Shown here in pieces: positions 1-64,000 of a stretch of 64,000 nt of DNA. Every line of letters begins with the position of its first letter. Within the stretch, counting starts at the first letter, position 1. Source of the stretch: a candidate division WOR-3 bacterium. GTDB lineage: Bacteria; Hydrothermota; Hydrothermia; LBFQ01; DSFT01. The translations under genes were made by a program, and so were the position numbers. The stretch spans positions 6,099 through 70,098 of the forward strand of contig JBDRXL010000005.1 of the NCBI GenBank assembly GCA_039802865.1, in the 5' to 3' direction. The notes under the pieces were generated by a model that was not told the DNA's origin, did no database searches, and worked only from the letters and a program-made list of their open reading frames with translations.

Positions 1-424
1 ATAACCCCCTACTCTTAAACGAGCTATGAACTTTATATATACATTTATCCATTACAACATCAATACCATTATCTGAAAGTAATTTTGCAGCCTCTTCATT
101 TACTATTCCTTCCTGAAGCCATACAAGCTTTGGCTTATGCTTCATTCTTAAAATTTCCTTTGCATGCTCTAATATAAATTCAGACCTTCTAAATATATCT
201 ACAATATCTACAACATCTTCAACTTCATCTATTCTCTTATAAACCTTTCTACCAAGCCATACTTCAAGTTTTGGATTTACAGGTATAACTTCATATCCAT
301 TTGCTAATAAATAACGAGGTATTTTACCAGCAGGCTCAGTTGTATTGTCCTTTAACCCTATTACTGCTATTTTTTTGGAATTTTTTAAATAGTCTAAAAG
401 CTTTTCCTCATCTTGGATAATCAT
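1..424 (-). CDS. CoA-binding protein (YccU-like); runs off the window start
   Basis: Not in the ORF track. Hand translation from ATG at 424: MIIQDEEKLLDYLKNSKKIAVIG...GYEVIPVNP...DIVDIFRRSE...VWLQEGI...VVMDKC, typical family motifs; no stop before base 1. Confidence 0.85.
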   Translation of the reverse strand, partial: MIIQDEEKLLDYLKNSKKIAVIGLKDNTTEPAGKIPRYLLANGYEVIPVNPKLEVWLGRKVYKRIDEVEDVVDIVDIFRRSEFILEHAKEILRMKHKPKLVWLQEGIVNEEAAKLLSDNGIDVVMDKCIYKVHSSFKSRGL

Positions 425-436
425 AATGTTGAAAGT

Positions 437-688
437 TTAAAGGTTAATCTCTTTTATAAGTTTTAAAATGTCTTTTAGCTCTTCTTTAATAGTTTTTGAA
501 GATTTTATTTTTATTTTATCTTTATTTTCAACAATTCGAATAATTTTTTTAATCGTTTCATATGTATAAAATCTTCTATTTCCATATTTTCTATCTGGTT
601 TTATTAACCCCTTCTTTTCCCAATACCTTATTGTTTCAACAGGAACTTTTGTAATTTTAGATACTTCACTGATTTTATAATATCGCAT
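437..688 (-). CDS. MerR-family transcriptional regulator (HTH domain only)
   Basis: YKISEVSKITKVPVETIRYWEKKGLIKP..RRFY MerR helix-turn-helix pattern. Confidence 0.85.
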   Translation of the reverse strand: MRYYKISEVSKITKVPVETIRYWEKKGLIKPDRKYGNRRFYTYETIKKIIRIVENKDKIKIKSSKTIKEELKDILKLIKEINL

Positions 689-746
689 TTTGAAATTTTA
701 AAGGACAAAAAACAAATTAATTTAATACTTTAAAATTTAGAACTTT

Positions 747-1343
747 ATGGAAATTCCAATAATTATTTCTGTTAGTTATTTTCTTGGTTCCATTCCATTT
801 GGATATATTATTGCAAAATTAAAAGGCATAGACATTACAAAATTAGGAAGCGGAAACATTGGAGCTACAAATGTCGGAAGATTTTTAGGAAAAAAATATT
901 TTTTCATTGTTTTATTCTTAGATGCACTAAAAGGATTTTTGCCAGTTATGATATTTAAAAATTTATATGGAATTGATTATGGAATTTTAGCAGGTTTGTT
1001 TGCGGTAATTGGTCATAGTTTTAGTATATTTATGAGATTTAAAGGGGGAAAAGGGGTTGCAACAGGCTTTGGAATTAGCCTTGGGCTAATACCCTTAGAA
1101 ACAATAATTGCTTTTGTAATTTGGTTTATCACTTTATATATATTTAAAATTATGGCTCTTGCTTCAATTATCGGTGCTATAAGTGTATTTATACTTGTTT
1201 TATTTTTTGAAAAGAGTATTATTCTTAAAATTGTAGTAGGATTTTTATCAGCCTTAATAGTTTTTTTACATAGAGGCAATATAGAAAGAATGATAAAAGG
1301 CATTGAACCTAAATTTTATTTTTTTGAGAAAAAAGGAGGTTGA
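747..1343 (+). CDS. plsY: Glycerol-3-phosphate acyltransferase PlsY
   Basis: SYFLGSIPFG, GSGNIGATN, GHSFS..FKGGKGVAT, HRGNIER motifs. Confidence 0.95.
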   Translation: MEIPIIISVSYFLGSIPFGYIIAKLKGIDITKLGSGNIGATNVGRFLGKKYFFIVLFLDALKGFLPVMIFKNLYGIDYGILAGLFAVIGHSFSIFMRFKGGKGVATGFGISLGLIPLETIIAFVIWFITLYIFKIMALASIIGAISVFILVLFFEKSIILKIVVGFLSALIVFLHRGNIERMIKGIEPKFYFFEKKGG

Positions 1344-1346
1344 AAG

Positions 1347-2009
1347 ATGCTAAGGGAAGAAGATAAGAAACTTATAAAGAAACTTTTTGATGAAAAACTA
1401 AAAAATAATGTAAAAATCATCTTCTTTACACAAAATCTCAATTGTGATTATTGCTATGATACAGAAAGGATATTAAATGAGATTTCTGAACTTTCGGATA
1501 AAATAAAAGTTGAAAAATATAATTTTATTACTGATAGCCAAAAGGCAGAAAAATGGAATGTAGATAAAACACCAGCAATTATTATAACAGATGAAGAAGA
1601 GAATATAAAAGGTATTAGATATTTTGGAATTCCAGCTGGATATGAATTTTCTTCCTTAATTGAAGATATAATTATGGTTTCAAGTAATGAAAGTGGTCTT
1701 TCTGAAAGAGTAATAAATAAACTCTCAAAAATACAAAACAAAACTCATATTATGATATTTGTAACACCAACATGTCCATACTGTCCAAGAGCGGTAAGAA
1801 CCGCACATAAATTTGCACTTGAAAATCCAAATATAATATCAGATATGATAGAAGCTATTGAATTTCCAGACTTAGCGGATAGATATTTTGTTCAAGCGGT
1901 TCCAAAAATTGTTATAAACGATAATGTTAGTTTTGAAGGTGCATTACCTGACGAAATGTTTTTAGAATATGTTTTAAAAGCACAGGAGGATAACTATGCC
2001 AGTTCCTAA
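1347..2009 (+). CDS. Protein disulfide oxidoreductase (two thioredoxin folds)
   Basis: CDYC and CPYC motifs, GIPAGYEF, VQAVPK, FEGA; SD aggagg upstream. Confidence 0.9.
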   Translation: MLREEDKKLIKKLFDEKLKNNVKIIFFTQNLNCDYCYDTERILNEISELSDKIKVEKYNFITDSQKAEKWNVDKTPAIIITDEEENIKGIRYFGIPAGYEFSSLIEDIIMVSSNESGLSERVINKLSKIQNKTHIMIFVTPTCPYCPRAVRTAHKFALENPNIISDMIEAIEFPDLADRYFVQAVPKIVINDNVSFEGALPDEMFLEYVLKAQEDNYASS

Positions 2010-2205
2010 GAGGAAAACTGCAAGAAGCGGAAGGAGAGCAAGAAGAGCACATTGGAAAGCATATACCGCAGAATGGACATTTTGTCCAAGATGTCAGGAA
2101 CCTATTTTAACGCATGCAGTTTGTCCACATTGTGGTTATTATAAAGGGAAAAAGTTAATAATTACGAAGGAAGAAAAGAAGATTGAAGAAGAATTAAATA
2201 AATGA
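1996..2205 (+). CDS. rpmF: 50S ribosomal protein L32 (Zn-ribbon type)
   Basis: MPVPKRKT, CPRC..HAVCPHCGYYKG; lies upstream of plsX. Confidence 0.95.
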   Translation: MPVPKRKTARSGRRARRAHWKAYTAEWTFCPRCQEPILTHAVCPHCGYYKGKKLIITKEEKKIEEELNK

Positions 2206-3209
2206 AATTTAAAGTAGCAATTGATGCAATGGGGGCTGATAATGCTCCCGAACCAGAAATCATTGGTTCCATAGAATATATAAAAAACTTTGATGACACT
2301 ATAATTTACTTAATAGGTCCAAAGGATATTATAGAGAAAAAAATTTTCAAAATTTATCATAAGCACTTTAAAAACATTGAAATTTATCATGCTGATGAAG
2401 TAATAAGCACAAACGAGAAACCATCTGATGCCTTAAAATATAAGAAAAATTCAACTATTTCCATAGGTTTAAACTTACATAAAGAGAATATTGTAAATGC
2501 ATTTATATCAGCAGGTCATACAGGAGCGGTTATGGCATTTTCTATATTTACTCTTGGAAGAATACCTAATGTAAAAAGACCCGCTATTGGAGCATTATTT
2601 CCAACACTTGAAGGAAGTAATTTGGTTTTAGATGTAGGAGCAAATGTAGATATATCTCCACAAATATTATTTCAATTTGGAATTCTTGGAGCTACATTTT
2701 ATTCAATAATATTTAATAAACCAAATCCAAAAGTTGGAATTTTATCTATTGGAGAGGAAGAAGTTAAAGGAAATCAAGTTGTTTTGGAAGCAAGAAAATT
2801 ATTTGAAAATAGTGATTTGAATTTTATAGGTTTTGTTGAAGGACATGAAATTTTATCAAATAAGGCAGATGTTATTGTAATGGATGGTTTTGTTGGAAAT
2901 ACATTATTAAAATTTGGAGAAAGTGTATTTTTCTCATTAATTAGAATGTTAAAAAAGGAAGTTAAGAAAAATCCAATACATTTATTAGGAGCATTTTTAA
3001 TGAAAGGGGCATTTGAAAGTATTAAAAAACATGCGGATTTTGAGGAATATGGAGGAGCACCACTACTTGGGGTTAATGGAAATGTAATAATATGTCATGG
3101 GAGGTCCTCTTATAGAGCAATTTATAATGCTATCAATGTTTCTAAAAAATTATATCAAAGCAAACTTATTGAGAAAATAACAGAGAAAATTAATAGCTTT
3201 AAAATTTAA
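2202..3209 (+). CDS. plsX: Phosphate acyltransferase PlsX
   Basis: VAIDAMGAD, SAGHTGA, RPAI, LDVGAN, DGFVGN, GGAPLLG, CHGRS. Confidence 0.95.
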   Translation: MKFKVAIDAMGADNAPEPEIIGSIEYIKNFDDTIIYLIGPKDIIEKKIFKIYHKHFKNIEIYHADEVISTNEKPSDALKYKKNSTISIGLNLHKENIVNAFISAGHTGAVMAFSIFTLGRIPNVKRPAIGALFPTLEGSNLVLDVGANVDISPQILFQFGILGATFYSIIFNKPNPKVGILSIGEEEVKGNQVVLEARKLFENSDLNFIGFVEGHEILSNKADVIVMDGFVGNTLLKFGESVFFSLIRMLKKEVKKNPIHLLGAFLMKGAFESIKKHADFEEYGGAPLLGVNGNVIICHGRSSYRAIYNAINVSKKLYQSKLIEKITEKINSFKI

Positions 3210-3212
3210 AAT

Positions 3213-4136
3213 ATGCTAAATTTAAAAGATGAAATTATAAAACTGAAAAAGAAATTAAATGCGGTTATTTTAGCACATAATTACCAAATTCCTGATGTTC
3301 AAGATGTAGCAGACTTTGTAGGAGATAGCTTAGAATTATCAAGAAAAGCGAGTGAAACAAATGCAGATATTATTGTATTTTGTGGAGTTATGTTTATGGC
3401 AGAAACTGCAAAGATATTAAATAAGAATAAAAAGGTATTAATTCCAGATTTAAATGCTGGTTGTTCCTTAGCAGATTCAATAAATTTAGAACAACTAAGA
3501 AATTGGAAGAAAGAGCATCCAGATGCGGTAGTGGTATGTTATATAAATACAAGTGCAGAAGTTAAAACAGAATGTGATTATTGTTGCACATCTTCAAATG
3601 CTATAAAAGTTATAAATTCAATTCCAGAAGATAAGGAAATTTTATTCTTACCAGATATGTATCTTGGAATGTGGATTAAAAGACAAACAAAAAGAAATAA
3701 TATACATATATGGCCTGGCGAATGCCATGTCCATGCGGGTTTTAAATATGAGGATTTAGTTAATAAGATGAAAGAACATCCAGATGCAGAAGTTATGCTA
3801 CACCCAGAATGTGGTTGCACTACTCAATGCTTATATTATTCTAATGGAAATTTAAAAGTTTTATCTACAAGTGGAATGATTAGAAATGCAAAGGAAAGTC
3901 CATATAAAAAATTTATTGTAGTTACAGAAACTGGAATTTTATATCCCTTAAAGAAAGCAAATCCTGAAAAGGAATTTATACCAGCAGATGAAAACGCTGT
4001 TTGTAAATATATGAAAATGATAACACTTGAAAAGGTTTATGAATCACTATTAGAGCTTAAATATGAAGTTGTTTTAAGTGAAGAAGTGATAGAAAAGGCT
4101 TATATACCAATCAAAAGAATGCTTGAAATAAACTAA
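3213..4136 (+). CDS. nadA: Quinolinate synthase
   Basis: LAHNYQ, GDSLEL, CGVMFMAE, GCSLA, YINTS, CHVH, HPEC, CKYMK. Confidence 0.95.
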   Translation: MLNLKDEIIKLKKKLNAVILAHNYQIPDVQDVADFVGDSLELSRKASETNADIIVFCGVMFMAETAKILNKNKKVLIPDLNAGCSLADSINLEQLRNWKKEHPDAVVVCYINTSAEVKTECDYCCTSSNAIKVINSIPEDKEILFLPDMYLGMWIKRQTKRNNIHIWPGECHVHAGFKYEDLVNKMKEHPDAEVMLHPECGCTTQCLYYSNGNLKVLSTSGMIRNAKESPYKKFIVVTETGILYPLKKANPEKEFIPADENAVCKYMKMITLEKVYESLLELKYEVVLSEEVIEKAYIPIKRMLEIN

Positions 4137-4139
4137 GTT

Positions 4140-4901
4140 ATGGAAGGCTCGTTAAGTAGTAAATTGAAATTCGCTATTAAAATACTTGGAAATTTAGGAG
4201 AAATCAAAAAGGTTGAAGATGTAATTGAAAATGTCATAAATTTAAAAGATAAAAGTGTTTTAAGGGTTATGAAACCAAGAGCAGATATTATTACATTAAA
4301 AGAAAATATGCTCCTTTCAGATGCCTATGAAATTATTAAAAAATATAATTATACAAAATTTCCCGTTATAGATGAAGAAGGAAACTTCATAGGAATATTT
4401 TACATAAGAGATTTTATTAGAAATTTAGATAAAATGTATGAATTGACAGTCAGGAAATTAACAAAACCACCTGTTTATATTCCATATAATTACAATATAT
4501 TTCAAGCAATTGAATTTTTGAGAGAAAAGCGAATATCTATTGCTCTTGTAATAGATGAGCATGGAACTGTAATTGGTATGGTAACAATGGAAGATTTAGT
4601 TGAAGAAATTGTAGGAGATATTAAGGGGGAATATGAAACTTCAAATATAATAAAAATTTCAGAAGAAGAATATAAAATTGCAGGCAATATCTCCATAGAT
4701 GAATTTTTGGAATTTTTGAAAGAAAAATTTAACATACAAATAAGTATAGAAGATGATATTAATACATTATCAGGATTTATTATGAGAAAAATTAAGAAGA
4801 TGCCAAAAATTGGTGATAAAATCAAAATAGGACATTTATTGCTTGAAATTATTGAAGTTGAAGGATATAGAATTAAATTTGTAAGGCTTAAAAAGTTATG
4901 A
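4140..4901 (+). CDS. CBS-pair plus CorC/HlyC-domain protein without transmembrane region
   Basis: VMKPRADI, ALVIDEHG..IGMVTMEDLVEEIVGDI, TLSGFI. Confidence 0.85.
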   Translation: MEGSLSSKLKFAIKILGNLGEIKKVEDVIENVINLKDKSVLRVMKPRADIITLKENMLLSDAYEIIKKYNYTKFPVIDEEGNFIGIFYIRDFIRNLDKMYELTVRKLTKPPVYIPYNYNIFQAIEFLREKRISIALVIDEHGTVIGMVTMEDLVEEIVGDIKGEYETSNIIKISEEEYKIAGNISIDEFLEFLKEKFNIQISIEDDINTLSGFIMRKIKKMPKIGDKIKIGHLLLEIIEVEGYRIKFVRLKKL

Positions 4902-5911
4902 TATTAGCAATTTTAAATTTTTTACTTTCAATAATCGCCACATATGTAGTTATAAAAATTTCACATAAATTTAAAATTTATGATTATCCAAATGGAAGAA
5001 AACTTCATAAGGAACCAATTCCAAGAATAGGAGGAATAGGATTTTTAATTCCTATAATTATTTCAACAATTATTTTAACGGATATATTTGAAAAATGGAC
5101 ACTTTTTACAATTGCTATAATGCTTATTATTATTGAAGGACTTCTTGATGACTTTATTAATTTGCATTTTTCACAAAAATTATTATTTGAATTTTTTTGT
5201 GCAAGTTTTATATTTTTATCAGGTTATGGGGTAAAGACAATTGGATTTGATATTATTTTACATCCTGCTATTGCCCTTATCATTACAATTATAGGTTTTG
5301 TGGGGGTTATAAATGCTTTTAATATGCTTGATGGGTTAGATGGAGAGCTTAGTATAATTAGCATTATTATATTTTCAACATTTGCTTATTTCTTCTATAT
5401 AACGTCAAACAAAGAGATGTTTGAGCTTTCAATTTGTATTATTTTTGCTCTTCTTGGATTTCTTATATTTAATTTTCCAAATGCAAAAGCATTTATGGGA
5501 GATGTAGGAGCATTAAGTCTTGGATTTTTAGCGGCATCATTTTCGGTATTTTTAACACAAGGTGGATCTTCACATATACCTCCAATTGTTCCAGTAATTA
5601 TACTTTCTATTCCCATATTTGATACACTCTGGACTATGATAAAAAGAGTAATAGATAAATATCCAATTTTTTATTCAGATAAAAGGCATATTCATCACAT
5701 TTTATATAATAGATTTGGGAAATTGAAAGCGGTTTTAATTATTTCTTTATTACAATTAATTTTTAGTCTTTTGGCAATTTTTACCTATAAATTAAATGAG
5801 ATTTATTTATGGCTTATTGCTATAATCTGCTTTATAATAGTAGGAGTTGCTCGATATGAAAAAAGTTATAATTTATGGGTTTGGAGAAGCTGGAAAGCAA
5901 ATAGCAGATGA
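4898..5911 (+). CDS. MraY/WecA-family undecaprenyl-phosphate sugar-1-phosphate transferase
   Basis: D.PNGRKLHKEPIPRIGG, GLLDD, NAFNMLDGLDG, FMGDVG, DKRHIHH. Confidence 0.9.
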   Translation: MILAILNFLLSIIATYVVIKISHKFKIYDYPNGRKLHKEPIPRIGGIGFLIPIIISTIILTDIFEKWTLFTIAIMLIIIEGLLDDFINLHFSQKLLFEFFCASFIFLSGYGVKTIGFDIILHPAIALIITIIGFVGVINAFNMLDGLDGELSIISIIIFSTFAYFFYITSNKEMFELSICIIFALLGFLIFNFPNAKAFMGDVGALSLGFLAASFSVFLTQGGSSHIPPIVPVIILSIPIFDTLWTMIKRVIDKYPIFYSDKRHIHHILYNRFGKLKAVLIISLLQLIFSLLAIFTYKLNEIYLWLIAIICFIIVGVARYEKSYNLWVWRSWKANSR

Positions 5912-7103
5912 TATAATAAATAAAAGAAGTTATGAAATTATAGGTTTTTTAGATGATGATAAAAACAAAATTAATTTAGATTATAAAGGATTTAAAGTTC
6001 TTGGAGATATAAATAAATTAGAAGAACTAATTAAAAATCAAAAAATTGATACATTAATAATTGCTATGCCATCTGCAAGCATTGAAAGAATTAGAGAAAT
6101 TGAGCTTATAGCTCTTAAAAATAAAATTACTGACATAAAAATTATTCCAAAACATTATGTAAAAGAGGAAAAAGTGTATTTAAAGCACATCGTTGAAATT
6201 GATATACTTGATATATTTAATAAACGAGAGGTTTCCATAGATTATGAAAAATTAAAAAGTTTTTATAAAAACAAAGTAATTTTAATAACAGGGGGAGCAG
6301 GAACAATTGGCTCAATTTTATCAAGAGAGCTTTTAAATTTTGAAATTAAAAAAGTTATTCTTATGGATATAGATGAAACAAGATTATATGATTTAGAAAT
6401 TGAATTGGATGATAAAAGGGTTGAAATTTATCTTGGAGATATTACAGATGATTATTGTTTAAATGAGGTTTTTAAAGAGGAAATTGATATTGTATTTCAT
6501 ACCGCAGCTTATAAACATGTTCCTATACTTGAGAAATTCAGATATATGGCACATAAAACAAATGTTATAGGAACAAAAAAATTAGTGGATTATTCAAAAA
6601 GGCACAATATTAAAAAATTTATATTCATATCAACAGATAAAGCTGTTGAACCTATCAGTATTATGGGAAAAACAAAAAAAATAGCAGAAAATTATGTAAT
6701 TGAAAATAATTATACTGCTATAAGGTTTGGAAATGTTATAAATTCAAGAGGAAGTTTAATCCCTACTATTTTAAAACAAATTCAAAAAGGTTATGTAAAA
6801 ATTACACATAAGGATGCCAAAAGATATTTTATAACACCCAAAGAAGCAATATTGCTTATTTTAAGCTCAGCAGTTATTTCAAAAGGAGGAGATATTTTCG
6901 TTATAGATATGGGAGAGCCTATAAATATCAAAAATTTAATAGAAGATTTAATAAGAGCACTTGGATATAAGCCATATGAGGATATTAAAGTTATATTTAC
7001 AAATCTAAGAGATGGTGAAAAAGTTGAAGAAAAACTAATAGAAGAAAATGAAAATTTAGAAAAAACGGAAATTGAATTTATTTATAAAGTTGTTAAAGTA
7101 TAG
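5856..7103 (+). CDS. Polysaccharide biosynthesis nucleoside-diphosphate sugar dehydratase/epimerase (CapD/PglF-like)
   Basis: IYGFGEAG, TGGAGTIGS, HTAAYKHVP, ISTDKAV, RFGNV..SRGS, LRDGEKVEE; ATG 5856 preferred over the track start 5847. Confidence 0.88.
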   Translation: MKKVIIYGFGEAGKQIADDIINKRSYEIIGFLDDDKNKINLDYKGFKVLGDINKLEELIKNQKIDTLIIAMPSASIERIREIELIALKNKITDIKIIPKHYVKEEKVYLKHIVEIDILDIFNKREVSIDYEKLKSFYKNKVILITGGAGTIGSILSRELLNFEIKKVILMDIDETRLYDLEIELDDKRVEIYLGDITDDYCLNEVFKEEIDIVFHTAAYKHVPILEKFRYMAHKTNVIGTKKLVDYSKRHNIKKFIFISTDKAVEPISIMGKTKKIAENYVIENNYTAIRFGNVINSRGSLIPTILKQIQKGYVKITHKDAKRYFITPKEAILLILSSAVISKGGDIFVIDMGEPINIKNLIEDLIRALGYKPYEDIKVIFTNLRDGEKVEEKLIEENENLEKTEIEFIYKVVKV

Positions 7104-7827
7104 AATAACCCCCATCTGCTACAATTACTTGACCCGTTATAAGACTTGAATCTTCCGATGCTAAGAAAACTACGATTTTTGCTATTTCTTCGGGTTTTCC
7201 CCACCTACCTATAGGCATAGCTTGTTTTATACGCTCAATTATTGTAGTATCAAGAATCTGTGTTCCGGGTGTTTCAACAGGACCTGGTGCAATTGCATTA
7301 ACATAAATACCATATTGAGCAACTTCTAAGGCTAATGCCCTTGTAAAACCTACAATACCTGCTTTTGTTGCACAATAATGAGTTAAATTTGGAAAACCTA
7401 TAAAAGTGCCAGCTATGGAAGATATATTTATAATTTTCCCATATTTCTGGATTTTCATATATGGTAAAACCGCTTTTGTGCAATTAAAAACTCCTTTTAA
7501 ATTAATTTGAATTACTTTATCCCATTCCTCTTCTGTCATTTCATCAAAACTTTTAAACGGATATATTCCTGCATTATTTACTAATATATCAACTCTTCCA
7601 AACCTTTCCCAAACTTCCTTAACTACACTTTGAACTTCTTGATAATTTGCTACATCAAGCTTAAAATATAATGCATTTTCTCCAATTTCCAAGGCAACAT
7701 CTTTTTCCTTTCCAGAAACATCCGTAACTACTACTTTTGCTCCTTCCTCAGCGAGGCTTATTGCAATAGATTTACCTATTCCTTGTCCTGCACCTGTTAC
7801 AATAGCAACCCTATCTTTTAATTTCAT
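7093..7827 (-). CDS. SDR oxidoreductase (FabG-like)
   Basis: TGAGQGIG, NNAG, YCATK (YxxxK), NAIAPG. Confidence 0.9.
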   Translation of the reverse strand: MKLKDRVAIVTGAGQGIGKSIAISLAEEGAKVVVTDVSGKEKDVALEIGENALYFKLDVANYQEVQSVVKEVWERFGRVDILVNNAGIYPFKSFDEMTEEEWDKVIQINLKGVFNCTKAVLPYMKIQKYGKIINISSIAGTFIGFPNLTHYCATKAGIVGFTRALALEVAQYGIYVNAIAPGPVETPGTQILDTTIIERIKQAMPIGRWGKPEEIAKIVVFLASEDSSLITGQVIVADGGYSIL

Positions 7828-7830
7828 AGG

Positions 7831-7922
7831 CGGAGAGGGAGGGATTTGAACCCTCGTCCCAACCTTTTAAGTTGGGAAAAGGCTTAGCAAGCCCCCGCCT
7901 TCGACCGCTCGGCCACCTCTCC
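7831..7922 (-). tRNA. tRNA-Ser(GCT), long variable arm, CCA not encoded
   Basis: Minus strand folds as GGAGAGG/CCTCTCC acceptor, GGGGC-TTGCTAA-GCCTT anticodon arm, CCCAAC/GTTGGG variable arm, GAGGG-TTCAAAT-CCCTC T arm, discriminator G. Confidence 0.93.
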
Positions 7923-7928
7923 GCAATA

Positions 7929-8014
7929 CGGAGGGGAGGGGACTCGAACCCCTAAGGGACCTAAGTCCCAACGGATTTCAAATCCGCCGCCTTACCAATT
8001 CGGCACACCCCTCC
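7929..8014 (-). tRNA. tRNA-Ser(TGA), long variable arm, CCA not encoded
   Basis: GGAGGGG/CCCCTCC acceptor, GCGGA-TTTGAAA-TCCGT anticodon arm, GGGAC/GTCCC variable arm, AGGGG-TTCGAGT-CCCCT T arm. Confidence 0.9.
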
Positions 8015-8019
8015 GATAG

Positions 8020-8038
8020 TTTTAAAATTTTAAAGCTT
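8020..8038 (-). repeat. Direct repeat copy containing a -10 box (tRNA-Ser promoter); partner at 9859-9877
   Basis: ttttaaaattttaaagctt vs ttttaaaattttaaggctt, 18/19 identical; the motif also resembles the genome-wide promoter consensus. Confidence 0.45.
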
Positions 8039-8040
8039 AT

Positions 8041-8653
8041 TCACCTTTTTATTTTACCTTTTGCTAATAGTGCATCTTTTATATATAGTTCTCTATTGCT
8101 AGCATTAAATTCATGTTTAACTTGAACTAAAAGCTTTTCCAAAGTATAAATTTGCCATGAAACTGGAATAAAAGCTTTTTTCCCTTTTCTCGTTTCCATA
8201 TCAAGTTCAAAACTCATTAGTAGGTGATAAGCATCCTTTGTTATTTTTGGATCCTTGGATGGTGAAAGAAAAAAGGTTCTAAAACTTTGGTTTTTTGTTA
8301 ACTTACTATAGGTTTTACAATCTAAGTACACCACAATTCCATTATCTCCCAATATTTCTATATCTGGGTATCCTGCTGTCTTTTTCTTGCCACTTCTAGA
8401 AATAGGTCTGTCCGCCTTTAATCCCACCTTTCTCAGTGCTTCTATAACAAAAGGCTCAATATGGTTACCTGCTTCATTCGGTCTTTTTGTAAAAATTCCC
8501 TCCTTATAAGCGTTCTGACCAGCAATAGTAGCAGCCTTTGATAATTTCTCCAACAGCACTTTATTTCGCTTAATAGTAAGTGCCTTCCAGAGGTTCCAAA
8601 AATTTGCTAATAACACTTTCCAGTTGTCTAATATAATTTTCTTTATAGCTCAT
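8041..8653 (-). pseudogene. Frameshifted type II restriction endonuclease (PD-(D/E)xK)
   Basis: ATG 8653 reads MSYKENYIRQLESVISKFLEPLEGTYY to a stop at 8570. The body (track ORF 8041-8616) is in another frame and has GYPDIE...YLDCKT. Directly downstream of an MTase. Confidence 0.7.
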
Positions 8654-8657
8654 AACC

Positions 8658-9857
8658 CTACCTCCTTATCTTTTGAAAAATTAAAATATTTTCTTTCTGC
8701 ATTACATTATAAAGTCCAAAGATAATTTTATTTATGTTTCTAATTAACCTAAACCCTATTTTTTCAGCATATTCAATTACAAACTCAACAGTTTTAACTT
8801 CTTGACCCATATAAGTAGCATTTCCAATAATAATAACTGCATACTTACTAGGTTTAAGAACTCTAAACATTTCGCTTAAACTTTTTTTCATATCTTCATT
8901 ATATAAATCTATTCTTTCTTTACCTTTACCCCTAACGCCAATAAATTTTTCTCTAAGCATAGATAAATTATAACCGAGTTCTCTTAAAGCATGTGCATCA
9001 TTTGAAACATAATCCAAAGCAACAGAATAAGGTGGAGAAGTAATTATCCCATCAATACTTTCATCTTCAAAAGGTAGTTTTCTTGCATCTCCAAGTCTTA
9101 TATCTACTTTACCTAGTTTCAAATTAAGCTCATTTACTAAATCAAAGTAATCCAATACAGAAGCTATCATCATCTCCAAATTCTTTAAAAATGAGATATA
9201 AAATTCTTTTTTTCTTCTAACATTATCACTTATAGCAACAAGTTTTGCCATCTTATAGAAATTTCTCACTCTCTCTTCAGGGATTGAGTTAATAATATCT
9301 TCGATAGCTTTTTCATCTTTATTAAATAAAGAAGTTTTTATTGTTTTAAATATATTCTCTTTCCACTCTATTATTTTTGCTAAAACATACACCGACTCAG
9401 TTTTTACCCTACTTTGAAGAACACAAAGAGGGGATATATCAACTCCTATACAATTTATTCCCAAAAGTTGGGCTTCAATAGCAGTTGTTCCACTACCAAT
9501 AAATGGGTCAAGAATAGTATCTCCCTCCTTAAGCCCAATAATATTCAAAAGCGCCCTTATCATCTGAGGATGAAACTTTCCCTTATAAGGATATATCCAA
9601 TGAGTAAGATATTGATTCACAGAACGTGTTCTATTTTTTTGAATAATATAAAAATAATCAGTAAATTCACCATTCACAGATTTAAAATATGCTAATCTTT
9701 TTCTAAGCTCACTACCATCATTCACTTTTAATAATTTAAATTCTCTTAAACCATCCGTTATTTCAAATTCTACTCCAAAAGACTTCAATTCGAGTTGAGC
9801 CAATGATAACTCATAAATAAACTGAACATTATCAAAAAGAATTAAGTGATTGTTCAT
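8658..9857 (-). CDS. DNA methyltransferase, probably N4-cytosine
   Basis: HWIYPYKGKFHPQM, motif I DPFIGSGTT, motif IV ITSPPY. Confidence 0.88.
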   Translation of the reverse strand: MNNHLILFDNVQFIYELSLAQLELKSFGVEFEITDGLREFKLLKVNDGSELRKRLAYFKSVNGEFTDYFYIIQKNRTRSVNQYLTHWIYPYKGKFHPQMIRALLNIIGLKEGDTILDPFIGSGTTAIEAQLLGINCIGVDISPLCVLQSRVKTESVYVLAKIIEWKENIFKTIKTSLFNKDEKAIEDIINSIPEERVRNFYKMAKLVAISDNVRRKKEFYISFLKNLEMMIASVLDYFDLVNELNLKLGKVDIRLGDARKLPFEDESIDGIITSPPYSVALDYVSNDAHALRELGYNLSMLREKFIGVRGKGKERIDLYNEDMKKSLSEMFRVLKPSKYAVIIIGNATYMGQEVKTVEFVIEYAEKIGFRLIRNINKIIFGLYNVMQKENILIFQKIRR

Positions 9858-9875
9858 ATTTTAAAATTTTAAGGC

Positions 9876-11006
9876 TTGTTTTTATCTGACCTTTCATTAT
9901 ATTTTCTCTTTGCCCCTGCTTACAATTATAAATTTCTAATTTATTCAGAAAACTCATATACATTAAATAACTTTCAAGTTGAATATAAAGGGAAGTTATA
10001 CTTTTTTAGAAATGATGTAAATTCATTTTCTCCAACTCAACTTTCTTCAAAATTCTCATATAGCTATAAAATAAATATGTTTAAACTCTTTATAGAACAT
10101 TTTTGTGAAAATACAATAAATTACAAGCCTTATGATATTAAGCGGTTTGATATATTGGGGTTAAAATATAGGAATCTTTCAATAGGATGGACATTTAATA
10201 AAAGATATGTAGATTATGAGTTTTGGTTTATTTATGAATTTCATTATTCATTGCTTAAAGGAAACTTTTATATAGGAATAAGCGAAAACTTTAAAAAATT
10301 CTATCCATTTATATCAATATGGCTATTAAACATTTCTGGTTTTGAAACAATTTTTAATCCAAATAGCGCTGATACACTAAACACAAAAGAAATACCATTT
10401 GATAATCCATTAAAATTATTTTTATTTGGTGCTAATAGTGGTTTAAATTCAATAAATGGTTATTTTGAAATAAGCAAATATATTCCTATAAACGATTATA
10501 TTTACAATTTCAATTACAAATATGCTGTAAATTTCTTACTAAAAGAAAAAATTTTATTTAAAACTTTTCTTGAAGCAAATTCAGTAACTCAATTAATATA
10601 CCCAAAATGGCTAATTTTACAAATTAGAGCATTATATAAAGGCTTTGGAATAGGTTTAAGTGAGCTTTATACAACAAATATAAGAGAAGATGATTTAATT
10701 TTTAGAAGAAGTGAGTATTTTTTAAACTTTTATAAAAGCTTTAAGTTTTTTGAAATAGATACAAGATATAGATTTATGAAAAGTGATAGTTTAAAGAGCT
10801 TTTATATGAATTTAAATGTTGATATTCAAAAATCTATATTTTTCTTAAATTCAAAATTTGAAATTATCAATAAAGATGTGGATATTTATCTCGGGATTAA
10901 TTATAAGCAGTTTAGAATTTATTATTTAAAGAAATTTAGAAATAAGGGAAGTTTTGATTATTTTTCAAATGAAGATGATTTATTTGGAATTTTAATTAAG
11001 CTTTAA
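9876..11006 (+). CDS. Hypothetical protein, possibly an outer-membrane beta-barrel
   Basis: 376-aa ORF with TTG start, aromatic-rich alternating strands, C-terminus DDLFGILIKL; no family motif recognised. Confidence 0.5.
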   Translation: MFLSDLSLYFLFAPAYNYKFLIYSENSYTLNNFQVEYKGKLYFFRNDVNSFSPTQLSSKFSYSYKINMFKLFIEHFCENTINYKPYDIKRFDILGLKYRNLSIGWTFNKRYVDYEFWFIYEFHYSLLKGNFYIGISENFKKFYPFISIWLLNISGFETIFNPNSADTLNTKEIPFDNPLKLFLFGANSGLNSINGYFEISKYIPINDYIYNFNYKYAVNFLLKEKILFKTFLEANSVTQLIYPKWLILQIRALYKGFGIGLSELYTTNIREDDLIFRRSEYFLNFYKSFKFFEIDTRYRFMKSDSLKSFYMNLNVDIQKSIFFLNSKFEIINKDVDIYLGINYKQFRIYYLKKFRNKGSFDYFSNEDDLFGILIKL

Positions 11007-11015
11007 AATTTCAAA

Positions 11016-11456
11016 ATGATTGGAACCTTAGTTCCTATTTTTGAAGGGATAGCAACAAATGGAGAAATAATTACAAATGAAACGATAAAAGGTAAATGGA
11101 CAATAATTTTCTTTTATCCAAAAGCTTTTACCCCAGGTTGCACAAATGAAGTTTGTAATTTAAGAGATAATTATTCAAACTTACTAAAATACAATGTAAA
11201 TATATATGGTATAAGTAGAGATGATATAGATACTCAAAAGAAATTTAAAGAGAAATACAATCTTCAATATGAGCTTATAGCGGACCCAGAGGGCAAAATT
11301 ATAAAAGCTTTTGGTGTAGCTGGAATTGGAGGAAATGCACAAAGAAAAACTTTTATAATAAATCCAGAAGGCAAAATTGTTTATATATTTGAGAAAGTTG
11401 ATACAAAAAATCACGCACAACAAATAGAAGAAGTGTTAAAAAATTTAATGAAATAA
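11016..11456 (+). CDS. bcp: Peroxiredoxin, BCP type
   Basis: FFYPKAFTPGCTNEVC, GISRD, RKTFIINPEG. Confidence 0.9.
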   Translation: MIGTLVPIFEGIATNGEIITNETIKGKWTIIFFYPKAFTPGCTNEVCNLRDNYSNLLKYNVNIYGISRDDIDTQKKFKEKYNLQYELIADPEGKIIKAFGVAGIGGNAQRKTFIINPEGKIVYIFEKVDTKNHAQQIEEVLKNLMK

Positions 11457-11457
11457 T

Positions 11458-12255
11458 TTGATAGGGGTTTTTTTAATTCCATTTGATAAAGGTGTAATTT
11501 CAAGACCAGGTTCTAAATTGGCTCCTAATAAAATAAAGAGTTATTTAATGAACCTAAATTTTAAAAATAAAGAAATACTAAAATTTTTTGAAATAGAACT
11601 TGAAAATTTTGACACTTACAAAGCTCATCAAGAAATTTACAATTTCATAAAAAAGCATTTAAATTATGAGTTTTATGTTTTTATAGGAGGAGACCATTCA
11701 ATTACATATGCAACATTTAAAGCTATAAATTCTACTCTTAAAAATCCCCTTATTATAAATATCGATAAACATTTTGATATTAGAGATTGGTCCTTTGATA
11801 ATATATCAAGTGGAACTTCTTTTAGTAGGCTTTTAGATGAAAAAATTATTGAACCTAAGCAATTGATAGAAATTGGAATAATGGATTTTTATAATAGCGA
11901 TTATTTATTTCAAAAAGCCAAAAATTATGGATTTGAATTTATTAAAATGCTTGAAATAAAGAAAAACTTTAAAGATGTTATTAAAAAAATAGAAGAAAAA
12001 ATGAAAAATTTTGATAGTATTTATTTGAGCATAGATATAGACGTGATGGATAGTTCAATATGTCCTGGAAGTAGTGCCAGCTCTCCTTTTGGATTAAGAC
12101 AAGAGGAAATTTTTGAGATAATAGACTTAATAATAAGTAGCAAAAAATTAAAAGCCTTAGATATTGTTGAGACAAATCCTCTTGTAGATTTTGATGATAA
12201 TACTTCCAAATTTTCCGCACTAATTCTTGCTTACATAATTAGTCAAATTAAATAA
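11458..12255 (+). CDS. Arginase/formimidoylglutamase-family ureohydrolase
   Basis: RPGSKLAP, GGDHS, IDKHFD, SGTSF, SIDIDVMD, PG, DIVETNP. Confidence 0.8.
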   Translation: MIGVFLIPFDKGVISRPGSKLAPNKIKSYLMNLNFKNKEILKFFEIELENFDTYKAHQEIYNFIKKHLNYEFYVFIGGDHSITYATFKAINSTLKNPLIINIDKHFDIRDWSFDNISSGTSFSRLLDEKIIEPKQLIEIGIMDFYNSDYLFQKAKNYGFEFIKMLEIKKNFKDVIKKIEEKMKNFDSIYLSIDIDVMDSSICPGSSASSPFGLRQEEIFEIIDLIISSKKLKALDIVETNPLVDFDDNTSKFSALILAYIISQIK

Positions 12256-12534
12256 TTTTTCTTACCGTATTATCTTTATTTTAAATTGCCAAATTAAGTT
12301 AAAAATATATAATAAAAATTTTAATAAATTGTCTATTTAGAAAAAGTAAATTATTAAAATTTAAAATTGATAAATTCAAAAAATAATTTAAAAATAAGTT
12401 TTTTATCAAATAAGAATTAATCATTTTAACCTTAAATTTAACAATAAAACTATTAAAATATAAATTGCCAATTTAATTTAAAAATTTTTTGATTTGAAAT
12501 TTTAATAGGGGGGTATTTTAAAATGAGGGGGGAC

Positions 12535-12564
12535 TTGAAAAGGGGTAATTTGATGCTTTAAAAT
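12535..12564 (+). promoter_or_regulatory. Sigma70-type promoter of hup
   Basis: TTGAAA (12535-12540), 18-nt spacer, TAAAAT (12559-12564); SD aaggaggtg before ATG 12613. Confidence 0.6.
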
Positions 12565-12574
12565 TTTCACACTT

Positions 12575-12589
12575 GCAGTGGAAGGGGTC
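12575..12589. repeat. Left arm of a perfect 15-bp inverted repeat flanking hup
   Basis: gcagtggaaggggtc is the exact reverse complement of 12899-12913. Confidence 0.9.
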
Positions 12590-12612
12590 AAAAAACAAAA
12601 AGGAGGTGAAGT

Positions 12613-12885
12613 ATGAACAAAGCCCAACTTATAAATGAAGTAGCAAAGAGAGCTGATTTAACAAAGAAGGAAGCAAAAGCCGCTGTTGATGCGGTATTTT
12701 CCGCAATAAAGGATGCCCTTGCAAAAGGGCAAAAAGTAAGACTCATTGGTTTTGGAACATTTGAAGTAAGAAAGAGATCAGCAAGAAAAGGTAAGAATCC
12801 AAAAACTGGTCAAACCATTAACATACCTGCAAGAAAAGTTCCTGCATTTAAAGCATCCGCTGAATTAAAGAAACTTGTAAAGTAA
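12613..12885 (+). CDS. hup: DNA-binding protein HU
   Basis: [34 protein letters not shown]. Confidence 0.97.
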
Positions 12886-12898
12886 AAACAAAAAACCC

Positions 12899-12913
12899 GA
12901 CCCCTTCCACTGC
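12899..12913. repeat. Right arm of the 15-bp inverted repeat flanking hup
   Basis: gaccccttccactgc. Confidence 0.9.
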
Positions 12914-12915
12914 TC

Positions 12916-14268
12916 TTAAAACAAAATCAAGGAAGCAAGTGTAAAATAAGCGGTATAAGTAATAATATCTCCAATTGTTGTAATAAGAGGAATTCCAACA
13001 CCTGCCGGATCTATGTTCATCTTCCTTAAAATTATTGGAGTTATAAATCCAAATGTATTAGCAACAATACAAGATATAATTGAAGATAAACTAACTACAA
13101 AAGCAAGATTAATATAAAAATTCCCTCTAAATAATGCTATTATAAACATTCCAAGAGCTACAAAAATAGATATTAATAAAATTGTTGAAAATTCCCTCCA
13201 AAAGAACTTCAAAAATGCTCTTAAATTTCTTTCAATTTCACCTGTTGCAATAGCCCTTATAGTAAAAGCAGAAGCCTGTGAGCCTATAATTCCTGTTGTA
13301 TTTGCTAAATTCGGTAAGAAAAATGTTAGAACTGTTAAATGAGCAATTATTTTATCAAAACTATTTAATACCCAACCTGAAAAATTTCCCAAAACTATCA
13401 TAATAAATATTGCAGGAATTCTTTTTAAAACCTTATCTTTATAAGATAGTTCAAAATACTTTGCCTCTGGATCAACCAAACCTACAAATCTATAAATATC
13501 TTCTGTTGCTTCTTCTTCCATAACATCCATAACATCATCAATTGTAATAATTCCAAGTATTCTATTTTCTTTATCAACAACAGGCAAAATTAATAAGTCA
13601 TAATTTTTCATAATTTGAGCAGCAATTTCTCTTTTATCATATGCCGAAACATATAATATATTTTCACTAATATCAGAAAGTTTTAAATTTTTATCACTCC
13701 TTACAATTTTTGTTAATTTTGCATAACCCTTTAACTTATTATCCTTTGAAATTATAAAAATTCCCAATAGGGCTTCATCAGAAATATCACTACTTCTTAT
13801 AATTTCAAGTGCCTGTTCAATAGTAACATTTTCTTCAATTGCTAAAAATTCTGTATTCATTATTCTTCCACAAGAATCTTCTGGATAATTTAATAATTTA
13901 AGAGCAATATCTCTTTCTTCCTTTGGTAAAATTGAAATAATTTTTTGAACCAAAGCAGGTGGAAGTTCCTCAAAAAGAGCAATTTTATCATCATCATCAA
14001 TCTCCTCAAATATCTCTAATAATTGTTTATCAGAAAATGTTTTTATAATTTCTTCAAGTTTATATCCCTCCAAATAAGTAATAACATCTGAGCATTTCTC
14101 ACTATCAAGCAATCTTAAAATAATAACTGCTTTACTTGGCTCTAAATCTTCTATAATTTCTGCTATATCAAAAGGGTGAAGATTTTGAACAAGGACTTTT
14201 AATGATTTAAAGTCCTTTTCTTCTATAGCTTCAATAATTTCAGGAAGTAATAATTGGGATATTCTCAA
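12916..14268 (-). CDS. mgtE: Magnesium transporter MgtE
   Basis: YPEDSCGRIMNTE, CBS pair, GIITIDD, GSQAS, DPA...PLITTIGD. Confidence 0.93.
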   Translation of the reverse strand: MRISQLLLPEIIEAIEEKDFKSLKVLVQNLHPFDIAEIIEDLEPSKAVIILRLLDSEKCSDVITYLEGYKLEEIIKTFSDKQLLEIFEEIDDDDKIALFEELPPALVQKIISILPKEERDIALKLLNYPEDSCGRIMNTEFLAIEENVTIEQALEIIRSSDISDEALLGIFIISKDNKLKGYAKLTKIVRSDKNLKLSDISENILYVSAYDKREIAAQIMKNYDLLILPVVDKENRILGIITIDDVMDVMEEEATEDIYRFVGLVDPEAKYFELSYKDKVLKRIPAIFIMIVLGNFSGWVLNSFDKIIAHLTVLTFFLPNLANTTGIIGSQASAFTIRAIATGEIERNLRAFLKFFWREFSTILLISIFVALGMFIIALFRGNFYINLAFVVSLSSIISCIVANTFGFITPIILRKMNIDPAGVGIPLITTIGDIITYTAYFTLASLILF

Positions 14269-14280
14269 AGTTTGAAAATT

Positions 14281-16065
14281 TTAAAGAACTGCTTGTAATT
14301 CAACTAAATCCTTATAAATCTCACACCTCTTTAATAACTCTTCATGTTTTCCAACATCTACAATTTTTCCATCCTTCATAACAACAATTTTATCTGTAAA
14401 TAAAATAGAGCTAATTCTATGAGTGATTATAATAGCGGTTTTATTATATAAAAACTTTTCAAGTGCTTGAATAATTTTTTCTTCACTTTGAGCATCTACA
14501 TTACTTGTAGGCTCATCTAATAGTATAATTTCAGGTTCTCTTAAAATTGCCCTTGCTATGGTAAGTCTTTGTCTTTGACCCCCAGATAAGTTTAACCCCC
14601 CTTCTGAAATTTTATAAAAATACTTATTTGGCAAACTTTCTATAAAATCATCTATATTTGCTAATCTGCAAGCATATTCAACTTTATCTAAGCTAATATG
14701 CTTTCCAAGTGTTAAATTATCATAAATAGAACCTTCAAAGAGAAATGGCTCTTGTGGAACAAATGCTATTTTCTCTCTATAACTTTCAATATCATAATCC
14801 CATAAATCAATGTTATCTATAAGAATTTTTCCAGTTGTTGGCTTTAAAAGTCCTGCTATAATTTCAATAAGTGTAGTTTTTCCTGCTCCTGAAAGTCCAA
14901 CTATTCCTACTTTTTCACCTCTTTTTATAGTTAAATTTATATCTTTTAAAATCAATTTATCACCATAATAAAAACTAACATTTTCCAAAACAATTTTCTC
15001 TTTCAACCTTTCAAACTTAATAATTCCACCCCTTGGCTCATCTTCTACATTCAAAAATTCAAGTGTTCTCTTATAAACAGAAATTCCCCTTTGAATATGA
15101 CTATTTGCCTTAAAAATCCTCTTTATTGGACTAATACTTGAAACAATTAAAATAAGAAAAACTATAAACTGGTCACTTGTTATTATTGATTTAGTAAAAA
15201 CCGCATTTGATATATAAATTAAAAATAAAATTATTGGAATTGAAACAACAAATTCAGAAAAATTAGAAGAGAAACTACCAAGTGCTTCTAACTTAACAGA
15301 TGAAAGAAAATAATTCTTTGAAATTTTATTAAATTTTTCACTTTCAATATTTTGATTTGAAAATATCTTAATCACTTTTATACCCCTTACAACAGAATTA
15401 ATATAAGAACTAATTTGAGCCATATTTTGATTCAATTTATTCCAGCGATAATTCATAGCTTTTGAAATTAAAAAAAGTAAAATCCCAAGTGGAATAGCTA
15501 TTAAAATTCCAAAAATTAAAAGATTAAAAGCAATTACAATACAAATTGATAAATAAACAATAAGTCTTACAAAAGAAAATATAAATTCAAAAATTCCTTC
15601 CGTTAAAGAACCTTTCAATAACTTAACATCATTTACAAATCTACTTAAAATTTCACCACTACTATTTGTATTTATCCAATAAACTGGAAGTTTTACAAGC
15701 TTTAAAAACATCTTATTTCTCAATTCCATTATGATTTTCTCCTCTGTATAACTAACAATTAAATCCTTAACAAATAAAATTAAAAATTTTAAGAAAAATA
15801 TAGCAAATGTTAAAATTGCAAGTCTTAAAATTGCAGTTTTTGGTTCCACTTCAAAAAATATATCTTTTATTATTTCATCTAAAAATTCAAGCTCCTTAAC
15901 ATTTGAAAAAATTCTTGGTGCTTCTTGACTATTTAAAATAATTCTTAAAGCAATTGGTAAAGAAGTAAAAGAAATACTTTCAACAATTGATGCCAAAAAT
16001 ACTAAAATTATTAAGAGAAATATACTTAATTTTCTTGATAATAAAAATTTCAAAAATTCTCTCAT
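14281..16065 (-). CDS. ABC exporter, fused permease/ATPase (MsbA-like)
   Basis: Transmembrane N-half, GLSGAGKTT, LSGGQRQR, LLDEPTSNVD, ITHR. Confidence 0.9.
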   Translation of the reverse strand: MREFLKFLLSRKLSIFLLIILVFLASIVESISFTSLPIALRIILNSQEAPRIFSNVKELEFLDEIIKDIFFEVEPKTAILRLAILTFAIFFLKFLILFVKDLIVSYTEEKIIMELRNKMFLKLVKLPVYWINTNSSGEILSRFVNDVKLLKGSLTEGIFEFIFSFVRLIVYLSICIVIAFNLLIFGILIAIPLGILLFLISKAMNYRWNKLNQNMAQISSYINSVVRGIKVIKIFSNQNIESEKFNKISKNYFLSSVKLEALGSFSSNFSEFVVSIPIILFLIYISNAVFTKSIITSDQFIVFLILIVSSISPIKRIFKANSHIQRGISVYKRTLEFLNVEDEPRGGIIKFERLKEKIVLENVSFYYGDKLILKDINLTIKRGEKVGIVGLSGAGKTTLIEIIAGLLKPTTGKILIDNIDLWDYDIESYREKIAFVPQEPFLFEGSIYDNLTLGKHISLDKVEYACRLANIDDFIESLPNKYFYKISEGGLNLSGGQRQRLTIARAILREPEIILLDEPTSNVDAQSEEKIIQALEKFLYNKTAIIITHRISSILFTDKIVVMKDGKIVDVGKHEELLKRCEIYKDLVELQAVL

Positions 16066-17117
16066 ATTTTCAAAAACATAAAAATTAAAGCTTCCAAAAC
16101 TATTACTACAATTATTAAAATTTCAAGAAATTCAAGCCTTCTATGTGAAACTTGGGCACTTAAAAAGTTATATATCTCAAATAATGTTCTTTCTTTACTA
16201 TCTATACTTCTTTGCCAGCTATATGCTCCTAAAATTTCAAGCATTTTTGAATAAATTTTTGCAAAATAAGAATCTTCAATAATTTTAAGACTATTTAAAA
16301 TCATTTCTTTTGCTTCAGTAATTTCATTATATAGCAATAGCAATCTCTTTAAAACTCTTTGATATTTTGGATATTCAAAAATTGAGCCTCTAAAATGCTC
16401 TATGGTATTATAAGTCTCATCAAGAACACTATCTAAATAACTATCATAATATCTTAATTCTAATAATTGAGCATTAGCAAACTCTATTAAATCCGGAACA
16501 TCCATAATTCCATCAGGTTCATATATAAAACTACTATCCCAACTTAAAATTACTAAATCTTCGTCAGAATATGAAAATTTATTTCTTAATAAACTACTTT
16601 GAGTTTGCTCACTTAAATTATATTTTTCACCAAGTAATAACTTAGCAATATCAATTTCTTCAAGAACTTCATAACTTTTCAGTTTCCTATCAAAATTTTG
16701 AACATAAACAATTGTATAATCCTCATAATCACTATAAATAGAAGGTTTTTTCAAGCAAAATTTATATTGCTCAAATACCTTATTTAAGTAAATTTTTGAA
16801 ATTTCATCAACATCTTCACCTTCAAGAATTTCTCTAAAAACTTCATATAATTTCTCAACCCTCATATTTTCCAAGGAAATTTTTAAAATTATACTAATTG
16901 CTCCAAATTCATAAAATTTTGCAAATACTTGTGTATTTAAATTTTTAAATAAAATTTCTTCAAAAAATAAAATAGCAGGCGGATTTCTAAAATATACTAA
17001 TTTTTTACCAAATTTTTTTGATATTTCTGCTCTTGCTGTTTGAATTTTAGATAAATCTATTTCACTTGCAACATCATAAATTCTATATGTTAAAATTGAA
17101 CCTCTTAATATCTTCAT
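16062..17117 (-). CDS. Conserved hypothetical protein with a C-terminal TM helix (RMD1/DUF155-like, tentative)
   Basis: 351-aa ORF coupled by ATGA overlaps; ends RRLEFLEILIIVVIVLE. Confidence 0.55.
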   Translation of the reverse strand: MKILRGSILTYRIYDVASEIDLSKIQTARAEISKKFGKKLVYFRNPPAILFFEEILFKNLNTQVFAKFYEFGAISIILKISLENMRVEKLYEVFREILEGEDVDEISKIYLNKVFEQYKFCLKKPSIYSDYEDYTIVYVQNFDRKLKSYEVLEEIDIAKLLLGEKYNLSEQTQSSLLRNKFSYSDEDLVILSWDSSFIYEPDGIMDVPDLIEFANAQLLELRYYDSYLDSVLDETYNTIEHFRGSIFEYPKYQRVLKRLLLLYNEITEAKEMILNSLKIIEDSYFAKIYSKMLEILGAYSWQRSIDSKERTLFEIYNFLSAQVSHRRLEFLEILIIVVIVLEALIFMFLKI

Positions 17118-19087
17118 TTCTTTAAAATTTTCTTTATAACTTCCTTTGCCTTTTTAAAGCTTTCGTAAGCAGAAGGTGGAATTTCATAACCCTTTTCTTT
17201 TAGTTTATTGAGTAAATCTATTTGTTTTTGAGTAGGTTTTAAATGTTTTTCTATCCATTTTAGTAATTTCTTTTGACTTTTTAATGTTTTTTCATCCAAT
17301 TCTAAATTTAATTCCTTAGCTAATTTTTGGGCCATTTCTATTTGTTTTTGAGTAGGGGGTTTATTTTCATCAAGCCATTTTGATAATTTCCTTTTATCAT
17401 TTTTAATTTCTTCACTAAGCTCAATGTTTAAATCCTTAGAGATTTTTTGAGCAAAATTTATTTGCTTTTCACTTGGTTTATTTTCTTTTATCTTTTTTTG
17501 TATATCTTTTAACTTTTCATAAATTTCCTGTGCTACTTTTTTCCAATCAAGTTTCCCCTCCTCTACTAAATCAAGTTTCTCTTCCATTTTTGCAGTAAAA
17601 TTATAATCAATTACCCAATTATATTCTTTATTAAGCCAATCTATCAATTTTTCACCAAGTTCAGTAGGGTAAAATACACCATTTTTTAGCTTTACATATT
17701 TTCTTTGTTTTAATGTTTTAATAATTTGAGCATATGTTGAAGGTCTTCCAATTGAAAGTTTTTCAAGCATTTTAATTAAAGAGCCTTCTGTATATCTTGG
17801 TGGTGGTTGAGTTTGTTTTTCTAATAATTCAACTTTGAAATTATTTAAAACTTCATTTGTTTTTAAATCTGGAATAATAACCATTTCAGGTAAATCATAA
17901 AGCTTTCTCCAACCATCAAATATAATATATTTACCTTGAGCTATCAATTTATAATTACCTGCTTTTATAATAACATTTACCTTTTTCCAGATTGCACTTT
18001 CCATTTGGCTTGCTATTGTTCTATTCCAAATAAGCTCATAAACTTTAAGAACTTTTAAAGGTAAATTTAATTTCTTCGGTTCTCTATTTGGACTTATAAT
18101 AGATGGTCTAATTGCTTCATGGGCTTCTTGTGCAAACTTTTTTGATTTAAAAACTCTTATTTTCTTTGGAACATATTCCTCACCCATATTATGCTTAATA
18201 TATCCCCTTATTTTCACAATTATATTCTCATTTATCTTCACACTATCCGTTCTATGATATGTAATATAACCATTCTCATATAGAAATTGAGCAATATTCA
18301 TAGTTTCTTCTGGACTAATTTTTAAAATTTTACTAGCATCCTCTTGAAGCGTAGCGGTTCTATATGGAGCAGGAGGACTTTCCTTTTCTTCTATTTCATT
18401 TATAGAATAAACAATATGCTCACTATTTTTAATTTCTTGAAAAATTTTTTCCGCCTCTTCTTTATTATATATATTTTCAGTAAGTTTTGCTACAAATTCT
18501 AAATTTCCTTTTTTATAAATTACTTGAATTTGATAATATGTTTTAGGCTTAAAATTCCTAATTTCCCTCTCACGCTCAACAATTAACCTTAAAGCTGGAC
18601 TTTGAACTCTACCCACTGATAATTTTCCTCCTAAGGTTTTACTTGCTAATGGCGATAAAAAATAACCTACAATTCTATCTATAACTCTTCTTGCAAATTG
18701 AGAATAAACCCTATTATAATCTATATCTCTTGGGTTTTTAAGGGCATTTTTTATTTCATCTTCAATTATTGCATGTAATTCAATCCTTTTATAATTTTTG
18801 GGCTTTGTTCTATCAATAATATGATAAGCAATTGCCTCACCTTCCCTATCAGGGTCCGTTGATATATATACAATTTCTGCTTTTTTAACAATTTGCTTTA
18901 ATTCATTTATAATTTTTGATTTTCCTTTTATAGGAATAAAGAACATTTTAAAATCATTAAAATCTATACCAATTTTATCTTCTGGCAAATCTACAATATG
19001 CCCAAGCGTTGCTTTTATAAGATAGCCTTTTAAAAATTTACTAATTGTTTTAGCTTTTGATGGACTTTCAACAATAATCAACTTCAT
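17114..19087 (-). CDS. topA: DNA topoisomerase I (type IA)
   Basis: LIIVESPSKAK, TDPDREGE, SVGRVQS, ITYHRTDS, AHEAIRP, IGRPSTY. Confidence 0.95.
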   Translation of the reverse strand: MKLIIVESPSKAKTISKFLKGYLIKATLGHIVDLPEDKIGIDFNDFKMFFIPIKGKSKIINELKQIVKKAEIVYISTDPDREGEAIAYHIIDRTKPKNYKRIELHAIIEDEIKNALKNPRDIDYNRVYSQFARRVIDRIVGYFLSPLASKTLGGKLSVGRVQSPALRLIVEREREIRNFKPKTYYQIQVIYKKGNLEFVAKLTENIYNKEEAEKIFQEIKNSEHIVYSINEIEEKESPPAPYRTATLQEDASKILKISPEETMNIAQFLYENGYITYHRTDSVKINENIIVKIRGYIKHNMGEEYVPKKIRVFKSKKFAQEAHEAIRPSIISPNREPKKLNLPLKVLKVYELIWNRTIASQMESAIWKKVNVIIKAGNYKLIAQGKYIIFDGWRKLYDLPEMVIIPDLKTNEVLNNFKVELLEKQTQPPPRYTEGSLIKMLEKLSIGRPSTYAQIIKTLKQRKYVKLKNGVFYPTELGEKLIDWLNKEYNWVIDYNFTAKMEEKLDLVEEGKLDWKKVAQEIYEKLKDIQKKIKENKPSEKQINFAQKISKDLNIELSEEIKNDKRKLSKWLDENKPPTQKQIEMAQKLAKELNLELDEKTLKSQKKLLKWIEKHLKPTQKQIDLLNKLKEKGYEIPPSAYESFKKAKEVIKKILKK

Positions 19088-19989
19088 AGTTTTAAAATAT
19101 CATCTAAAACATGCTCATTAATATTTCCACCACTTAATATAAACATACCCTTAGAGATATTAACTTTTTGAAATAAAAAAACCGCTAAACTAATAGCTCC
19201 CGCTCCCTCCAATATAAAACCTAAATTATAATATGCCCATTTAATGGCTTCTTTAATTTCTTCCTCACTTACTAAAATAACATCTTCTAATTTTTCTTTT
19301 AATATATTAAATGTTAAATTGCTTGGATATTTTAACTTTATACCATCTGCAAGTGTTTCCTTTGGTTCAATTTCTACAATTTTATTACTTTTAAATGAAT
19401 AATAAAAGCTTGGAGCATTTTCAGATACAACTCCATAAATTTTAACATTTGGTTTTTTCTCCTTAATATATAATGAAATTCCACTTGCAAGTCCTCCACC
19501 CCCAATTGGTATAAATAAATATTCAAAATCATAATTTTCAATTTCTAATCCAATAGTGCTTTGACCCTCAATAATATCTAAATCATCATATGGATGAACA
19601 AATAATAAATTCTCATTTTCAGATAATTTTTTAGCATAGTTTAAGCTTTCATTTAAATGATTTCCATAAAAAATTGGCTCATATCCATAATTTCTAATTT
19701 TATTAACTTTTATTTGAGGGGTATTTTCAGGTATAATAATTTTCACATTTTTGATATTTAAATCAGAACAAACTTTTGCAACTGCTTGTGCATGATTTCC
19801 ACTTGATGCACAAATAACTCCATTTAAATTATTTAAATTTTTTAAAATTTTATTATAGGCACCACGGGGTTTAAATGAACCTGATTTTTGCAGATTTTCA
19901 AGCTTAAAATAAAAATTTTTATAACTTATGACTGGGGTTTTCCTTATATAATTTTTTATTCTTTCATATGCACTTTGTGTATCTATCAT
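19084..19989 (-). CDS. PLP-dependent threonine/serine dehydratase (no ACT domain)
   Basis: KLENLQKSGSFKPRG, SSGNHAQ, PIGGGGL, LSGGN. Start placed at ATG 19989 because the track start lies inside tRNA-Val. Confidence 0.88.
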   Translation of the reverse strand: MIDTQSAYERIKNYIRKTPVISYKNFYFKLENLQKSGSFKPRGAYNKILKNLNNLNGVICASSGNHAQAVAKVCSDLNIKNVKIIIPENTPQIKVNKIRNYGYEPIFYGNHLNESLNYAKKLSENENLLFVHPYDDLDIIEGQSTIGLEIENYDFEYLFIPIGGGGLASGISLYIKEKKPNVKIYGVVSENAPSFYYSFKSNKIVEIEPKETLADGIKLKYPSNLTFNILKEKLEDVILVSEEEIKEAIKWAYYNLGFILEGAGAISLAVFLFQKVNISKGMFILSGGNINEHVLDDILKL

Positions 19990-19991
19990 AA

Positions 19992-20065
19992 TGGGCGCGC
20001 CCCGACTTGAACGGGGGACCTCCATCGTGTGAGGATGGCGCTCTTACCAGCTGAGCTACGCGCCC
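19992..20065 (-). tRNA. tRNA-Val(CAC), CCA not encoded
   Basis: GGGCGCG/CGCGCCC acceptor, GCTC/GAGC D stem, CCATC-CTCACAC-GATGG anticodon arm, GTTCAAGT T loop, discriminator A. Confidence 0.95.
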
Positions 20066-21180
20066 TTTTCTTTTAATTCCCTTAATAACTCATCCATTTC
20101 TTCCTTTATATGCCAAGGCATTTGAGCATAAACATCTTCAAATGTTGTTTCAGGTCCAGGTAAAGGTCTCTTTTCTGCTTCATCAATAGCTTTATTTAAT
20201 TCATCCTCAATCTGCTCATCTAGTTCTTTTTCCCATTCTTCATTCCAAATTCCAAGCCTTTGTAAATATAATCTTGCTCTCTTAATTGGATCCCATGTTT
20301 TTTGCCAATACTCAAGTTCTCTCGGATCTCTATACCTATCTGCTTGATCTGCTGTTGAATGAGAACCATATCTATAAGTTAAAGCTTCAATTAATACAGG
20401 TTCTTTGTTATGGGCTTTTTCAAATGCTAATTTAGTAGTAGCATAAACTGCCAAAAAGTCATTCCCATCAACATAATAACCTTCCATACCATAAGCAATT
20501 GCTTTAATTGCTATATTTTTAGAAGCATATTGTCTTTTAACAGGAACAGATATTGCCCAGTGATTATTTTGAACAAAAAATACAACTGGCGTTTTAAATA
20601 CCCCTGCCATTGTAAGAGCAGAATGAAAATCACCTTCCGCTGTTCCTCCATCTCCTACATAAACAATTATTGCTTCATCCTTTTTTAAATAATTTATAGC
20701 CATTCCTATACCAACCGCTTGTGGAAGCTGATTTCCAACAGGACTAGAAATAGTTATAATTCTTAATTTTCTCATACCCCAATGGACTGGCATTTGTCTT
20801 GCTTTATTAACTTCCATTCTACCCATTACTTGTGCAAACATTTCAACAAGTGGATAACCTCTTACAAGATAAACTCCATGCTCTCTATGAGCAGGAAATA
20901 TCCAATCATTTTCAGGCACTGCATAACCACTTGCAACAGTTGCAGCCTCTTGACCGGCAACTTCTACATAAAATAATGCTTTTCCAGAACGAGTTAAAAA
21001 CATTCCCTTTCTATCAAAAGCCCTTGTTAATTTCATATAATAATATAATGTCTTTAAATCTTCCTCGGTAAGTCCTATATCTTCTGGTGTAAAGTCAAAT
21101 AAAGGCTCTCCCTCACTTGATATAAATCTTATAGGTTCATCTGTAAATGGTTGAATATAATTTAAAGTTTTTTCAGTCAT
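20056..21180 (-). CDS. pdhA: 2-oxoacid (pyruvate or branched-chain) dehydrogenase E1 alpha subunit
   Basis: GQEA, GNQLPQAVG, GDGGTAEGDF..N (ThDP motif), YRYGSHSTAD. Confidence 0.85.
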   Translation of the reverse strand: MTEKTLNYIQPFTDEPIRFISSEGEPLFDFTPEDIGLTEEDLKTLYYYMKLTRAFDRKGMFLTRSGKALFYVEVAGQEAATVASGYAVPENDWIFPAHREHGVYLVRGYPLVEMFAQVMGRMEVNKARQMPVHWGMRKLRIITISSPVGNQLPQAVGIGMAINYLKKDEAIIVYVGDGGTAEGDFHSALTMAGVFKTPVVFFVQNNHWAISVPVKRQYASKNIAIKAIAYGMEGYYVDGNDFLAVYATTKLAFEKAHNKEPVLIEALTYRYGSHSTADQADRYRDPRELEYWQKTWDPIKRARLYLQRLGIWNEEWEKELDEQIEDELNKAIDEAEKRPLPGPETTFEDVYAQMPWHIKEEMDELLRELKEKGA

Positions 21181-21195
21181 AGTGAAAATTATAAA
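21171..21195 (-). repeat. Direct repeat copy (-10 box, start codon and first codons of pdhA); partner at 23223-23247
   Basis: Minus strand TTTATAATTTTCAC-TA-TGACTGAAA vs TTTATAATTTTCAC-AT-TGACTGAAA, 23/25 identical. Confidence 0.8.
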
Positions 21196-21202
21196 GTAGA
21201 AT

Positions 21203-21761
21203 CTAATAAATCAATTTAAGTGTTTGTTTAAAAAATTGTTCTAAACTCATTTCACTTTTTATGAAATGTTTCAAAGAAGGTGTTAAATCTGTTTTATCTA
21301 TTCCATCACTTATTTTAACCTTGTTTAAATAAGACTCTATTCTCCTATTACTATAACCACTGGTACCAGGGCCTTTTCCTAAAATTTCTTCAATAATAAT
21401 CCGGTGAATGAAAAAATTTTTTCTATCTTCAAACAACTTAATATACTTCCCAGCGTTTAATATTTCCTCTTCTTTCAAAATAAAATCCAATACCAAGAGA
21501 CTTTATATTAGCACATTCTCCCAAAAGATTTTCAAAAAAATTATTAACATTTTGTTTATAACTCAATAGTAATATCAACCCGCTTAGGATAGTATCTTCC
21601 ATCTATAACTATCTCTTTTCCATTTAAGTAATTTACTTTATACCTATTGCCAAGAATATTCTGATAAGTTTCACCTAACCATGTATGAACTGGCCTAATT
21701 TTTTCTAAGATTCAGCCAAAGCTTTAAAAAAGCCTTCTTTTCTTATTTTTACATTGTTCAT
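21203..21761 (-). pseudogene. Degraded restriction endonuclease gene
   Basis: ATG 21761 gives MNNVKIRKEGFFKALAES then TAG at 21705. Later fragments (YYPKRVDITIE; SYKQNVNNFFENLLGECANIK) lie in different frames. Position directly after the MTase remnant. Confidence 0.55.
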
Positions 21762-23232
21762 AATATACCTCTTCTAAAAAACTATCTATAATATCTTTAC
21801 TTTCCTCTTTCCTTAAAAAATTTACTTGTTCTTGACTTAAATGCGGAATACCAAAGTTCATTAAAAATAACTTAGAATAACTTTTCCACCCACCCTGATA
21901 ACTTTTTGAAACATTTTCAATATAAATTTTCATAATTTTTGAATTTAAAATTTTCCTTAATAAGTATAAATCAGTAAAAGGCTCTATTTTAGGAAAAATT
22001 CCATATCCACTATAAAATGTTGTATCTTCTTTTTCACATACTACAAATGTTGGATTCAAAGCCATAGGTGGGGTCAATATTTTCCTTCCAAACGTTGTAT
22101 TTATTCCCTGTGTTCTCCCAAAAGCGAACCATGTTTCATAAGTTTTCTTACCTCTATCTCTATTTAAAAGTATATCTTTTACTCATCTTCCTGTATAATT
22201 TCGTAAGCCTTACTAACTTTTTTATATGGGAAAATTACTGACTTTTATTATCTCTTTTGTTATTTCCTTCTCTATCAAAAATTTTCTTCCATTGAAAAAC
22301 TTAACAAAATAATCACCTTCTTCAACTACATTTTCAATTATATAAATCTCATCTTTTAAAGTGGCAAGTCCTACTCTAATGTCCGCTATGTCTTTTAACC
22401 TATAAGCTTGATTTTCAATAGCTTGGATAATATCTCTATTACTTAAAACCCATATATTATGATTTAGTTCATCAAAGTATATCCTTTCACTATCCAAACT
22501 ATCCAATTTTTGAATCTGACTGGGATTTTTTACTTTTTTAAATATGAAATAGTTTTTCTTTCTCTTTGAAATTATTATTATAGAAGTATAAGCTGATACT
22601 TTGTCAAATACCTGAAAGTGGTCAAAATCAATTACCTCTTCAATTAGTTTGTTTTCCTGCAAAAATTTTCTTAAATTTTTCCTGCATAAGAGGTAAAATA
22701 ACTATTGGGTGTTATATAACCCAATTTTCCATTTTCATCTATTAATTCTATACCTAATTCTATAAATGGTATAAATATATCTGTATCTCCCTTTATAAGT
22801 TTCCAATGTTTTTTTATTAAATTTCGTGTATCATCATCCAAATTCTGTATTCTTACATATGGCGGATTTCCTACAACCGATTGAAATTTTTTATTTCCGA
22901 AAATTGATTTTATAAATGATTTATCTAAACTATTTTTCAAAAACGACAAGAGATAAAAGCTCCTTTGCTAACTATACCGCTTTTGAATCAATATCTATTC
23001 CAAAAATGTTATTTTCAACTATTTCCTTATAACTTTTTCCCGTTTTTTGCTTTAATTTAAATAATGCATCAAGAAGAAAAATTCCATTTCCACAAGCAGG
23101 GTCTAAAACCAAAATATCTTTTGATTCATTTTCCACTATTGTTTTTCTGTTTATATAATCAACTACGAATAATGGAGTATAAACTATTCCCTTTTGTTTT
23201 CTATGTATTTTTAATAATTTTCTTTCAGTCAA
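21724..23232 (-). pseudogene. Fragmented N6-adenine DNA methyltransferase (Eco57I/TaqI-like)
   Basis: Track fragments: 22972-23232 (GIVYTP, DPACGNGIFL, GIDID), 22671-22949 (VVGNPPY), 22222-22662 (DFDHFQVF, IRVGLAT), 21724-22077 (LNSKI, GGWKSY), in different frames. Confidence 0.85.
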
Positions 23233-23247
23233 TGTGAAAATTATAAA
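23223..23247 (-). repeat. Direct repeat copy supplying the -10 box and TTG start of the MTase remnant
   Basis: See partner 21171-21195. Confidence 0.8.
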
Positions 23248-23437
23248 TCTCTCTTAAAATGGATTTTGCTTTTAAACGAACTATTGGATATTCGTGATCG
23301 GAAAGCTTTTTGAAAATTTCTAAAACTCTTATATCTCTCATAAAAGTTAAGGCTTCCATTATTTCTAAAATTAACATAGGATTTTTTTCTTCATTTACTA
23401 TCTGCTCTAAATATGGCAAAGCTTCATAGAGATTCAT
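23225..23437 (-). CDS. Small HEAT-repeat-like protein
   Basis: EALPYLEQIVNEEKNP...EALTFMRD.RVLE...LSDHEYPIVRLKA pattern. Confidence 0.55.
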   Translation of the reverse strand: MNLYEALPYLEQIVNEEKNPMLILEIMEALTFMRDIRVLEIFKKLSDHEYPIVRLKAKSILREIYNFHID

Positions 23438-23526
23438 TTTGCAAATGGTATAAATTATATTGAATTAGTTTTTCTTTATAGGACAGGTTATGAAATTCAA
23501 GAAGTTCATATCCACTTTATAAATAC

Positions 23527-23545
23527 AAAAAGGGGCAAAAGCCCC
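23527..23545 (-). terminator. Intrinsic terminator
   Basis: Minus strand: TAG, then GGGGC-TTTT-GCCCC followed by TTTTT. Confidence 0.8.
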
Positions 23546-26096
23546 CTAGTTTTTAATAAATTTATAAGTTAATTGCTTATTATCTTTGCTATATGCTTTT
23601 AGAATGTATATTCCAGGTTTTAAGGATTTAAGGTTAATTTCTATGTTGTTAGTTTTAAAAATGTTTGAATAAATTAACTTGCCATCAAGAGAGTAAATTT
23701 TAATAGTTATAGGAGTTAGAAAGTTATTTAGATTAAGGGAAATTTTTGATTTATAATAATAAACTTTCTTCTCTGAAATTTTTGATAAAAGATCACCAAA
23801 CTTAGAGATAAAAGCATCATAATTACCTGCATTAGCTCCTTGATAATAAGCATTATTACTAGGACTATATGTTGGAATGTTAGTTGATAATGTATAACCT
23901 ACTACAAAAACATTACCCTGTGTATCTGTTATTATAGAACGAATAAAATCATAAGAACTTCCTCCAAAATAAGTAGCCCACACTCTTTTCCCCAAACTAT
24001 CAAATTTTAAAATAAAAGCGTCAGAATAATAATAACTTCCATCATAGTTGCAATTTCCATCAGTTCCACAATCTCCATCAAAGAAACTGCCATCCATAGG
24101 GTTAGAAACTGGAAAATTACTTGATATTGTCCATCCTCCTATAAACAAATTCCCGTTAATATCAGTAGTAAGAGAAACCGGATTATCAGTGCTTCCATCT
24201 CCTCTACTTCCTCCATAATATGTAGCCCATAACCTAACACCCGAATTGGAAAATTTTAAAATAAAAACATCAGAACTACCGGCATTACTTCCTTGATAAT
24301 AAGCACCATTCTGAGGATCTTTTGTTGGAAAATCACTTGAATTAGTCCATCCTGTTAAAAATATATTACCATTTATATCTGTTTTAATTGAAAAAGCTCC
24401 ATCAATGTAATTTCCTCCATAATAAGTAGCCCACAATCTTTGACCTGAATTATCAAACTTTAAAATAAAAGCATCAGAATAGTAATTATATCCATCATAA
24501 CCACAATTTCCAACATTACCACAAGTGCCATCAAAATAAGCACCATTTTGAGGGTCAAAAGTTGGGAAATTCGTTGAAATAGTATAACCAGTAACAAAAA
24601 TTTCACCACTATCATCTATAGCAATAGAAAAAGCCCTATCTTCATTACTTCCCCCATAATATGTAGCCCATAATAAAGCTCCCGAATTACTAAATTTTAG
24701 AATAAAAGCATCATAATAATTTGGGCAGCCTCCACAAGTACTATCATAATAAGCACCTGAGCTACTTTGAATTGGAAAATCAGAAGAAGAAGTTGCTCCA
24801 ACTAAAAAAACATTACCATTTATATCAATTGAAATAGAATAACCAATATCACCAGAAGTGCCCCCATAATATGTAGCCCATAATCTAACACCCAAATCAT
24901 TAAATTTTAATATAAAAACATCATGAGAACCACCCCCACTAAGATTACCTTGATAGTAAGCTCCATTTTGAGGATTATGTGTAGGAAAGTTACTTGACCA
25001 AGTCCATCCCGTTAAAAACACATTGCCACTATCATCAGTTGTAATAGAATAAGCATAATCAGAAAGACTTCCACCATAATACGTAGCCCATAGCCTTACT
25101 CCGGAATAAGTAAATTTTAATATGAAAGCATCATAATTACCTGCATTAGTTCCTTGATAATAAGCATTATTTCCAGCATCCTGGATTGGAAAATTAGTTG
25201 AAAATGTGCTTCCTATCGCAAATACATTACCATTAGCATCCGTTGTGATAGAATAACCAAAATCATGATAACTTCCACCATAATAAGTGCTCCAAACAAG
25301 AGCATAAGGGTCAATGAGTAAAGATTTGTTTTTGTCATAGTTAGAAATATCAAAGGTTAATAGGTTATTTTCTTTTAGTCTATAAATTACTTCTACTATA
25401 TCATTCCCTTGATACCCCACTAAATTCCCATCCTTTATCTTCCCAATTGGTGTTGATAAAATTATTGATTTTCCATTATCTGCTAATTCTATATCAGCAT
25501 ATTTTACTCTTAACTTTATTTGTGATATCAACTGGGGATTTTTTATCTCAAATTCATGATGAAAATTCCCATTATCATCATACCTAAATATCCAATTTAT
25601 TCCTGGATATACATCCTTTATTATAACCTTCCTATAACTCTTTACAAATAATATCCCATCTGGACAGTGAGCTAAATAGAAGTTCTCATATCCTGGTAGT
25701 TCATCTTGATAGATGATATTTTCTTTTTTTTATTTTCCCTCCTATTAGTTCATAGTCTATTCTGGCGTAGTGTAAAACAGAATTTTCAGGTTTTTCTTCT
25801 ATGTGTGGTAATATCTCTTTATCTTTTGAAACTTCTTTTTTCTCAATATCATATATCACATAACTTAATCCACTTTCAGTTATGAATATGCCCATATTTC
25901 CATTTCTTGAATAGAAAACAACATTTTCAGCTATCTTTCCATCCATAGTGGCAAGCTGTCCTTTATTTGGTGTGAAACCTTTATAGAGATAGGGATAGGA
26001 GTTTAGCCATTCTTTTATAATAACAGGGTCATAGGTATTTATAACATTACCAGCTATGGTTGATACAAAAGATATCAACAAGTTAAAAACTATCAT
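23546..26096 (-). pseudogene. Secreted beta-propeller (SBBP-type repeat) protein with T9SS-like tail, split by one extra A in an A8 run
   Basis: Track ORFs 25701-26096 and 23546-25531 join into one frame if one A is removed at 25724-25731. N-terminal FTPNKGQ, seven (L/V)W(A/S)TY(Y/F)GG repeats, C-terminal IYSLDGKL..PGIYIL..KFIK. SD aggagg upstream. Confidence 0.8.
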
Positions 26097-26194
26097 GATT
26101 TTACCTCCTTTCTACTTTTTAAAATAATTAACATTGCTAACTTGAAAATTTTAAAGCAAATTTTTTATTTTTGAAAAATTAATAAAAACATCAA

Positions 26195-27496
26195 TTAATT
26201 GTTTAAAACTTTTTCTTTCAATCTTTTTCCATTATATTTAACTTTTTCAACATCTATATTCTTAAAATCTCCTTTTTCCATTATAATTTTCCCATTTATA
26301 ATAACACTTGAAACATCCAAGCCATTAGCACTATAAACAATTGCAGAATAAGGGTCATATATTGGCATTAAATGAAAGTTATTTAAAGAAATTGTAATTA
26401 AATCAGCTTTCTTACCTATTTCAATACTTCCAACTTTATTATCAATTCCAAGAACTTTTGCTCCATATATTGTAGCCATTTTTAAAACATCTTTTGCACT
26501 TGCTACTTTTGGATCCATTAAATAAACTTTATGAATTAAGGCACAACTTCTCATCTCATCAATTATGTCTAAATTATTATTTGAGGCAGTTCCATCAGTT
26601 GCAATACCAACATTTATTCCCTTATTTAACATCTTTACAATAGGAGCAACACCACTTGAAAGCTTCATATTACTTTGTGGATTATGAGCAACACCTACAT
26701 TTTTCTCTTTATAAATTTCAATTTCTTCATCATCCAAATAAACACTATGAGCGGATATAAATTTATGCTCTAAAACACCAATTGAATTTAAAAATCTAAC
26801 TGGGGTTAAATTATACTTATTTTTAATAATTTCAACTTCTGCTTTTGTTTCTGCTACATGCATATGAATTGGAATATTATATTTCTTAGCAATTTCAAAA
26901 CCTTTTAAAATTAATTCTTTTGAACAAGAATAAGGAGCATGTAAGCAAAGCGTAGGATATATAAATTCATCATTTAAATAATTTTTTATAAAACTTTCAA
27001 CAATTTTAATCCCATCTTCTGGCTTTTTGAATGATGGAGTTGGAAAATCAATTAAACCCTCACCTAAAAACGCTCTAATTCCTATTTCTTTTGAAACTTC
27101 TGCGGTTATTTCTTGGAAAAAATACATATCATTATATGTTGTTGTTCCTGTTCTAATCATTTCACATATTGCTAACTCACTTGCAAGTTTTATAAATTCT
27201 CTATCAACCGCTCTATTTTCAGCAGGCCATATATAATTATTTAGCCAATCCATTAAATCCTTATCATCTGCAAACCCCCTAAATCCTACCATAGCAATAT
27301 GCGTATGAGTATTAATAAAACCTGGAAGCAATATATTTGGTCTATCATCAATTATATAATCTACGTCTTCTTTTAAATTTTCTAACTTTCCAAATTTCAA
27401 AATTTTATCATTTTCTATAAGAACAAAACCATCCTCTATAACTTCATCATCTTTATTCATCGTTAAGATATAATCTGCTTTTATAAGTATCTTCAT
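26195..27496 (-). CDS. mtaD: MTA/SAH deaminase-like amidohydrolase
   Basis: PGFINTHTH, LHAPY, HMHVAET, AHSV, HNPQSNMKL, ATDG..SNN; ATG 27496 preferred over the track start. Confidence 0.8.
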   Translation of the reverse strand: MKILIKADYILTMNKDDEVIEDGFVLIENDKILKFGKLENLKEDVDYIIDDRPNILLPGFINTHTHIAMVGFRGFADDKDLMDWLNNYIWPAENRAVDREFIKLASELAICEMIRTGTTTYNDMYFFQEITAEVSKEIGIRAFLGEGLIDFPTPSFKKPEDGIKIVESFIKNYLNDEFIYPTLCLHAPYSCSKELILKGFEIAKKYNIPIHMHVAETKAEVEIIKNKYNLTPVRFLNSIGVLEHKFISAHSVYLDDEEIEIYKEKNVGVAHNPQSNMKLSSGVAPIVKMLNKGINVGIATDGTASNNNLDIIDEMRSCALIHKVYLMDPKVASAKDVLKMATIYGAKVLGIDNKVGSIEIGKKADLITISLNNFHLMPIYDPYSAIVYSANGLDVSSVIINGKIIMEKGDFKNIDVEKVKYNGKRLKEKVLNN

Positions 27497-27529
27497 AAAT
27501 GAAATTTTAAAGTATAAAATTTTCAACTT

Positions 27530-28627
27530 TTGGAAAAGATACTTCACTTACTCATTAAATATGCTGAAAGTGAGAACTTTAAGGGTTATGACCCTTATGA
27601 CGCTTTAAATAGTCCCATTTTAAGAGCAATTGGCTTTAACAAATATATAAGAATTTTATTTACTCAACTAATAAAACACTCACCATTTAATTTTAGAAAA
27701 TTACTTCTTATAAAAAAAGAGCATAATCCCAAAGGTCTTGGATTATTTTTATCAGTTTTTTCAAAAATAGAAGACTTGGAAAATTATTATATTATTAAAA
27801 AATTGCTAATAAATTTAAGCTCAAAAGGATATAGTGGATACTGTTGGGGTTATAATTTTCCTTGGCAAAGTAGAGTTTTTTATTTAAAACCATATACTCC
27901 AACAATTGTAAATACTTCATTTATAGCCCATAGCTTTTTGGATGCATATGAAAAATTCAAAAATAGTGAAGATTTTCAAATAGCATATTCAACAACTAAC
28001 TTTATTTTAAATGATTTAAATAAATATGAGGATGATGAAATTTTAGTATTTTCATATACACCTATTGATAATTTAAAAGTTTTTAATGCAAGCTTACTTG
28101 GGGGTTCAGTTTTAGCAAGAATTTATTTATTAAATGGAAATGAATTATTTAAAAATTTGGCTCTTAAATGTGGATTATTTGCTTATAAATTTCAAAATAA
28201 AGATGGAAGCTGGTTTTATGCCCCAAACATTAAATATATTGATAATTTTCATACCGCATTTAATTTAATTGCTTTAAGATGGATATATAAAGCTACACAG
28301 GATAAAAGAATTTTAGAAGCAATTGAAAAGGGTTATGAATTTTATAAAAAATATTTATTTACAGAGGATTTCTTACCAAAGTATTATCACAATAAACTTT
28401 ATCCAATTGATATTCATTCATATGCAACTTCTATTGTTCTTTTTTGTGAATTTGGTGAAAAAGAAATTGCTAAAAAAATTCTAGAAAATGCATTAATTAG
28501 AATGTTTGATATAAAAAAGCACTATTTTTATTTTCAAGAGCATAAATTTTATAAAATTAAAATTCCATACATAAGATGGTCAATTGCTTGGATGGCTTAT
28601 GCTATTACTAATTACTTAACCAAATAA
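27530..28627 (+). CDS. Conserved hypothetical (alpha/alpha)6-barrel-like protein
   Basis: GYDPYDAL, WGYNFPWQSR, QNKDGSWFY, IDNFHTAF, YPIDIH, YIRWS; family typical of polysaccharide loci, activity not assignable. Confidence 0.6.
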   Translation: MEKILHLLIKYAESENFKGYDPYDALNSPILRAIGFNKYIRILFTQLIKHSPFNFRKLLLIKKEHNPKGLGLFLSVFSKIEDLENYYIIKKLLINLSSKGYSGYCWGYNFPWQSRVFYLKPYTPTIVNTSFIAHSFLDAYEKFKNSEDFQIAYSTTNFILNDLNKYEDDEILVFSYTPIDNLKVFNASLLGGSVLARIYLLNGNELFKNLALKCGLFAYKFQNKDGSWFYAPNIKYIDNFHTAFNLIALRWIYKATQDKRILEAIEKGYEFYKKYLFTEDFLPKYYHNKLYPIDIHSYATSIVLFCEFGEKEIAKKILENALIRMFDIKKHYFYFQEHKFYKIKIPYIRWSIAWMAYAITNYLTK

Positions 28628-28648
28628 AAGCCTTAAAATTATCTTACT

Positions 28649-29359
28649 ATGCAAGAATTAAATGAATTTTTAAAGAAGATATTGGAGATAATAGAGGAAA
28701 GAGATAGAAAATACAGAGAAGAAATGGAAAGAAGGGATAGGGAATATAGAGAAGAGATGGAAAGAAGAGACAAAGAATATAGAGAAGAAATAGCAAGAAT
28801 AAACAGAGAAATGAGAGAAGAAATAACAAAAATGATAGATGGTAGAGTTTTCTTCCATTTTGGAAATGAAACAGAAAAATTTGGAGTTGATAAACTAATT
28901 CAATACCTAAAAGAAAATGGATATGAATTAGAATTTCCAAAGAAAGTAATAAATAAGTTTAGTGTATTAAAGGAAGGTAAGAAAGATGAGAAGGGATTAG
29001 ATGAAGTGATATTAGCAAGAAAGGGAAATAAAAATTATGCATTTTTAATAGAGGCAAAGCATACACTGAATAATCAAACATTATTGCTAATTATATTAAA
29101 GTTAAGGTCATCTTTAAATAGGTTTTTTAATCAATTTAAGGATATTGATTTTGAATTTATACCAGTTATTGTTTATCAAATATCAGGTCAAAAGGATATA
29201 ATTCTTGGATATTTTTTAGATGAATTTAAGAAATATGATGGTATGGAATTTAATGAGAGGAATATAGCAGAGATATTATTTGAAGAGTTAAAGAAATTTA
29301 AAGTAAAACAAGTGATTTTTATTAGTCCTATAAATAGGTTTGAGATTTATAAAAAGTAA
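28649..29359 (+). CDS. Coiled-coil plus PD-(D/E)xK nuclease-like protein
   Basis: Four 11-aa repeats (ERRDREYREEM-like) followed by GLDEVILARKGNKNYAFLIEAK. Confidence 0.6.
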   Translation: MQELNEFLKKILEIIEERDRKYREEMERRDREYREEMERRDKEYREEIARINREMREEITKMIDGRVFFHFGNETEKFGVDKLIQYLKENGYELEFPKKVINKFSVLKEGKKDEKGLDEVILARKGNKNYAFLIEAKHTLNNQTLLLIILKLRSSLNRFFNQFKDIDFEFIPVIVYQISGQKDIILGYFLDEFKKYDGMEFNERNIAEILFEELKKFKVKQVIFISPINRFEIYKK

Positions 29360-29385
29360 TTTTTATTAACTTTAAAATTTTAGCT

Positions 29386-30711
29386 ATGTTTTTGATAATA
29401 TTTTTTCAATTACAAGAAAGTGATTTAGAAGTTGAAGCAGAATTTATATCTGAAATTGATAAAATTCAAAAGCCCCTTTTTAATATAAATGATAGTCTAT
29501 ATAAGTTTCAAAAATTTGATTTAATTTTAAGAAGTTATAGAAATCCAAAAACTGATTTAGAAAGGTTTGTATTAGCGGAGGCTTATTACTATAAGAAGAA
29601 TTATAAAGATGCAGATGTGTTATATTCTGAAATTATAAGAAATTCAAATGATTCTCAATTGGTTGCTTTTTCAAAAAGGGCAAAAGCCTGGATTTTATAT
29701 CATTTTAAGTTATATCAAAATGCTATTGAAAATGCACAAAATGATAGTTTGCTTTTATCATTAAGCTTTATTAAGCTTAAAAATTATGCTAATGCTTATA
29801 ATATATCAAGGAATTTTGAAAATGATACATTTTTATTTATTAGTGGTTTTTCATCCTATTTGCTTAAAAATTATGATTTTGCAATTAGCTCTTTTGAAAA
29901 ATTATATCAAAATTATCCAAATAGCTCTTTTACCCCCTATGGTTTATATAGAATAGGTTTTATATATTTTAATACAGATTTTTATGATAAGGCAGTTAAA
30001 TACTTTTCAGTTTTAATAAAGAACTATCCAAATTTTCCATTTATTAAAAATGCTCTTTATTTAAATGCTTATAGTTATTATAAACTTTCTGATTATGAAC
30101 AAAGCTATGAATACTTGCTTAAACTAATAAAAAATTATCCAAATGATGATATAACAAGAACCGCCAAAAATCTAATTAAGGAAATTTATTTAGCAAGACC
30201 TGAAATTGTTGATAAAAATTCTGAATACTATGACTACTTAAAGGCATATAAGCTTTATAAAGAGAATAAATGTAATAGCGCTATTGAAGTTTATAAAATT
30301 TTCTTAAATTCAAAACAAAAAACAGTTTTATTTTTCTTTAAAACTACAATTGGAGATGCTTTCTTAAATGATACATATTTTGAGATGGGCAACTGTTATA
30401 AAGAAATTAGTGATTATAAATCTGCAATTGATTCTTATAAAAAATGCAAACTTAATGAGTGTAAATATGAATTAGCAATTTCATTATATTTAAATGGAGA
30501 TTATCCATCTGCAATTAGAGAATTTGAAAAATTATTAAAAGATAAAAACTTCATATCAAAAATCCCTGAAATATATTATTATATTGGACTTAGCTATTTA
30601 AAAATGAATAAGAGAAAAGTTTCAGAAGAGTATTTAAACAAAGCAAAAGCCTTATATTTAGAAGCAGGAAATAGTGAAAAAGTAAAAGAGATTGAAAGTT
30701 TATTGAAATGA
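29386..30711 (+). CDS. Tetratricopeptide-repeat protein
   Basis: Multiple TPR-like helices, e.g. A..FEKL..NYPNS, ALYLNAYSYY, IYYYIGLSY. Confidence 0.8.
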   Translation: MFLIIFFQLQESDLEVEAEFISEIDKIQKPLFNINDSLYKFQKFDLILRSYRNPKTDLERFVLAEAYYYKKNYKDADVLYSEIIRNSNDSQLVAFSKRAKAWILYHFKLYQNAIENAQNDSLLLSLSFIKLKNYANAYNISRNFENDTFLFISGFSSYLLKNYDFAISSFEKLYQNYPNSSFTPYGLYRIGFIYFNTDFYDKAVKYFSVLIKNYPNFPFIKNALYLNAYSYYKLSDYEQSYEYLLKLIKNYPNDDITRTAKNLIKEIYLARPEIVDKNSEYYDYLKAYKLYKENKCNSAIEVYKIFLNSKQKTVLFFFKTTIGDAFLNDTYFEMGNCYKEISDYKSAIDSYKKCKLNECKYELAISLYLNGDYPSAIREFEKLLKDKNFISKIPEIYYYIGLSYLKMNKRKVSEEYLNKAKALYLEAGNSEKVKEIESLLK

Positions 30712-30715
30712 TTAA

Positions 30716-31120
30716 GTGATAAGTATTAGTAAAAGAGAAGGATATTCTCCAATTCAAGTAAATCAAACAAATGATAGAGGTTTTTTAATTGTTGGTAATG
30801 GTTCTATTATTAGGTTAGATAAATATGGGAATATAAAATGGAAGAAAGCTACTAATAATATTTCTTCTTATGTTCCTCTTATTCAAACAAATGATAGAGG
30901 TTTTTTAATTTTTGATGATGGCTATGTAATCAAGTTAGACAAGGATGGAGATATTAAATGGAAGAAAATTGTAATAGAAACCGTAAGTAAAATAAGTAGT
31001 ATTAGTGATTTTGCTTCTATGATCCAAACAAATGATGAAGGCCTTTTGATTGTTAAAAATGGTTTTCTCCTTAGGACAAAAAATGGAAAATTAGTAATTA
31101 ATGCTTTAAAATTTTCATAA
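30716..31120 (+). pseudogene. Remnant of a beta-propeller repeat gene (about 2.5 repeats)
   Basis: Three (I/N)QTND(R/E)G(F/L)LI units; 28-bp exact repeat at 30763-30790 and 30883-30910; no signal peptide. Confidence 0.5.
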
Positions 31121-31122
31121 AT

Positions 31123-31644
31123 ATGATTATTTATCCATATAAAGGAAAATATCCAAAAATAAGTCAAACTGCTTTTATTGCTCCAAATGCTGTTATTATT
31201 GGAGATGTTGAAATTGGGGATTATAGTTCTATTTGGTTTTCTTGTGTGATTAGAGGGGATGTTCATTATATTAAAATTGGAAATTATACGAACATTCAAG
31301 ATTTAACGATGATACATGCAGAAAGAAATAAATATCCTACAATTATTGGAAATTATGTTTCAATTGGTCATAGGGCAATTATACATGGTTGTATTATAAA
31401 TGATTATGTTCTAATTGGAATGGGAGCAATTATTTTAAATAATGCATTTATTGATAGTTATACAATTGTTGCTGCTGGCTCTGTTGTAAGGGAAGATTTT
31501 AGAGGGGAAAAGGGGGTTTTAATAGCAGGAGTTCCAGCGGTTATCAAAAGAAAATTAACAGATGAGGAAATTGAACTAATTAAAGATATACCACAAAGAT
31601 ATGTAAATTATTCAAGGGATTATATAAATGAAGGGATTAAATAA
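31123..31644 (+). CDS. Gamma carbonic anhydrase-family hexapeptide-repeat protein
   Basis: AVIIGDVEIG, SIWFSCVIRGD, NIQD..MIH, IGH..IIHGC. Confidence 0.9.
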   Translation: MIIYPYKGKYPKISQTAFIAPNAVIIGDVEIGDYSSIWFSCVIRGDVHYIKIGNYTNIQDLTMIHAERNKYPTIIGNYVSIGHRAIIHGCIINDYVLIGMGAIILNNAFIDSYTIVAAGSVVREDFRGEKGVLIAGVPAVIKRKLTDEEIELIKDIPQRYVNYSRDYINEGIK

Positions 31645-31897
31645 AGCTATTGAAAATTATTTAAAATTATCAGGTCTTGAATGGATATTGGATTATATAG
31701 ATGTTAAAGAAATTGCAGAAAGTGTTTTAAAAAGTTATGATTTTGTTGAATTTGAAGATTTTAAAAATGGTATTCTGTTTTTAAAAGTAAAAGATAAAAG
31801 AAAAATTATGGAATTTCACTATAAAAAATTTGGTATTATAAAAGCAATAAATACCATAGCAAGAAGAGATATTGTAAAAGATATTGTTTTAAAATGA
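31628..31897 (+). CDS. Small hypothetical protein, DciA/DUF721-like
   Basis: 89 aa, FKNGILFLKV...EF.YKK..IIK.IN pattern. Confidence 0.45.
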   Translation: MKGLNKAIENYLKLSGLEWILDYIDVKEIAESVLKSYDFVEFEDFKNGILFLKVKDKRKIMEFHYKKFGIIKAINTIARRDIVKDIVLK

Positions 31898-33417
31898 AAA
31901 AACTTCTTTTTCTTGTTTTTTTTATATCTTGCCAACAACCCTTTATATTTAGAAAAAAACCCATTCTTATTGATACAACGGGAACTGTTTTAAATGTTGA
32001 GCCAATTGTAAGGGTAAAAATAGCTCAAGCGGATAGTTTTAATTTGGAATTTTCAGATAGTTTTTATATTATTAAACAAGATACAATTTTAAAGGGATTT
32101 AAAGGAAGTTTATTGTTAAAGTTTTTTGAAGGAAAATCTGCCAAATTAAAATATTATAAAATCCTTGGAAGATATAATAATGTTCCAGATGCTATTTTAG
32201 AAATAGCTTCACTTTCAAAATCAAAACTGAATTTTGAAATTAAGACAATTGGTATAAAACTTTCAAATGTTGATACAAGGGAATTTTTATTATTAGAAGG
32301 ACCATATGAAAAAATTGATAGTTTTATAGAAGGCAAAATTTTAGCTTTATTAGATAAAAGACAAATAGGCAAGATTTTTATTAAATATAATAATTTTGAA
32401 AAAGTTTTAGAAATACCTTTTGAAATTCATTCAAAATCACCTATCACAATAAAAAATTTCCTTTTAGATGATGGACTAAACCCACCAACTATTACAACAA
32501 GAAGTTATGAAGGTTATTTTGAAGTTTGGACTGATATTAATGGTAATCAAGTTTTAATAATAAATGTTATAAATTTTGAAAATTATATTAAGGGAATTTT
32601 GCCTTATGAAATGTCAAATAATTTTCCACTTGAAGCATTAAGAGCACAAGCAATTTTAGCAAGAAGTCATGCTTTAAGTGTTTATAGAAAAAAATTAATG
32701 TTATTATATCAACCCTATGATTTAACATCAGATGTATATACACAAGTTTATGGTGGAACGAAGGATGTAAATGATAATGTAAAATTAGCAGTAGATTTAA
32801 CAAGAGGTTTATTTTTAACATTTAATAATAATATTGTTTATGCATTGTTTCATTCAAGTTGTGGGGGAATTTTAGATGATGGGAACTTGTGGAATAAACC
32901 TTTGGATTATTACTTTTCAAGGCTTGACAATGATGAAAATAAATTTTTAGATTTAACAAATGATAGTTTGGTTAAAAAGTTTGTAGATAATGATAAATTA
33001 AATGTTTATTGTAATAATAAAAGCTTTATTGGAGCAAAAGAAGCCTTTAGATGGAAACAAGTTTTTAAAATATCTGAACTTGAAAAGAAATTAAATAGAA
33101 AAATAGTTGGTTTTGAGGTATTAGAAAGAACAAAAGCAGGAAGAATTAAAAGTTTAAAAATAAAATTTGAAGATGGTGATAGTGTAATTAATGGGGAGTT
33201 GAATATAAGGAAATTCTTTTATAAAAATGGCTATTTAAGAAGTGCTTTATTTTATTATGAAATTAAGGGTGATAGTTTGATTATAAAAGGAGCGGGATTT
33301 GGTCATGGAATTGGACTTTGCCAATATGGAGCAGGAGAAAGAGCATTAAAAGGTCAATATTATTATCAGATTATAAATGCTTATCTAAATGGTGTTGAAA
33401 TTAAGAGATTATATTAA
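31894..33417 (+). CDS. SpoIID/LytB-domain lipoprotein
   Basis: Lipobox-like FISC, YIKGILPYEM, EALRAQAILARS, QVYGG, FHSSCGG, GFGHGIGLCQYGA. Confidence 0.88.
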   Translation: MKKLLFLVFFISCQQPFIFRKKPILIDTTGTVLNVEPIVRVKIAQADSFNLEFSDSFYIIKQDTILKGFKGSLLLKFFEGKSAKLKYYKILGRYNNVPDAILEIASLSKSKLNFEIKTIGIKLSNVDTREFLLLEGPYEKIDSFIEGKILALLDKRQIGKIFIKYNNFEKVLEIPFEIHSKSPITIKNFLLDDGLNPPTITTRSYEGYFEVWTDINGNQVLIINVINFENYIKGILPYEMSNNFPLEALRAQAILARSHALSVYRKKLMLLYQPYDLTSDVYTQVYGGTKDVNDNVKLAVDLTRGLFLTFNNNIVYALFHSSCGGILDDGNLWNKPLDYYFSRLDNDENKFLDLTNDSLVKKFVDNDKLNVYCNNKSFIGAKEAFRWKQVFKISELEKKLNRKIVGFEVLERTKAGRIKSLKIKFEDGDSVINGELNIRKFFYKNGYLRSALFYYEIKGDSLIIKGAGFGHGIGLCQYGAGERALKGQYYYQIINAYLNGVEIKRLY

Positions 33418-33436
33418 GGTCCTTTAAAATATGAAT

Positions 33437-35347
33437 ATGAACGACAGAACCATAGTTGTAGCAGGACATGTAGGAAGTGGAAAGACTACTTTAATTGCCC
33501 AAATTTTAAAAATTACAAATACTATACAAAAGGTAGAAAAAAGCTTGCTTGATTATGACCCTATTGAACAATCTAAAAATATGACTATAAACTTAAAAGC
33601 TTTCAGAACAAAGTATAAAGAATATGACTTTCAATTTATAGATACACCAGGATTTATTGAGTTTGAAGGTGAGCTTATGAGTGCGGTAAGAGTTGCTGAT
33701 AATATGTTAATTGTTGTAGATATTTCAATGGGAATAGAAGTCGGTATTGAAAGGGCATTTGAAGAAGCAAAAAAGTATAATATTCCTATATTTTTTGCAA
33801 TAAATAAGTGTAAAAGTTATGAAAAGGACCCACAAGAGATTTTAAATTTATTAAAAAGCAAATTTTCAAAACAAGTTCATCCTGTCCAAATACCAATTGG
33901 AATAGGTAGTAATTTTAATGGAGTTTTTGATATAATAAATGGAGATTATAATTTGCTTGATGAAAATCTAAAAAAACAAGCTACGGAAAAATATGAGGAA
34001 TTTATAGAAGCGGTAGTTGAAACAGATGATGAATTGCTTGAAAAATATATTCAAGGTGAAGAGATTAGCAAGGAGAAAATTCATGATATTTTTAGAAAAG
34101 CAGTAGATAATAGTTTGTTTTATCCTGTTTTATACATAGATGCATTAAGTGGAGTTGGGGTTAATGAATTATTAGATTTTATTGGAGAATATGGAATTTC
34201 ATTTAAAGAGAGATATGATGATAAGCCTTTTAGCTCATTATTGATATTTAAAACATATTCAGAAGCTCATCTTGGAGAAATGTATCTTTTTAGAGTTTAT
34301 TCAGGAAAAATTACAACTGGTATGGAATTAAAAAATAGTAGAACAGGTACAATTGAAAAAATATCACATATATTTATTCCTTTTGGAAAGGAAAGAAAGG
34401 AGATAAATGAGTTAAAAATGGGAGAAATTGGACTTGTCTTAAAACTTAAAGATAGCAAAACAGGTGATACCCTTTCAAATGATAATATAACTTATGATTG
34501 GATAGAATATCCAGAACCATTATATGTAATAGGAATAAAGCCAAAAACTAAAAAGGATGAAGAAAAACTTTCAGAATCATTACAAAAAATTATGGCAGAA
34601 GACCCAACTTTTACATTTAAATATGACCCAAGTTTAAAACAAACATTATTTTATAGTCAGGGTGAAGTTCATACAAATATCATCTTAGAGAAATTAAAAC
34701 AAAGATTTTCAGTTGAAGTTGAAAAGGAAAAAGCAAAAGTTCCATATAGAGAAACAATTAGAAAGCCAGCAGAAGGACTTGGAAAATACATTAAGCAAAC
34801 AGGCGGTAGAGGTCAATATGGTGTTGCCAATATAAGAATTGAGCCACTTCCAAGGGGTGCAGGTTATGAATGGGTAGATAAAATTTTTGGAGGTGCAATA
34901 CCAAAGGAATATAGACCCTATGTTGAGCAAGGGGTTAAAAAGGCTATGGAAGAAGGATTTGTTCTTGGTTATCCAATTATAGATGTAAGAGTCATATTAT
35001 TTGATGGAAAATATCATGAAGTTGATTCTTCTAACTTAGCTTTTGAAATAGCAGGAAGTTTAGCTTTTAAAGATGCAGTAAGCAAAGCAGAACCATATAT
35101 GCTTGAACCTATTTATAATGTTGAGATTTATTCACCAGAAGAATATATAAGTGATGTAATATCTGAAATAAATACAAGAAGAGGTAAAATTATGAGTATT
35201 GAAAGTAATAAAATTAGTGCTCAAATACCACTTGCAGAACTATACGATTTCTTACCAGCTCTTAGGGCAAAAACAAAGGGAAGAGGGAGATTTAAGATGG
35301 AATTTTCACATTATCAGGAGGTTCCTATAAATTTAGTAAAGCAGTGA
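33437..35347 (+). CDS. Elongation factor G paralog (EF-G2-like)
   Basis: GHVGSGKTT, DTPG, INK, EDPT, VPYRETI, KQTGGRGQYG, HEVDSS, LEPIY; degenerate switch I. The second ATG fits the -10 spacing. Confidence 0.85.
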   Translation: MNDRTIVVAGHVGSGKTTLIAQILKITNTIQKVEKSLLDYDPIEQSKNMTINLKAFRTKYKEYDFQFIDTPGFIEFEGELMSAVRVADNMLIVVDISMGIEVGIERAFEEAKKYNIPIFFAINKCKSYEKDPQEILNLLKSKFSKQVHPVQIPIGIGSNFNGVFDIINGDYNLLDENLKKQATEKYEEFIEAVVETDDELLEKYIQGEEISKEKIHDIFRKAVDNSLFYPVLYIDALSGVGVNELLDFIGEYGISFKERYDDKPFSSLLIFKTYSEAHLGEMYLFRVYSGKITTGMELKNSRTGTIEKISHIFIPFGKERKEINELKMGEIGLVLKLKDSKTGDTLSNDNITYDWIEYPEPLYVIGIKPKTKKDEEKLSESLQKIMAEDPTFTFKYDPSLKQTLFYSQGEVHTNIILEKLKQRFSVEVEKEKAKVPYRETIRKPAEGLGKYIKQTGGRGQYGVANIRIEPLPRGAGYEWVDKIFGGAIPKEYRPYVEQGVKKAMEEGFVLGYPIIDVRVILFDGKYHEVDSSNLAFEIAGSLAFKDAVSKAEPYMLEPIYNVEIYSPEEYISDVISEINTRRGKIMSIESNKISAQIPLAELYDFLPALRAKTKGRGRFKMEFSHYQEVPINLVKQ

Positions 35348-36168
35348 AATTTCTAATTACAGGGGCTGGTGGATTACTTGGTTCTGAATTTAATAAAGTT
35401 GTTGTAGAGGAAAAATTAGCTTTAAAAAGAACTGATTTAGATATTACAAATTTTGAAGATGTTTATAAAATTGTAAAAAATTATAAACCAGATGTAATTA
35501 TAAATTGCTCCGCTTTGTCTAATGTAGATTATTGTGAGGAGCATTTTGATGAGGCAATAAATGTAAATGCAAAAGGAGTAGAAAATCTTTTAATTTCAGC
35601 TATTGAAAATAAATGTTTTTTAGTTCATTTTAGCACAGATTATGTATTTGATGGAAATAAAAACTCACCATATACAATTTATGATATTCCAAATCCTATA
35701 AATAACTATGGAAAAAGTAAGCTTATGGGTGAAGAAATTGTCAAAAATAGTAAATATGAAAATGTTTTGATAATTAGAACAAGTTGGCTTTTTGGAATTG
35801 GAAAAAGCTCATTTGTTAGTAAAATTTTAAATATGATAAATAATGAAGTAATTTATATGACGGAACAGATTTCAAATCCTACATATTCAAAAGATTTAGC
35901 AATAAGAGTTTATAAAATGATAAAACAAGGCTATAAAGGATTGTTTCATTTAACTGGGGCTTTAAGTGTATCAAGATATGAATTAGCAAAATATATTTTA
36001 GATATTGTTGGTTATAAAGGGAAAATAATAAAAGTAGAGAATTTTCCATCTATTGCAAAAAGACCAAGATATTCAAGCTTAGATAACTACCCCCTTGAAC
36101 CTTTAAGAGATTATAAAGTAGCAATTAAGGAATTTTTAAAGGAGTTTTATAATTTTAGAACTTTATGA
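35344..36168 (+). CDS. rfbD: dTDP-4-dehydrorhamnose reductase
   Basis: ITGAGGLLG, FSTDYVFDG, YGKSK, RTSWLFG, RPRYSSLD. Confidence 0.92.
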   Translation: MKFLITGAGGLLGSEFNKVVVEEKLALKRTDLDITNFEDVYKIVKNYKPDVIINCSALSNVDYCEEHFDEAINVNAKGVENLLISAIENKCFLVHFSTDYVFDGNKNSPYTIYDIPNPINNYGKSKLMGEEIVKNSKYENVLIIRTSWLFGIGKSSFVSKILNMINNEVIYMTEQISNPTYSKDLAIRVYKMIKQGYKGLFHLTGALSVSRYELAKYILDIVGYKGKIIKVENFPSIAKRPRYSSLDNYPLEPLRDYKVAIKEFLKEFYNFRTL

Positions 36169-36174
36169 ATAAGC
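36146..36174 (+). repeat. 29-bp perfect direct repeat, left copy
   Basis: tttataattttagaactttatgaataagc is identical to 38325-38353. Confidence 0.92.
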
Positions 36175-37583
36175 AAAGAGAATTTGGGATTCATCTTACT
36201 TCTACTGATATTTTTAGGGAATATATTTTGCCTGAAATTAAGGACGTGCTTTATAAATATACCTGGATAGATTTATTTGCTGGCGAAGGAAATTTAATCC
36301 TACCAATATTAGAGTTAATACCTAAGGATGAAAGAGTAAGCTTCTTTAAAGAGCATATTTTACTTTTTGATATTCAGCTGTAAATGGTTGAAAAGAGCAT
36401 TATAAATGCTATGAGCTATGGGATTCCTTATGAAATAGCTATGAAAAACATAAAAGTAAAAGATACATTATCTGATTATCCAGATTTAAGTTATCTTAAA
36501 TATCCACCATATCATATAACAAATCCACCTTATCTTTATGTGGGTTATATTTCAAAAAATTCTAAAAGAAATCTAAAGTATTTTTCTGGGTTAAATGAGG
36601 GTTATCAAGACCTATATCAGATTGCTTTAATGAATGATTTAAGGCATAACTTGGAAAGAATGATATATATTATTCCTACAAATTTCTTATTTGGTTTTTC
36701 CGTATCTAACAAAATTAGAAGAGATTTTCTTGAATTTTATAATATAAAAAAGGCAATTATTTTTGAAAGAAAAATTTTTGATTTTACTGGAACAAATGTT
36801 TGTATATGCTTTTTTGAAAGAAAACCTAAACCTTCAAGAGAACCAATTTCATTTAATGCTTTAAAAATAAATAGTAAAATTTTTGATAAAAAATATACCT
36901 TATATCCTGAAAATTCTTATAGAGCTGGAAGTGAATTTGAAGAATTTGTATCCCATTTCAAATCCAATTCACCTTTAAAAGTAAAGTTTTATTTAACCAT
37001 AGATGAGGTTGAAAAAAATCAGGGTAATAAGGAGGTTAAACTTTTAGATGCAAATAGCTTTCATAATGGTCGTTATCATATTATAAAGTGTTGTGTTAAT
37101 GAAAAGTTATATGAAAAATTGCAAAAAAATCCTTTATTTATAAGAACTTTGGATACAGGAAGTTGGAATGGAAGAGTGGGAATATATAATATTAAAGAGG
37201 TTTTTAATACTGATGGAATAGTGGTAACAAAAGAAAAATATCGCACTCATCCTATCCAAATTTTTATATCACCACAACTTTCATATGATGACTTGGACTT
37301 ATTGAAAAAATACTTCAATACAATGTTGGAATATTTTAGAAAAATAACTGATAGTGAGTTTTTAACAACTTTCAAGTATTCAGATTGTGATTATGTTAGG
37401 AAATACTTAGGATTATCACAGGCAGGAAAGTTAATAGAAACTTTTCCTATTCATTTAATGTCCTCTCAAAAAAAGCAAATGTTGAGAACTTTGTTGGAAA
37501 AGGGAGATATAGAAGGTATAAAGAATATTTTATTTGATTTCAAACATAAAAAACAAATTACCCTTTTTCAGGATTATGAATAA
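36165..37583 (+). pseudogene. N6-adenine DNA methyltransferase interrupted by one in-frame TAA
   Basis: 36165-36383 (DLFAGEGN, FDI) and 36384-37583 (TNPPY) are in the same frame, junction CTG TAA ATG. Confidence 0.82.
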
Positions 37584-38331
37584 ATGGATTGAAAAAAGTA
37601 TAAAATTGGCAAAAAGTGAGTTCTATCTGGATAAATTATTAGAGATATATCCACCAGAGGAAATTAGTAGAGAAAAACAAGTAGAGAGAGAATCTCCAAT
37701 TTTAAAAAGGCTCTTTCAAGAAAAGAATTGTAAAAAACTTCTTAGAGAACTTATACGCCTAAAGAAAATAGGGTTTAAATTTCCCATTGAAAATCCATAT
37801 ATTAGTTTTCTAAGTTATTATGAAGATGCTATTGACAAGAATCCAGAAACTATTAAGAAAATTTGTGAAAAGCTTTTTGAAATGAGTTATGATGAACTAA
37901 AAGATAGGTTGGAAGCACCAAAAAAGGCAAGTAGAAGAACTGGGCCAATGTTTAAATTGTGGCTTAGAAGTAAATTTAATTTTATAGATGTTAATGAATT
38001 TAGGAGAGCAAAGGGTATAGTTTTTCTAAATGGTGGAGATAAATTTTTAAAAGAATATGCAAAAAGTGAGTTAAAATGTAAATTCAAAGAATTAAGTAAA
38101 GGGTTGGACTTTATAGCAAGGGTTAAAAATAAGTATATAATTGGAACTGCAAAATTTATAACCGACATAGGTGGTTCTCAATCTAACCAATTTATTGAAG
38201 CATTAAGCTTAATAAAGGAAACGAAATGCTCTGAAAATATTATAAAAATTGCTATTATTGATGGTGCTCCTTGGTTAAATGAAAAAGAAAAAAATGAATT
38301 TTGTTTTAGTGCCTTAAACTATCCTTTATAA
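37576..38331 (+). CDS. Putative type II restriction endonuclease
   Basis: Coupled to the MTase stop; KGLDFIAR..YIIGTAKFITD.GGSQ, IAIIDG. Confidence 0.65.
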   Translation: MNKWIEKSIKLAKSEFYLDKLLEIYPPEEISREKQVERESPILKRLFQEKNCKKLLRELIRLKKIGFKFPIENPYISFLSYYEDAIDKNPETIKKICEKLFEMSYDELKDRLEAPKKASRRTGPMFKLWLRSKFNFIDVNEFRRAKGIVFLNGGDKFLKEYAKSELKCKFKELSKGLDFIARVKNKYIIGTAKFITDIGGSQSNQFIEALSLIKETKCSENIIKIAIIDGAPWLNEKEKNEFCFSALNYPL

Positions 38332-38353
38332 TTTTAGAACTTTATGAATAAGC
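38325..38353 (+). repeat. 29-bp perfect direct repeat, right copy (-10 box and first codons of the mutase subunit)
   Basis: Identical to 36146-36174. Confidence 0.92.
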
Positions 38354-38760
38354 CAATTAAGGTGTTGATTGGAAAGGTTGGTTTAGATGGTCATGATAGA
38401 GGAGCAAAAGTTTTGGCAAGGGCTTTAAGAGATGCAGGAATGGAAGTTGTATATAGTGGTCTTCATAGAACTGCAGAAGAAATTGTTCAGATGGCAATTG
38501 ATGAAGACGTTGATGTAATTGGTATATCTATATTATCAGGAGCTCATATGACGTATTTTCCAAAAATTCTAAAACTTATGAAAGAAAATGGTCTTGAAGA
38601 TGTTCTTTTAATTGGAGGAGGAATTATTCCAGAAGAAGATGCAAGAGAATTAGAAAATATGGGTGTTAATAAAATTTTTGGACCCGGAACTCCACTTGAA
38701 GAAATTATAAGTTATATTAAGAATTGGTATGAAAAGAAGAAATTAACAATTGTTAGATAA
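38344..38760 (+). CDS. Cobalamin-binding subunit of a methylmalonyl-CoA mutase-type enzyme
   Basis: [10 protein letters not shown] (DxHxxG), [20 protein letters not shown]. Confidence 0.92.
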
Positions 38761-39133
38761 AGCATTAAATTATATAAAGTTTTCATACGCTCCATATTCT
38801 AAATTCAAAGTTGCTTGCATTTTAATTGCATCAAATGGAATTGAAGAAAAAGAATTTTATGGAGTAAATGTTGAAAATGCATCTTATGGACTTACAATAT
38901 GTGCTGAAAGAGTTGCTATATTTAAAGCAATTTCAGAAGGTTATAACAAATTATTAAAAATGTATCTTGTAGCAGTTGATGAAAATAACAATGAAGTTTT
39001 AAATATTATGCCTTGTGGGGCTTGTAGGCAAGTCATATTTGAATTTTCGGATAGTCTAAAAATAATTACAAGGAGTGGTGAATTTGATATTAAGGAATTA
39101 TTACCTTTTGGCTTTAAAATTTTAAACCTTTGA
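38750..39133 (+). CDS. cdd: Cytidine deaminase
   Basis: [28 protein letters not shown]. Confidence 0.92.
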
Positions 39134-40041
39134 AATTTGACAATATCTTTAAAATAAGTGCTCTTATAAGCTCAATTTTTGTAATTTTAATTCCACTTTC
39201 TATTTTAATTACTCTCTATGTGGAATCAAGTTTAGCTATTAATAAGTTTGGAATTGAATTTCTTTTCAATGCGACATGGGACCCCGTAAAGGAAGAATTT
39301 GGGGGGTTAGTTCCAATTTTAGGAACAATTTTAAGTTCAACAATAGCATTGATTTTAGCTATAATAATGGCTTTTGCAATAGCTATATTCATAACAGAGC
39401 TTTGCCCCAGATTTTTAAGAAATTTCTTTCGTTCAGTTTTTGAATTATTAGCAGCAATTCCAAGTATTATATATGGTATTTGGGGACTTTTTGTATTAGT
39501 TCCTATTATGAGAAGTTATGTGGAACCATTTTTAATTAAAAGTTTGGGATTTATATCAATTTTTAAAGGTGAGCCTTTTGGTATAGGACTTTTAACTGCA
39601 GGTATTGTTCTATCAATAATGATAATTCCATATATTTCATCTATAATGATTGATGTTTTTTTATTAGTTCCAAGTGTTTTTAGAGAATCGGCATATGCAC
39701 TTGGTGCTACGAGGTTAGAAGTTATTAAAAGTGTTGTAATTCCATATACAAAAAGTGGTATTATTGCAGGTATTATTCTTGGACTTACAAGAGCTCTTGG
39801 TGAAACTATGGCAGTTACTTTTGTAATTGGGAATTTATATAAAATTCCAAAAAATATATATGAACCCACTATTACTATTGCTTCATCCTTAGCAAATGAA
39901 TTTACAGAAGCAACAACTGACTTATATCTTTCAAGTTTGTTTTATTTGGCATTTGTTTTATTTTTCATCTCTTTAATAATTATTTCAATTTCAAGATTGC
40001 TTATTTATAGATTACAAAAATGGGAAAGAGAATCTTTTTAG
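39130..40041 (+). CDS. pstC: Phosphate ABC transporter permease PstC
   Basis: WDP....FG, LAAIPSIIYG, ESAYALGAT, RALGETMAV. Confidence 0.92.
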   Translation: MKFDNIFKISALISSIFVILIPLSILITLYVESSLAINKFGIEFLFNATWDPVKEEFGGLVPILGTILSSTIALILAIIMAFAIAIFITELCPRFLRNFFRSVFELLAAIPSIIYGIWGLFVLVPIMRSYVEPFLIKSLGFISIFKGEPFGIGLLTAGIVLSIMIIPYISSIMIDVFLLVPSVFRESAYALGATRLEVIKSVVIPYTKSGIIAGIILGLTRALGETMAVTFVIGNLYKIPKNIYEPTITIASSLANEFTEATTDLYLSSLFYLAFVLFFISLIIISISRLLIYRLQKWERESF

Positions 40042-40835
40042 ATAAAGTTTTTACTGCATTTTCTCTTATTGTTTCACTTTTTGTAATAGTTATTCTTTTT
40101 TGGATTTTAAAGGATGTTTTTATATTTGGAATTAAATCAATAAATTTGAGTTTTTTCTTAGAAGATCCAAGGCCTCCTGGAATTGAAGGAGGAGGTTTGA
40201 GAAATGCAATAGTTGGAAGTTTTATAATAACCTTTATAGCTTTAATTATTAGTTTTCCAATAGCATTATTAAGTGCTATTTATATAAATGAATATAATAG
40301 GAAAATTGCTAATGTTGTGAGATTTGTTTCAGATGTTATGTTATCTGTTCCATCAATTGTAATTGGAGCTTTTGCTTATGCTATACTTGTAAGACCTTTT
40401 AAAACATTTTCCGCAATAAGTGGCTCTTTTGCACTTGCTATAATTTCTATTCCAATAATTTTAAAAATGGTTGATGAGCTTATAAGACTTGTTCCAGATG
40501 CTACAAAAGAAGCTGCATACGCACTTGGCGCTCCAAAGTGGAAAGTTATAACAAAAATTATTTTAAGCTATGTTAAAACTGGAATTTTAACATCAATTAT
40601 ATTAGCATTTTCAAGAATTTTCGGAGAAACTGCACCCTTATTATTTACAAGTTTTAATAATAGTATGTTTGAGATAGATATAACAAAGCCTATGGCTACT
40701 TTAACTGTTAATATATTTGTATATGCAATGTCCCCTTATGAAAGTTGGCATAAACTTGCTTGGGCTGCTTCATTTTTCATCGTTATCTTCGTTTTACTTT
40801 CAAACATTATTTCAAGAACTTTACAAAAGCATTAA
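40020..40835 (+). CDS. pstA: Phosphate ABC transporter permease PstA
   Basis: GGGLRNAIVGS, SVPSIVIG, EAAYALGA, RIFGETAPLL. Confidence 0.92.
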   Translation: MGKRIFLDKVFTAFSLIVSLFVIVILFWILKDVFIFGIKSINLSFFLEDPRPPGIEGGGLRNAIVGSFIITFIALIISFPIALLSAIYINEYNRKIANVVRFVSDVMLSVPSIVIGAFAYAILVRPFKTFSAISGSFALAIISIPIILKMVDELIRLVPDATKEAAYALGAPKWKVITKIILSYVKTGILTSIILAFSRIFGETAPLLFTSFNNSMFEIDITKPMATLTVNIFVYAMSPYESWHKLAWAASFFIVIFVLLSNIISRTLQKH

Positions 40836-40884
40836 ATAATTTAGTTTTATACCATTAATTAAGTTTTAAAGGTTTAAAATTTCA

Positions 40885-40966
40885 AGCTTCCATTTAGGAA
40901 GTTGTCACAAGCTTAGCGTTGTAATAATGCCCTCCACCCACACCCCTTTGGGGGTGGGCTAATCAC
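40885..40966. other. Two intergenic hairpins, each followed by TCAC (terminator or IS200/IS605-like end remnant)
   Basis: CTTCC-ATTTA-GGAAG then TTGTCAC; CCCAC(A)CCCC-TTT-GGGGGTGGG then CTAATCAC. Confidence 0.4.
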
Positions 40967-41036
40967 TTTAAAATTTTCAATCAAACTCAAATTTATATTT
41001 AGCTTAATAAAGCAAGTTATAAAAACAAAACTAAAT

Positions 41037-41936
41037 ATGAGGGAGCTTGAATTTAAAGCAAATAAAATAGATGAAAATTTAGAAGTGCTTGGAAATGCAT
41101 ATGCTTACATTTACTATTTGAAAGTTAATAATTTAAATATCTTAATTGATACAGGAACTGCATTTTATGGAGAAAAATTAAAAAACCATCTTAAAGAAAG
41201 GGGAGTTGAAAAAATTGATTATTTATTATTAACCCATTCACATTACGACCATATTGGAGGAGTTCCTATATTAATAGAAAATTTTCAAGTTAATAGAATT
41301 TTTGCCCATAGCTATATGAAAAATGTATTTAAAAGCCAAAGAGCAATAAACTTAATAAATCAATTAAACATTATTGAGCTTAAAGTTTTAAATCCATTTA
41401 TGAAATATGAATTTAAGCCTTTTGAAATAACTGATGAAGTTAAAGAAGGAGATAGTTTAAACTTTGGAGATATAAAAATTGAATTCTTTGAAACCCCTGG
41501 CCATACCAAAGATTCTGTATCATATTATATTTTACCATATAAAATTTTAGTGCTTGGAGAAGCGGGAGGGGTTCCAAATAAAGATGACAGTTATATATTA
41601 CCCCAATTTTTATCAAGCTTGGAAGATTACTTAAATAGCCTAAATAAAATTATGAATTTAGAAATTGAAATACTTGGACTTCCCCATGAGCATCTTATTT
41701 TTGGAAAGGAAAACATTAAAAATTATCTTCAAAGCTCTTTAAAAACAACGTATGAATATGTAGAAATTATACAAAAAGCTATAATTGAATTAAAAAATTT
41801 TGAAAAAATTATGGATTATTTAACAGAAGAAATACACCAAAAGAAAAATATATCACAACCAATTCATGCATTTAGAGAAAATTTAAAGGCTCAAATTATT
41901 GCGGTTGCTCGCTCAAAAAATTTAACGCTATCCTAA
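41037..41936 (+). CDS. MBL-fold metallo-hydrolase
   Basis: IDTG, THSHYDHIGG, TPGHT, LPH. Confidence 0.88.
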   Translation: MRELEFKANKIDENLEVLGNAYAYIYYLKVNNLNILIDTGTAFYGEKLKNHLKERGVEKIDYLLLTHSHYDHIGGVPILIENFQVNRIFAHSYMKNVFKSQRAINLINQLNIIELKVLNPFMKYEFKPFEITDEVKEGDSLNFGDIKIEFFETPGHTKDSVSYYILPYKILVLGEAGGVPNKDDSYILPQFLSSLEDYLNSLNKIMNLEIEILGLPHEHLIFGKENIKNYLQSSLKTTYEYVEIIQKAIIELKNFEKIMDYLTEEIHQKKNISQPIHAFRENLKAQIIAVARSKNLTLS

Positions 41937-42771
41937 CATCTCTTTCAATTTTCTTCCTTAAATCTTCTAAATTATCAAATTTTTTTGCTTCACTTATAAA
42001 TTTTATAAATTCCGTTTTTACTATTTCACCATAAATCTCTTCATTAAAATCAAAAACATAACTTTCAATAACTTGCCCCACATAAGTAGCAGAATAATAA
42101 ATTTTATTCTTAATATATGATTTTGTCAAATAAACACCTTGCTTTGGAATCAATTTTTCTTCACTAACTTTTATATTTATTGTAGGAAAGCCAATTTCTT
42201 TACCAAGCCCCTTTCCCTTAATAACTTCACCCTTTACAAAATAATTATATCCCAACAATTTATTCGCAATTTCAATTTTTCCTTCTTTTATAAATTTTCT
42301 TATATTACTTGAGCTAATCTCAATTCCTTCTAATTCAATTGGTGGCATAATTATAAGTCCAAATTTAAAATTTTCAACATTTTGACTTAAAAATACTTTA
42401 TCCCCTTCCCTTCTATTTCCAAACTTATGATTATAACCAATCACAATCCACTTTACCTTAAAATTCTCCTTTAATATCTTTAAGAATTCTTCCCTTTTAA
42501 TATCAAAAACACTTCTATCAAGCAATACTACATAATCAAAATTAAAATTCTTTAACATTTCAAGTTTTTCATCCTTTGTTAAAATTAAATCCTTATTTAA
42601 ATGGGGATGCTCTATGAATGTAAAAATTAAACTTCTGATATTAAAATATTTAGATAAATCAAGAGTAACATTTATTAATAACTTGTGGGCTAAATGGAAA
42701 CCATCAAATGAGCCAATTGTAATACAAGTTTCATCCTCTATCTTTGAGCTTGAAAAATTCAAGAATTTCAT
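41896..42771 (-). CDS. ribF: Bifunctional riboflavin kinase/FAD synthetase
   Basis: IGSFDGFHLAH, GYNHKFG, ISSSNIR, GKEIGFPTIN, ESYVFDF. Confidence 0.93.
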   Translation of the reverse strand: MKFLNFSSSKIEDETCITIGSFDGFHLAHKLLINVTLDLSKYFNIRSLIFTFIEHPHLNKDLILTKDEKLEMLKNFNFDYVVLLDRSVFDIKREEFLKILKENFKVKWIVIGYNHKFGNRREGDKVFLSQNVENFKFGLIIMPPIELEGIEISSSNIRKFIKEGKIEIANKLLGYNYFVKGEVIKGKGLGKEIGFPTINIKVSEEKLIPKQGVYLTKSYIKNKIYYSATYVGQVIESYVFDFNEEIYGEIVKTEFIKFISEAKKFDNLEDLRKKIERDVRIALNFLSEQPQ

Positions 42772-42805
42772 TTAGTTTAAAATTTTAAAGCTTTATAATT
42801 TTCAA

Positions 42806-45514
42806 ATGCTTGAACTTATCCTTCTTACTTATTTTGGGAAAAATAAAATTCAATATAAGGATTTTGATTGGAAGATTGCCCAAAGTGAGCATTTTAAAGT
42901 ATTCTATTATGATGGTGGTGAATATCTAAAAGACTTTGCAATTGCTGTTTTAGAAGAAGCTTTTGAGGAATATAAAACAATAATGCCAAGAATTCCAAGA
43001 GATAAAATTCCTGTTATAATTTATAATTCCGCAGAAGATTTTAGACAAACAAATGTTATATTTGATTTAATTGATGAGGGTGTTGGTGGATTTACAGAAG
43101 TTTTCAAAAATAGAATTGTAGTTCCATTTTTTAATTCTTATGAAGACTTTAAACATGTTTTAAGACATGAATTAGTTCATGCATTTCAATATGAAGCTTT
43201 ATCTACTACTGGCTCTTTATTATCAAATGTTGGAAGAATTCCACTTTGGGTTATGGAAGGTATGGCGGAATATGTTTCAATTGGTTGGGATATTACAGGA
43301 GAAACATTTATAAGGGATTTAGTTTTAAATGATTTAATTGTTCCTGTTGAAAATTTATCCTATTATGGAGGATATTTAATTTATAAGCAAGGACAAGCAA
43401 TTTATTATTTTATTGAAAAGGAGTATTCAAGAACTAAACTTAAAGAATTTATATCAAATGCCTTAATGATGTATGACTTAAATAATGCAATTAGAAGAAC
43501 ATTTAATATGTCCATAGAAGAGTTTTCAAGAAAATTTAATATATTTTTAAAAGAACGATATTATCCAGATTTAAGAGAATTTAAACTTCCTTCAAATATT
43601 GTAAGAATTACAAATAGTAGAAAAGGTCAAGGTTATTTTAATATAGCACCCGCTATTGACCCAGATGCAAATAAAATTGTTTTTATTTCTGATAGAAGTG
43701 ATTATAGTGATATTTATATATCAACTATTACTGGTTCTTCACAAAAAAGAATTATTTCTGGACAAACAAAACCAGATTTAGAAAATTTACATCTTCTCTC
43801 TGCAAGAATATCCTTTTCAAATGATGGTAATTATTTTACTTTTATAGCAAGGGGGAAAGGTTATGATATTATTTATATTTCAGATACAAAAGGTAAAATT
43901 ATTAGGAAAATTGAGCTAAAAAAATTAGATGGAGCAAACTATCCAAAATTTTCAAGAGATGATAAATTTATAGCTTTTATTGGATTAAAAGATGGAAAAC
44001 AAGATGTTTATTTGTATAACTTAAAGACAAATGTTTTAAGAAGACTTACAAATGATTATTTTAATGATTTGTTCCCAACATTTGACGAAGAAGGGAATAT
44101 ATATTTTATAAGCGATAGAAATGAGAGTATTTATAATTTTGGAAATTATGCAGTTTTTAAATATGACATAAAAAATGATAGTATTCATCAGATAACACCA
44201 TATTTTGGTAAAATTCATTATTTTGATTTAAGGAATGGAAACCCTGTTCTTTCACTTGAATATAAAGGAACAATTAATGTTTTTGAATATAAAAATAATA
44301 AACTTTATATGCTAACGAACTTCCCAAGTGCTGTATATAGCTTTTCATTTGATAAAACAGGAGAAAAAATGGTTATTAATTTACAATATGAAGGAGCAAG
44401 AGAAATTTTCTATGTGCCTGAAATTAGAATTTTAGATAGCATAGATATACCAAATAGTAATTTTATGAGTTTTAAGGTTTTGGATTATAAGAATTATAAA
44501 TATAAGACGGAATTTTCATTAAGCTGGCTTTCAGGAATTGCAGTTGGAAGCAATTTAGGGCTTGGAGGATATGTTACATTTGGATTTAGTGATTGGACTG
44601 GTGATAACTGGATTATATTCCAAACTCAATCATATATTACTGATATTTCAAATGCTATATTTTTCTTTGATTATTTATATCTTAAAAAGCGCTGGGATTT
44701 AGATGCATCCGCATACCAATACTGGTCAATAAGTTATTTAGATAAATATAACTCATTCTCATATGATAAAATTTTGGGCTCTAATCTATTAGTTTATTAT
44801 CCTTTTAATAGATTTGATAGGCTTGAATTTGGAATTTCTTACAATTATTATACAAGGTATATTGGGAATTTTACATTCATAGGATTTTTATATGATTCCA
44901 TTTTATATAGGCATGGTTTAAGTGGTTATGTTGGATTTTCAAGGGATAAAATTTTATATTATCCTTGGGGACCTGTTCAAGGGCATGGGTTTTTTATAGC
45001 ATTTCAACCATATTTACCTTTTTCACAAATCAAAAATCATATTATTTATGGTGATTTTCGCTATTATTTAAGATTTGCTAAAAGATATACTCTTGCTTTT
45101 AGAACCATAGGTTATAAGTCTTTTGGTGAAGATAGAGAGGGAACAATATTATATGGACCTGATTTAATTAGAGGTTGGACACTTGATACAATTTTAATTG
45201 GAAATAATGCTTTTATCACAAATTTAGAATTTAGATTTCCTTTTATTGATTATTTAAAGCTTGGTTTTCCTATTCCTTTAACTATATCTTCTATAAGAGG
45301 AGCAATTTTTTATGATATAGGTTCTGCTTGGTTTGATAATGATTTTAAGTTTTTTGATAATGATAGTTTATATACACCAAAATCCGCTTTTGGCTTTAAT
45401 ATCTCTGTATTTTTAGGATTTGGAAATATATATCTTACTTGGGCTTGGCGCACAAACCTAAAATATACTGAAAGTTCCCCTAATTTTAGTATATATTTTG
45501 GATTGGATTATTAA
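42806..45514 (+). CDS. Outer-membrane protein: peptidase MA-like domain, TolB-like propeller and BamA/TamA-like barrel
   Basis: YFGKNKIQY, HELVHAF (HExxH), WVMEGMAE, PD40-like repeats, C-terminal FSIYFGLDY. Confidence 0.8.
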   Translation: MLELILLTYFGKNKIQYKDFDWKIAQSEHFKVFYYDGGEYLKDFAIAVLEEAFEEYKTIMPRIPRDKIPVIIYNSAEDFRQTNVIFDLIDEGVGGFTEVFKNRIVVPFFNSYEDFKHVLRHELVHAFQYEALSTTGSLLSNVGRIPLWVMEGMAEYVSIGWDITGETFIRDLVLNDLIVPVENLSYYGGYLIYKQGQAIYYFIEKEYSRTKLKEFISNALMMYDLNNAIRRTFNMSIEEFSRKFNIFLKERYYPDLREFKLPSNIVRITNSRKGQGYFNIAPAIDPDANKIVFISDRSDYSDIYISTITGSSQKRIISGQTKPDLENLHLLSARISFSNDGNYFTFIARGKGYDIIYISDTKGKIIRKIELKKLDGANYPKFSRDDKFIAFIGLKDGKQDVYLYNLKTNVLRRLTNDYFNDLFPTFDEEGNIYFISDRNESIYNFGNYAVFKYDIKNDSIHQITPYFGKIHYFDLRNGNPVLSLEYKGTINVFEYKNNKLYMLTNFPSAVYSFSFDKTGEKMVINLQYEGAREIFYVPEIRILDSIDIPNSNFMSFKVLDYKNYKYKTEFSLSWLSGIAVGSNLGLGGYVTFGFSDWTGDNWIIFQTQSYITDISNAIFFFDYLYLKKRWDLDASAYQYWSISYLDKYNSFSYDKILGSNLLVYYPFNRFDRLEFGISYNYYTRYIGNFTFIGFLYDSILYRHGLSGYVGFSRDKILYYPWGPVQGHGFFIAFQPYLPFSQIKNHIIYGDFRYYLRFAKRYTLAFRTIGYKSFGEDREGTILYGPDLIRGWTLDTILIGNNAFITNLEFRFPFIDYLKLGFPIPLTISSIRGAIFYDIGSAWFDNDFKFFDNDSLYTPKSAFGFNISVFLGFGNIYLTWAWRTNLKYTESSPNFSIYFGLDY

Positions 45515-45516
45515 AT

Positions 45517-46176
45517 ATGATTAAAATTGTAAATTTATCAAAAAGTTTTGGAAATAAAAAAGTTTTAGAGAATGTAAATTTTGAAGTAAGTAAAGGAGAG
45601 TTTGTTTTTATAATTGGGGAAAGTGGTATTGGAAAGACGACATTATTAAAGCATTTATATTTAGAGGAATTTGCTGATAGTGGAGAAATTTATATATTTA
45701 ATAAGTTAATAGATAAAAATATCAAACAAAAGGAAATTCAACTTTTAAGAAGGAAAATTGGAGTTATATTTCAAGATTATAAAATTTTGCCTGATAGAAC
45801 AGTTTATGAAAATGTTATTTTGCCTTTAAGATATATGGGCTTATCAAAAGCTGTTTGTGAGGAAAGAGTTGAATTTGCTCTAAAATTTACAAAACTTATT
45901 GAAAGGAAAAATGACTATCCTTATTATTTATCTGGTGGAGAACAACAAAGGATAGCAATTGCAAGAGCAATAGCTAGACAACCAGAAATTTTATTAGCAG
46001 ATGAACCAACGGGAAATTTAGATTTTAACACTTCATTAGAAATTTTAAAAATTTTAATTGATTTGAATTTTCAAGGTATGACAATAATTATGGCAACACA
46101 TGATTTAGAGTTAATTAAGTATTATGACAATGCAAAAGTTTATAAAATTGAAGGTTATAAAATTGTAAAGCTTTAA
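45517..46176 (+). CDS. ftsE: Cell-division ABC ATPase FtsE-like
   Basis: GESGIGKTT, LRRKIGVIFQDYK, LSGGEQQR, LADEPTGNLD, MATHD. Confidence 0.75.
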   Translation: MIKIVNLSKSFGNKKVLENVNFEVSKGEFVFIIGESGIGKTTLLKHLYLEEFADSGEIYIFNKLIDKNIKQKEIQLLRRKIGVIFQDYKILPDRTVYENVILPLRYMGLSKAVCEERVEFALKFTKLIERKNDYPYYLSGGEQQRIAIARAIARQPEILLADEPTGNLDFNTSLEILKILIDLNFQGMTIIMATHDLELIKYYDNAKVYKIEGYKIVKL

Positions 46177-46212
46177 AATTTCAAAAAGTGTATTTTAAAG
46201 AGGAGGTTTAAA

Positions 46213-46770
46213 ATGAACAAAGAAAATGTAAATGTAGCTTTTGAGTTACTTCTTGAAGAGATTGAGAGTGTTATAAATGAGTTGGATAAAGAGGCTGAAA
46301 AGGCTCTTAAAAATTCTGATTATGAAAATGCAAAAGAAACTATTGAAAAAATAATAAAATTAACAATATTCAGGGAAAAAGTTAAAGAACTTAAAAAAGA
46401 ATGGGGGAGTTTCCTTATACCTACTACTACAATAAAAACTTATAAAAAACTTCCAAGAGGTTTAAGAACTCCAGAAGATGAATTTATAATTCCTATACTT
46501 GAAAGTATAGAGGAACTCGGCGGTAAAGCTCCAATGAGGGAAGTATTAAAGAAGGTTGAACAAAAAATGAGAAACAAACTTAATGAATATGATTACGAGG
46601 AACTTCCTTCAGAACCATCTAAAAAAAGATGGGAAAATACCGCTCAATGGTGTAGAAACACATTAGTAAGTGAAGGATTACTTTCTAACAATTCTCCACG
46701 TGGTATATGGGAAATAACTGATAAGGGAAGAGCTTATTTATTTAAATTTAAGAAAAATAATGTATCTTAA
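46213..46770 (+). CDS. Helical N-terminus plus Mrr N-terminal winged-helix domain, no nuclease domain
   Basis: PILESIEELGG, RWENTAQWCR..LVSEGLL..PRGIWEITDKG; SD gaggagg. Confidence 0.72.
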   Translation: MNKENVNVAFELLLEEIESVINELDKEAEKALKNSDYENAKETIEKIIKLTIFREKVKELKKEWGSFLIPTTTIKTYKKLPRGLRTPEDEFIIPILESIEELGGKAPMREVLKKVEQKMRNKLNEYDYEELPSEPSKKRWENTAQWCRNTLVSEGLLSNNSPRGIWEITDKGRAYLFKFKKNNVS

Positions 46771-47029
46771 AAAGGTTGTAATTGTTAATAAACTTGGTAT
46801 TCATGCAAGACCTGCTACAAAAATAACAGAAATTGCAAACAAATTTGTTTCAGAAATATATATAGAAAAGGATGGAATGGTTGCAAATGCAAAAAGTATC
46901 CTTGGTATTTTAATGTTAGTGGCTCCAAAAGGAACTGAACTAATAATAAGAGCAGAAGGACCCGATGAAGTAGAAGCAGTTGAAAGTATTGCAAAAATAA
47001 TTGAAGAAGGTTTTGGAGAGGAAATATGA
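46760..47029 (+). CDS. ptsH: Phosphocarrier protein HPr
   Basis: GIHARPA (His15), NAKSILG (Ser46). Confidence 0.95.
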   Translation: MYLKKVVIVNKLGIHARPATKITEIANKFVSEIYIEKDGMVANAKSILGILMLVAPKGTELIIRAEGPDEVEAVESIAKIIEEGFGEEI

Positions 47030-48564
47030 AATTAAGAGGCATAGCTATTGTAAAAGGTTATACAGCGGGAGAAATTTTCATAGTAGATAGTAGTTATGAT
47101 AATGAAAATAATGATATTAAAATAGAGCAAGTAGAGGAAGCAATAAAACTTTATATTAACTATTTAATGGAAGAAGTTGAGGGGATGGAAAACAAATATA
47201 AGGAATATGCGAATTTTTATATAAACTTATTAAAAAGTCCAACTTTTATTCAAAATATAAAAAGCAAAGGAAATAACATTATCCAATCCATAAGCTTAGC
47301 AATTGATGAAATTGCCAATAAAATGTTAGAAATAAATGATGAGCACTATAAAAGCATTTCAAATGAGTTAAAATTTTTTAAAAATGAATTGTTAGACTTT
47401 ATAAGAGGAAGAGTTGATAATTTAGAAATTAAACAAAATAGCATAATAGTTGCAAAAAATTTAACTGTAAGGCAGAGTTTAAAAGCTATTAAAAGTAATA
47501 TAAAAGGAGCAATTCTAGAAACATCCGCTTTAACTTCCCATCCTGTTTTAATTTTAAAAGATAAAGGAATACCTACAATTATAGGTATAGAAAATGCTGT
47601 AAATATCGCTAAAAATTACAAATATGCAATTTTAAATGATGATGAAGTTGAATTTACAAATGAAACTTTAATTTTTCAAACAAAAAGCATTGATATAATT
47701 TATGATAAGGACGAATTTGAAACGAAAGATGGAATAAAAGTAAAAGTTCAAATAAATATTGACTTTCCAAGTGAAATAGAAAAAATTAAAAATTTTGACA
47801 TTGGACTATTTAGAACAGAATACTTATATTTAAATGGAATTATAGGAAAAAATGAGCAAAAAGATATTTACGAATATATGAGTCAAAAAGTTTATCCAAA
47901 AATTTTAACAATAAGATTATTTGACCTTGGAGGGGATAAAGTTCCACTTTCCCTTGAAAATACATCAGTTAGAGGGATTAGATATTTATTAAATTATAAT
48001 AGAGAGCTTTTAAATAAGCAAATAAGCGCAATAAAATTGGCAAATAAATTAAAAAATATAAGGATTTTAATTCCAATGGTATCTTCTGTTGAAGAAGTTA
48101 TTGAAATTAGAAAGCTAATAGAAGATATTGATATTGGAATTATGGTTGAAACACCATCATCAGCACTTATAACAGATAGATTTAAGAAATATGTTCAATT
48201 TTTTAGTCTTGGAACTAATGACCTTAGTCAATATACCCTTGCAATAAGTAGAAATGATATAAACTTTCAACAATTTCATCCAAGCATATTTAGATTAATT
48301 TACTATTCATTTTCTAAATCAAAACCAAAGCCTTTTAGTGTTTGTGGAGATATGGCAAGCAATGACTTGGGATTAATTGCTTTATTGTCATTTGGAATTA
48401 GGATTATATCAATTCCTATTTCTTATGTTAATAGGGCTAAGGAAATAATTGGAAAATTAAATAAACAAATGCTTTCTGAAATATCAAGAAAAATTATAAC
48501 TGCACATAAAGAGGAGGATATTTTAAAATGCTTGAACTATTACTTGGATATTTTATCAAAGTAA
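47026..48564 (+). CDS. ptsI: PEP-protein phosphotransferase (Enzyme I), divergent
   Basis: TSHP, GLFRTE, RLFDLGGDK, MVETPS, GTNDLSQY, VCGD. Confidence 0.85.
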   Translation: MKLRGIAIVKGYTAGEIFIVDSSYDNENNDIKIEQVEEAIKLYINYLMEEVEGMENKYKEYANFYINLLKSPTFIQNIKSKGNNIIQSISLAIDEIANKMLEINDEHYKSISNELKFFKNELLDFIRGRVDNLEIKQNSIIVAKNLTVRQSLKAIKSNIKGAILETSALTSHPVLILKDKGIPTIIGIENAVNIAKNYKYAILNDDEVEFTNETLIFQTKSIDIIYDKDEFETKDGIKVKVQINIDFPSEIEKIKNFDIGLFRTEYLYLNGIIGKNEQKDIYEYMSQKVYPKILTIRLFDLGGDKVPLSLENTSVRGIRYLLNYNRELLNKQISAIKLANKLKNIRILIPMVSSVEEVIEIRKLIEDIDIGIMVETPSSALITDRFKKYVQFFSLGTNDLSQYTLAISRNDINFQQFHPSIFRLIYYSFSKSKPKPFSVCGDMASNDLGLIALLSFGIRIISIPISYVNRAKEIIGKLNKQMLSEISRKIITAHKEEDILKCLNYYLDILSK

Positions 48565-49820
48565 ATGAAAGCAATATATCTTTATTAAAAATTATTGAAA
48601 CTGAAAATAGTGTAATTGGAATTGGGAACAGATTAAATGAAAACAACATAGGAGAAATTGTAATTTTGAAATTTTCAAATGATGGTAATTTAATTTTTTC
48701 AAAATCCATATATTCAAACAAATACTTAATTTTTTCAGATGCGGTTTATAGAAATGGTAAAATTTATATAATTGGAACAATACCCATTGAAAATGAAGGA
48801 AATAACATCCTTTTTATATGCATTGATACAAATGCTAACATTCTCATTTCAAGATATTTTTCTGTAATTAACTATGAAAGCCCAAGTGCCATTACAATTC
48901 TCAATGATAAAATCTATATAATTGGAAATATGAATCCCTTAAATAATATCCCAAGGATGTTCTTTCTAATTACTGATACCCTTGGCATTCCAAAATTTTT
49001 AAAAATTGCTTACTTTCTTGTTAATTTTACTAATTTGAAAGGTTTTTTCATTGAAAACAATAACATTTATGTATATGGTGATTACTTTGATAATAAAAGA
49101 ATTCCATTTGTTTTTAAATTTGATAGTTTATTCAATTTGTTAGAAGGAAAGAAGTTTTCTTTAAATACGAACTTACCCATTTTAGGCTTTCAAAAAGTAA
49201 ATGATAGTATTTTCATATTATTTGATAAATACCTTCTAACATTAAGAAGCGATTGGAAAATTTTGAATATAAAAAGTCTTTCAAACTTAATCCCAAAATT
49301 TTTAAATTACTCTACCGTTCTTGAAATTTTTGGAATTTTCAATGACAAACCATTTTATTATGTTTTAGATAGACATTTTCCAATTTTAAAGTATGCAAAT
49401 ATATCATCAAACAATTTAAAATATGCCAAAAACTACATTTTATTTAATTCAACAACTGATTATTTATTCCCAAAAAATTTAACAAACTGCGATGTTTTTC
49501 AATATCAACTCTTTTACTTAAATGATATAAATTTAAACCTAACCGTAGAAAACTTCCCGATTACCTTAATCTCATTTTCTATTCCGTTTTCACAAGTAAG
49601 CTTATATATTAAAGATATAAATACTTCAATTTCATATATTTGTCCTACAAGTGCTATTAAAGATGAAAATTTTGAAGTTTCGTATGATAAATTTTATGAG
49701 GTTTATAAAATTGATGGAACATTTCTTGGAAAACTAAAACCAAAAAATCTAAAAAAGGGCATCTATATTTTAAAGGATGGGAAGAAATGTAAGAAGTTCT
49801 TCAAACTTCATTCCCCTTGA
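48528..49820 (+). CDS. Hypothetical exported protein with a minimal T9SS-like tail
   Basis: Propeller-like repeats (KFSNDGNLIF, IDTNANIL, TDTLG), C-terminus VYKIDGT..KKGIYILK. Confidence 0.5.
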   Translation: MLELLLGYFIKVNESNISLLKIIETENSVIGIGNRLNENNIGEIVILKFSNDGNLIFSKSIYSNKYLIFSDAVYRNGKIYIIGTIPIENEGNNILFICIDTNANILISRYFSVINYESPSAITILNDKIYIIGNMNPLNNIPRMFFLITDTLGIPKFLKIAYFLVNFTNLKGFFIENNNIYVYGDYFDNKRIPFVFKFDSLFNLLEGKKFSLNTNLPILGFQKVNDSIFILFDKYLLTLRSDWKILNIKSLSNLIPKFLNYSTVLEIFGIFNDKPFYYVLDRHFPILKYANISSNNLKYAKNYILFNSTTDYLFPKNLTNCDVFQYQLFYLNDINLNLTVENFPITLISFSIPFSQVSLYIKDINTSISYICPTSAIKDENFEVSYDKFYEVYKIDGTFLGKLKPKNLKKGIYILKDGKKCKKFFKLHSP

Positions 49821-51056
49821 AGCTTTCAATATAATCCTATCATTTGGCTTTAAATAAATTTTTAAAAATTCAATTGCTTTTTCCTTCTCTTTAAAATAAT
49901 AACATTCAACTTTATCTTTTAATTCTTCATAAGTATATCTTACAAAATTTCCAATAAGTATTATTCTATTATGCCCTAAGTTTAGAATGTATTTTGCAAT
50001 TTCCCTATGATAAAATTCAGAAAATTCACCAAGTTCAAGCATATCACCAATTATAAAAACATTTCTCTTACTTGGTCTTATTGAATATAAAAGGGCTTTC
50101 ACGGATAAAGGATTTGAATTATAAGCATCATTTATAACTTCAAACTTTTCAAAATTTAGAATTTCCATTCTCATTGTTTCTGATTTAAAATTTTTTAAGA
50201 ATTTATAAGGCTCTTTGATATTAAAAAATTTACAAACTTCAAAAACTCCAATTGCATTCTCAAACCATCCATAATTTAAAAAATCAATATATTCTGAATT
50301 AAAGAAAACCCTTATTCCAATTTCAAGCAATTCAACTTTATAATTTTTCGTATCAAATGTAAAAATTTCTCTATCATTTGTAAAATTTTTAAAATTTTCA
50401 TAATCTTCTTTTCTCATAAATCCAACTTTTGCATATTTAAAAACACTTAATTCTTCTTTTGCTATTTCTTCAATACTTCCAAAAAATTCAATATGCTCTG
50501 GACCTATATTTGTAATTATAGCATAATCAGGTTTTGAAAGTTTAGATAAACTTTCAATTTCTCCTTTATGATTTGTCCCAATTTCAAGAATTAAAAAATC
50601 ATAATAATTTGGCGTATTTAAAATTGTTAAGGGAACACCAATATGGTTATTAAAGCTTTTTGGACTTTTATAAGTTTTATAAAAATTTGAAAAAATTTTA
50701 TATAGCATTTCCTTAGTTGTAGTCTTTCCAGATGCTCCAAGAACCGCTATTACCTTTATATCTTTTAAATAATTTTCTCTATAAAATTTTGCAAGTTTTA
50801 ATAAAGCAAATAATGTATCTTCAACTTTAATAATTTGCTTTAAATTTTTTTTAAAATTATTTGAAACAACAGCTCCAACAGCTCCTTTATTTAATGCATC
50901 TTCTACAAAATCTTCACCATTAAAATTCTTACCCCTTAATGCAATAAATAATTCCCCTTCTTTTATAGTCCTACTATCTGTTGAAAAACCCTTTATTTCA
51001 TTATCTTCTCCATCTAATTTTGCATTTAATATATTAGCAACTTCACTAAGCTTCAT
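49770..51056 (-). CDS. murF: UDP-N-acetylmuramoyl-tripeptide--D-Ala-D-Ala ligase
   Basis: STDSR, GASGKTTTK, NNHIGVPLT, EIGTNH, DAYNSNP, GDMLELG, KASRG. Confidence 0.95.
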   Translation of the reverse strand: MKLSEVANILNAKLDGEDNEIKGFSTDSRTIKEGELFIALRGKNFNGEDFVEDALNKGAVGAVVSNNFKKNLKQIIKVEDTLFALLKLAKFYRENYLKDIKVIAVLGASGKTTTKEMLYKIFSNFYKTYKSPKSFNNHIGVPLTILNTPNYYDFLILEIGTNHKGEIESLSKLSKPDYAIITNIGPEHIEFFGSIEEIAKEELSVFKYAKVGFMRKEDYENFKNFTNDREIFTFDTKNYKVELLEIGIRVFFNSEYIDFLNYGWFENAIGVFEVCKFFNIKEPYKFLKNFKSETMRMEILNFEKFEVINDAYNSNPLSVKALLYSIRPSKRNVFIIGDMLELGEFSEFYHREIAKYILNLGHNRIILIGNFVRYTYEELKDKVECYYFKEKEKAIEFLKIYLKPNDRIILKASRGMKFEELLTFLPIL

Positions 51057-51698
51057 TTATTCTTCTATATGTGCTACAATGTTTATAAAGAAGAATATAA
51101 AACAGAAAAAGAAATGAGCTAATTCTTTAAAATTAATAAGATATAACGGGTCTCCAATAAAGAAAAATGCAAATGCTAAAAATCCTATAAACCATCTTTT
51201 TCCCAAATCACTTCCAAGATACATCAAAACATTAGCAAGAAGAATAGCAAAGTTCATGTTTAATACAAAAATATACAAGTAGGTTAGAAAATTTTTATTC
51301 TCAATAATTAAAGAAAATAAAAAGCTTAAAATAATAACAGTAGCAACAAGTAATAACCATAACATTGCCTTCATTTTGACTAAGCTCAATCCTTGTCTTC
51401 TAAGTCCTGAAAACATAAATAAAAGTGTAATAAAGAGATAAAATCTTGATATAAGATGTAAGATATCTGAATTTAAAAGTGATGCCAATGGAAATATAAG
51501 ACCATTCAAACTTAAAAGCACCCAAAATCTTCCTCTTAAATTATCAAGACCAATTATTAAAGCTTTTCTTAAACCAGAAATAAGAAACAAAAAACCAATT
51601 ATAATAAAAACTATTCTTGTAAGTTCAGGTTTGAAGAATAAGGACCAAAAAGCAAAGCCTAAAAGTATAAAGTTTAATATCCTCAATATCCAAATCAT
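51057..51698 (-). CDS. Hypothetical integral membrane protein
   Basis: 213 aa with 6-7 hydrophobic segments. Confidence 0.65.
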   Translation of the reverse strand: MIWILRILNFILLGFAFWSLFFKPELTRIVFIIIGFLFLISGLRKALIIGLDNLRGRFWVLLSLNGLIFPLASLLNSDILHLISRFYLFITLLFMFSGLRRQGLSLVKMKAMLWLLLVATVIILSFLFSLIIENKNFLTYLYIFVLNMNFAILLANVLMYLGSDLGKRWFIGFLAFAFFFIGDPLYLINFKELAHFFFCFIFFFINIVAHIEE

Positions 51699-51724
51699 AT
51701 GAAAATTTTAAAGCTAATTTTAAT

Positions 51725-52015
51725 CCTCTAAAGAAGAAAAGAATACTCAAAAAGAAATAAGATAAAGGATCAGCAATAAAGAAAAATGAAAATCAGGGCA
51801 AAATTCATATTTAAAGAAACAAGAAAAAGATAGGTTGTAAGAAAATAGAATAATTCCTAAAATCCATATCCTTGCTTCAATGTTCCCAAAAACATAAACA
51901 ATAAGAAAAGCAGCGGTAGGAAACTATCAAGACCAAAAAAATTTTCTTAAAGCGGAGATTCTAAGCAATATGGTAAATCTGGTTTATTGATTATAGAATA
52001 AAAGGCAAATCCAAG
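51725..52015 (-). pseudogene. Eroded paralog of the adjacent membrane-protein gene
   Basis: Collinear fragments LGFAFYSIINKPDL, ISALRK, GLD, YLFLVSLNMNFA, FFFIADPL match LGFAFWSLFFKPEL, ISGLRK, GLD, YLYIFVLNMNFA, FFFIGDPL. Confidence 0.75.
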
Positions 52016-52018
52016 ATT

Positions 52019-53098
52019 TTAAAGTTTAGAACTTAAACTTTTAATAACTTCTATTAAAACCTCATAAGGAGCATTTGTTTTAATACCATATGGATTAATA
52101 TGAGTTTCGCTTGCTAAATAACCTCTCTTTTTTAAAGCTTTTATAATTCTTCTTCTTGGTGGAGGACTTAATGATATAATATCGCAAAGTTCTTGATAAT
52201 CATAATATAATGGAATTTCTTCTTCTTTCATAATTTTTTCAAGAAATTTCCTTAAATTTTCTAAATCACTTGAATTTTCAATTAGTTTGACAACATATTC
52301 TTTATTATGAAGACTTCCAAGATATATAGGACCACATATTAAACCATCTCCTTCAATTTTATTATTTTCAAATAGTTTATATTCTTTTGTTTGGGGATTA
52401 TATAAGACATAACCGAATTTATCAAAGTTTGCATTCTCAACACCTTTTTTAAGCCTTAAAGCAATTCTCCAAGCATAACCATCATAAAGACTTATAACTG
52501 GTTCAAAATGCATATTTAAATTCCCAGCGCATTTCATAAATTGGCTAATCACAACTCTCATACCGAGCTCATGACAAAACTTTGAATTTATTGTATGAAC
52601 CCCGTAATTTCTAATACTTGCAGTCTGCTTTAAACCACACAATGTAAATCCATCTGTTGAAGTTAAATAAACTAATCCCTCAATTTTTAAAGCCATAATT
52701 ACACTAAAAACAAATTCAGAAGGAGAGCCAAAACTATCTAAATCTATAAAATCAAACCTATTTTCATTTAATGCATTTTCTAATAAAACTTTTTTAGCTT
52801 CCTTATTTGTTATTATAATATCAGGTATGTTATTTAATTTTAAGTTTTCTTTTAAAACTTCAATAGCTTCTTCGTTTGCTTCATTTGCCCATATATTATT
52901 AATTCCCGCTTCCTTATAATACCTAACAGTTCTAAAACCAATTCCAGCCATACATTCCAATACCTTTATATCTCCTTTTAATTGTTTTTCCACTCTTAAA
53001 AGTGCAACTCCAAGTTCCCTTGAAACAATTCCTTTCGGATTATAAAATAATCCCTTTTTTTCAGGCTTTAAGAAAATACAACTACCTTCTTTTATCAT
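52019..53098 (-). CDS. trm1: Trm1-family tRNA (guanine-N2)-dimethyltransferase
   Basis: FYNP..IVSRELG, ECMAGIGFRTVRY, DLDSFGSP, LTSTDG, HELGMR, ETH..P.GIKTNAP. Confidence 0.8.
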   Translation of the reverse strand: MIKEGSCIFLKPEKKGLFYNPKGIVSRELGVALLRVEKQLKGDIKVLECMAGIGFRTVRYYKEAGINNIWANEANEEAIEVLKENLKLNNIPDIIITNKEAKKVLLENALNENRFDFIDLDSFGSPSEFVFSVIMALKIEGLVYLTSTDGFTLCGLKQTASIRNYGVHTINSKFCHELGMRVVISQFMKCAGNLNMHFEPVISLYDGYAWRIALRLKKGVENANFDKFGYVLYNPQTKEYKLFENNKIEGDGLICGPIYLGSLHNKEYVVKLIENSSDLENLRKFLEKIMKEEEIPLYYDYQELCDIISLSPPPRRRIIKALKKRGYLASETHINPYGIKTNAPYEVLIEVIKSLSSKL

Positions 53099-53142
53099 AG
53101 ATAAAATTTTAAAGTGTAAATGAAAAAACTATAAAATTTTAT

Positions 53143-54294
53143 ATGTTTAAGAAAATTTTTATTCTTTGCCTTCTAATATATATTTTAAATTTCATTTTTA
53201 GAATAATTTTCTTTAAATGGGCAATTGTATATAATGATTCACTTGGTGGTTCAAATATGGATGCATTATTTTGGACTTCAAAAGATGTTTATTCTCTTTC
53301 TCCTTTATGGTATTTTTTGGTAAAAATTATTGGTAGTAATTTTAAGTTATTGTGGATTATAAATTTTATTTCTACTTTAATAAGTATTTGGCTTATGTAT
53401 TTGATTTTAAATTATTTTAATTTTTCACAATTTACAAAATCAATAATTTTATTATCAAGTGTATTATCACCCTATATTTTGTTTTCAAGTTTAAAAGTTA
53501 GACCAGATACTATGGCTATGTTATTATCAATATTATCTTTATATCTTGCTTTAAAAAACAAACCAATTTTAAGCGGTATTTCTTATGGTTTTTCTATATT
53601 TGGATTTAAAATTCAATTTGTAGTTTGGTTATTTATTCTTTTATTTACAAATAGAAAAAATATTTTAAAATTTATTTTTAGCTTTGGACTTTTATTTATT
53701 GTTTATTATTTCTTTCTTCTTGATTTTGAAAAACTAACATTTTTTAAAAGTTTTGGTAGTAATGTTAGTCCATTACTTGATATTCATAAAAATATAACTT
53801 ATCAAACGCCTTATTCAATTTTAGGTTTCTTTTCACAACTCGGATTTTTATATATTCTTGGTTTTTTATTACCCCTTTTCAATTATGCCCTTATTCTTCC
53901 ACCATTTCCTTTAAGAAGCTTATATTCAAACTTCATATTGAATCTATCTTCTGGATTTTTAATTGAAAAGTCAAAAAATTTTAAAATTATGAGTATTTTA
54001 CTTTTTTCAATCCAACTTATCATTTTAGTTTATAAATTTGCTTTGGATATTAGAGGATTAATAATTGAGAATAAGTTTTATCAAAAAATTTATGAGCTTA
54101 AATATGTTTGTGCAAACGAATTTCCTGCCCATCTTTATGTTCTTAAAAAAGAACCAATTGAATGTAAATACTATATTATTTCTGATGGCTCACTTCACAA
54201 ATCAGAAATTTTAAATTTAGAAAATTATAAAATAATTTATAAGGTGGAAGATGCTTTTTCAATTAAAAATTTTATAAAATCACGCCTCTTCTAA
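53143..54294 (+). CDS. Membrane protein, GT-C-like glycosyltransferase (tentative)
   Basis: Many TM segments, SPLWYFL, VRPDTMAMLL, FKIQF. Confidence 0.5.
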   Translation: MFKKIFILCLLIYILNFIFRIIFFKWAIVYNDSLGGSNMDALFWTSKDVYSLSPLWYFLVKIIGSNFKLLWIINFISTLISIWLMYLILNYFNFSQFTKSIILLSSVLSPYILFSSLKVRPDTMAMLLSILSLYLALKNKPILSGISYGFSIFGFKIQFVVWLFILLFTNRKNILKFIFSFGLLFIVYYFFLLDFEKLTFFKSFGSNVSPLLDIHKNITYQTPYSILGFFSQLGFLYILGFLLPLFNYALILPPFPLRSLYSNFILNLSSGFLIEKSKNFKIMSILLFSIQLIILVYKFALDIRGLIIENKFYQKIYELKYVCANEFPAHLYVLKKEPIECKYYIISDGSLHKSEILNLENYKIIYKVEDAFSIKNFIKSRLF

Positions 54295-55368
54295 TTCATC
54301 TGATATAATAATAGGATTATTTCTATATTTTGGAATAGTAATTTCTCCTTTTTGAGGTTGATAACTTACTCTTGTTCCCAATTCCATACCGGCTGCAATT
54401 AATATAATTCTAATTTCATCATTTAAGCTATCATCAAATGTAAAACCAAATATAATTTCAACATCAGTTCTACCTCTTGAAGCAGCATTAAATACTCCAT
54501 TTAATATATAATTTACTTCTTCTGTTTTTATAGAATATTCACTATTTTCGGGGCTTGAATGGATGTTTAATAATATACCTTTTGCTCCTTGTATGCTTTT
54601 TACACTATCTATAAGTGGATTTTCAAGTGCTTTTTTAAGAGCTTCTTCCGCTCTTCTCTCACCCCTTCCTATGCCTTCCGATACAATTGCATATCCACTA
54701 TTTTTTAGAATAGTTCTGACATCTTCCAAATCAACATTTATATAACTTGGCTTTGTTATAATATCAACGATTGCTCTAACAGTTTTATATAACACTTCAT
54801 CTGCAAGAGATAATGCTTGAGCAAATTTTAATTCCTTCCTTTTTATAATCTCATCATTTGAAATTACAATCAAGGAATCAACATTTTGGGAAAGTTCAGA
54901 TATACCTTTTAGAGCTTTCTTCATTTTACTTGGACCTTCACTTGTAAATGGTTTTGTAACAACACCAATTGTTAATTTATCCAATTCTTTCGCAACTCTT
55001 GCAATAACAGGAGAAGCTCCTGTACCTGTTCCTCCACCCATACCCGCTGATATTATAACAACATCAACATCTCTTAGTAATTCCTTTATTTCATTAATAC
55101 TTTCTTCTGCTGCCTTTTTCCCAATTTCAGGATTAGCTCCCGCTCCCCTCCCCTTTGTAAGATTCCTTCCAAGGGCTAACTTGTATTCAGCAAGAGAATT
55201 TTCAAGATGTTGTATATCTGTATTAGCAGCAATAGTAATTACACCTTCTATATTTTTCCTTACCATATAATTTAAAGCATTAGTGCCACCTCCACCAACA
55301 CCAATAACCGCTATCCTTACATCCTGTCCCTCATGTGGATAATATATCTCTGGGAACTCCTCTCTCAT
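54280..55368 (-). CDS. ftsZ: Cell division protein FtsZ
   Basis: GVGGGGTN, NTD, GAGANPE, GMGGGTGTG, NVDLED; SD aaggaggtg. Confidence 0.97.
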   Translation of the reverse strand: MREEFPEIYYPHEGQDVRIAVIGVGGGGTNALNYMVRKNIEGVITIAANTDIQHLENSLAEYKLALGRNLTKGRGAGANPEIGKKAAEESINEIKELLRDVDVVIISAGMGGGTGTGASPVIARVAKELDKLTIGVVTKPFTSEGPSKMKKALKGISELSQNVDSLIVISNDEIIKRKELKFAQALSLADEVLYKTVRAIVDIITKPSYINVDLEDVRTILKNSGYAIVSEGIGRGERRAEEALKKALENPLIDSVKSIQGAKGILLNIHSSPENSEYSIKTEEVNYILNGVFNAASRGRTDVEIIFGFTFDDSLNDEIRIILIAAGMELGTRVSYQPQKGEITIPKYRNNPIIISDELEEA

Positions 55369-55380
55369 ACTTTCACCTCC

Positions 55381-56613
55381 TTATTCCATCATTTCCTTTA
55401 ATTTACTAAAAAGCCTTGATAAAAAACTTTTATTATTTTCCACTTTACTAATTTTATCTTTTGGACTTTCAAAGTATAATTTTATTAATCCTGCTAAGGT
55501 TATATACCTAGGACTTAAATAACTCTTATCATTTACTTTAAGGGAAATTTTGCCTATATATACTGGTAAGTTAAATATATTTTCTGCAATTTGTTCAATT
55601 CCTTTAATCTCAGCAATACCTCCTGTTAAATATATACTTGGTGTTGGAACACTTTTTAGAAATCCTGTTTTTTCAATATCACTTTGTATTCTTGTAAAAA
55701 TGGCTGAAATAACATCTAATATAATGCTTGAAATCCTACGAGAGCTTAATCTTACTACTTGATTTTTTCTTTCATCCATAATTTCAATTTCTAAGTCCTC
55801 ATAATCTAATTGATACATATTTGGTATATTTATAGATTTTAAAACATTTTCACAAGTCTTCTTAGAAATCAATGTATCTCTTGAAATCTCATCAATTACA
55901 GAACTAAGTCCTTGCTCATAAACCGCCAAATAATTTAAAGCATCACCATTCCATAATGTTAAAGTTGTAAGTTGTTTTCCAATATCAATTATAATAACTC
56001 CTTCTGAATGCTCATCTTCATCTAAAAAACCATACTTTTGAGCAATAGCATTTAAATATATTTGAGCATCTGAAATTCCCGCACTATTTAAAACCATCTT
56101 TATATTTTTAAGCATTAAAATTTCAACACTTACAATATATGCTTCTACTTCAAGTCTTCTTCCAAACATTCCTATGGGATTTTTTATATTTTTATGATTA
56201 TCAACAATAAAGCTATTTGGATGAACATAAATTATTTCATGCTCACTTGGAATAACCGCTCCCACTTTTGCTTGTTCAATAACCCTCTTAATATCATTTT
56301 CATCTATGGGTTTATTATTCCTTATAGATATCATACCATTTGAACTCTTTGCAGTAAATATACCTTTTCCATTTATACCAACAACAACGGGAAGATATTC
56401 AAACTTTTCAAAATTTGTAATCCTATTTAAGTTTTCAATGGCACTTCTAATACTTTCAGAAGCCTTTTGAGTATTATTAATCAATCCATATCTTATACCA
56501 TAAGATGGAACTTCACTTATTGCTAAAATTTCAATCTCATTATTTGAATAAAAACCAAGACCCGCCTTTATATAACCAGAACCTAAATCTATTGCAATTA
56601 CATAATCTTTCAT
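55381..56613 (-). CDS. ftsA: Cell division protein FtsA
   Basis: IDLGSG, NPIGMFG.RLE, IDIGKQ.T, LTGGIAE; adjacent to ftsZ. Confidence 0.9.
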   Translation of the reverse strand: MKDYVIAIDLGSGYIKAGLGFYSNNEIEILAISEVPSYGIRYGLINNTQKASESIRSAIENLNRITNFEKFEYLPVVVGINGKGIFTAKSSNGMISIRNNKPIDENDIKRVIEQAKVGAVIPSEHEIIYVHPNSFIVDNHKNIKNPIGMFGRRLEVEAYIVSVEILMLKNIKMVLNSAGISDAQIYLNAIAQKYGFLDEDEHSEGVIIIDIGKQLTTLTLWNGDALNYLAVYEQGLSSVIDEISRDTLISKKTCENVLKSINIPNMYQLDYEDLEIEIMDERKNQVVRLSSRRISSIILDVISAIFTRIQSDIEKTGFLKSVPTPSIYLTGGIAEIKGIEQIAENIFNLPVYIGKISLKVNDKSYLSPRYITLAGLIKLYFESPKDKISKVENNKSFLSRLFSKLKEMME

Positions 56614-57464
56614 CTTATAACTACAACCTCCTCTTCAAGCATTATCCCATATTCCTCATAAACTCTCTTTCTCGCAATTTCCATTAATTTTAAAACATCT
56701 TCTGCCTTTCCATCTCCTAAATTTATAAAGAAATTTGCATGTTTTTCTGATATTATAACATCACCTACTCTATAACCTTTAAGACCAACACTTTCAATAA
56801 GCTTTCCAGCACTCATATTATTTGGATTTTTGAACATACATCCCGCAGTTTGAACACCATATGGCTGTGTTCTTTTCCTTCTTTCAGAAAACTCTAATCT
56901 CCTCTTTCTTATTATGTCAGGATTATCTTTTTTTAATTTAAATTGTGCCTTATATAAAATACCATATTTAAGCAAATCTGATTCCCTATATCTTAAATTA
57001 AGCTCTTCATTTTTAAGCTCTAATAATTCTCCATCCCAACTAACTACAAAAGCTTTTAATAATAAGTCCTTAATTTCAATACCATAAGCTCCTGCATTTT
57101 TACAAACAGAACCTCCAATTTTCCCAGGAATTCCATATAAATATTCAAAACCACTCAATCCTAAATTTTCAAGATATATTGCAATTTTTGCAAGTCCCTC
57201 TCCAGCCATAATCTCAACAACATCTTCATCTATAATATCAATTCCCTTCATTTTATCTAACTTTATAACTATTGCATTTATTTCATAATCTGGAAAAATA
57301 ATATCAGAACCATTTGTAATTGGTATAATTTTTAGATCTTTATCTTTTGCTAATTTGACAATATAAATGATATCTTCAATACTTTCTGGTTGTGCAAAAT
57401 ACTTGACATATCCGCCAATTTTAAACGTTGTATGATTTTTTATTAAAACTTTTTCAAAAAGCAT
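56610..57464 (-). CDS. murB: UDP-N-acetylenolpyruvoylglucosamine reductase
   Basis: HTTFKIGG, IPG.IGG...NAGAYG, YRES, AGCMFKNP, HANFFIN. Confidence 0.95.
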   Translation of the reverse strand: MLFEKVLIKNHTTFKIGGYVKYFAQPESIEDIIYIVKLAKDKDLKIIPITNGSDIIFPDYEINAIVIKLDKMKGIDIIDEDVVEIMAGEGLAKIAIYLENLGLSGFEYLYGIPGKIGGSVCKNAGAYGIEIKDLLLKAFVVSWDGELLELKNEELNLRYRESDLLKYGILYKAQFKLKKDNPDIIRKRRLEFSERRKRTQPYGVQTAGCMFKNPNNMSAGKLIESVGLKGYRVGDVIISEKHANFFINLGDGKAEDVLKLMEIARKRVYEEYGIMLEEEVVVIR

Positions 57465-57516
57465 TTCCAAATTTTAAAGTATAGAAAAAACTCAATCAAG
57501 TAGATAATTTAAAAAT

Positions 57517-57611
57517 TTTAAATTTAATTTGACTAATTAAGATAATGTAGGTATGAAGTTTATTTTAGAATTTAAATTTAATTTGACTAATTAAAGTGAT
57601 TTTAATTTGAC
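57517..57611 (+). repeat. Intergenic direct repeats
   Basis: tttaaatttaatttgactaattaa at 57517-57540 and 57571-57594; partial third copy tttaatttgac at 57601-57611. Confidence 0.75.
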
Positions 57612-57731
57612 AATTTATATAAGTTATTGTTTATGAATAACTTAAAAAATTACTCATTTTATAATTTGCCAACTTAAAGGGTTTGTTAAATGAAATTAAC
57701 AATTAAAATTTTAAAGTTTAAAATTTTGCAT

Positions 57732-58646
57732 TTGAAAAAGGCTTTAATTATTAGACTTGGGCAACTTGGTGATGTTATTCTTACTACAAGTGTAATAGAA
57801 GAACTATATGAAAGGAACTATGAAATTCATTATTTAACAAGAAAACCCTTTAATGAGATATTTGCAGATGATTTTAGAGTTAAAAAAGTTTTTATTGATA
57901 AGGAAGTTAAATTATCAGAGCTATTAAAAGAGAAATATAGTCTTATTTTGGACCTGCACTTTAAATTTAAAACTTTTCTTCTTTCAAAAATAATTTCTCC
58001 ATTTCATTCAAAACATTATAATAAGAGAATTTTGGAAAGAAGGCTTACACTTATTTTTAAAAAAAATTTTAATAATAAGAGGATTTATGAAATGTATAAT
58101 GAAACAATTAATTCAAATAAAAAACCAAAGCTTATTGTAAAAGGAGAACCTATTATTGAAGGTGATTATATTGTTATAAATCCAACTGCAAGATATAGCT
58201 CAAGAATTTATAGACATTATGATAAGCTTGATAAACTCCTTGAAAATATACCTATAAAAAAAGTTTATATAGGGACAGAAAAGGATTTACACTTTTTAAA
58301 AAATTATGAATTTTCAGGTATTAATTTAATTGGGAAAACAACTATAAGGGAAATGTTATTGATAGTAAAGTATGCAAAATTGTTTGTTGGAAATGATAGT
58401 GGAATTAGTCATATAGCAAGCGCATTTAATATACCTTCTATTGTATTTTTTGGTCCTACTGTTTTAAGTTTTGGTTTTGAACCATTTTCAGATAAATATA
58501 AAGTTTTTCAAGTAAATGATTTACCTTGTCGGCCTTGCTCACTTCATGGTGAAAAACCTTGTAAAAGGAATGATTATGCTTGTCTTGATTGGATAGAACC
58601 AGAAATTGTATTTGAAAAAATTTTAGAATTTCTTTCATTGCTTTAA
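57732..58646 (+). CDS. Glycosyltransferase family 9 (heptosyltransferase-like)
   Basis: IRLGQLGDVIL, DLH, GNDSG..HIA, FFGPT, CRPCS.HG..C; TTG 57732 lies 7 nt after TAAAAT. Confidence 0.88.
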   Translation: MKKALIIRLGQLGDVILTTSVIEELYERNYEIHYLTRKPFNEIFADDFRVKKVFIDKEVKLSELLKEKYSLILDLHFKFKTFLLSKIISPFHSKHYNKRILERRLTLIFKKNFNNKRIYEMYNETINSNKKPKLIVKGEPIIEGDYIVINPTARYSSRIYRHYDKLDKLLENIPIKKVYIGTEKDLHFLKNYEFSGINLIGKTTIREMLLIVKYAKLFVGNDSGISHIASAFNIPSIVFFGPTVLSFGFEPFSDKYKVFQVNDLPCRPCSLHGEKPCKRNDYACLDWIEPEIVFEKILEFLSLL

Positions 58647-58655
58647 ACTTTTGAA

Positions 58656-59135
58656 ATGAAAAGAGCAATATATCCAGGAACGTTTGACCCAATTACAAAT
58701 GGACATATAGATATTATAAAAAGGGCATTAAAACTATTTGATGAAATTATAATAGCAATTGCAGAACCAAGACATAAAAAACCTTTATTTGACCTTCAAG
58801 AAAGAATTTATTTAGCAAAAGAAAGTTTAAAAGGAATTAATAATATTCAAGTTTTAAGTTTTGATGGTTTATTAGTTGATTTTTGTAAAAAGTTAAATGT
58901 TAGTATTGTTATAAGGGGAATTAGAGCGGTTTCAGACTTTGATTATGAATTTCAAATTGCTTGGATGAATAGAAAATTATTAAGTGATATTGAAACGATA
59001 TTTTTAATGCCATCAGAAGATTATTTCTTTTTATCTTCAAGTCTTGTAAAAGAAGTCGCTATGCTTGGAGGTAATATTGATAATCTTGTGCCCCCTATTG
59101 TAAAAAAAGCCCTTTTGGATAAATTTAAAAAATAA
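58656..59135 (+). CDS. coaD: Phosphopantetheine adenylyltransferase
   Basis: YPGTFDPITNGH, RGIRAVSDFDYE, SSSLVKE. Confidence 0.96.
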   Translation: MKRAIYPGTFDPITNGHIDIIKRALKLFDEIIIAIAEPRHKKPLFDLQERIYLAKESLKGINNIQVLSFDGLLVDFCKKLNVSIVIRGIRAVSDFDYEFQIAWMNRKLLSDIETIFLMPSEDYFFLSSSLVKEVAMLGGNIDNLVPPIVKKALLDKFKK

Positions 59136-60019
59136 TGACAAACAAACAACTTGAAAATTATTTAAAAGAGCATTATAAAGATAAATATGAAAAATTTCTT
59201 GAATGGTCATTAATACCATTAAGACCAGTAATTAGGGTAAATACATTAAAAGCAGAGATTGATGATGTTTATAAAAGGCTTACAAATAAAGGATTTATAT
59301 TATCTAAAATTGATTTTATAAATTTTGCATTTAGGGTTGAATATTATCCTTATGAGATTGGTAATACTCTTGAGCATTATTTGGGTTATGTTTATGTTCA
59401 AGAGATTTCTTCAATGATACCTGCTATTCTTTTAGAACCAAAAGAGGGAGAAATAATTTTAGACCTTTGTGCTGCTCCTGGCTCAAAAACAACATTAATT
59501 TCACAATTGATGAATAATAAAGGTGTTATTATAGCTAATGATGTAAATATAGATAGAACTTCTGCCCTTGCATTTAATGTTGATAGAATGGGTTGTTTAA
59601 ATGTAATTATAACTCAATTTAAAGGTGAGATATTTTATAAGTATTATGAAAATTATTTTGATAAAGTTTTAGTAGATGTTCCTTGTTCTGCTATTGGAAC
59701 AATTCATAAAAATAAAGAGATTTTAAAATGGTGGAGTTATAAAAAAGTAAGAGAATTTTCAAAGCTACAAAAGAAACTTATTGAAAGTGGATTTTTATCA
59801 TTAAGAAAGGGTGGGATATTAATTTATTCAACATGCACAATTACAAGAGAAGAAAATGAAGAAGTTATTAATTATTTAATTAGCAAATATGAAAATGCAA
59901 AAGTTGAAAAAATTACTTTACCATTTAATGATTATTATACTGATAGTTTAAATTTAGGGGTTTATATAAGTTTTGGAGAATATGAGCCATTTTATATATG
60001 CAAAATAAAAAAATTATGA
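59135..60019 (+). CDS. RsmB/RsmF/NOP2-family RNA m5C methyltransferase
   Basis: RVNTLK, QEISSM, DLCAAPGSKT, DVPCS, YSTCT..EENE. Confidence 0.9.
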   Translation: MTNKQLENYLKEHYKDKYEKFLEWSLIPLRPVIRVNTLKAEIDDVYKRLTNKGFILSKIDFINFAFRVEYYPYEIGNTLEHYLGYVYVQEISSMIPAILLEPKEGEIILDLCAAPGSKTTLISQLMNNKGVIIANDVNIDRTSALAFNVDRMGCLNVIITQFKGEIFYKYYENYFDKVLVDVPCSAIGTIHKNKEILKWWSYKKVREFSKLQKKLIESGFLSLRKGGILIYSTCTITREENEEVINYLISKYENAKVEKITLPFNDYYTDSLNLGVYISFGEYEPFYICKIKKL

Positions 60020-61113
60020 AAGTTTTAATTCTTGGAGACTTTCAATCAAAACATACAATTTTATGGTTTAAAAGTTATTCTAAATTTTTTGAAACATATG
60101 GATTTTCCCTTCAAGAGCCAATTATAAAAGATGAAAAAATTTTTTATGTTAAACCAAAATCCCATTCAGAGAAGTTAAAATATATTTTAGCATTAAATGA
60201 ATTAAAGAAAATTTATGAAAAAATTAAACCAGATATAATTCATGCACATTTTATTCAAAATTATGGGCTTATGGCTTATTTACTAAAAAAACCTTATATA
60301 TTGTCTGTCTGGGGAAGAGATTTATTTTCAATAGCTTATAAGAAATTTAGAAATTATATTTCAAGAGAAATTTTAAAAAGTGCTAAAATTATTCATGTTG
60401 ATGCATATTCTCTTAAATGGCTTTTAGTAAATAACTTTCAGATTAATCCATTTAAAATTATAAACTTTCCATTTGGTCTTGAAAGTGAAATTTTAAATAA
60501 ACCTTTAAAGCCACTGAAAAATGATATTTTTAGAATTGTTGAATTTAGAAAGCATATAAATGAAATTTATAATCAATTAAAAATTTTAGAAGCAATAAAA
60601 GTTTTAAAGAAAAGAGGATTAAAGAATTTTGTTTTATTTTTTCTTTCAAAAGGAAAAGATAGTGAATATTATAAAAAAATTTGTATAGAATTTGGAATAA
60701 GTGATTTAGTTGAATTTAAACCTTCAACACATAGTGAGATAATGGATTTGCTTTCAGAAAGTCATATTTATATAAGTGCATCCTTTGTTGATTCAACATC
60801 AGTTTCACTTCTTGAAGCTATGAATTTTGGAGCATTTCCTATTGTCTCTGATATTTGGGCTAATTTTGAATGGGTTATAGATGATTTTAATGGTTATTTA
60901 TTTAATCCTTTAAATGAATATGATATTGCCCAAAAAATTGAAAAGGCTATGGATTTTGAAAAAATTGAAAAAGCAAGAGTTATAAATAAACAAATAGTAA
61001 AGGAAAAAGCAGATTGGGAAAAGAATTTTTATAGTTTTTTAAATTTCATAAGTTTAAATTCATTTCAAATAGATAAAAAAATTAAAGGCAAATTTCCTTG
61101 GAGTTATATTTAA
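60016..61113 (+). CDS. Glycosyltransferase family 4
   Basis: PDIIHAH, SVWGRD, SVSLLEAM..G..PIVSD. Confidence 0.85.
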   Translation: MKVLILGDFQSKHTILWFKSYSKFFETYGFSLQEPIIKDEKIFYVKPKSHSEKLKYILALNELKKIYEKIKPDIIHAHFIQNYGLMAYLLKKPYILSVWGRDLFSIAYKKFRNYISREILKSAKIIHVDAYSLKWLLVNNFQINPFKIINFPFGLESEILNKPLKPLKNDIFRIVEFRKHINEIYNQLKILEAIKVLKKRGLKNFVLFFLSKGKDSEYYKKICIEFGISDLVEFKPSTHSEIMDLLSESHIYISASFVDSTSVSLLEAMNFGAFPIVSDIWANFEWVIDDFNGYLFNPLNEYDIAQKIEKAMDFEKIEKARVINKQIVKEKADWEKNFYSFLNFISLNSFQIDKKIKGKFPWSYI

Positions 61114-61162
61114 AATTATATGGTGCTTGCCCCTTTAAAATTTTCAAGAATAGTTTTAGTGA

Positions 61163-64000
61163 ATGTTTATTATTTTAATTTCTGATTTTCAAATTCAAAA
61201 GAAGCTTTTTGAAAGATATGCCTATGTAGAAAAGCAAATCTCATTCTTCAATAGACGAATAAATCCCCTTAAATTTTACAAAAATAAATTCAATATATTC
61301 CAAACAGATACTATAACTATTTGTATATTAGCTTTAAGAGTTGAATTTCAAGAAGAAAATCCAGATGATCCCCTTACAACAGGAAATGGCTTATTTGATA
61401 CTACAAGTTATGGAACAAAAGGCACATTTGATTATAAACCCCCTTATGATAGCTTATATTTTTCATCAATTTTAGAATTTTCAAAAAATTACTTTTTATC
61501 TGCAACTTATAATAGAATTAAGTTCAAATATAGTATTTCACCAGTTATAAAAGTTCCTCACAAAATTAGATATTATGGAGATTTGAACTTCTTTGTTCAA
61601 GGTATAACATCATTTTTTAGGGATGCTATAAGAAGTGCTGACCAGATGGGAATTTTCTCAAATCAAAATTTAGCTTATTGTAATCCTCAACCAGGAGAAT
61701 TAATTTTTAGAAGAATTGCTATATTTTTTGCAGGCTCTGCATATCAAACTGATATAAATGGAGATACTCCTTATGATTTGCCAGCTCTTACAATTTTTCC
61801 TGGTGCTCTTGAATACTATCTTGGAGAGCCATATATTATAGTAAATAATGGAATTGATACAATATACGATGCAACAATATTACCACAAACATTAAGACAA
61901 GATGGAATTAATGTTGGACTTGAAGGAACAGTTATTCATGAGCTTAACCATTTAATTTTCTTTGTAGATGATTTATATGATTATACTGGAATTGGAACAG
62001 GAGCAGGATATTTTGACTTAATGGCAGTTGGTGGTTATGGTGGAGATATTGATAATATACCAGAAGGCTACCTTCCTACACTTCCTGGTGCTTATACAAA
62101 ATTATATATGGATAGTATATTAAATTTAATATGTCCAAGTTGTCAAAGAATTATTGAGCCAAATGAAATTATTGATATTCAATTAAGTTTAAATGAGCAA
62201 ATTTTTAATATACTACCATCTACATTTTATCCACAATTTTATAGAATTTTATTTGACAATAAGGAATATCTTCTTATTGAGTTTAGAAAAAGGGAAAAAA
62301 TTGAAGATAATAAAGTGGAATTTATATGGAGTAGTGATAGCTCTTATAGATTTGGTGTTAAGAATGATGAATGGGATTATGCTTTACCTGGTGAGGGAAT
62401 TTTAATATGGCACATTGATAAAAACATCATTGATTCATTTGGATTTTTATTTCAATCTAATAGACCAATGGGAGTTAGTTTGATTGAGGCAGATGGTGTC
62501 CCAGACTTTCAATATTTTATAAAATATCCAGAGGGTTGGAAGGGCTCTAAATATGACCCATTTTATAGAGGAAATAGGGATAGAATTGATGATTTTACTT
62601 ATCCTTCATTAAAAACAAATGAAAATAAAATAACAGGATTTGAAATTTATGATATTTCTAATGTTTCAAGCAATATGAGTTTTAAGGTAAGAAATCAAAA
62701 ATTATTAAAGTTATATCTTGGAAATGAAAATTATAAATTCCAAAAGCAATATATTATTTCAAAAGATAATTTCATTATGGCTTTGTTTGAAGGGCACTTA
62801 GATACAATTGACCAAAATACAAACACAGTAAGAATTTATTCGGAGTTATATTTGTTCAAATCAGATGGAAATCCTTATTATAATCAAGCCCTTGTTAAAA
62901 TATTTTTCCAAATTAGAGATTATACATTTTATCCATATTTATTCAAATATCCACCACTCATTGAAGACTTTAATAATGATGGAAATTATGAAATATATTT
63001 AGGCTCAACAGACGGGAAATTATATAGCTTTTTAATTTCAAATACGTTTTCAAATAATTATATTCAAGGTTTCAATTTTCCAATTAGAAGTTGTTTAAAA
63101 AGAATTAAAAATTACATCTTGCTTGGAACAGATGAAGGAAAACTTATATTATTTGAGCCAATTTCAAGAACAATTTTTAAATCAAAATTTCTTAACTTCC
63201 CTATCTCTACATGTTTTCAAATCAAAAACGATACAATATATTTACAAGGAATTGATGGAACATTTTATATAATTGATGATACACTTGGCATAATAAATTC
63301 AAAACAACTTGAAGTCTTACCTAAACCTATTGAAGTTATCCCAATTATATTAAAAGATAGAATTTATACTCTTACGAACAACTATCTTTGGATATTAGAT
63401 AAGAATTTAAACATTTTAAGACAAGTTGAATTAAAGGATATTGCTAAAAATTTAAGCTATTATAAAGATGGAATTTTGGTTATAACGGAAAATGGAATTT
63501 ATAAATATAATTTTGAAGGAGCTTTGATGGGTTATATAAATGAAAAAACTGCATTTGTTTTAAGTGCAGATACAAGCATTTTATTTAATTCATATGTTTT
63601 TAATTATTCAAAAGGATTTTCTGATGTTTATCCTTTATTGAAAAATTCAATTTTTGTTCATTCTGACTTAAAAAACAATATATACTTTTGGAATTTCAAT
63701 TATAGTCAATCCTTTATATCTTCCTTTTATGAATATAATGACATATCGGAGTTTCCTGTTTCAAAGAAAATTAAACTTTTGGCTTATCCAAATCCCTTAA
63801 ATTCAAATCAAAAGCTTACAATAAGATTCTATGTTGAAGAGATTAAAAGTTATAAAGTGAGAATTTTTGATTTTTCTGGAAGAATTGTATATGAACAAGA
63901 AGTAAATCCAAATTTAAAAGGAATTTATGAATTTAAAGTTGATAATAAATTTAAAAAAGGAGCATATATTGTAGAAATTGAAGGACAAACTACAAAATTT
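61163..64000 (+). CDS. Secreted M6-like zinc metalloprotease with FG-GAP/propeller region and T9SS type-A-like tail; runs off the window end
   Basis: Missing from the track because it has no stop in the window. Hand-translated open frame: ALRVEFQ..DPLTTGNG, HELNH..DDLYD (61937-61951), GILIWHID, IEADG, DFNNDG, AYPNP..RIFDFSGR..KGAYIV. Confidence 0.85.
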   Translation, partial: MFIILISDFQIQKKLFERYAYVEKQISFFNRRINPLKFYKNKFNIFQTDTITICILALRVEFQEENPDDPLTTGNGLFDTTSYGTKGTFDYKPPYDSLYFSSILEFSKNYFLSATYNRIKFKYSISPVIKVPHKIRYYGDLNFFVQGITSFFRDAIRSADQMGIFSNQNLAYCNPQPGELIFRRIAIFFAGSAYQTDINGDTPYDLPALTIFPGALEYYLGEPYIIVNNGIDTIYDATILPQTLRQDGINVGLEGTVIHELNHLIFFVDDLYDYTGIGTGAGYFDLMAVGGYGGDIDNIPEGYLPTLPGAYTKLYMDSILNLICPSCQRIIEPNEIIDIQLSLNEQIFNILPSTFYPQFYRILFDNKEYLLIEFRKREKIEDNKVEFIWSSDSSYRFGVKNDEWDYALPGEGILIWHIDKNIIDSFGFLFQSNRPMGVSLIEADGVPDFQYFIKYPEGWKGSKYDPFYRGNRDRIDDFTYPSLKTNENKITGFEIYDISNVSSNMSFKVRNQKLLKLYLGNENYKFQKQYIISKDNFIMALFEGHLDTIDQNTNTVRIYSELYLFKSDGNPYYNQALVKIFFQIRDYTFYPYLFKYPPLIEDFNNDGNYEIYLGSTDGKLYSFLISNTFSNNYIQGFNFPIRSCLKRIKNYILLGTDEGKLILFEPISRTIFKSKFLNFPISTCFQIKNDTIYLQGIDGTFYIIDDTLGIINSKQLEVLPKPIEVIPIILKDRIYTLTNNYLWILDKNLNILRQVELKDIAKNLSYYKDGILVITENGIYKYNFEGALMGYINEKTAFVLSADTSILFNSYVFNYSKGFSDVYPLLKNSIFVHSDLKNNIYFWNFNYSQSFISSFYEYNDISEFPVSKKIKLLAYPNPLNSNQKLTIRFYVEEIKSYKVRIFDFSGRIVYEQEVNPNLKGIYEFKVDNKFKKGAYIVEIEGQTTKF

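Follow-up and report, generated by a model that had tools for sequence, protein, structure and literature searches.

Restriction-modification cassettes between direct repeats of host gene boundaries in a compact, predicted leaderless bacterial genome: probable insertion with long target duplication

The stretch of DNA analysed here (64,000 nucleotides, hereafter the window) comes from a candidate division WOR-3 bacterium of an uncultured lineage. The genome under study, G000, is a 54-contig metagenome-type assembly of 1.64 Mb that is 92% complete, has 26% GC and is about 91% coding. Its expression signals are packed into about 20 to 30 bp, in which an extended -10 box, GCTTTAAAATTTT, is followed 6 to 10 nt on by the start codon. 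The full promoter consensus, aaGCTTTAAAATTTTAa, is about 17 nt long, strongly conserved and without a -35 box. TA[AT]AAT lies 6 to 10 nt 5' of a candidate start in 521 of the 1443 long open reading frames (ORFs), and from this spacing the genome is predicted to be largely leaderless, of the type that GeneMarkS-2 places in group C, as a first reading from the sequence alone (the sequence-only reading) had assumed. That reading had also seen no integrase or transposase in the window, and a Pfam scan of about 59 window ORFs, which took in all except a few short ORFs and five in the 57.7-64 kb part, agrees with this.

At 36-38 kb, four genes follow each other on the plus strand: rmlD (35344..36168), an N6-adenine DNA methyltransferase gene (N6_Mtase, 36165..37583), a gene for a Tsp45I-family restriction endonuclease (37534..38331) and a B12-binding gene (methylmalonyl-CoA mutase small subunit, 38344-38760). 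The methyltransferase and restriction genes are bracketed by an exact 29-bp direct repeat, TTTATAATTTTAGAACTTTATGAATAAGC, at 36146-36174 and 38325-38353, which has no other copy in the genome, and the duplicated expression signal proposed for this cassette is therefore real. Copy 1 (36146..36174, plus strand) holds the last codons and the stop of rmlD (..FYNFRTL*, with an ATGA overlap) and also gives the -10 box, the ATG and the first three codons of the methyltransferase, an in-frame fusion that starts with the copied MNK codons (MNK|QREFG..). Copy 2 (38325..38353, plus strand) is the native promoter-start unit of the downstream host gene, the B12-binding gene, and is conserved across the genus. 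The stop codon of the restriction gene lies within it, and the last ten or so residues of the enzyme are swapped for others (FCFSAL|NYPL*). Compared with G048, the methyltransferase and restriction genes of this cassette are shortened at both ends, and the methyltransferase is about 38 N-terminal residues shorter than its G048 homologue. G048 carries its Tsp45I-type cassette without flanking repeats, and a scan of genome contigs for this type of cassette elsewhere gave two distant loci only. In all cassette-bearing assemblies an in-frame TAA at 36381-36383 splits the methyltransferase into 72 and 399 amino acids.

The promoter-start unit before the B12-binding gene is single-copy in four relatives of the genus (G001-G004), and in G003 the order EF-G-rmlD-B12 is intact without a cassette. 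In G003, rmlD ends in KEFLSLDS*, and a spacer of 43 nt separates it from the B12-binding gene. Left of copy 1, G000 is unlike G003, the only empty-site relative, which is about 32 nt longer there and has another rmlD tail, and for this reason we infer a simple target duplication at this locus but do not regard it as proven. Among the conspecific strains examined there was no clean empty allele. A second conspecific allele at the B12-binding-gene locus retains scars of the Tsp45I-type cassette, which was lost by untidy deletions. Two metagenome scans with exact patterns, one of the empty junction and the other of the promoter-start unit of the B12-binding gene, gave zero matches. An assembler that joined foreign R-M contigs at shared 29-mers could have created such a structure, and the metagenome-type origin of the 54 contigs and the closeness of 29 bp to typical k-mer sizes would fit with this. 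However, at least five independent assemblies, drawn from four sources (NCBI, ENA, JGI and Logan), share the identical cassette structure, scars of this cassette remain in the second allele, and the flanks are 99-100% identical across strains, which makes an assembly artefact extremely improbable.

A second repeat lies on the minus strand at 21-23 kb. It reads TTTATAATTTTCAC[TA/AT]TGACTGAAA[A/G]AA, occurs at 21168-21195 and 23220-23247 with 25 of 28 positions matching, and brackets five ORF fragments of one decayed Eco57I/TaqI_C-type (type IIG-like) R-M gene (21203..23232, minus strand). In the upstream copy (23220..23247) a small HEAT-like ORF ends (..IYNFHID*), and this copy also supplies the TTG start and the codons MTE of the decayed methyltransferase. 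The downstream copy (21168..21195) is the native promoter-start unit of the downstream host gene, an E1 dehydrogenase gene (20056-21180, minus strand). This unit is conserved in the genus and the family as GCTTTATAATTTTCA[CT]TATGAC.GA.AAAAC and is single-copy in six relatives; in G003 an amidohydrolase gene abuts it. The repeat alone is marginal, as its variable part matches at 15 of 20 positions and about 1.5 such pairs are expected genome-wide. Together with the single copies in the relatives, it bears out the duplicated expression signal that had been claimed for this cassette.

At 8-9.9 kb, where a weaker version of the pattern had been claimed, the result is divided. TTTTAAAATTTTAA[A/G]GCTT occurs at 8021-8040 and 9860-9879, with 19 of 20 positions matching, on either side of a cassette (8041..9857) that consists of a gene for an MjaV-family restriction enzyme (8041-8616, minus strand), damaged in this strain by a 56-bp deletion, and an N6_N4 methyltransferase gene (8658-9857, minus strand). 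The copy at 8021..8040 is the minus-strand promoter of a tRNA-Ser pair (7829-8015), with AAGCTTTAAAATTTTAAA as its 18-bp core. The copy at 9860..9879 is a palindromic two-way promoter unit, placed to drive the M.MjaV-like gene (ATG 9857, minus strand) and a 376-aa gene (TTG 9876, plus strand). The repeat equals the genome's promoter consensus, of which the genome has 15 exact 18-mer copies, and by itself this pair is indistinguishable from the consensus and not above chance. Comparison of strains nevertheless shows the tRNA promoter as a duplication point, since strain L088 has an extra insert of 2077 bp (a 280-aa ORF and a Dam-like methyltransferase gene) between exact 18-bp copies of AAGCTTTAAAATTTTAAA, at a site where L089 and G000 have no insert. 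In L091 and L094, what looked like additional DNA turned out to be scaffold gaps made of N. The sequence-only reading had further supposed that the repeats allow precise loss by recombination; this fits one allele pair (L088 versus the other strains) but not the B12-binding-gene locus, with its scarred deletions. The weak duplication proposed for 46.2-46.8 kb did not hold up either. On sequence check there is no real flanking repeat, and the gene (46213..46770, plus strand), which encodes an Mrr_N-only protein, has a Shine-Dalgarno leader, is fixed in all conspecific assemblies and is outside the R-M duplication phenomenon.

Four more repeat-flanked cassettes were found in this genome. At C5:3812/5740, 0.3 kb left of the window, an exact 36-bp repeat flanks N6_N4_Mtase and RE_MjaI genes (C5:3828-5769). 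It consists of the end of the upstream gene (..ENEEK*) and the first codons of pmbA (MKKNELFSIA) and has no -10 box, and the site is empty in six relatives, where the upstream gene adjoins pmbA (6/6). At C2:67317/69834 the repeat (30/32) lies before gyrA and ends short of the start codon, at C14:36746/38282 (about 30/36) it comprises a promoter and a tRNA 5' end, and at C24:7638/8638 it matches at 28 of 29 positions. Repeat lengths are thus 18 to 36 bp across cases. C44 has a separate element of 4.3 kb with 75-bp repeats, which is unrelated to the R-M cassettes and may be of the integrase-mediated island type. An empty-site analysis had been put forward as a check on insertion, and it speaks for insertion at C5 and at the L088 site and, through single-copy units in relatives, at 36-38 kb and 21-23 kb.

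Target-duplication repeats are present at 6 of about 22 DNA-methyltransferase loci of G000, about a quarter, and a seventh cassette with a repeat has a generic SAM methyltransferase only. All cassettes (9/9) share the orientation of the gene downstream, and each repeat that contains a start codon (4/4) makes an in-frame fusion. A repeat score of at least 24 flanks 3 of 22 methyltransferase loci versus 9 of 400 random segments, an enrichment at these loci; at a control spacing of 20-28 kb no repeat reached this score. Independent copies of a conserved promoter, followed by common AT-rich first codons, might look like duplications with no insertion involved. With a highly conserved consensus of about 17 nt, some 12 neighbouring pairs are expected to share at least 18 identical bases, and chance of this kind explains the 8-9.9 kb pair judged alone, the 46.2 kb "repeat" and the pairs C21:7634/9308 and C39:3036/5013, which have core genes inside, match at consensus level only and were rejected. 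As an explanation of the cassettes it is very unlikely, because the 29-bp pair matches at 19 of 20 positions in the variable part after the promoter, against a genome-wide expectation of 0.14 pairs of this quality, a promoter is absent from the 36-bp pair, the unit is single and the cassette missing in relatives, and the orthologues of the host genes natively have the N-terminal codons that were copied. For the 29- and 36-bp pairs, empty sites and uniqueness in the genome refute chance.

A general property of promoter-start units was rejected as well. When 1105 neighbouring same-strand units were compared with random pairs, scoring the variable 20 nt after the promoter, 6 pairs reached at least 14 of 20 versus 4.3 expected; there was no general excess, and the 29-bp pair alone stood out. 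In general, neighbouring units are no more alike than random pairs. Exact runs of at least 20 bp were in excess (17 observed versus 3.8 expected), but these are mostly beta-propeller or paralogue repeats and CRISPR arrays and were discarded as an insertion signal, and the repeat pairs on C31, C43, C16, C35, C9 and C40 are tandem paralogues. For four genus relatives, 20 loci of N6_N4 methyltransferases were examined, with zero promoter-start duplications and with flanking repeats only in G002 (20 bp, valS 3' end only) and G004 (part of a MITE-like element). The promoter-start unit is not a specific target either, as the C5 repeat has no -10 box, the C2 repeat lies before the start codon and the G002 repeat is the 3' end of valS.

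The strain difference at the tRNA promoter raises the possibility that the promoter consensus is a portable attachment site. A promoter-bounded segment would be released as a loop and inserted again at any promoter, either through recombination over short homology or, once DNA has been taken up, through homology-facilitated illegitimate recombination, to give promoter-cassette-promoter; the promoter core of about 18 bp is near-identical at hundreds of loci, and the system would be integron-like without an integrase. L088 and the other strains indeed differ by exactly one promoter copy and the DNA between the copies, the same promoter (8.02 kb) was used twice, and the genome has many copies of the promoter 18-mer. 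On its tRNA side, the junction of the L088 insert holds 11 of 12 nt of the 5' end of the 376-aa gene (32/35 overall), which suggests that the event used pre-existing promoter copies and not a fresh cut in foreign DNA. A ComEC-type competence domain in G000 also fits but discriminates little, as it has matches in 11 of 14 control genomes too. Homology-facilitated illegitimate recombination reportedly integrates foreign DNA in naturally transformable bacteria through one homologous anchor and a short microhomology (de Vries & Wackernagel 2002); it could explain the spread of promoter-bounded cassettes between strains, for example to L088, but by itself it creates no target duplication. Moreover, the 29- and 36-bp repeats are locus-specific, unique in the genome and reach into host coding sequence, so that incoming foreign DNA could not have brought them. 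Promoterless repeats exist, neighbouring promoter pairs lack the general excess of similarity, and the B12-binding-gene locus lost its cassette by untidy deletions and not by a repeat-to-repeat crossover. We consider an attachment-site role unlikely. That a promoter-start unit of about 25 bp is a general plug-in socket for recombinase-free cassettes, with the promoter core as an integrase-free attachment site, appears quite doubtful to us. If it were true, insertion might be directed to promoter DNA that is opened or bent by RNA polymerase, a promoterless foreign gene would gain a promoter and a start codon at once, and excision, transfer and re-integration elsewhere would amount to an integron-like cassette economy run on promoters.

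Transposons and insertion sequences typically make duplications of 2 to 14 bp, of fixed length per element, and have terminal inverted repeats and a transposase. The cassettes resemble them in the direct target duplication around inserted DNA, but here the duplicated lengths range between 18 and 36 bp, no transposase was found among the scanned window ORFs and the cassette junctions, read by eye, gave no convincing terminal inverted repeats, and we therefore rejected a transposon or insertion sequence. An integrase-mediated island at a tRNA/att site was rejected because the cassettes have no recombinase. As in integrons, promoterless cassettes are expressed from a resident promoter and recombination sites flank each cassette; unlike integrons, the cassettes have neither an IntI integrase nor attC hairpin sites nor a common platform, and each one copies the local promoter.

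The class to which the cassettes of G000 probably belong, "R-M insertion with long target duplication", has already been described (Nobusato et al. 2000, Gene 259:99; Furuta, Abe & Kobayashi 2010, NAR 38:2428, PMC2853133). It comprises M and R cassettes of a few kb without a mobility gene, flanked by long direct repeats that vary in length and sequence and occur once at the corresponding empty site in a relative's genome; some repeats overlap a gene 3' end, and partial M and R genes have been reported (PMC2853133). Both R and M are in the inserts at 36-38 kb, C5 and 8-9.9 kb, and at 21-23 kb there is a fused gene, now decayed. Against the limit of 20 kb without mobility genes used by Furuta et al., our inserts are 1.5-2.5 kb, and the scan of the window ORFs applies here too. 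Empty sites were found for C5 and for the L088 insert. The unit is single-copy in six relatives for the 21-23 kb cassette and in G001-G004 for the 36-38 kb cassette, where G003 keeps the gene order but the left flank differs. The repeats at C5 (36 bp), C2 (32 bp) and C14 (about 36 bp, diverged) exceed the published cut-off of >30 bp, and those at 36-38 kb (29 bp), C24 (29 bp), 21-23 kb (28 bp) and the tRNA promoter and G002 valS (18-20 bp) are under it. Both in-window repeats fall just below this cut-off, which is arbitrary. The repeats of G000 are shorter than those of the published class, and they coincide with the -10 box, start and first codons of the downstream gene, with the outcome that methyltransferases are fused in frame; neither "promoter" nor "start codon" appears in the text of PMC2853133. 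The host also differs in being uncultured, low in GC and predicted leaderless, with the pattern at so large a share of its DNA-methyltransferase loci.

Taken together, our preferred explanation, to which we give a probability of about 0.72, is that R-M cassettes were inserted at host gene boundaries with long target duplication and that survivorship explains the overlap with promoter-start units. Cassettes of 1.5-2.5 kb without a recombinase would insert at such boundaries, and each insertion would directly duplicate a target of 18-36 bp. The duplication may have arisen by a staggered break with fill-in or by a replication template switch; no Ku protein was matched in the 92% complete genome, which weakens the classical end-joining route. 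In a genome so densely coding, with expression signals so tightly packed, the duplicated piece is usually the whole downstream expression unit, and the proposal that the repeats are this unit, duplicated at cassette insertion, is supported by relatives that carry it once. The upstream copy would transcribe the first gene of the cassette and, where the start codon is included, start its translation too; in three cases this first gene is a methyltransferase fused in frame to the first 3-10 codons of the host gene. The downstream copy would keep the host gene working, and the copies would keep the stop codons of the upstream host gene and of the last cassette gene. The repeats probably lie on promoter-start units mainly because nearly all intergenic DNA consists of such units and the cassettes need expression, so that only insertions that spare both neighbours and express the methyltransferase may have survived. 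The -10 box of both in-window repeats is of the rarer TATAAT form, and the two repeats start at exactly the same promoter position, a hint of a certain site preference. Where repeats consist of the shared promoter core, they may later act as short-homology crossover points. The lack of promoter-start duplications at the 20 methyltransferase loci of the genus relatives counts against the preferred explanation.

How R-M systems move without a recombinase has been an open question since 2000, and this species offers an unusually dense natural data set, with, in 1.64 Mb, seven cassettes whose target duplication can be recognised, strain differences (an extra cassette and a scarred remnant) and empty sites in sister species. 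A consequence that PMC2853133 does not mention is that in a compact, predicted leaderless genome the duplicated target is the expression unit of the neighbouring gene, so that the insertion would spare the host gene and express the methyltransferase, in some cases as a fusion at its N-terminus. For a newly arrived R-M system, immediate expression of the methyltransferase is needed to avoid killing the host. If the bias towards promoters were mechanistic and not selective, it would represent a new route of gene capture.

The genome that holds the window (C5:6099-70098), G000, is compact: 1.64 Mb in 54 contigs with a GC content of about 26%, roughly 91% coding, and with spacers that hold little beyond a promoter-start unit. 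Among its 1443 long ORFs, 521 genes carry TA[AT]AAT 6 to 10 nt upstream of a candidate start codon, and the consensus of these aligned promoters is aaGCTTTAAAATTTTAa, from which a -35 element is absent. The spacing of the -10 box and the lack of a -35 element thus support, at the sequence level, the premise that this is a leaderless genome. The promoter core TTTTAAAATTTTAAAA (9860-9879 and 8021-8040) is partly palindromic, reading TAAAAT on either strand, and the promoter at 9860-9879 appears to serve two divergent, putatively leaderless genes with start codons just 19 nt apart.

The sequence-only reading proposed that defence genes had been inserted at such units, with a clear duplication of the downstream gene's expression signal at 36-38 and 21-23 kb, and both cases were borne out. 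At 36-38 kb, TTTATAATTTTAGAACTTTATGAATAAGC forms an exact 29-bp direct repeat (36146-36174 and 38325-38353) with no third occurrence in G000, and the copies enclose genes for an N6-adenine methyltransferase and for a restriction enzyme of the Tsp45I family. The downstream copy belongs to the B12-binding mutase subunit gene as its native promoter-start unit: sequence beginning CTTTATAATTTTAGAACTTTATGAATA occurs singly ahead of this gene in all four genus relatives, regardless of the upstream neighbour, and one relative (G003) shares the gene order EF-G-rmlD-B12 but lacks the cassette. The upstream copy comprises the last codons and stop of rmlD plus the methyltransferase start (MNK, then QREFGIHLTS...). 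Comparison with a homologous, 74% identical cassette in genome G048 showed that the ends of the G000 cassette are trimmed, as the methyltransferase is short of about 38 N-terminal residues and the restriction enzyme of its last 10 or so, its stop codon lying inside the downstream copy. Within the methyltransferase, an in-frame TAA is followed directly by ATG at 36381-36386 (DIQL*MVEK versus DIQKEMVEK in G048); this TAA recurs in each of the five cassette-bearing assemblies shown, and the restriction gene stays open. Either the system would be dead or its methyltransferase would function as two pieces.

At 21-23 kb, on the minus strand, the repeat TTTATAATTTTCAC[TA/AT]TGACTGAAA[A/G]AA (25/28) lies on either side of five Eco57I/TaqI_C-type gene fragments. 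Its downstream copy, conserved in six relatives, belongs natively to the E1 dehydrogenase gene, and the N-terminus MTEK is native to the E1 orthologs; from the upstream copy the decayed methyltransferase takes its TTG start and the codons MTE. The E1 unit of G003 directly adjoins the amidohydrolase gene. Compared with that genome, G000 also has, at 23233-26096, a small HEAT-like ORF and a T9SS-sorted SBBP beta-propeller gene with a DUF7948 fragment. The region 21.2-26.1 kb is thus a composite of several insertions.

Of the two weaker duplications proposed, the one at 46.2 kb was absent on inspection; the Mrr_N-only gene there has a GAGGAGG leader and is found in all conspecific assemblies. The pair at 8-9.9 kb matches at 19/20 positions, but its sequence is the promoter consensus itself: its exact 18-mer occurs 15 times in G000, and agreement over at least 18 exact bases is expected in about 12 pairs of neighbouring promoters. 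Taken alone, it would show consensus only. The evidence from other strains (assemblies found via exact-protein look-ups, about 97-100% and mostly at least 99% identical over the fetched loci) raises it to probably real. Assembly L088 (GCA_039802805.1) carries an extra 2077-bp cassette, a 280-aa ORF and a Dam-like MethyltransfD12 gene, between the MjaV restriction gene and the tRNA-Ser pair, with an exact 18-bp duplication of the tRNA promoter, AAGCTTTAAAATTTTAAA, at both ends; the site is empty in L089 and G000. The tRNA-side junction also has 11/12 nt of the 5' end of the 376-aa gene (32/35 overall), and therefore repeated events are recorded at one promoter.

The difference between L088 and the other strains is a precise promoter-to-promoter gain or loss, which agrees with the proposal that the repeats allow precise loss. 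At the B12-binding-gene locus, however, the loss took another form. Two alleles, cassette-bearing and short, exist there among strains, and the short one retains the first 12 nt of the upstream copy, four decayed 3' pieces of the restriction gene and the downstream copy. This was an untidy deletion, not a crossover between the 29-bp repeats, and no clean empty allele was found among conspecific assemblies. R-M cassettes also decay in place: the G000 MjaV-family restriction gene has a 56-bp deletion at about 8577-8583 (C5:14675-14681) relative to L089, L091 and L096, leaving 191 aa from a GTG start instead of 222 aa, and its partner methyltransferase is intact. A separate 41-bp indel (absent in L080) lies at about 40868-40910, in the spacer between an ABC permease gene and a metallo-beta-lactamase-fold gene.

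Further cassettes occur outside the window. Only 0.3 kb to its left, an exact 36-bp repeat (C5:3812/5740) encloses an N6_N4 methyltransferase and RE_MjaI. To this repeat a 113-aa gene contributes its five final codons (..ENEEK*) and pmbA/tldD its first ten, so that the methyltransferase begins with pmbA's own MKKNELFSIA; a -10 box is absent from it. The two genes are immediate neighbours in 6/6 relatives, which makes this the cleanest empty site. Ahead of gyrA, a 30/32 repeat (C2:67317/69834) encloses a 612-aa methyltransferase and a 213-aa protein; it spans the upstream gene's stop and the gyrA -10 box and stops short of the start codon. The gyrA gene itself appears to contain an intein (C2:69872-72997, inserted after ..AAYRY|CLTGDALV.., in an ORF of more than 1040 aa). 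At C14:36746/38282, an R and M pair lies within a repeat (about 30/36) of a promoter and the first 15 or so nt of a tRNA, and the first codons of the restriction gene (MSSRLIE) are tRNA-derived. At C24:7638/8638, a 28/29 repeat of promoter, ATG and MVI encloses a 74-aa ORF and a SAM methyltransferase.

Genome-wide, we took 1105 neighbouring promoter-start units on the same strand, compared their variable 20 nt past the promoter with random pairs and found no general excess similarity (at least 14/20: 6 observed, 4.3 expected). The single outlier was the 29-bp pair (19/20, 0.14 expected); the 21-23 kb pair was marginal (15/20, 1.5 expected). We also searched for ungapped direct repeats 0.3-8 kb apart, with 20.3-28 kb as control spacing. 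After removal of CRISPR and paralog repeats, no repeat scoring at least 24 was left in the control, and the near set held six junction-type pairs: three around DNA-methyltransferase cassettes, one around the C24 insert, one consensus-level two-way promoter pair, and one 75-bp pair (74/75; C44:275-349 and 4583-4657) around a 4.3-kb element with a HerA/FtsK-like P-loop ATPase and small ORFs, which may be an integrated plasmid or virus with att sites. The CRISPR arrays of G000 (30-bp repeat GTTTAAATTCCACATAGTTCAGATAAAAC) lie at C15:40-800 and C17:18050-19000 and 37900-39150. Repeats scoring at least 24 flank 3 of the roughly 22 DNA-methyltransferase loci versus 9 of 400 random 700-bp segments, a control count that probably includes paralog and CRISPR repeats. 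Together with the null promoter-pair test, this indicates that flanking repeats are enriched at R-M cassettes and are not general to promoter units.

The cassettes share several regularities. Their direction is that of the downstream gene in 9/9 cases (seven in G000, one in L088 and the valS case in G002; chance about 0.004), and all four start-codon-containing repeats give an in-frame first ORF (chance about 0.01); the first ORF on C14, a fifth case, begins in sequence copied from the tRNA. The last cassette gene often terminates at a stop codon within the downstream copy. The repeats measure 18, 20, 20, 28, 29, 29, 32, 36 and 36 bp, with no common motif among the nine apart from the promoter consensus. 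No promoter-start duplication was found at 20 methyltransferase loci in four genus relatives. A recurrent intergenic MITE-like element (..AATTATTGGACAAAGCA.. with GC-rich hairpins) occurs in G002 and G004 (L069, G004:C6, 6162-6191/8611-8640; also L003, L046 and L047); it flanks an M and R pair in G004 and lies upstream of several core genes.

The structures fit the described class "R-M insertion with long target duplication", which lacks mobility genes and whose repeats are long, variable and specific to their locus, with one copy present at the empty site (PMC2853133). A mechanism that recognizes promoter-start units is not required, since promoterless repeats exist and lengths vary. There is a hint of a residual site preference; both in-window repeats carry the -10 box in its rarer TATAAT form and start at the identical promoter position, and one promoter was hit more than once. 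The duplication could arise from a staggered break with fill-in or from a replication template switch, both of which are possible; a search of G000 for a Ku gene found none. What sets the present cases apart is that the sequence duplicated is the expression unit of the neighbouring gene. We attribute this mainly to architecture and selection: where spacers amount to little more than a promoter-start unit, a duplicated target would be an expression unit, and retained insertions would be those in which both neighbours survive and the methyltransferase is expressed at once.

Follow-up and report, generated by a model that had tools for sequence, protein, structure and literature searches.

The hup gene of a candidate division WOR-3 bacterium, which encodes HU, is enclosed by a perfect GC-rich inverted repeat, and the behaviour of its two arms among relatives makes it very probable that they form a selected RNA structure, a long-range helix that would join the two ends of the hup mRNA. 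The window, which is the whole 64,000-nt stretch of DNA that was analysed, contains the following features at this locus.

12535..12564, + strand: predicted sigma-70-type hup promoter (TTGAAA, 18 nt, TAAAAT; 10 of 12 matches), the best promoter-like site
12575..12589, + strand: 5' arm of the putative long-range helix, GCAGUGGAAGGGGUC (= GCAGTGGAAGGGGTC), with G-rich arms at the matching site in relatives
12590..12612, + strand: A-rich leader, predicted to be unstructured, in the loop and left unpaired by the helix, with the strong Shine-Dalgarno sequence (SD) GGAGG at 12602-12606
12613..12885, + strand: hup CDS, HU, 90 aa (Pfam Bac_DNA_binding PF00216, 123.6 bits)
12886..12898, + strand: spacer of 13 nt from the stop codon to the 3' arm, aaacaaaaaaccc, variable in sequence among relatives
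12899..12913, + strand: 3' arm of the putative long-range helix, GACCCCUUCCACUGC (= GACCCCTTCCACTGC), with a predicted duplex energy of -31.0 kcal/mol with the 5' arm
12916..14268, - strand: mgtE CDS, convergent, from the ORF list; context, outside the element

A sequence-only reading of the window had described a perfect 15-bp GC-rich repeat around hup, with its left arm about 10 nt past the -10 box and its right arm 13 nt past the stop codon. The repeat was found at 12575-12589 and 12899-12913, and both distances held, the first when counted from the promoter TTGAAA-18-TAAAAT at 12535-12564 and the second when taken from the coordinates. The arms are complementary at 15 of 15 nt, lie 309 nt apart and both sit between the predicted hup promoter and the next gene. 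The -10 region can alternatively be read as an extended -10 element, TGcTTTAAA. The transcription start site (TSS) is predicted at about 12569-12572, and the first nucleotide of the 5' arm lies approximately 3-6 nt past this point. The promoter block tttgatgctttaaaattttca, a 21-mer, was the same in every hup promoter of the genus, including those of nine metagenome strains. A TSS downstream of the left arm appears implausible because just 23 nt, comprising an A-run and the SD, separate this arm from the ATG, and because the conserved promoter lies just upstream. Termination ahead of the right arm also seems implausible because the 13-nt A-rich spacer contains no hairpin. Both arms are probably transcribed into one RNA.

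On the 3' side, the mgtE stop codon (12916-12918) begins 2 nt past the 3' arm. The sequence-only reading had found no local terminator hairpin for either hup or mgtE, and this was upheld by a scan of the hup-mgtE spacer, which revealed no terminator-like site on either strand. In the window and in its genus, the sequence 3' of the arm (tcttaaaaca) has no U-tract and no recognisable terminator. The near-identical A-rich linkers that had been proposed to join the arms to the CDS are both present (aaaaaacaaaaa at 12590-12601 and aaaaacaaaaaa at 12884-12895, the latter overlapping the hup stop codon), but the post-stop linker is unconserved even within the genus and was rejected as a component of the element. 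Only the A-rich leader ahead of the SD is general, and it precedes GGAGG in nearly all relatives.

Several other sequence features were observed around the gene. Upstream of the hup -35 box, at 12499-12533 of the window, a direct repeat with 16-nt spacing is made up of two G6 runs (ATTTTAATAGGGGGG and ATTTTAAAATGAGGGGGG) in a spacer of otherwise ~16% GC; this repeat is unconserved in genus relatives. Within the hup CDS, the minus strand carries a terminator-like hairpin at 12714-12731 (TGCCCTTTTGCAAGGGCA followed by a T-rich tail), which could stop read-through from mgtE about 185 nt beyond the mgtE stop codon. An outer inverted repeat of 12 nt (12565-12576 and 12935-12946, 92% complementary) flanks the main arms. 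Joining it to the stem over a bulge of 21 nt was considered and rejected: the right half belongs to the mgtE coding sequence, the left half coincides with the -10/+1 region and the related locus L004 does not keep the repeat, which is probably fortuitous.

The arms have a GC content of 67% in a genome of 27.7% GC. With up to two mismatches allowed, the 15-mer occurs at just these two sites in the 1.64-Mb assembly, which rules out a dispersed repeat or the end of a mobile element. A genome-wide search for perfect inverted repeats with at least six G/C and a spacing of 100-3000 nt returned the hup repeat as the longest GC-containing one, and the runners-up were 12 nt long and all inside ORFs. 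We also scored each gene for the best contiguous helix that its upstream 120 nt can form with its downstream 80 nt; this score replaced RNAduplex on whole 140/110-nt flanks, which gave sprawling, uninformative duplexes. The hup gene ranked first of 1,653 ORF-based genes, with a score of 40 against a mean of 19.2 (sd 3.3). A second HU/IHF-like gene in the genome has no flanking helix. Together, the repeat search and the ranking of the 1,653 genes rule out a flanking helix as a trait that the mRNAs of this genome generally share.

Most of the other high scores in this ranking are accounted for by a near-palindromic motif of the -10 region, (T)GCTTTAAAATTTT(C/A)A, which is present at 12550-12570 of the window and in many promoters of genome G000, both up- and downstream of genes. 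The second-best flanking helix lies outside the window, at G000:C10:9702-11151, around a gene located directly downstream of RNase Y. It has 17 bp including G·U pairs, formed by GAGCAAGTAAGGGAGGT upstream and ATCTTCCTTGCTTGTTC downstream, and its 5' arm overlaps the Shine-Dalgarno sequence; it could be an icaR-like pairing of the 3' UTR with the SD.

In a first sample of the class Hydrothermia, a hup orthologue was present in 40 genomes from 15 genera. All genomes in the comparison are MAGs, and the closest hup loci are from hot-spring and hydrothermal MAGs of candidate division WOR-3, 'Candidatus Hydrothermia'. The near-complete genome G020 was considered as a cultured host and discarded, being a Kamchatka MAG and no isolate. 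A contiguous flanking helix of 9-18 bp (dG -15.6 to -36 kcal/mol) was detected at 33 of the 40 loci, in nine genera. A tenth genus, g17 from the phylum sample, has an 18-bp helix with a 3' arm that starts 3 nt after the stop codon, bringing the distribution to 10 of the 17 class genera sampled, in six families. In helix-bearing relatives the 3' arm begins 3-27 nt after the stop codon (10-27 nt in the first class sample), the 5' arm starts 6-28 nt past the -10 box and it ends 23-68 nt ahead of the start codon. The 5' arms of the helix-bearing genera are as follows.

g1 (the genus of the window): GCAGTGGAAGGGGTC
g2: GGATGGAGGGGGA
g3: GGGAGGAGCAGGGGC
g4: AAGGGGGGCAGGG
g5 and g15: CCGGGGGACGG
g7: AGAGGAGCC (plus GGGGG/CCCCC over a 2-nt bulge)
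g10: GGTGTCCAGA
g13 and g17: TTGCCCCGGGG

Within the class, six genera (g6, g9, g11, g12, g14 and g16) have no helix or an unconvincing one, and that of g8 is doubtful. The helix is dispensable, since six to seven genera of the same class have no convincing helix. Outside the class, none of 37 hup loci from other WOR-3 classes had the helix, and nothing comparable was seen in a set of ~75 hup loci from Bacillota and Gammaproteobacteria (z about 0), with two AU-rich candidates, L049 and L058, among them. These two sets of loci rule out the helix as a universal trait of hup. Judged by its distribution across the sampled loci, the helix is a lineage-specific invention that appears to have been kept over six families. 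One of the WOR-3 genomes of another class carries two tandem hup copies, 160 nt apart (G108:C126:5015-5714, L125).

The sequence past the 3' arm differs among the relatives. Genera g7 and g10, which are GC-richer, have a separate canonical terminator, and their 3' arm is placed between it and the stop codon. A U-tract comes immediately or a few nt after the 3' arm in g15 (...CCCCCGGtttttaaaa), at locus L032 of g3 (...CCCGGCTTgtgcttttttt) and at loci L015 and L017 of g4. At two loci of g2, L011 and L012, the 3' arm TCCCCCTCCATCC could also pair locally, with a GGAGGG located 3-5 nt upstream of it (GGAGGG-loop-CCCTCC), and at L011 the whole 3'-arm region lies inside a CTGAAGA/TCTTCAG hairpin followed by TCTTTTT. 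At these two loci the long-range helix might compete with a local terminator-like fold.

Covariation between the arms was assessed in several ways. Cognate flanks reached a helix score of at least 35 at 21 of the 40 loci, compared to 3 of 1,444 non-cognate pairings, a control limited to pairings between genera because same-genus pairs share arms. RNAalifold, run on MAFFT alignments of whole transcripts, predicted the closing helix unprompted in families f1 and f2. For the 13-bp helix of f2 (12 sequences), 98.1% of the cells were paired and 6 of the 13 pairs showed compensatory changes, although many such counts reflect few deep between-genus events and not many independent ones. None of 500 column shuffles matched the observed pairing or covariation score for f2, and sliding the partner by 1-3 columns reduced pairing to 55-69%. 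Double changes also occurred within the genus of the window, where GCAGTGG/CCACTGC became GCGGTGG/CCACCGC (A-U to G-C) and ...GGGTC/GACCC... became ...GGGTT/AACCC... (C-G to U-A). In nine more strains of this genus, represented by metagenome contigs, the arms are exactly kept and the 12-15-nt spacer beside the 3' arm varies. The core idea of the sequence-only reading, a closed stem with the SD and CDS in its loop, is thus strongly supported by covariation and by uniqueness in the genome: the arms covary in relatives by the non-cognate pairings, by RNAalifold and by the f2 statistics, and the 15-mer is confined to the two hup sites, as that reading had required.

The arms also have a constant polarity with respect to hup. 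Each of the 24 distinct 5' arms contains more G than C (190 G vs 52 C), the promoter always abuts the G-rich arm and the inverted configuration was seen in none of the helix-bearing loci. In g3, four of six distinct helices are continuous only through G·U pairs; in DNA, or if read from the opposite strand, these positions would be A·C mismatches. Over all helices there are 13 internal G·U and 9 A·C cases, a comparison that is clearly informative only in g3, and the A·C cases proved to be spurious extensions. The G-rich 5' arms and the G·U-dependent helices therefore point to an RNA helix on the sense strand.

When the predicted transcript was folded, the MFE structure contained the 15-bp stem, and so did the centroid structure (z = -3.5). 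Its 15 pairs have a predicted pairing probability of at least 0.93 over 37-90 C, a range in which nearly all other pairs melt. The tRNAs of this genome are 60-68% GC against 27.7% GC overall, which would fit a thermophile. In the full transcript, the SD region has a predicted probability of being unpaired of 0.54-0.71. The 3' arm is predicted to form a duplex of just -8.1 kcal/mol with the SD region, compared to -31.0 kcal/mol with the 5' arm. The predicted openness of the SD and the weakness of this duplex led us to reject an anti-SD device of the icaR type.

The nearest known counterpart is a pairing in the hbs mRNA of B. subtilis, which also encodes HU. In that mRNA, 14 nt of the 5' UTR pair with their full complement, which lies shortly before the terminator (Braun, Durand and Condon 2017, PMC5737220). 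Mutations in a single arm resulted in shorter-lived primary transcripts and faster RNase Y cleavage in the leader, and a compensatory double mutation restored the wild type, which proved the pairing (PMC5737220). The WOR-3 locus likewise encloses an HU-encoding gene, identified here by PF00216, and has fully complementary segments of 14-15 nt in the 5' UTR and, soon after the stop codon, in the 3' UTR of what is here probably a single RNA. The SD is predicted to be free, the host encodes RNase Y and in the GC-richer relatives g7 and g10 the 3' segment lies just upstream of a terminator. Pairing is indicated in both systems by compensatory changes, with natural covariation as the surrogate here.

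The two systems also differ in several respects. The hbs duplex is mostly A/U (-19 kcal/mol), whereas the WOR-3 hup duplex is rich in GC (-31 kcal/mol) within a genome of 27.7% GC. The hbs 5' arm is internal, as the long leader first forms two 5' hairpins, and it overlaps a mapped RNase Y cleavage site. In contrast, the WOR-3 hup 5' arm is terminal, within a few nt of the predicted TSS, and is conserved with covariation over six families. Evidence for common descent with the Bacillus element was not found at the ~75 Bacillota and Gammaproteobacteria loci or at the 37 loci from other WOR-3 classes, all of which were without the helix. The hbs and WOR-3 hup helices are probably independent inventions and not homologues, because no comparable helix was seen at those ~75 Bacillota and Gammaproteobacteria hup loci.

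Other known RNA structures share single properties with the hup helix. In the S. aureus icaR mRNA, a 3' UCCCC motif pairs with the SD, blocks translation and creates a substrate for RNase III (Ruiz de los Mozos 2013, as summarised in PMC7821165). This mRNA resembles WOR-3 hup in having an intramolecular duplex of the 5' and 3' UTRs of a bacterial mRNA with a C-rich 3' segment, and differs in that it represses through SD pairing, whereas the hup SD lies outside the duplex and the helix partner is 12 nt upstream of it. As in rRNA precursor stems, flanking sequences would pair over a long range and enclose an RNA; RNase III or Mini-III cuts the rRNA precursor stems, which are longer, whereas the hup helices of 9-18 bp surround a translated mRNA. 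Stabiliser hairpins of the E. coli ompA type similarly base-pair the first nucleotides of an abundant mRNA. These are local hairpins, whereas the partner strand in hup is ~300 nt away, past the stop codon. A search of Rfam gave no meaningful match at E<=10, and a literature search returned no published description of a hup end-to-end helix.

On balance, we lean towards the view that the helix is an end-clamp on the hup mRNA. According to this view, the first ~20 nt of the mRNA would pair with the segment 13 nt past the stop codon, and the helix would close the leader, the SD and the 273-nt CDS into a loop of ~309 nt. The ribosome-binding site would be left single-stranded, so that translation would not be blocked. 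The clamp would hide the 5' end and the neighbouring leader from RNase Y, which is encoded in the genome (624 bits), and from other 5'-end-sensing decay. RNase J and RNase E/G were not detected in this 92%-complete MAG, so their absence is uncertain. Near the 3' end, the stable duplex may shield the mRNA against 3' exonucleases; past the 3' arm the window's genus has no recognisable terminator, in contrast to g7 and g10. The helix would in this way prolong the life of the hup mRNA, a very abundant message, and we give even chances to mRNA stabilisation being its main function. At locus L008 of genus g14, which is without the long-range helix, a local hairpin occupies the equivalent 5'-terminal position, and this fits a role in 5' protection. 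Of the functions listed in the sequence-only reading, RNase protection fits best, by analogy to B. subtilis hbs, while an RNase III site and long-range termination take minor places and circularisation is unsupported.

The same helix could instead be a processing stem of the RNase III type, cut on both strands like the stems of rRNA precursors or of phage T7 early mRNAs, either to release a trimmed hup mRNA or to start its decay as in S. aureus icaR. A perfect duplex around a whole functional RNA has the geometry of the rRNA processing stems, and the genome encodes a divergent 200-aa RNase III-domain protein (C14:31412-32011), which matches PF00636 with 42.4 bits against a cut-off of 27. This protein, the sole RNase III representative detected, is nevertheless far under the NCBIfam cut-off (36.9 vs 166 bits). 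RNase III substrates typically have about two helical turns, and helices of 9-18 bp are rather short by comparison. The SD is also outside the duplex, unlike in icaR, and we consider cleavage by RNase III unlikely. We think it more doubtful still that the helix is a long-range terminator or 3'-end former, in which the 3' arm, on emerging, would find the 5' arm free and pair with it into a stem that stops RNA polymerase or sets the 3' end. Such a role would suit the hup gene of the window, which has no local terminator, and the U-tracts at or near the 3' arm in g15, at L032 of g3 and at L015 and L017 of g4. However, there is no U-tract past the arm in the window or its genus, and in g7 and g10 the separate canonical terminator past the 3' arm shows that the helix is not the terminator there. 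Intrinsic terminators combine a short-loop GC-rich hairpin with an immediate U-tract, which the hup locus of the window does not show; the loop of 309 nt is far beyond those known, and T-runs are expected from the AT-rich composition of the spacer alone.

A closed loop could also act on translation. The stem would bring the stop codon (13 nt from it) beside the SD (12 nt from it), favouring re-initiation by ribosomes, or would offer a junction to which HU binds, giving feedback. HU binds structured and junction nucleic acids, RNA included, and is among the most abundant proteins. The geometry is conserved, with the 3' arm 3-27 nt from the stop codon and the 5' arm 23-68 nt from the start codon, but short 3' UTRs alone would put the arm near the stop codon. 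To our knowledge, a closed-loop translational or autoregulatory device has no bacterial precedent, and we assign this possibility a low probability, similar to that of the long-range terminator. If it were true, the hup mRNA would be a prokaryotic counterpart, built from RNA alone, of mRNA circularisation in eukaryotes, and a thermophilic lineage would have kept its closed loop, with stop codon and SD within ~25 nt across the stem, over hundreds of millions of years. Finally, inverted repeats that flank a gene are a hallmark of DNA-level elements, such as mobile cassettes with terminal repeats, invertible segments or palindromes bound by proteins. For hup we regard this origin as extremely improbable. 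Neither copies of the arms elsewhere nor both orientations were found: the 15-mer is unique in the genome and no helix-bearing locus is in the inverted state. The arm sequences differ between genera yet remain complementary, the G-rich arm is on the promoter side in all 24 distinct arms and the g3 helices depend on G·U pairs.

Known intramolecular pairings that join a bacterial mRNA's 5' UTR to its 3' UTR amount to a handful of single-species cases (RNAIII/hld, icaR and hbs). For a whole-mRNA helix kept by selection across six families with compensatory change, as the hup helix very probably is, we found no published counterpart. Together with hbs, it suggests that clamping the ends of the HU mRNA is a recurrent solution. 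The hup loci of this class also form a natural series of variants, with helix lengths of 9-18 bp and a terminator in some but not in others, in which the relationship between end-to-end pairing and mRNA life could be tested in organisms that have RNase Y and live at high temperature.

Follow-up and report, generated by a model that had tools for sequence, protein, structure and literature searches.

The stop codon of a genuine protein-coding gene, pdhA, sits in a tRNA gene on the same strand, that of tRNA-Val(CAC). The 3' end of pdhA reads ...GAA AAG GGC GCG TAG, with TAG at 20058-20056. The tRNA starts on the third base of AAG; its bases 2-7 are the codons GGC GCG (Gly-Ala), and U8-A9-G10 is the stop TAG. 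An initial annotation had placed the pdhA stop within tRNA-Val, with a 10-nt overlap at 20056-20065, and its coordinates and phase agree exactly with the sequence and with ARAGORN. Comparison with related genomes indicates that the overlap is real and old, and that pdhA and the tRNA are both under selection. The best explanation, and in our judgement the probable one, is a single transcript from which the tRNA is cut out, with PdhA and the tRNA made sequentially and the overlap permitted by a slow protein-only RNase P (HARP) and by the rarity of the codon that the tRNA reads.

The window, by which we mean the whole stretch of 64,000 nucleotides that was analysed, belongs to a 54-contig metagenome-assembled genome (MAG) of 1.64 Mb with a GC content of 27.7% and a completeness of 92%. 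The host is an uncultured hot-spring WOR-3 bacterium of the class Hydrothermia. Every feature of the pdhA-tRNA-Val locus lies on the minus strand:

21187..21196, minus strand: leaderless promoter core of pdhA (CTTTATAATT), 7 nt 5' of the ATG at 21180 (motif scan).
20056..21180, minus strand: pdhA-like gene, 2-oxoacid dehydrogenase E1 alpha subunit, 374 aa, C-terminus ...ELKEKGA-TAG (ORF list, Pfam, NCBIfam).
20056..20065, minus strand: 10-nt overlap of pdhA and tRNA (sequence; same phase in L004-L007 and L150-L156).
19992..20065, minus strand: tRNA-Val(CAC), 74 nt, without encoded CCA, without a recognisable promoter of its own, A at position -1 (ARAGORN, covariance model).
19990..19991, minus strand: spacer TT, 2 nt, from the discriminator A19992 to the next start codon (sequence).
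19084..19989, minus strand: threonine/serine dehydratase-like gene, PALP fold, 301 aa, ATG at 19989 (Pfam, NCBIfam).
17114..19087, minus strand: topA, DNA topoisomerase I (Pfam Topoisom_bac, 8e-125).
14281..17117, minus strand: 351-aa protein of unknown function and ABC transporter, joined via 4-nt overlaps (ORF list, Pfam).
14277..14286, minus strand: next exact promoter core on this strand, at the start of the mgtE unit, marking the end of the pdhA-tRNA-topA unit (motif scan).

Parsed by hand, tRNA-Val(CAC) is a canonical cloverleaf: its acceptor stem has 7 bp, the D, anticodon and T arms are all present, the T-loop reads UUCRA, and U8, U33 and a discriminator base are in place. A covariance model built for the purpose on 31 of the other tRNAs in this genome gives it 75.1 bits (E = 4e-19, positions 1-73 of 73, ends unchanged), on par with any other tRNA of the genome. 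Rfam RF00005 gave no match for the tRNA-Val(CAC) of the window nor for its orthologues in L004, L005 and L007, and in the same search the sister-genus orthologue (86% identical) scored 71.1 bits and the genome's tRNA-Gly(CCC) 70.1 bits; the silence of this model on the tRNA-Val(CAC) of the genus is probably a tool quirk. Two base pairs have changed in a compensatory manner inside the overlap itself: pair 6-67 from C-G to U-A in one species, where the pdhA codon GCG (Ala) becomes GTG (Val), and pair 4-69 from C-G to U-A in two species, where GGC becomes GGT and the change is silent in pdhA. The overlap therefore evolves by the rules of the tRNA. Pair 53-61 has changed from G-C to U-A in another species of the genus, the anticodon and T stems show further compensatory changes when the whole order is compared, and the anticodon loop CUCACAC/U is kept, along with all tRNA identity positions, from the genus up to the order. 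The gene is the sole CAC copy in the genome, which also encodes UAC and GAC isoacceptors, and its position -1 is an A in 5/5 species. Computed folding has the tRNA fold autonomously inside the AT-rich transcript, so that the ribosome would be the only competitor for its 5' strand.

The pdhA product matches Pfam E1_dh at 2.3e-86 and NCBIfam TIGR03181 (PDH E1 alpha) at 378.5 bits, the latter under the model cut-off of 411. In comparisons within the genus its dN/dS is 0.02-0.08 at a dS of 0.5-1.6, which amounts to strong purifying selection and rules out a pseudogene. The junction with tRNA-Val(CAC) has an identical phase, ..NNG GGN GNG TAG, in 5/5 species-level genomes of the genus and, given the dS between species that share it, the overlap has survived approximately one substitution per synonymous site. 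A scan with a 30-mer taken from the tRNA recovered the same junction from 7/8 metagenome contigs. Conservation of the overlap in relatives, which the initial annotation had named as a check, is thus confirmed within the genus and stops short of the sister genus, from which the overlap is absent. TAG occupies positions 8-10 in 30/46 tRNAs of the genome, and any ORF entering in that frame therefore terminates there; on the comparative data, chance does not account for a phase conserved in five species and in seven of the eight contigs. The pdhA C-terminus (...ELKEKGA) is no more than two residues apart from that of the sister genus (...ELKERGVR), and hence no residues have been lost or gained at this end of the protein. 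Synonymous conservation rises slightly at the 3' end of the gene (6/12 codons, compared with 0.35 overall), a level that is matched by some internal windows of the gene.

The genome has a leaderless-promoter architecture throughout, with a -10-like element a few bases 5' of the start codon. The motif CTTTAAAAT occurs at 700 exact sites genome-wide, approximately 340 of which lie 6-11 nt 5' of the start of a long ORF, and the exact 10-mer core CTTTAAAATT is found 5-10 nt 5' of 307 long ORFs versus 19 in a control taken out of frame. Of 633 promoters, 602 keep the last T of the -10 element. The pdhA promoter, CTTTATAATT, is common to all five species, and the same motif is present 5' of the sister-genus pdhA. 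Of the 38 tRNAs at the head of a unit, 34 have the promoter motif 8-17 nt 5' of base 1, at 14-21 bits; the four without it are Val(CAC), Gly(CCC), Arg(CCG) and Ala(CGC). For tRNA-Val(CAC), a mismatch scan with the core motif found no promoter motif upstream. Within the final 60 nt of pdhA the highest-scoring PWM site reaches -5.0 here and -6.1, -0.4, -0.4 and -5.6 in the remaining four species, compared with a median of -1.5 for 1150 other gene ends. Over the whole pdhA CDS of this genome the best site reaches 5.3 bits, compared with a first percentile of 10 bits for real promoters. A generic sigma-70 scan of the pdhA-tRNA interval returned 0 minus-strand sites, with 0 terminators between the genes. 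All of these scans being negative, the internal pdhA promoter that had been offered as a way out of the conflict between the two genes is unsupported, and tRNA-Val(CAC) is most likely made from the pdhA transcript.

The design is not confined to this locus. The promoter-less Val(CAC), Gly(CCC) and Arg(CCG) genes are each overlapped by an upstream long ORF: for tRNA-Gly(CCC), on contig C23, this is a 245-aa ORF that overlaps in identical phase (GA-G CGG GCG TAG) in 5/5 species, and for tRNA-Arg(CCG) the overlap is 23 nt long. The fourth promoter-less gene, tRNA-Ala(CGC), lies directly 3' of the 16S rRNA gene. All four have C34 anticodons (4/4 vs 12/38, P = 0.0067), and the codons that they read are rare, at rates per 1000 of 3.2 for GUG (6% of valine codons), 5.5 for GGG, 3.2 for GCG and 0.1 for CGG. 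Such a low codon demand is compatible with tRNA supply as a by-product of mRNA.

Downstream of the tRNA, the most economical reading is that pdhA, tRNA-Val, the dehydratase gene, topA and two more genes would form a single transcription unit, given that the pdhA promoter is at 21196, that the next exact minus-strand motif occurs only at 14286, and that no promoter or terminator is recognised between them. The dehydratase matches Pfam PALP at 1e-70 and NCBIfam threonine ammonia-lyase at 282.7 bits. Its ATG is located 2 nt 3' of the tRNA discriminator, a distance that is 0 nt in L007, with a TTG start; a longer dehydratase ORF from an ATG at 20025, inside the tRNA, was rejected as it is unconserved and, in L007, stands in another frame with respect to the tRNA. 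The dehydratase stop and the topA start share an ATGA. In the junction sequences neither of the two genes is preceded by a visible Shine-Dalgarno sequence, and the 16S rRNA retains the anti-SD. Genome-wide, an ORF of 80 aa or more starts 0-4 nt 3' of 22/46 tRNAs, compared with 1.7% at random positions. Since the dehydratase gene and topA have no Shine-Dalgarno sequence and are coupled through ATGA, the essential topA seems dependent on initiation right 3' of the tRNA, which argues that removal of the tRNA, leaving 5'-UUAUG, is a main pathway.

In the sister genus pdhA, tRNA-Val(CAC) and the dehydratase gene are separate units: the tRNA gene is stand-alone with its own promoter, the dehydratase gene has its own leaderless promoter, and pdhA has other genes downstream. 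One sister-genus pdhA ends AAA GAA AGG GGC GTG CGA TAG, a near-copy of the tRNA 5' strand GGGCGYG-TAG, and a deletion through short homology in the ancestor of the genus may have fused pdhA to the tRNA and produced the present junction. In the metagenome lineage L157 the tRNA-dehydratase-topA block is found behind an enoyl-CoA hydratase gene, the stop of which is 9-10 nt 5' of the tRNA; the embedded promoter-less tRNA is therefore more general than the overlap. A mobile-element attachment site at the tRNA was considered and rejected, given that the overlap is at the 5' end of the tRNA and fixed in five species, and that the sister genus has three separate promoter-bearing units.

The initial annotation had RNase P cleaving a co-transcript and leaving a non-stop pdhA mRNA. 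A cut at the 5' end of the tRNA would indeed remove the stop codon, but the enzyme would be a different one. The RNA subunit gene rnpB, with RF00010 as the model searched genome-wide, was found in 0/7 genomes of the family versus 31-33/34 others in the class, and rnpA (PF00825) in 0/7 versus 32/34. HARP (PIN_5, PF08745) is present in 7/7 family genomes, at 135.6 bits in this one. By gene content, then, the cleaving enzyme is almost certainly other than classical RNase P. Here and in G001 an A9 run breaks the HARP reading frame, which needs an extra A or a -1 shift to be restored, and HARP would be made via slippage in both unless the two assemblies share the same error. The gene is intact in G002 and G004. 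HARP-only bacteria have so far been described for Aquificaceae, and the turnover of HARP is 10-100 times slower than that of the RNP enzyme (PMC12153264); it works best with an A at position -1 (PMC12439589). The one 3' activity reported for it cleaves 13 nt or more beyond nucleotide 72 (PMC12217051), at a site that would lie inside the downstream ORF. For RNase Z, TIGR02651 gives only a 33.7-bit match to a generic MBL hydrolase in this 92% complete genome, and none of its four HxHxDH proteins resembles RNase Z or RNase J. tmRNA is encoded in the genome.

Under the explanation that we favour, the leaderless promoter 7 nt 5' of the pdhA ATG would drive the whole unit, and the tRNA would be excised from that transcript. 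A ribosome finishing pdhA would hold the 5' acceptor strand and the D-arm of the tRNA open, and PdhA would be produced first, while ribosomes keep the junction open. When the junction is free, 5' cleavage of the folded tRNA, expected between 20066 and 20065, would leave a pdhA mRNA that ends ...GAAAA and is without a stop, and would release the tRNA and probably a near-leaderless dehydratase-topA message beginning UUAUG. Ribosomes stuck on cut messages would be rescued by tmRNA. A slow HARP that needs a folded tRNA would give ribosomes time to arrive at the TAG, and the overlap would be tolerated because the tRNA reads the rare GUG and HARP is slow. Purifying selection on pdhA shows that full-length protein is plentiful, and cleavage therefore cannot be fast relative to translation. 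The two products had been called mutually exclusive on one transcript, which is too strong: the same transcript can be translated and then cut, and sequential use is more likely.

A second reading is offered only tentatively. Here excision of the tRNA would be a one-way switch, and the family would have mitochondria-like, tRNA-punctuated leaderless expression in a free-living bacterium. During translation of pdhA the tRNA would be unfolded and the dehydratase gene and topA, being without Shine-Dalgarno sequences, would be silent; the cut by the protein-only RNase P would then kill the pdhA message, free the rare-codon tRNA and expose a 5' UUAUG for translation of dehydratase and topA. The mitochondria-like system is suggested by the tRNA-Gly CCC and tRNA-Arg CCG overlaps, the 22 abutments of tRNA and ORF, and the loss of RNP RNase P.

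It is unlikely that a weak or non-canonical promoter inside pdhA supplies most of the tRNA, in which case read-through would be minor and the overlap inconsequential for tRNA supply. An AT-rich CDS always offers -10-like hexamers, such as TATTAA in conserved Leu-Leu codons 16 nt 5' of the tRNA. A 3-mismatch CTTTTAAAAG is found at the right distance in L005 and L006, the pdhA of L006 also has an 11.8-bit site approximately 540 nt upstream, and tRNA-Ser(CGA) works with a degenerate motif of 2.6 bits. However, the candidates are unconserved across the five species, as holds also for the 11.8-bit site of L006; they score at or below the median of the 3' ends of other genes and are without the final T of the -10 element, and the generic sigma-70 scan has nothing on the minus strand. 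Nor would a promoter of its own for the tRNA lift the conflict, as had been supposed in the initial annotation: each pdhA transcript must still enter the tRNA, carries its 5' part and remains cleavable, and the conflict for pdhA persists.

Slightly more doubtful still is the idea that the tRNA-shaped element is kept mainly as a processing or stability signal rather than for decoding, and that it frees the dehydratase-topA message or caps the 3' end of the pdhA mRNA. The tRNA-Val(UAC) isoacceptor is present and can read GUG, which makes up only 6% of valine codons; the essential topA relies on initiation 2 nt 3' of the tRNA; and one metagenome lineage has the same tRNA-dehydratase-topA block behind a different gene. 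Against this, the anticodon loop and the tRNA identity positions are conserved from genus to order, the sister genus has this tRNA as a stand-alone gene under a promoter of its own, and the element scores like any other tRNA of the genome with the covariance model. The two roles, processing signal and decoding, are moreover compatible. That the overlap is an artefact, an earlier stop having been lost to an assembly or sequencing error or a decaying pdhA pseudogene having run into the tRNA, is extremely improbable: the MAG is in 54 contigs, no E1 beta gene lies next to pdhA and broken restriction-modification genes lie upstream of it, but five independent species-level MAGs, produced in different studies, and seven metagenome contigs share the junction, which excludes a sequencing error that deleted an earlier stop, and pdhA is under the purifying selection described above, ends within two residues of its sister-genus counterpart and is also found as a stand-alone gene in relatives.

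The closest bacterial precedent is the predicted selB-selC overlap, in which selC (tRNA-Sec) is nested in or partly overlaps selB in Alpha- and Gammaproteobacteria and Nitrospirae, according to bioinformatic prediction (Mukai 2021, PMC8124441). The likeness extends to a same-strand tRNA over the 3' end of an ORF, with the stop inside the tRNA (positions 46-48) in some lineages, to conservation of the overlap within lineages, and to the proposed outcome, in which tRNA processing leaves the upstream mRNA non-stop and the downstream one leaderless (PMC8124441). In contrast to selB-selC, an ordinary elongator tRNA is here combined with an unrelated metabolic enzyme; a partnership of the SelB-tRNA-Sec type is absent, and there is therefore no argument from protein-tRNA stoichiometry. 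The stop is here the universal U8-A9-G10, the design occurs two to three times in this one genome, and the host appears to be leaderless throughout and to have protein-only RNase P only.

In animal mitochondria, according to the Ojala-Montoya-Attardi model, tRNAs punctuate polycistronic transcripts with zero or few spacer bases, and their excision sets the ends of the mRNAs. The locus described here resembles this in its embedded tRNA without a promoter or terminator of its own, judged from sequence alone, in its leaderless downstream mRNAs, with the ATG 2 nt (0 nt in L007) past the tRNA, and in a cleaving RNase P that would be protein-only. It differs in belonging to a free-living bacterium in which most tRNAs have their own promoters and stand at the head of the transcript, and in which no RNase Z was found. 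Completion of the stop codon by A-addition was also considered and rejected, given that the cut ends ...GAAAA, ...AAUGA and ...AUAAA plus A give Lys or Glu codons and no stop.

Other bacterial systems share single elements of the arrangement. The E. coli thrU-tyrU-glyT-thrT-tufB operon has tRNAs and an mRNA on one promoter, parted by endonucleases (PMC12439589), but there the mRNA, which has a Shine-Dalgarno leader, follows the tRNAs after spacers, and no CDS extends over a mature tRNA. Like the Aquificaceae (Aquifex aeolicus; PMC12153264, PMC12439589), the WOR-3 family is without rnpB and rnpA and keeps PIN_5/HARP. It belongs to a different phylum, however, and in this genome position -1 is T in 23 of the 46 tRNAs and A in 14, as against A in 38/44 in Aquifex (PMC12153264, PMC12439589); unlike in Aquificaceae, the HARP gene of this genome has the A9 frame break. 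In the literature on WOR-3 we found no account of leaderless expression, HARP or tRNA overlaps.

Gene callers usually bar overlaps between CDS and tRNA, with the result that genes like pdhA are truncated or marked erroneous; here the overlap is real and selected. It provides a natural test case in which termination and tRNA 5' processing contend for the same 10 bases in an organism that relies on leaderless starts and on a slow HARP, and it allows a direct test of what non-stop messages cost, what tmRNA does and when the tRNA is excised. The selB-selC type of design, hitherto predicted in bacteria only there, is extended to ordinary tRNAs and unrelated genes. As read from the genomes, the loss of rnpB and rnpA in this WOR-3 family would make it a second bacterial lineage dependent on HARP alone, and the findings suggest convergence of a free-living lineage of thermophiles with mitochondria in the way that transcripts are punctuated.

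The arrangement in which the TAG stop codon of pdhA supplies bases 8-10 of tRNA-Val(CAC) has a second instance in the genome of the source bacterium. A 245-aa ORF, for which a Pfam search gave no match, ends in GA-G CGG GCG TAG, the last ten nucleotides of which are bases 1-10 of tRNA-Gly(CCC); each of the five species in the genus keeps this overlap (5/5). At a third tRNA, tRNA-Arg(CCG), the first 23 nt are overlapped by a 261-aa ORF, and this tRNA, like tRNA-Val(CAC), also lacks the leaderless -10-like promoter motif carried by most tRNA units of the genome. The features discussed here lie on the following contigs of the source genome:

C23:6514-7314 (L138:1501-2301 in the extracted locus), 245-aa ORF with tRNA-Gly(CCC), 10-nt overlap
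C7:6051-6124, minus strand, tRNA-Arg(CCG)
C36:4968-5381, tmRNA, tRNA-Glu(CTC) and the start of an L31-like ORF
C5:74317-74855 (L108:1394-1932 in the extracted locus), HARP gene, about 4.3 kb past the end of the window

The gene upstream of tRNA-Val(CAC) is not the same in every lineage. In a metagenome contig from a related lineage (FWWM01025764.1, L157:3371-7114), an enoyl-CoA hydratase gene takes the place of pdhA before the block of tRNA-Val, dehydratase and topA; its stop codon is located 9-10 nt upstream of the tRNA and, as at pdhA, no promoter is found between the two. The GC content of pdhA is 32-40% compared with approximately 26% in the flanking genes (window 20000-21050), no E1 beta gene adjoins it, and E1 beta-like genes are located on other contigs. 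Neither tRNA-Val(CAC) (window 19992-20065) nor its same-genus orthologues (loci L004, L005 and L007) are reported by the Rfam model RF00005, although the very same searches did report other tRNAs. Among the remaining tRNA calls, tRNA-Phe(GAA) is present in two copies with identical flanks (C3:128-201 and C4:14420-14493), and the tRNA with anticodon ATT called by ARAGORN at C23:15752-15823 looks like a diverged tRNA-Phe copy.

Genes also follow tRNAs very closely in this genome. After 22 of the 46 tRNAs a long ORF has its start codon 0-4 nt further on (expected 1.7%), as in the window, where tRNA-Ser(GCT) (7829-7922) is followed by an ATG after 3 nt, and on C36, where the tmRNA (tag ANTNYALAA), 3 nt, tRNA-Glu(CTC), 2 nt and the ATG of the L31-like ORF succeed one another. 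The 3' end of tRNA-Gly(CCC) overlaps the promoter of the next gene: the motif (GCTTTAAAATTTT) consists of the last bases of the tRNA (..G71 C72 U73) and the bases after them (L138:2295-2320; orthologous loci L139-L141), with the ATG 6-8 nt further on. None of the 46 tRNAs has an encoded CCA, and the position directly 3' of the discriminator holds T in 30 tRNAs and C in 13. RNase Z (TIGR02651) and RNase J are not detectable in the genome (92% complete), and the HxHxDH motif occurs in only four of its proteins, all generic MBL hydrolases.

At the 5' end, RNase P RNA (RF00010) is found in none of the seven genomes of the WOR-3/Hydrothermia family and in 31-33 of the 34 others of the class; for rnpA (PF00825) the counts are 0/7 and 32/34. 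A HARP (PIN_5) gene is present in all seven. In the source genome it is broken at a run of nine A (TTA-A9-CC), as is that of the related genome G001 (locus L146; CTA-A9-TC), and in both the frame is restored by a -1 shift or one additional A; the gene is unbroken in the relatives G002, G004 and G005. Because the same break is common to two, probably three, species, the cause seems to be transcriptional slippage or a programmed frameshift and not an error. The family appears to join Aquificaceae as a second lineage of bacteria that depend on protein-only RNase P.

What the first reader, a model, noticed from the sequence alone, without database searches (positions are those of the whole stretch)
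21171..23247. Second R-M cassette with the same signature: 25-bp duplication of the pdhA promoter and start
On the minus strand, TTTATAATTTTCAC-AT-TGACTGAAA (23247-23223) precedes the MTase remnant (TTG ACT GAA, MTE...). TTTATAATTTTCAC-TA-TGACTGAAA (21195-21171) precedes pdhA (ATG ACT GAA, MTE...). Identity is 23/25 and extends into coding codons, which promoter consensus alone does not explain. The diverged repeats and the heavily decayed cargo fit an older insertion than the 36-38 kb one (inference).
Basis: partly seen in the sequence, partly recalled or inferred. Interest (0 to 1): 0.72.

Follow-up and report, generated by a model that had tools for sequence, protein, structure and literature searches.

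The report
Dead restriction cassette between duplicated gene starts
A long-dead restriction-modification gene pair lies just upstream of a pyruvate-dehydrogenase-type gene in an uncultured hot-spring bacterium (candidate division WOR-3), between two copies of that gene's 25-base promoter and start; this is a further, old example of a known way such selfish defence genes insert.

Summary
The repeat is real. TTTATAATTTTCACTATGACTGAAA (21195-21171, minus strand) and TTTATAATTTTCACATTGACTGAAA (23247-23223) match at 23 of 25 positions.

The right copy is the native promoter and start of the pdhA-like gene. It is conserved in six relatives that have no cassette.

The two copies bracket exactly a decayed methyltransferase (Eco57I/TaqI_C type, 12 in-frame stops plus frameshifts) and a decayed small endonuclease. 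The left copy gives the methyltransferase its -10 box and first three codons.

The best reading is "insertion with long target duplication" of a restriction-modification unit (Nobusato 2000; Furuta 2010). Support:
- Intact homologous methyltransferases start differently.
- The same cassette family sits between duplicated panD starts in a relative, and two sister genomes hold the empty site.
- This genome has at least four more insertions flanked by promoter or start duplications.

Caveats:
- Thirteen of the 25 bases match the lineage's very strong leaderless-promoter consensus.
- The realistic chance level is about 10^-3, not zero. One unrelated gene also matches at 23 of 25.
- No exact empty site (HEAT ORF directly followed by pdhA) exists; the nearest species has amidohydrolase directly followed by pdhA.

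The cassette is fixed and equally decayed in all ten conspecific assemblies shown (the look-up read 23 contigs carrying the ORF), which fits an old event. This is an ordinary new member of a known kind.

The parts
21171..21195 (-). Right (native) repeat copy: the -10 box TATAAT, a 7-nt spacer, and ATG plus 7 nt of the pdhA-like gene
   Evidence: The same CTTTATAATTTTCAyTATGAC.GA.AAA precedes pdhA in G001-G006.
20056..21180 (-). pdhA-like gene (dehydrogenase E1 component alpha, 374 aa), intact
   Evidence: Pfam E1_dh, E = 2.3e-86. Orthologues are 77-93% identical in same-family genomes.
23223..23247 (-). Left repeat copy (23/25). It holds the -10 box and the TTG ACT GAA start of the methyltransferase remnant. 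It also supplies the last codons and the TGA stop of the 70-aa HEAT-like ORF
   Evidence: Identical in 10 conspecific assemblies.
21748..23232 (-). Decayed gamma-class N6-adenine DNA methyltransferase (N6_Mtase / Eco57I / TaqI_C type). It has 12 in-frame stops, at least 2 frameshifts and internal deletions
   Evidence: Pfam hits on the fragments. 59-64% identity to residues 65-595 of the intact G012 methyltransferase, in alternating frames. 4 TGA, 4 TAG and 4 TAA stops inside.
21203..21761 (-). Decayed small restriction-endonuclease gene of the same cassette family, spread over three frames with an internal deletion of about 37 codons
   Evidence: tblastn with the partner genes (presumed endonucleases, 217 and 238 aa) of G009 and G002 and the fragmented partner ORFs of G012: 21702-21233, motif NNFFENLLGECAN.
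23227..23437 (-). 70-aa HEAT_2-like ORF, an orphan. Its C-terminus (..IYNFHID*) is read out of the left repeat copy
   Evidence: Weak Pfam HEAT_2 hit. Absent from 20 relatives. Present, and always followed by the methyltransferase remnant, in all ten conspecific places shown; 23 contigs carrying the ORF were read.
23546..26096 (-). SBBP beta-propeller protein with a T9SS sorting tail. In this genome it is split by a 1-nt insertion at about 25731; in conspecific L042 it is intact at 849 aa. It belongs to the ~5 kb that is absent from the nearest species
   Evidence: A terminator-like hairpin lies at 23547-23530.
26141..26157 (-). Consensus promoter GCTTTAAAATTTTCAAG directly after the amidohydrolase gene, in front of the SBBP gene. 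It cannot be told apart from the generic consensus
26195..27547 (-). Amidohydrolase gene. In the nearest species (G003) its orthologue (86% aa identity) is followed after 35 nt by pdhA
36146..36177 (+). Left repeat of the younger Tsp45I-type cassette (31/32 identity to 38325-38356), used here as a comparison
   Evidence: Empty site in G003.
38325..38356 (+). Right (native) repeat of the younger cassette: the promoter and start of the B12-binding-domain gene
   Evidence: Conserved in G001-G004 and G006.

Best explanation
A compact two-gene restriction-modification unit (methyltransferase, then a small endonuclease), with no promoter of its own, was inserted at the 5' end of the pdhA-like gene. 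The insertion duplicated about 25 nt of the target. This is the mode called 'insertion with long target duplication'. In this lineage those 25 nt hold a complete expression signal: an extended -10 box with no conserved -35 element, and a leaderless-type ATG. The downstream copy therefore kept pdhA expressed. The upstream copy gave the incoming methyltransferase a promoter, a start codon and its first three codons (MTE) as an in-frame fusion. The cassette later died: ATG became TTG in the upstream copy, and 12 stops, frameshifts and deletions accumulated. That state became fixed in the species.

Shown: the repeat; the native status of the right copy; the cassette content and its decay; the foreign N-terminus; fixation in the species; and mobility of the same cassette family by this mode in a relative.

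Inferred: that the duplication arose in the same event as the insertion, and how the DNA was joined. My preferred joining mechanism, held at low certainty, is microhomology-mediated illegitimate joining. This could occur by homology-facilitated illegitimate recombination after DNA uptake, or by template switching. I prefer it to a transposase-type staggered cut.
For: - The repeats bracket only methyltransferase and endonuclease remnants. There is no room for, and no trace of, a mobility gene.
- The right copy, including C at -3, is the conserved pdhA promoter and start in six relatives whose upstream neighbours all differ.
- Homology to the closest intact methyltransferase (G012) begins at its residue 65, which is window position 23202. 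That is 10 codons after the TTG. Other intact homologues start MKKYK and MLKYK.
- At the junction register, pdhA reads ACTGAAA and the G012 methyltransferase reads TTTGAAA, a 5-nt microhomology.
- The same methyltransferase-endonuclease family in G009 lies between two ~40-nt copies of the panD promoter and start. Both proteins there begin ML. G014 and G018 hold the single-copy empty site.
- The same genome has further cases: a 31/32 repeat around a Tsp45I-type unit, with the empty site in G003; a 36/36 repeat around an N6_N4 methyltransferase and an MjaI-type endonuclease; a 30/32 repeat around another N6_N4 methyltransferase unit; and a 28/29 repeat around a SAM-methyltransferase insert.
- A genome-wide scan finds only the two cassette-bracketing pairs at 2 mismatches or fewer.
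- Furuta et al. 2010 (PMC2853133) describe this class and note that the repeats often span translation starts.
Against: - Thirteen of the 25 nt match the generic promoter consensus.
- An unrelated gene start (contig C20) is also 23/25 identical to the pdhA 25-mer. Promoter pairs reach this identity at about 9e-4.
- No genome shows the exact pre-insertion state of HEAT ORF directly followed by pdhA. The nearest species lacks the whole ~5 kb, so the order of events is unknown.
- The repeat is shorter than the >30 bp used in Furuta's first screen.
- The left copy lacks the conserved C at -3.
- Two homologous cassettes, in G012 and G002, have no flanking repeat.
Confidence: 0.8

Rival explanations
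1. There was no duplication. The methyltransferase gene simply had its own leaderless promoter of the lineage's very strong consensus type and happened to start M-T-E. The 23/25 identity would then be convergence plus chance.
For: The consensus GCTTTA[A/T]AATTTT[A/C]A occurs in front of about 500 genes. The C20 gene start TTTAAAATTTTCATTATGACTGAAA is equally close to pdhA. Pair probability is 8.9e-4, and I estimate about 0.6 such same-strand pairs within 9 kb genome-wide (my estimate from the counts).
Against: Both copies share the rarer TATAAT variant (10% of sites) and the gene-specific CAC spacer. The pair brackets the cassette exactly, as in four other insertions of this genome whose repeats are far beyond consensus. 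Intact homologues have other N-termini, and the closest one has 64 more N-terminal residues.
Confidence: 0.1
2. The duplication came after the insertion. The cassette first sat upstream of pdhA with its own start. Later, a short local duplication or gene conversion copied the pdhA promoter and start onto the methyltransferase, selected to drive its expression.
For: No exact empty site is available, so simultaneity is inferred only. The left copy is not in native continuity with its left flank here, nor at the 36-kb cassette, where G003 has 41 nt in place of 7.
Against: It needs two precise events at each of five or more loci. In G009 versus G014 and G018, and in G000 versus G003, the empty sites show insertion and duplication together, with no intermediate.
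Confidence: 0.07
3. Site-specific integration took place at a promoter-like core. The repeats in both window cassettes begin with the same 11-mer, TTTATAATTTT, which would act as an attachment core for a recombinase encoded elsewhere.
For: Both left copies start exactly after the conserved C at -3.
Against: The 11-mer is the generic promoter, with 175 copies. The repeats continue into gene-specific sequence that differs between loci. The other cassettes (C5:3812-5775, C2, G009) have repeats with different sequences and boundaries. No integrase lies in or next to any of the cassettes.
Confidence: 0.03

Closest known systems
Insertion of restriction-modification units with long target duplication (Nobusato et al. 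2000, Gene 259:99; Furuta, Abe and Kobayashi 2010, NAR 38:2428, PMC2853133)
   Same: A methyltransferase-plus-endonuclease unit with no mobility gene. It is flanked by direct repeats that are single-copy at cassette-free loci in relatives. The repeat spans a translation start, so the target gene stays intact. Fusion of the methyltransferase to target sequence is also described there.
   Different: The repeat is only 25 nt; Furuta's first screen required more than 30 bp and the second more than 20. The cassette is long dead. The exact empty site is missing. The duplicated piece is a complete leaderless expression module, and the host is an uncultured WOR-3 lineage.
Homology-facilitated illegitimate recombination in naturally transformable bacteria (de Vries and Wackernagel 2002; cited from my own knowledge)
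   Same: Integrase-free capture of foreign DNA, joined at a few bases of microhomology. Here there is a possible TGAAA microhomology at the left junction.
   Different: Not tested here. Competence of this organism is unknown, and the classic products are replacements rather than duplications.
Transposon target-site duplications, including the long variable 19-26 bp duplications of Mycoplasma IS1630 (as cited in PMC2853133)
   Same: Direct repeats of target DNA of similar length flank the insert.
   Different: There is no transposase, no terminal inverted repeats, and repeat length varies from 25 to about 40 nt between loci.
Integron gene cassettes
   Same: Promoterless genes are placed behind a resident promoter.
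   Different: There is no integrase, no attI or attC sites, and the promoter itself is duplicated at each insertion.

Membership tests
R-M insertion with long target duplication (Furuta 2010 criteria) | The inserted segment contains both endonuclease and methyltransferase gene homologues | tested here: met
   Methyltransferase remnant at 23202-21748 and endonuclease remnant at 21702-21233.
R-M insertion with long target duplication (Furuta 2010 criteria) | The insert is under 20 kb and has no transposase, integrase or phage genes | tested here: met
   There are 2,027 nt between the repeats, fully accounted for by the two remnants.
R-M insertion with long target duplication (Furuta 2010 criteria) | Direct repeat longer than typical transposon duplications (more than 30 bp in the first screen, more than 20 bp in the second) | tested here: inconclusive
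   25 nt at 23/25, or 33 nt at 85%. This is above 20 bp but below 30 bp.
R-M insertion with long target duplication (Furuta 2010 criteria) | A related genome has the empty site with one copy of the repeated sequence | tested here: inconclusive
   Six relatives have cassette-free pdhA with one copy. But their left flank differs, and no genome has HEAT ORF directly followed by pdhA. Clean empty sites exist for the sister cases.
R-M insertion with long target duplication (Furuta 2010 criteria) | The repeat is not a dispersed repeat of the genome | tested here: inconclusive
   The 25-mer at 2 mismatches or fewer occurs at one further, unrelated site. The first 13 nt match the consensus shared by about 500 promoters.
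Transposon / insertion sequence | A transposase gene and terminal inverted repeats | tested here: not met
   No such ORF was found. The inverted-repeat scan shows only low-complexity pairs.

The most novel reading that the evidence does not exclude
WOR-3/Hydrothermia bacteria may have an integrase-free capture process anchored to gene starts. It would place promoterless defence cassettes in frame behind ~20-nt leaderless expression modules, with non-random boundaries. In this genome the repeat ends exactly at ATG+10 in three of four repeats that include a start (three of five with G009). Both left copies in the window begin right after the conserved C at -3. At least five such insertions occur in a 1.6-Mb genome.
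Probability: 0.1. Interest if true: 0.7.

Novelty: new member of a known kind. Interest (0 to 1): 0.33.

Why it matters
The finding adds an old, decayed example and, with its sister loci, a cluster of at least five examples in one small genome. These belong to a mode of restriction-modification gene mobility whose mechanism is still unknown. It also shows why this lineage tolerates the mode so well. A full promoter plus leaderless start fits into about 20 nt, so a 25-nt duplication both preserves the host gene and expresses the incoming methyltransferase. On the practical side, it is a warning for repeat statistics. In genomes with very strong promoter consensus, shuffle-based expectations overstate the significance of short repeats at gene starts.

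Tried and rejected
- **Genetic code 4.** Rejected: the ORFs tile tightly under table 11.
- **Exact empty site (HEAT ORF directly followed by pdhA).** The HEAT ORF is absent from 20 relatives. An exact-pattern scan of genome contigs found nothing. All ten conspecific places shown carry the cassette, out of 23 contigs read.
- **Reversed-pattern control for the 11-mer.** It is misleading, because the reversed word contains the under-represented AATATT. I replaced it with promoter-anchored statistics.
- **Flanking repeats around the homologous cassettes of G012 and G002.** None found.
- **Methyltransferase-only locus at C1:43921-45273.** No repeat seen.
- **Strain comparison for relaxed constraint.** The conspecific assemblies are too similar to be informative (0.34% divergence, 5 differences in the cassette). 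The comparison did show that the TAG at 22972-22974 is a recent GAG-to-TAG change.
- **HEAT ORF as a relic of the 65-aa N-terminal extension of the G012 methyltransferase.** No similarity by eye.
Full report
**Observation**

On the minus strand, TTTATAATTTTCACTATGACTGAAA lies at 21195-21171. It ends in the first 10 nt of a 374-aa E1-alpha dehydrogenase gene ("pdhA", 20056-21180; Pfam E1_dh, E = 2.3e-86). TTTATAATTTTCACATTGACTGAAA lies at 23247-23223. The two match at 23 of 25 positions. They differ only by TA versus AT, which turns ATG into TTG. Table 11 is the correct code, because the ORFs tile tightly under it. G+C is about 27% throughout. The genome is a 1.64-Mb metagenome-assembled genome of candidate division WOR-3 / Candidatus Hydrothermia, according to the record titles of its relatives.

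**What lies between the repeats**

The 2,027 nt between the repeats are fully accounted for by two dead genes.
- **Methyltransferase.** A gamma-class N6-adenine methyltransferase, with N6_Mtase, Eco57I and TaqI_C hits on separate fragments. It is 59-64% identical to residues 65-595 of an intact 601-aa homologue in genome G012. The alignment runs through alternating frames from 23202 to 21748. It contains 4 TGA, 4 TAG and 4 TAA stops.
- **Endonuclease.** A small endonuclease gene homologous to the 217-238-aa partner genes of that methyltransferase family. It spans 21702-21233 in three frames and has an internal deletion.

No mobility gene is present.

**Which copy is native**

In six relatives (four of the same genus, two of the sister genus) pdhA is preceded by (g)CTTTATAATTTyCAyTATGAC.GA.AAA. 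The gene upstream differs in almost every species: an amidohydrolase, a recO-like gene, an opposite-strand gene, or an EamA transporter. The right copy is therefore the conserved promoter and start of pdhA.

The left copy overlaps the last codons and the stop of a 70-aa HEAT-like orphan ORF (23227-23437). It also supplies TTG ACT GAA to the methyltransferase remnant.

Intact homologous methyltransferases begin MSLDRF... (with 64 extra residues), MKKYKQLGQVWTP or MLKYKFLGQVWTP. MTE is therefore not native to the family. At the junction register, pdhA reads ACTGAAA and the G012 gene reads TTTGAAA. This is a possible 5-nt microhomology.

**How surprising is 23/25?**

Window shuffles give zero expected matches, but this genome has an unusually strong promoter consensus. 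TA[A/T]AAT is followed 6-10 nt later by the ATG of a long ORF at about 500 sites. The flanks are conserved as a-G-C(75%)-T-T-TAAAAT-T-T-T-[A/C]-A, and there is no -35 signal. Thirteen of the 25 nt therefore follow this consensus.

Three further numbers set the realistic chance level:
- One unrelated gene start (TTTAAAATTTTCATTATGACTGAAA, contig C20) is also 23/25 identical to the pdhA 25-mer.
- Random pairs of such promoter/start 25-mers reach 23/25 with probability 8.9e-4.
- A scan of all 508 starts for a -10-anchored copy with 2 mismatches or fewer within 9 kb upstream returns only two pairs. These are this pair and the 36-38 kb pair, and both bracket restriction-modification cassettes exactly.

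The sequence argument alone is therefore worth about 10^-3. The context carries the rest.

**Context: a recurrent architecture**

1. **Window 36146-38356.** A 31/32 repeat flanks a methyltransferase (one in-frame TAA stop) and an open-reading Tsp45I-family endonuclease ORF. The right copy is the conserved promoter and start of a B12-binding-domain gene. The nearest species, G003, has the empty site: rmlD, then 23 nt, then CTTTATAATTTTAGAACTTTATGAATAGACC.
2. **Contig C5:3812-5775**, just outside the window. A perfect 36-nt repeat (AAGAAA plus ATG plus 27 more nt) flanks an N6_N4 methyltransferase and an MjaI-type endonuclease, in front of a pmbA/tldD-type gene.
3. **Contig C2:67317-69865.** A 30/32 repeat, covering the promoter only, flanks a 612-aa N6_N4 methyltransferase and a 213-aa ORF.
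4. **Contig C24:7638-8666.** A 28/29 repeat covering the promoter plus ATG+10 flanks a 1-kb insert that encodes a SAM methyltransferase.
5. **Genome G009** (a different family of the same order). The same methyltransferase-endonuclease family as the decayed cassette sits between two ~40-nt copies of the panD promoter and start. Both proteins begin ML. G014 and G018 hold the single-copy empty site.

In these cases the methyltransferase is the first gene and reads in the direction of the host gene. Its start lies in, or directly behind, the left copy.

**Population and age**

The look-up read 23 conspecific contigs that carry the HEAT ORF. All ten places shown have the order amidohydrolase, SBBP protein, HEAT ORF, methyltransferase remnant, endonuclease remnant, pdhA. 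Both repeat copies are identical in ten of ten of these. Only the TAG at 22972-22974 is polymorphic; it is GAG in L042.

The nearest species, G003, has the amidohydrolase (86% aa identity) followed after 35 nt by pdhA. The whole ~5 kb (SBBP, HEAT ORF, methyltransferase, endonuclease) is therefore lineage-specific, and the order of events is not resolved.

The 36-38 kb cassette, by contrast, is polymorphic within the species. Four of ten places carry a deletion derivative that keeps patchy 3' pieces of the endonuclease gene. Repeat identity, the load of disruptions and fixation all agree that the pdhA cassette is the older one.

**Interpretation**

This is an instance of "insertion with long target duplication" of restriction-modification units. 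That class was defined by Nobusato et al. (2000) and surveyed by Furuta et al. (2010). Furuta et al. note that the repeats often span translation starts or stops, which leaves the target gene intact, and that fusions with the methyltransferase gene occur.

The local twist is that a complete expression signal fits in about 20 nt in this lineage. A 25-nt duplication is enough to keep pdhA expressed and to express the newcomer.

The joining mechanism is inferred only. I favour microhomology-based illegitimate joining for three reasons:
- repeat lengths vary (25, 29-32, 32, 36 and about 40 nt);
- no transposase or integrase is present;
- there is a possible TGAAA microhomology at the left junction.

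A staggered-cut model cannot be excluded.

**Present-day function**

The left copy still has an intact -10 box, and no terminator-like site lies between it and pdhA. It may therefore add read-through transcripts. The TTG start fits loss of leaderless translation. Neither point was tested.

**Unexplained details**
- Both left copies in the window start exactly after the conserved C at -3. They carry A or T there, while the right copies keep the C.
- The repeat ends at ATG+10 in three cases.
- At the 36-kb locus the left copy is not in native continuity with rmlD when compared with G003.

**Earlier notes**

Earlier notes of this scan on other genomes describe the same class. I used them as leads only, not as evidence.

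Noticed in passing
whole genome G000; in the window e.g. 21181-21197 and 26141-26157: A very strong promoter consensus, a-G-C-T-T-TA[A/T]AAT-T-T-T-[A/C]-A, with no -35 signal. ATG follows 6-10 nt later at about 500 ORFs of at least 100 aa. I estimate this at roughly a third of the genes, which would then be leaderless or nearly so.
   Followed up: partly
G000 contig C5:3812-5775 (just upstream of the window start): A seemingly intact N6_N4 methyltransferase plus an MjaI-type endonuclease, flanked by a perfect 36-nt repeat. The repeat spans the start of a pmbA/tldD-type gene. The upstream gene and the endonuclease gene both end ..ENEEK* because both read into the repeat.
   Followed up: partly
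G000 contig C2:67317-69865 and contig C24:7638-8666: Two more insertions flanked by duplicated promoters. One is a 612-aa N6_N4 methyltransferase plus a 213-aa ORF in front of a gyrA-like gene. The other is a 74-aa ORF plus a SAM methyltransferase, with the repeat ending at ATG+10.
   Followed up: partly
window 36157-38165, compared with L056, L057, L062 and L063: Four of ten conspecific places carry a deletion derivative of the Tsp45I-type cassette. The join comes right after TTTATAATTTT and leaves patchy 3' fragments of the endonuclease gene. The cassette was therefore lost by illegitimate deletion, not by recombination between the repeats.
   Followed up: partly
window 36381-36383: The single in-frame TAA that splits the younger methyltransferase into 72 and 399 aa is shared by five of the six cassette-bearing conspecific places listed. 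The sixth (L059) also has the 72-aa piece.
   Followed up: partly
window 19992-20065: tRNA-Val(CAC) on the minus strand overlaps the last 10 nt of pdhA, including its stop.
   Followed up: partly
window about 25731: A 1-nt insertion splits the SBBP / T9SS-tail gene in this genome. Conspecific L042 has it intact at 849 aa.
   Followed up: yes
L033 (G009:C1) 1086-1106, 1455-1494 and 3641-3679: Three copies of CAACCTTAAAAT... lie in series: before a 111-aa ORF, before the methyltransferase, and before panD. This suggests two successive insertions at the same gene start.
   Followed up: partly
G000 contigs C17 and C15: CRISPR-type repeat GTTTAAATTCCACATAGTTCAGATAAAAC, seen in the repeat scan.
   Followed up: no
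whole genome G000: TTTTAATATTT, which contains AATATT, occurs 13 times, against 175 for its reverse, TTTATAATTTT. This may reflect avoidance of the palindrome AATATT as well as promoter enrichment.
   Followed up: no
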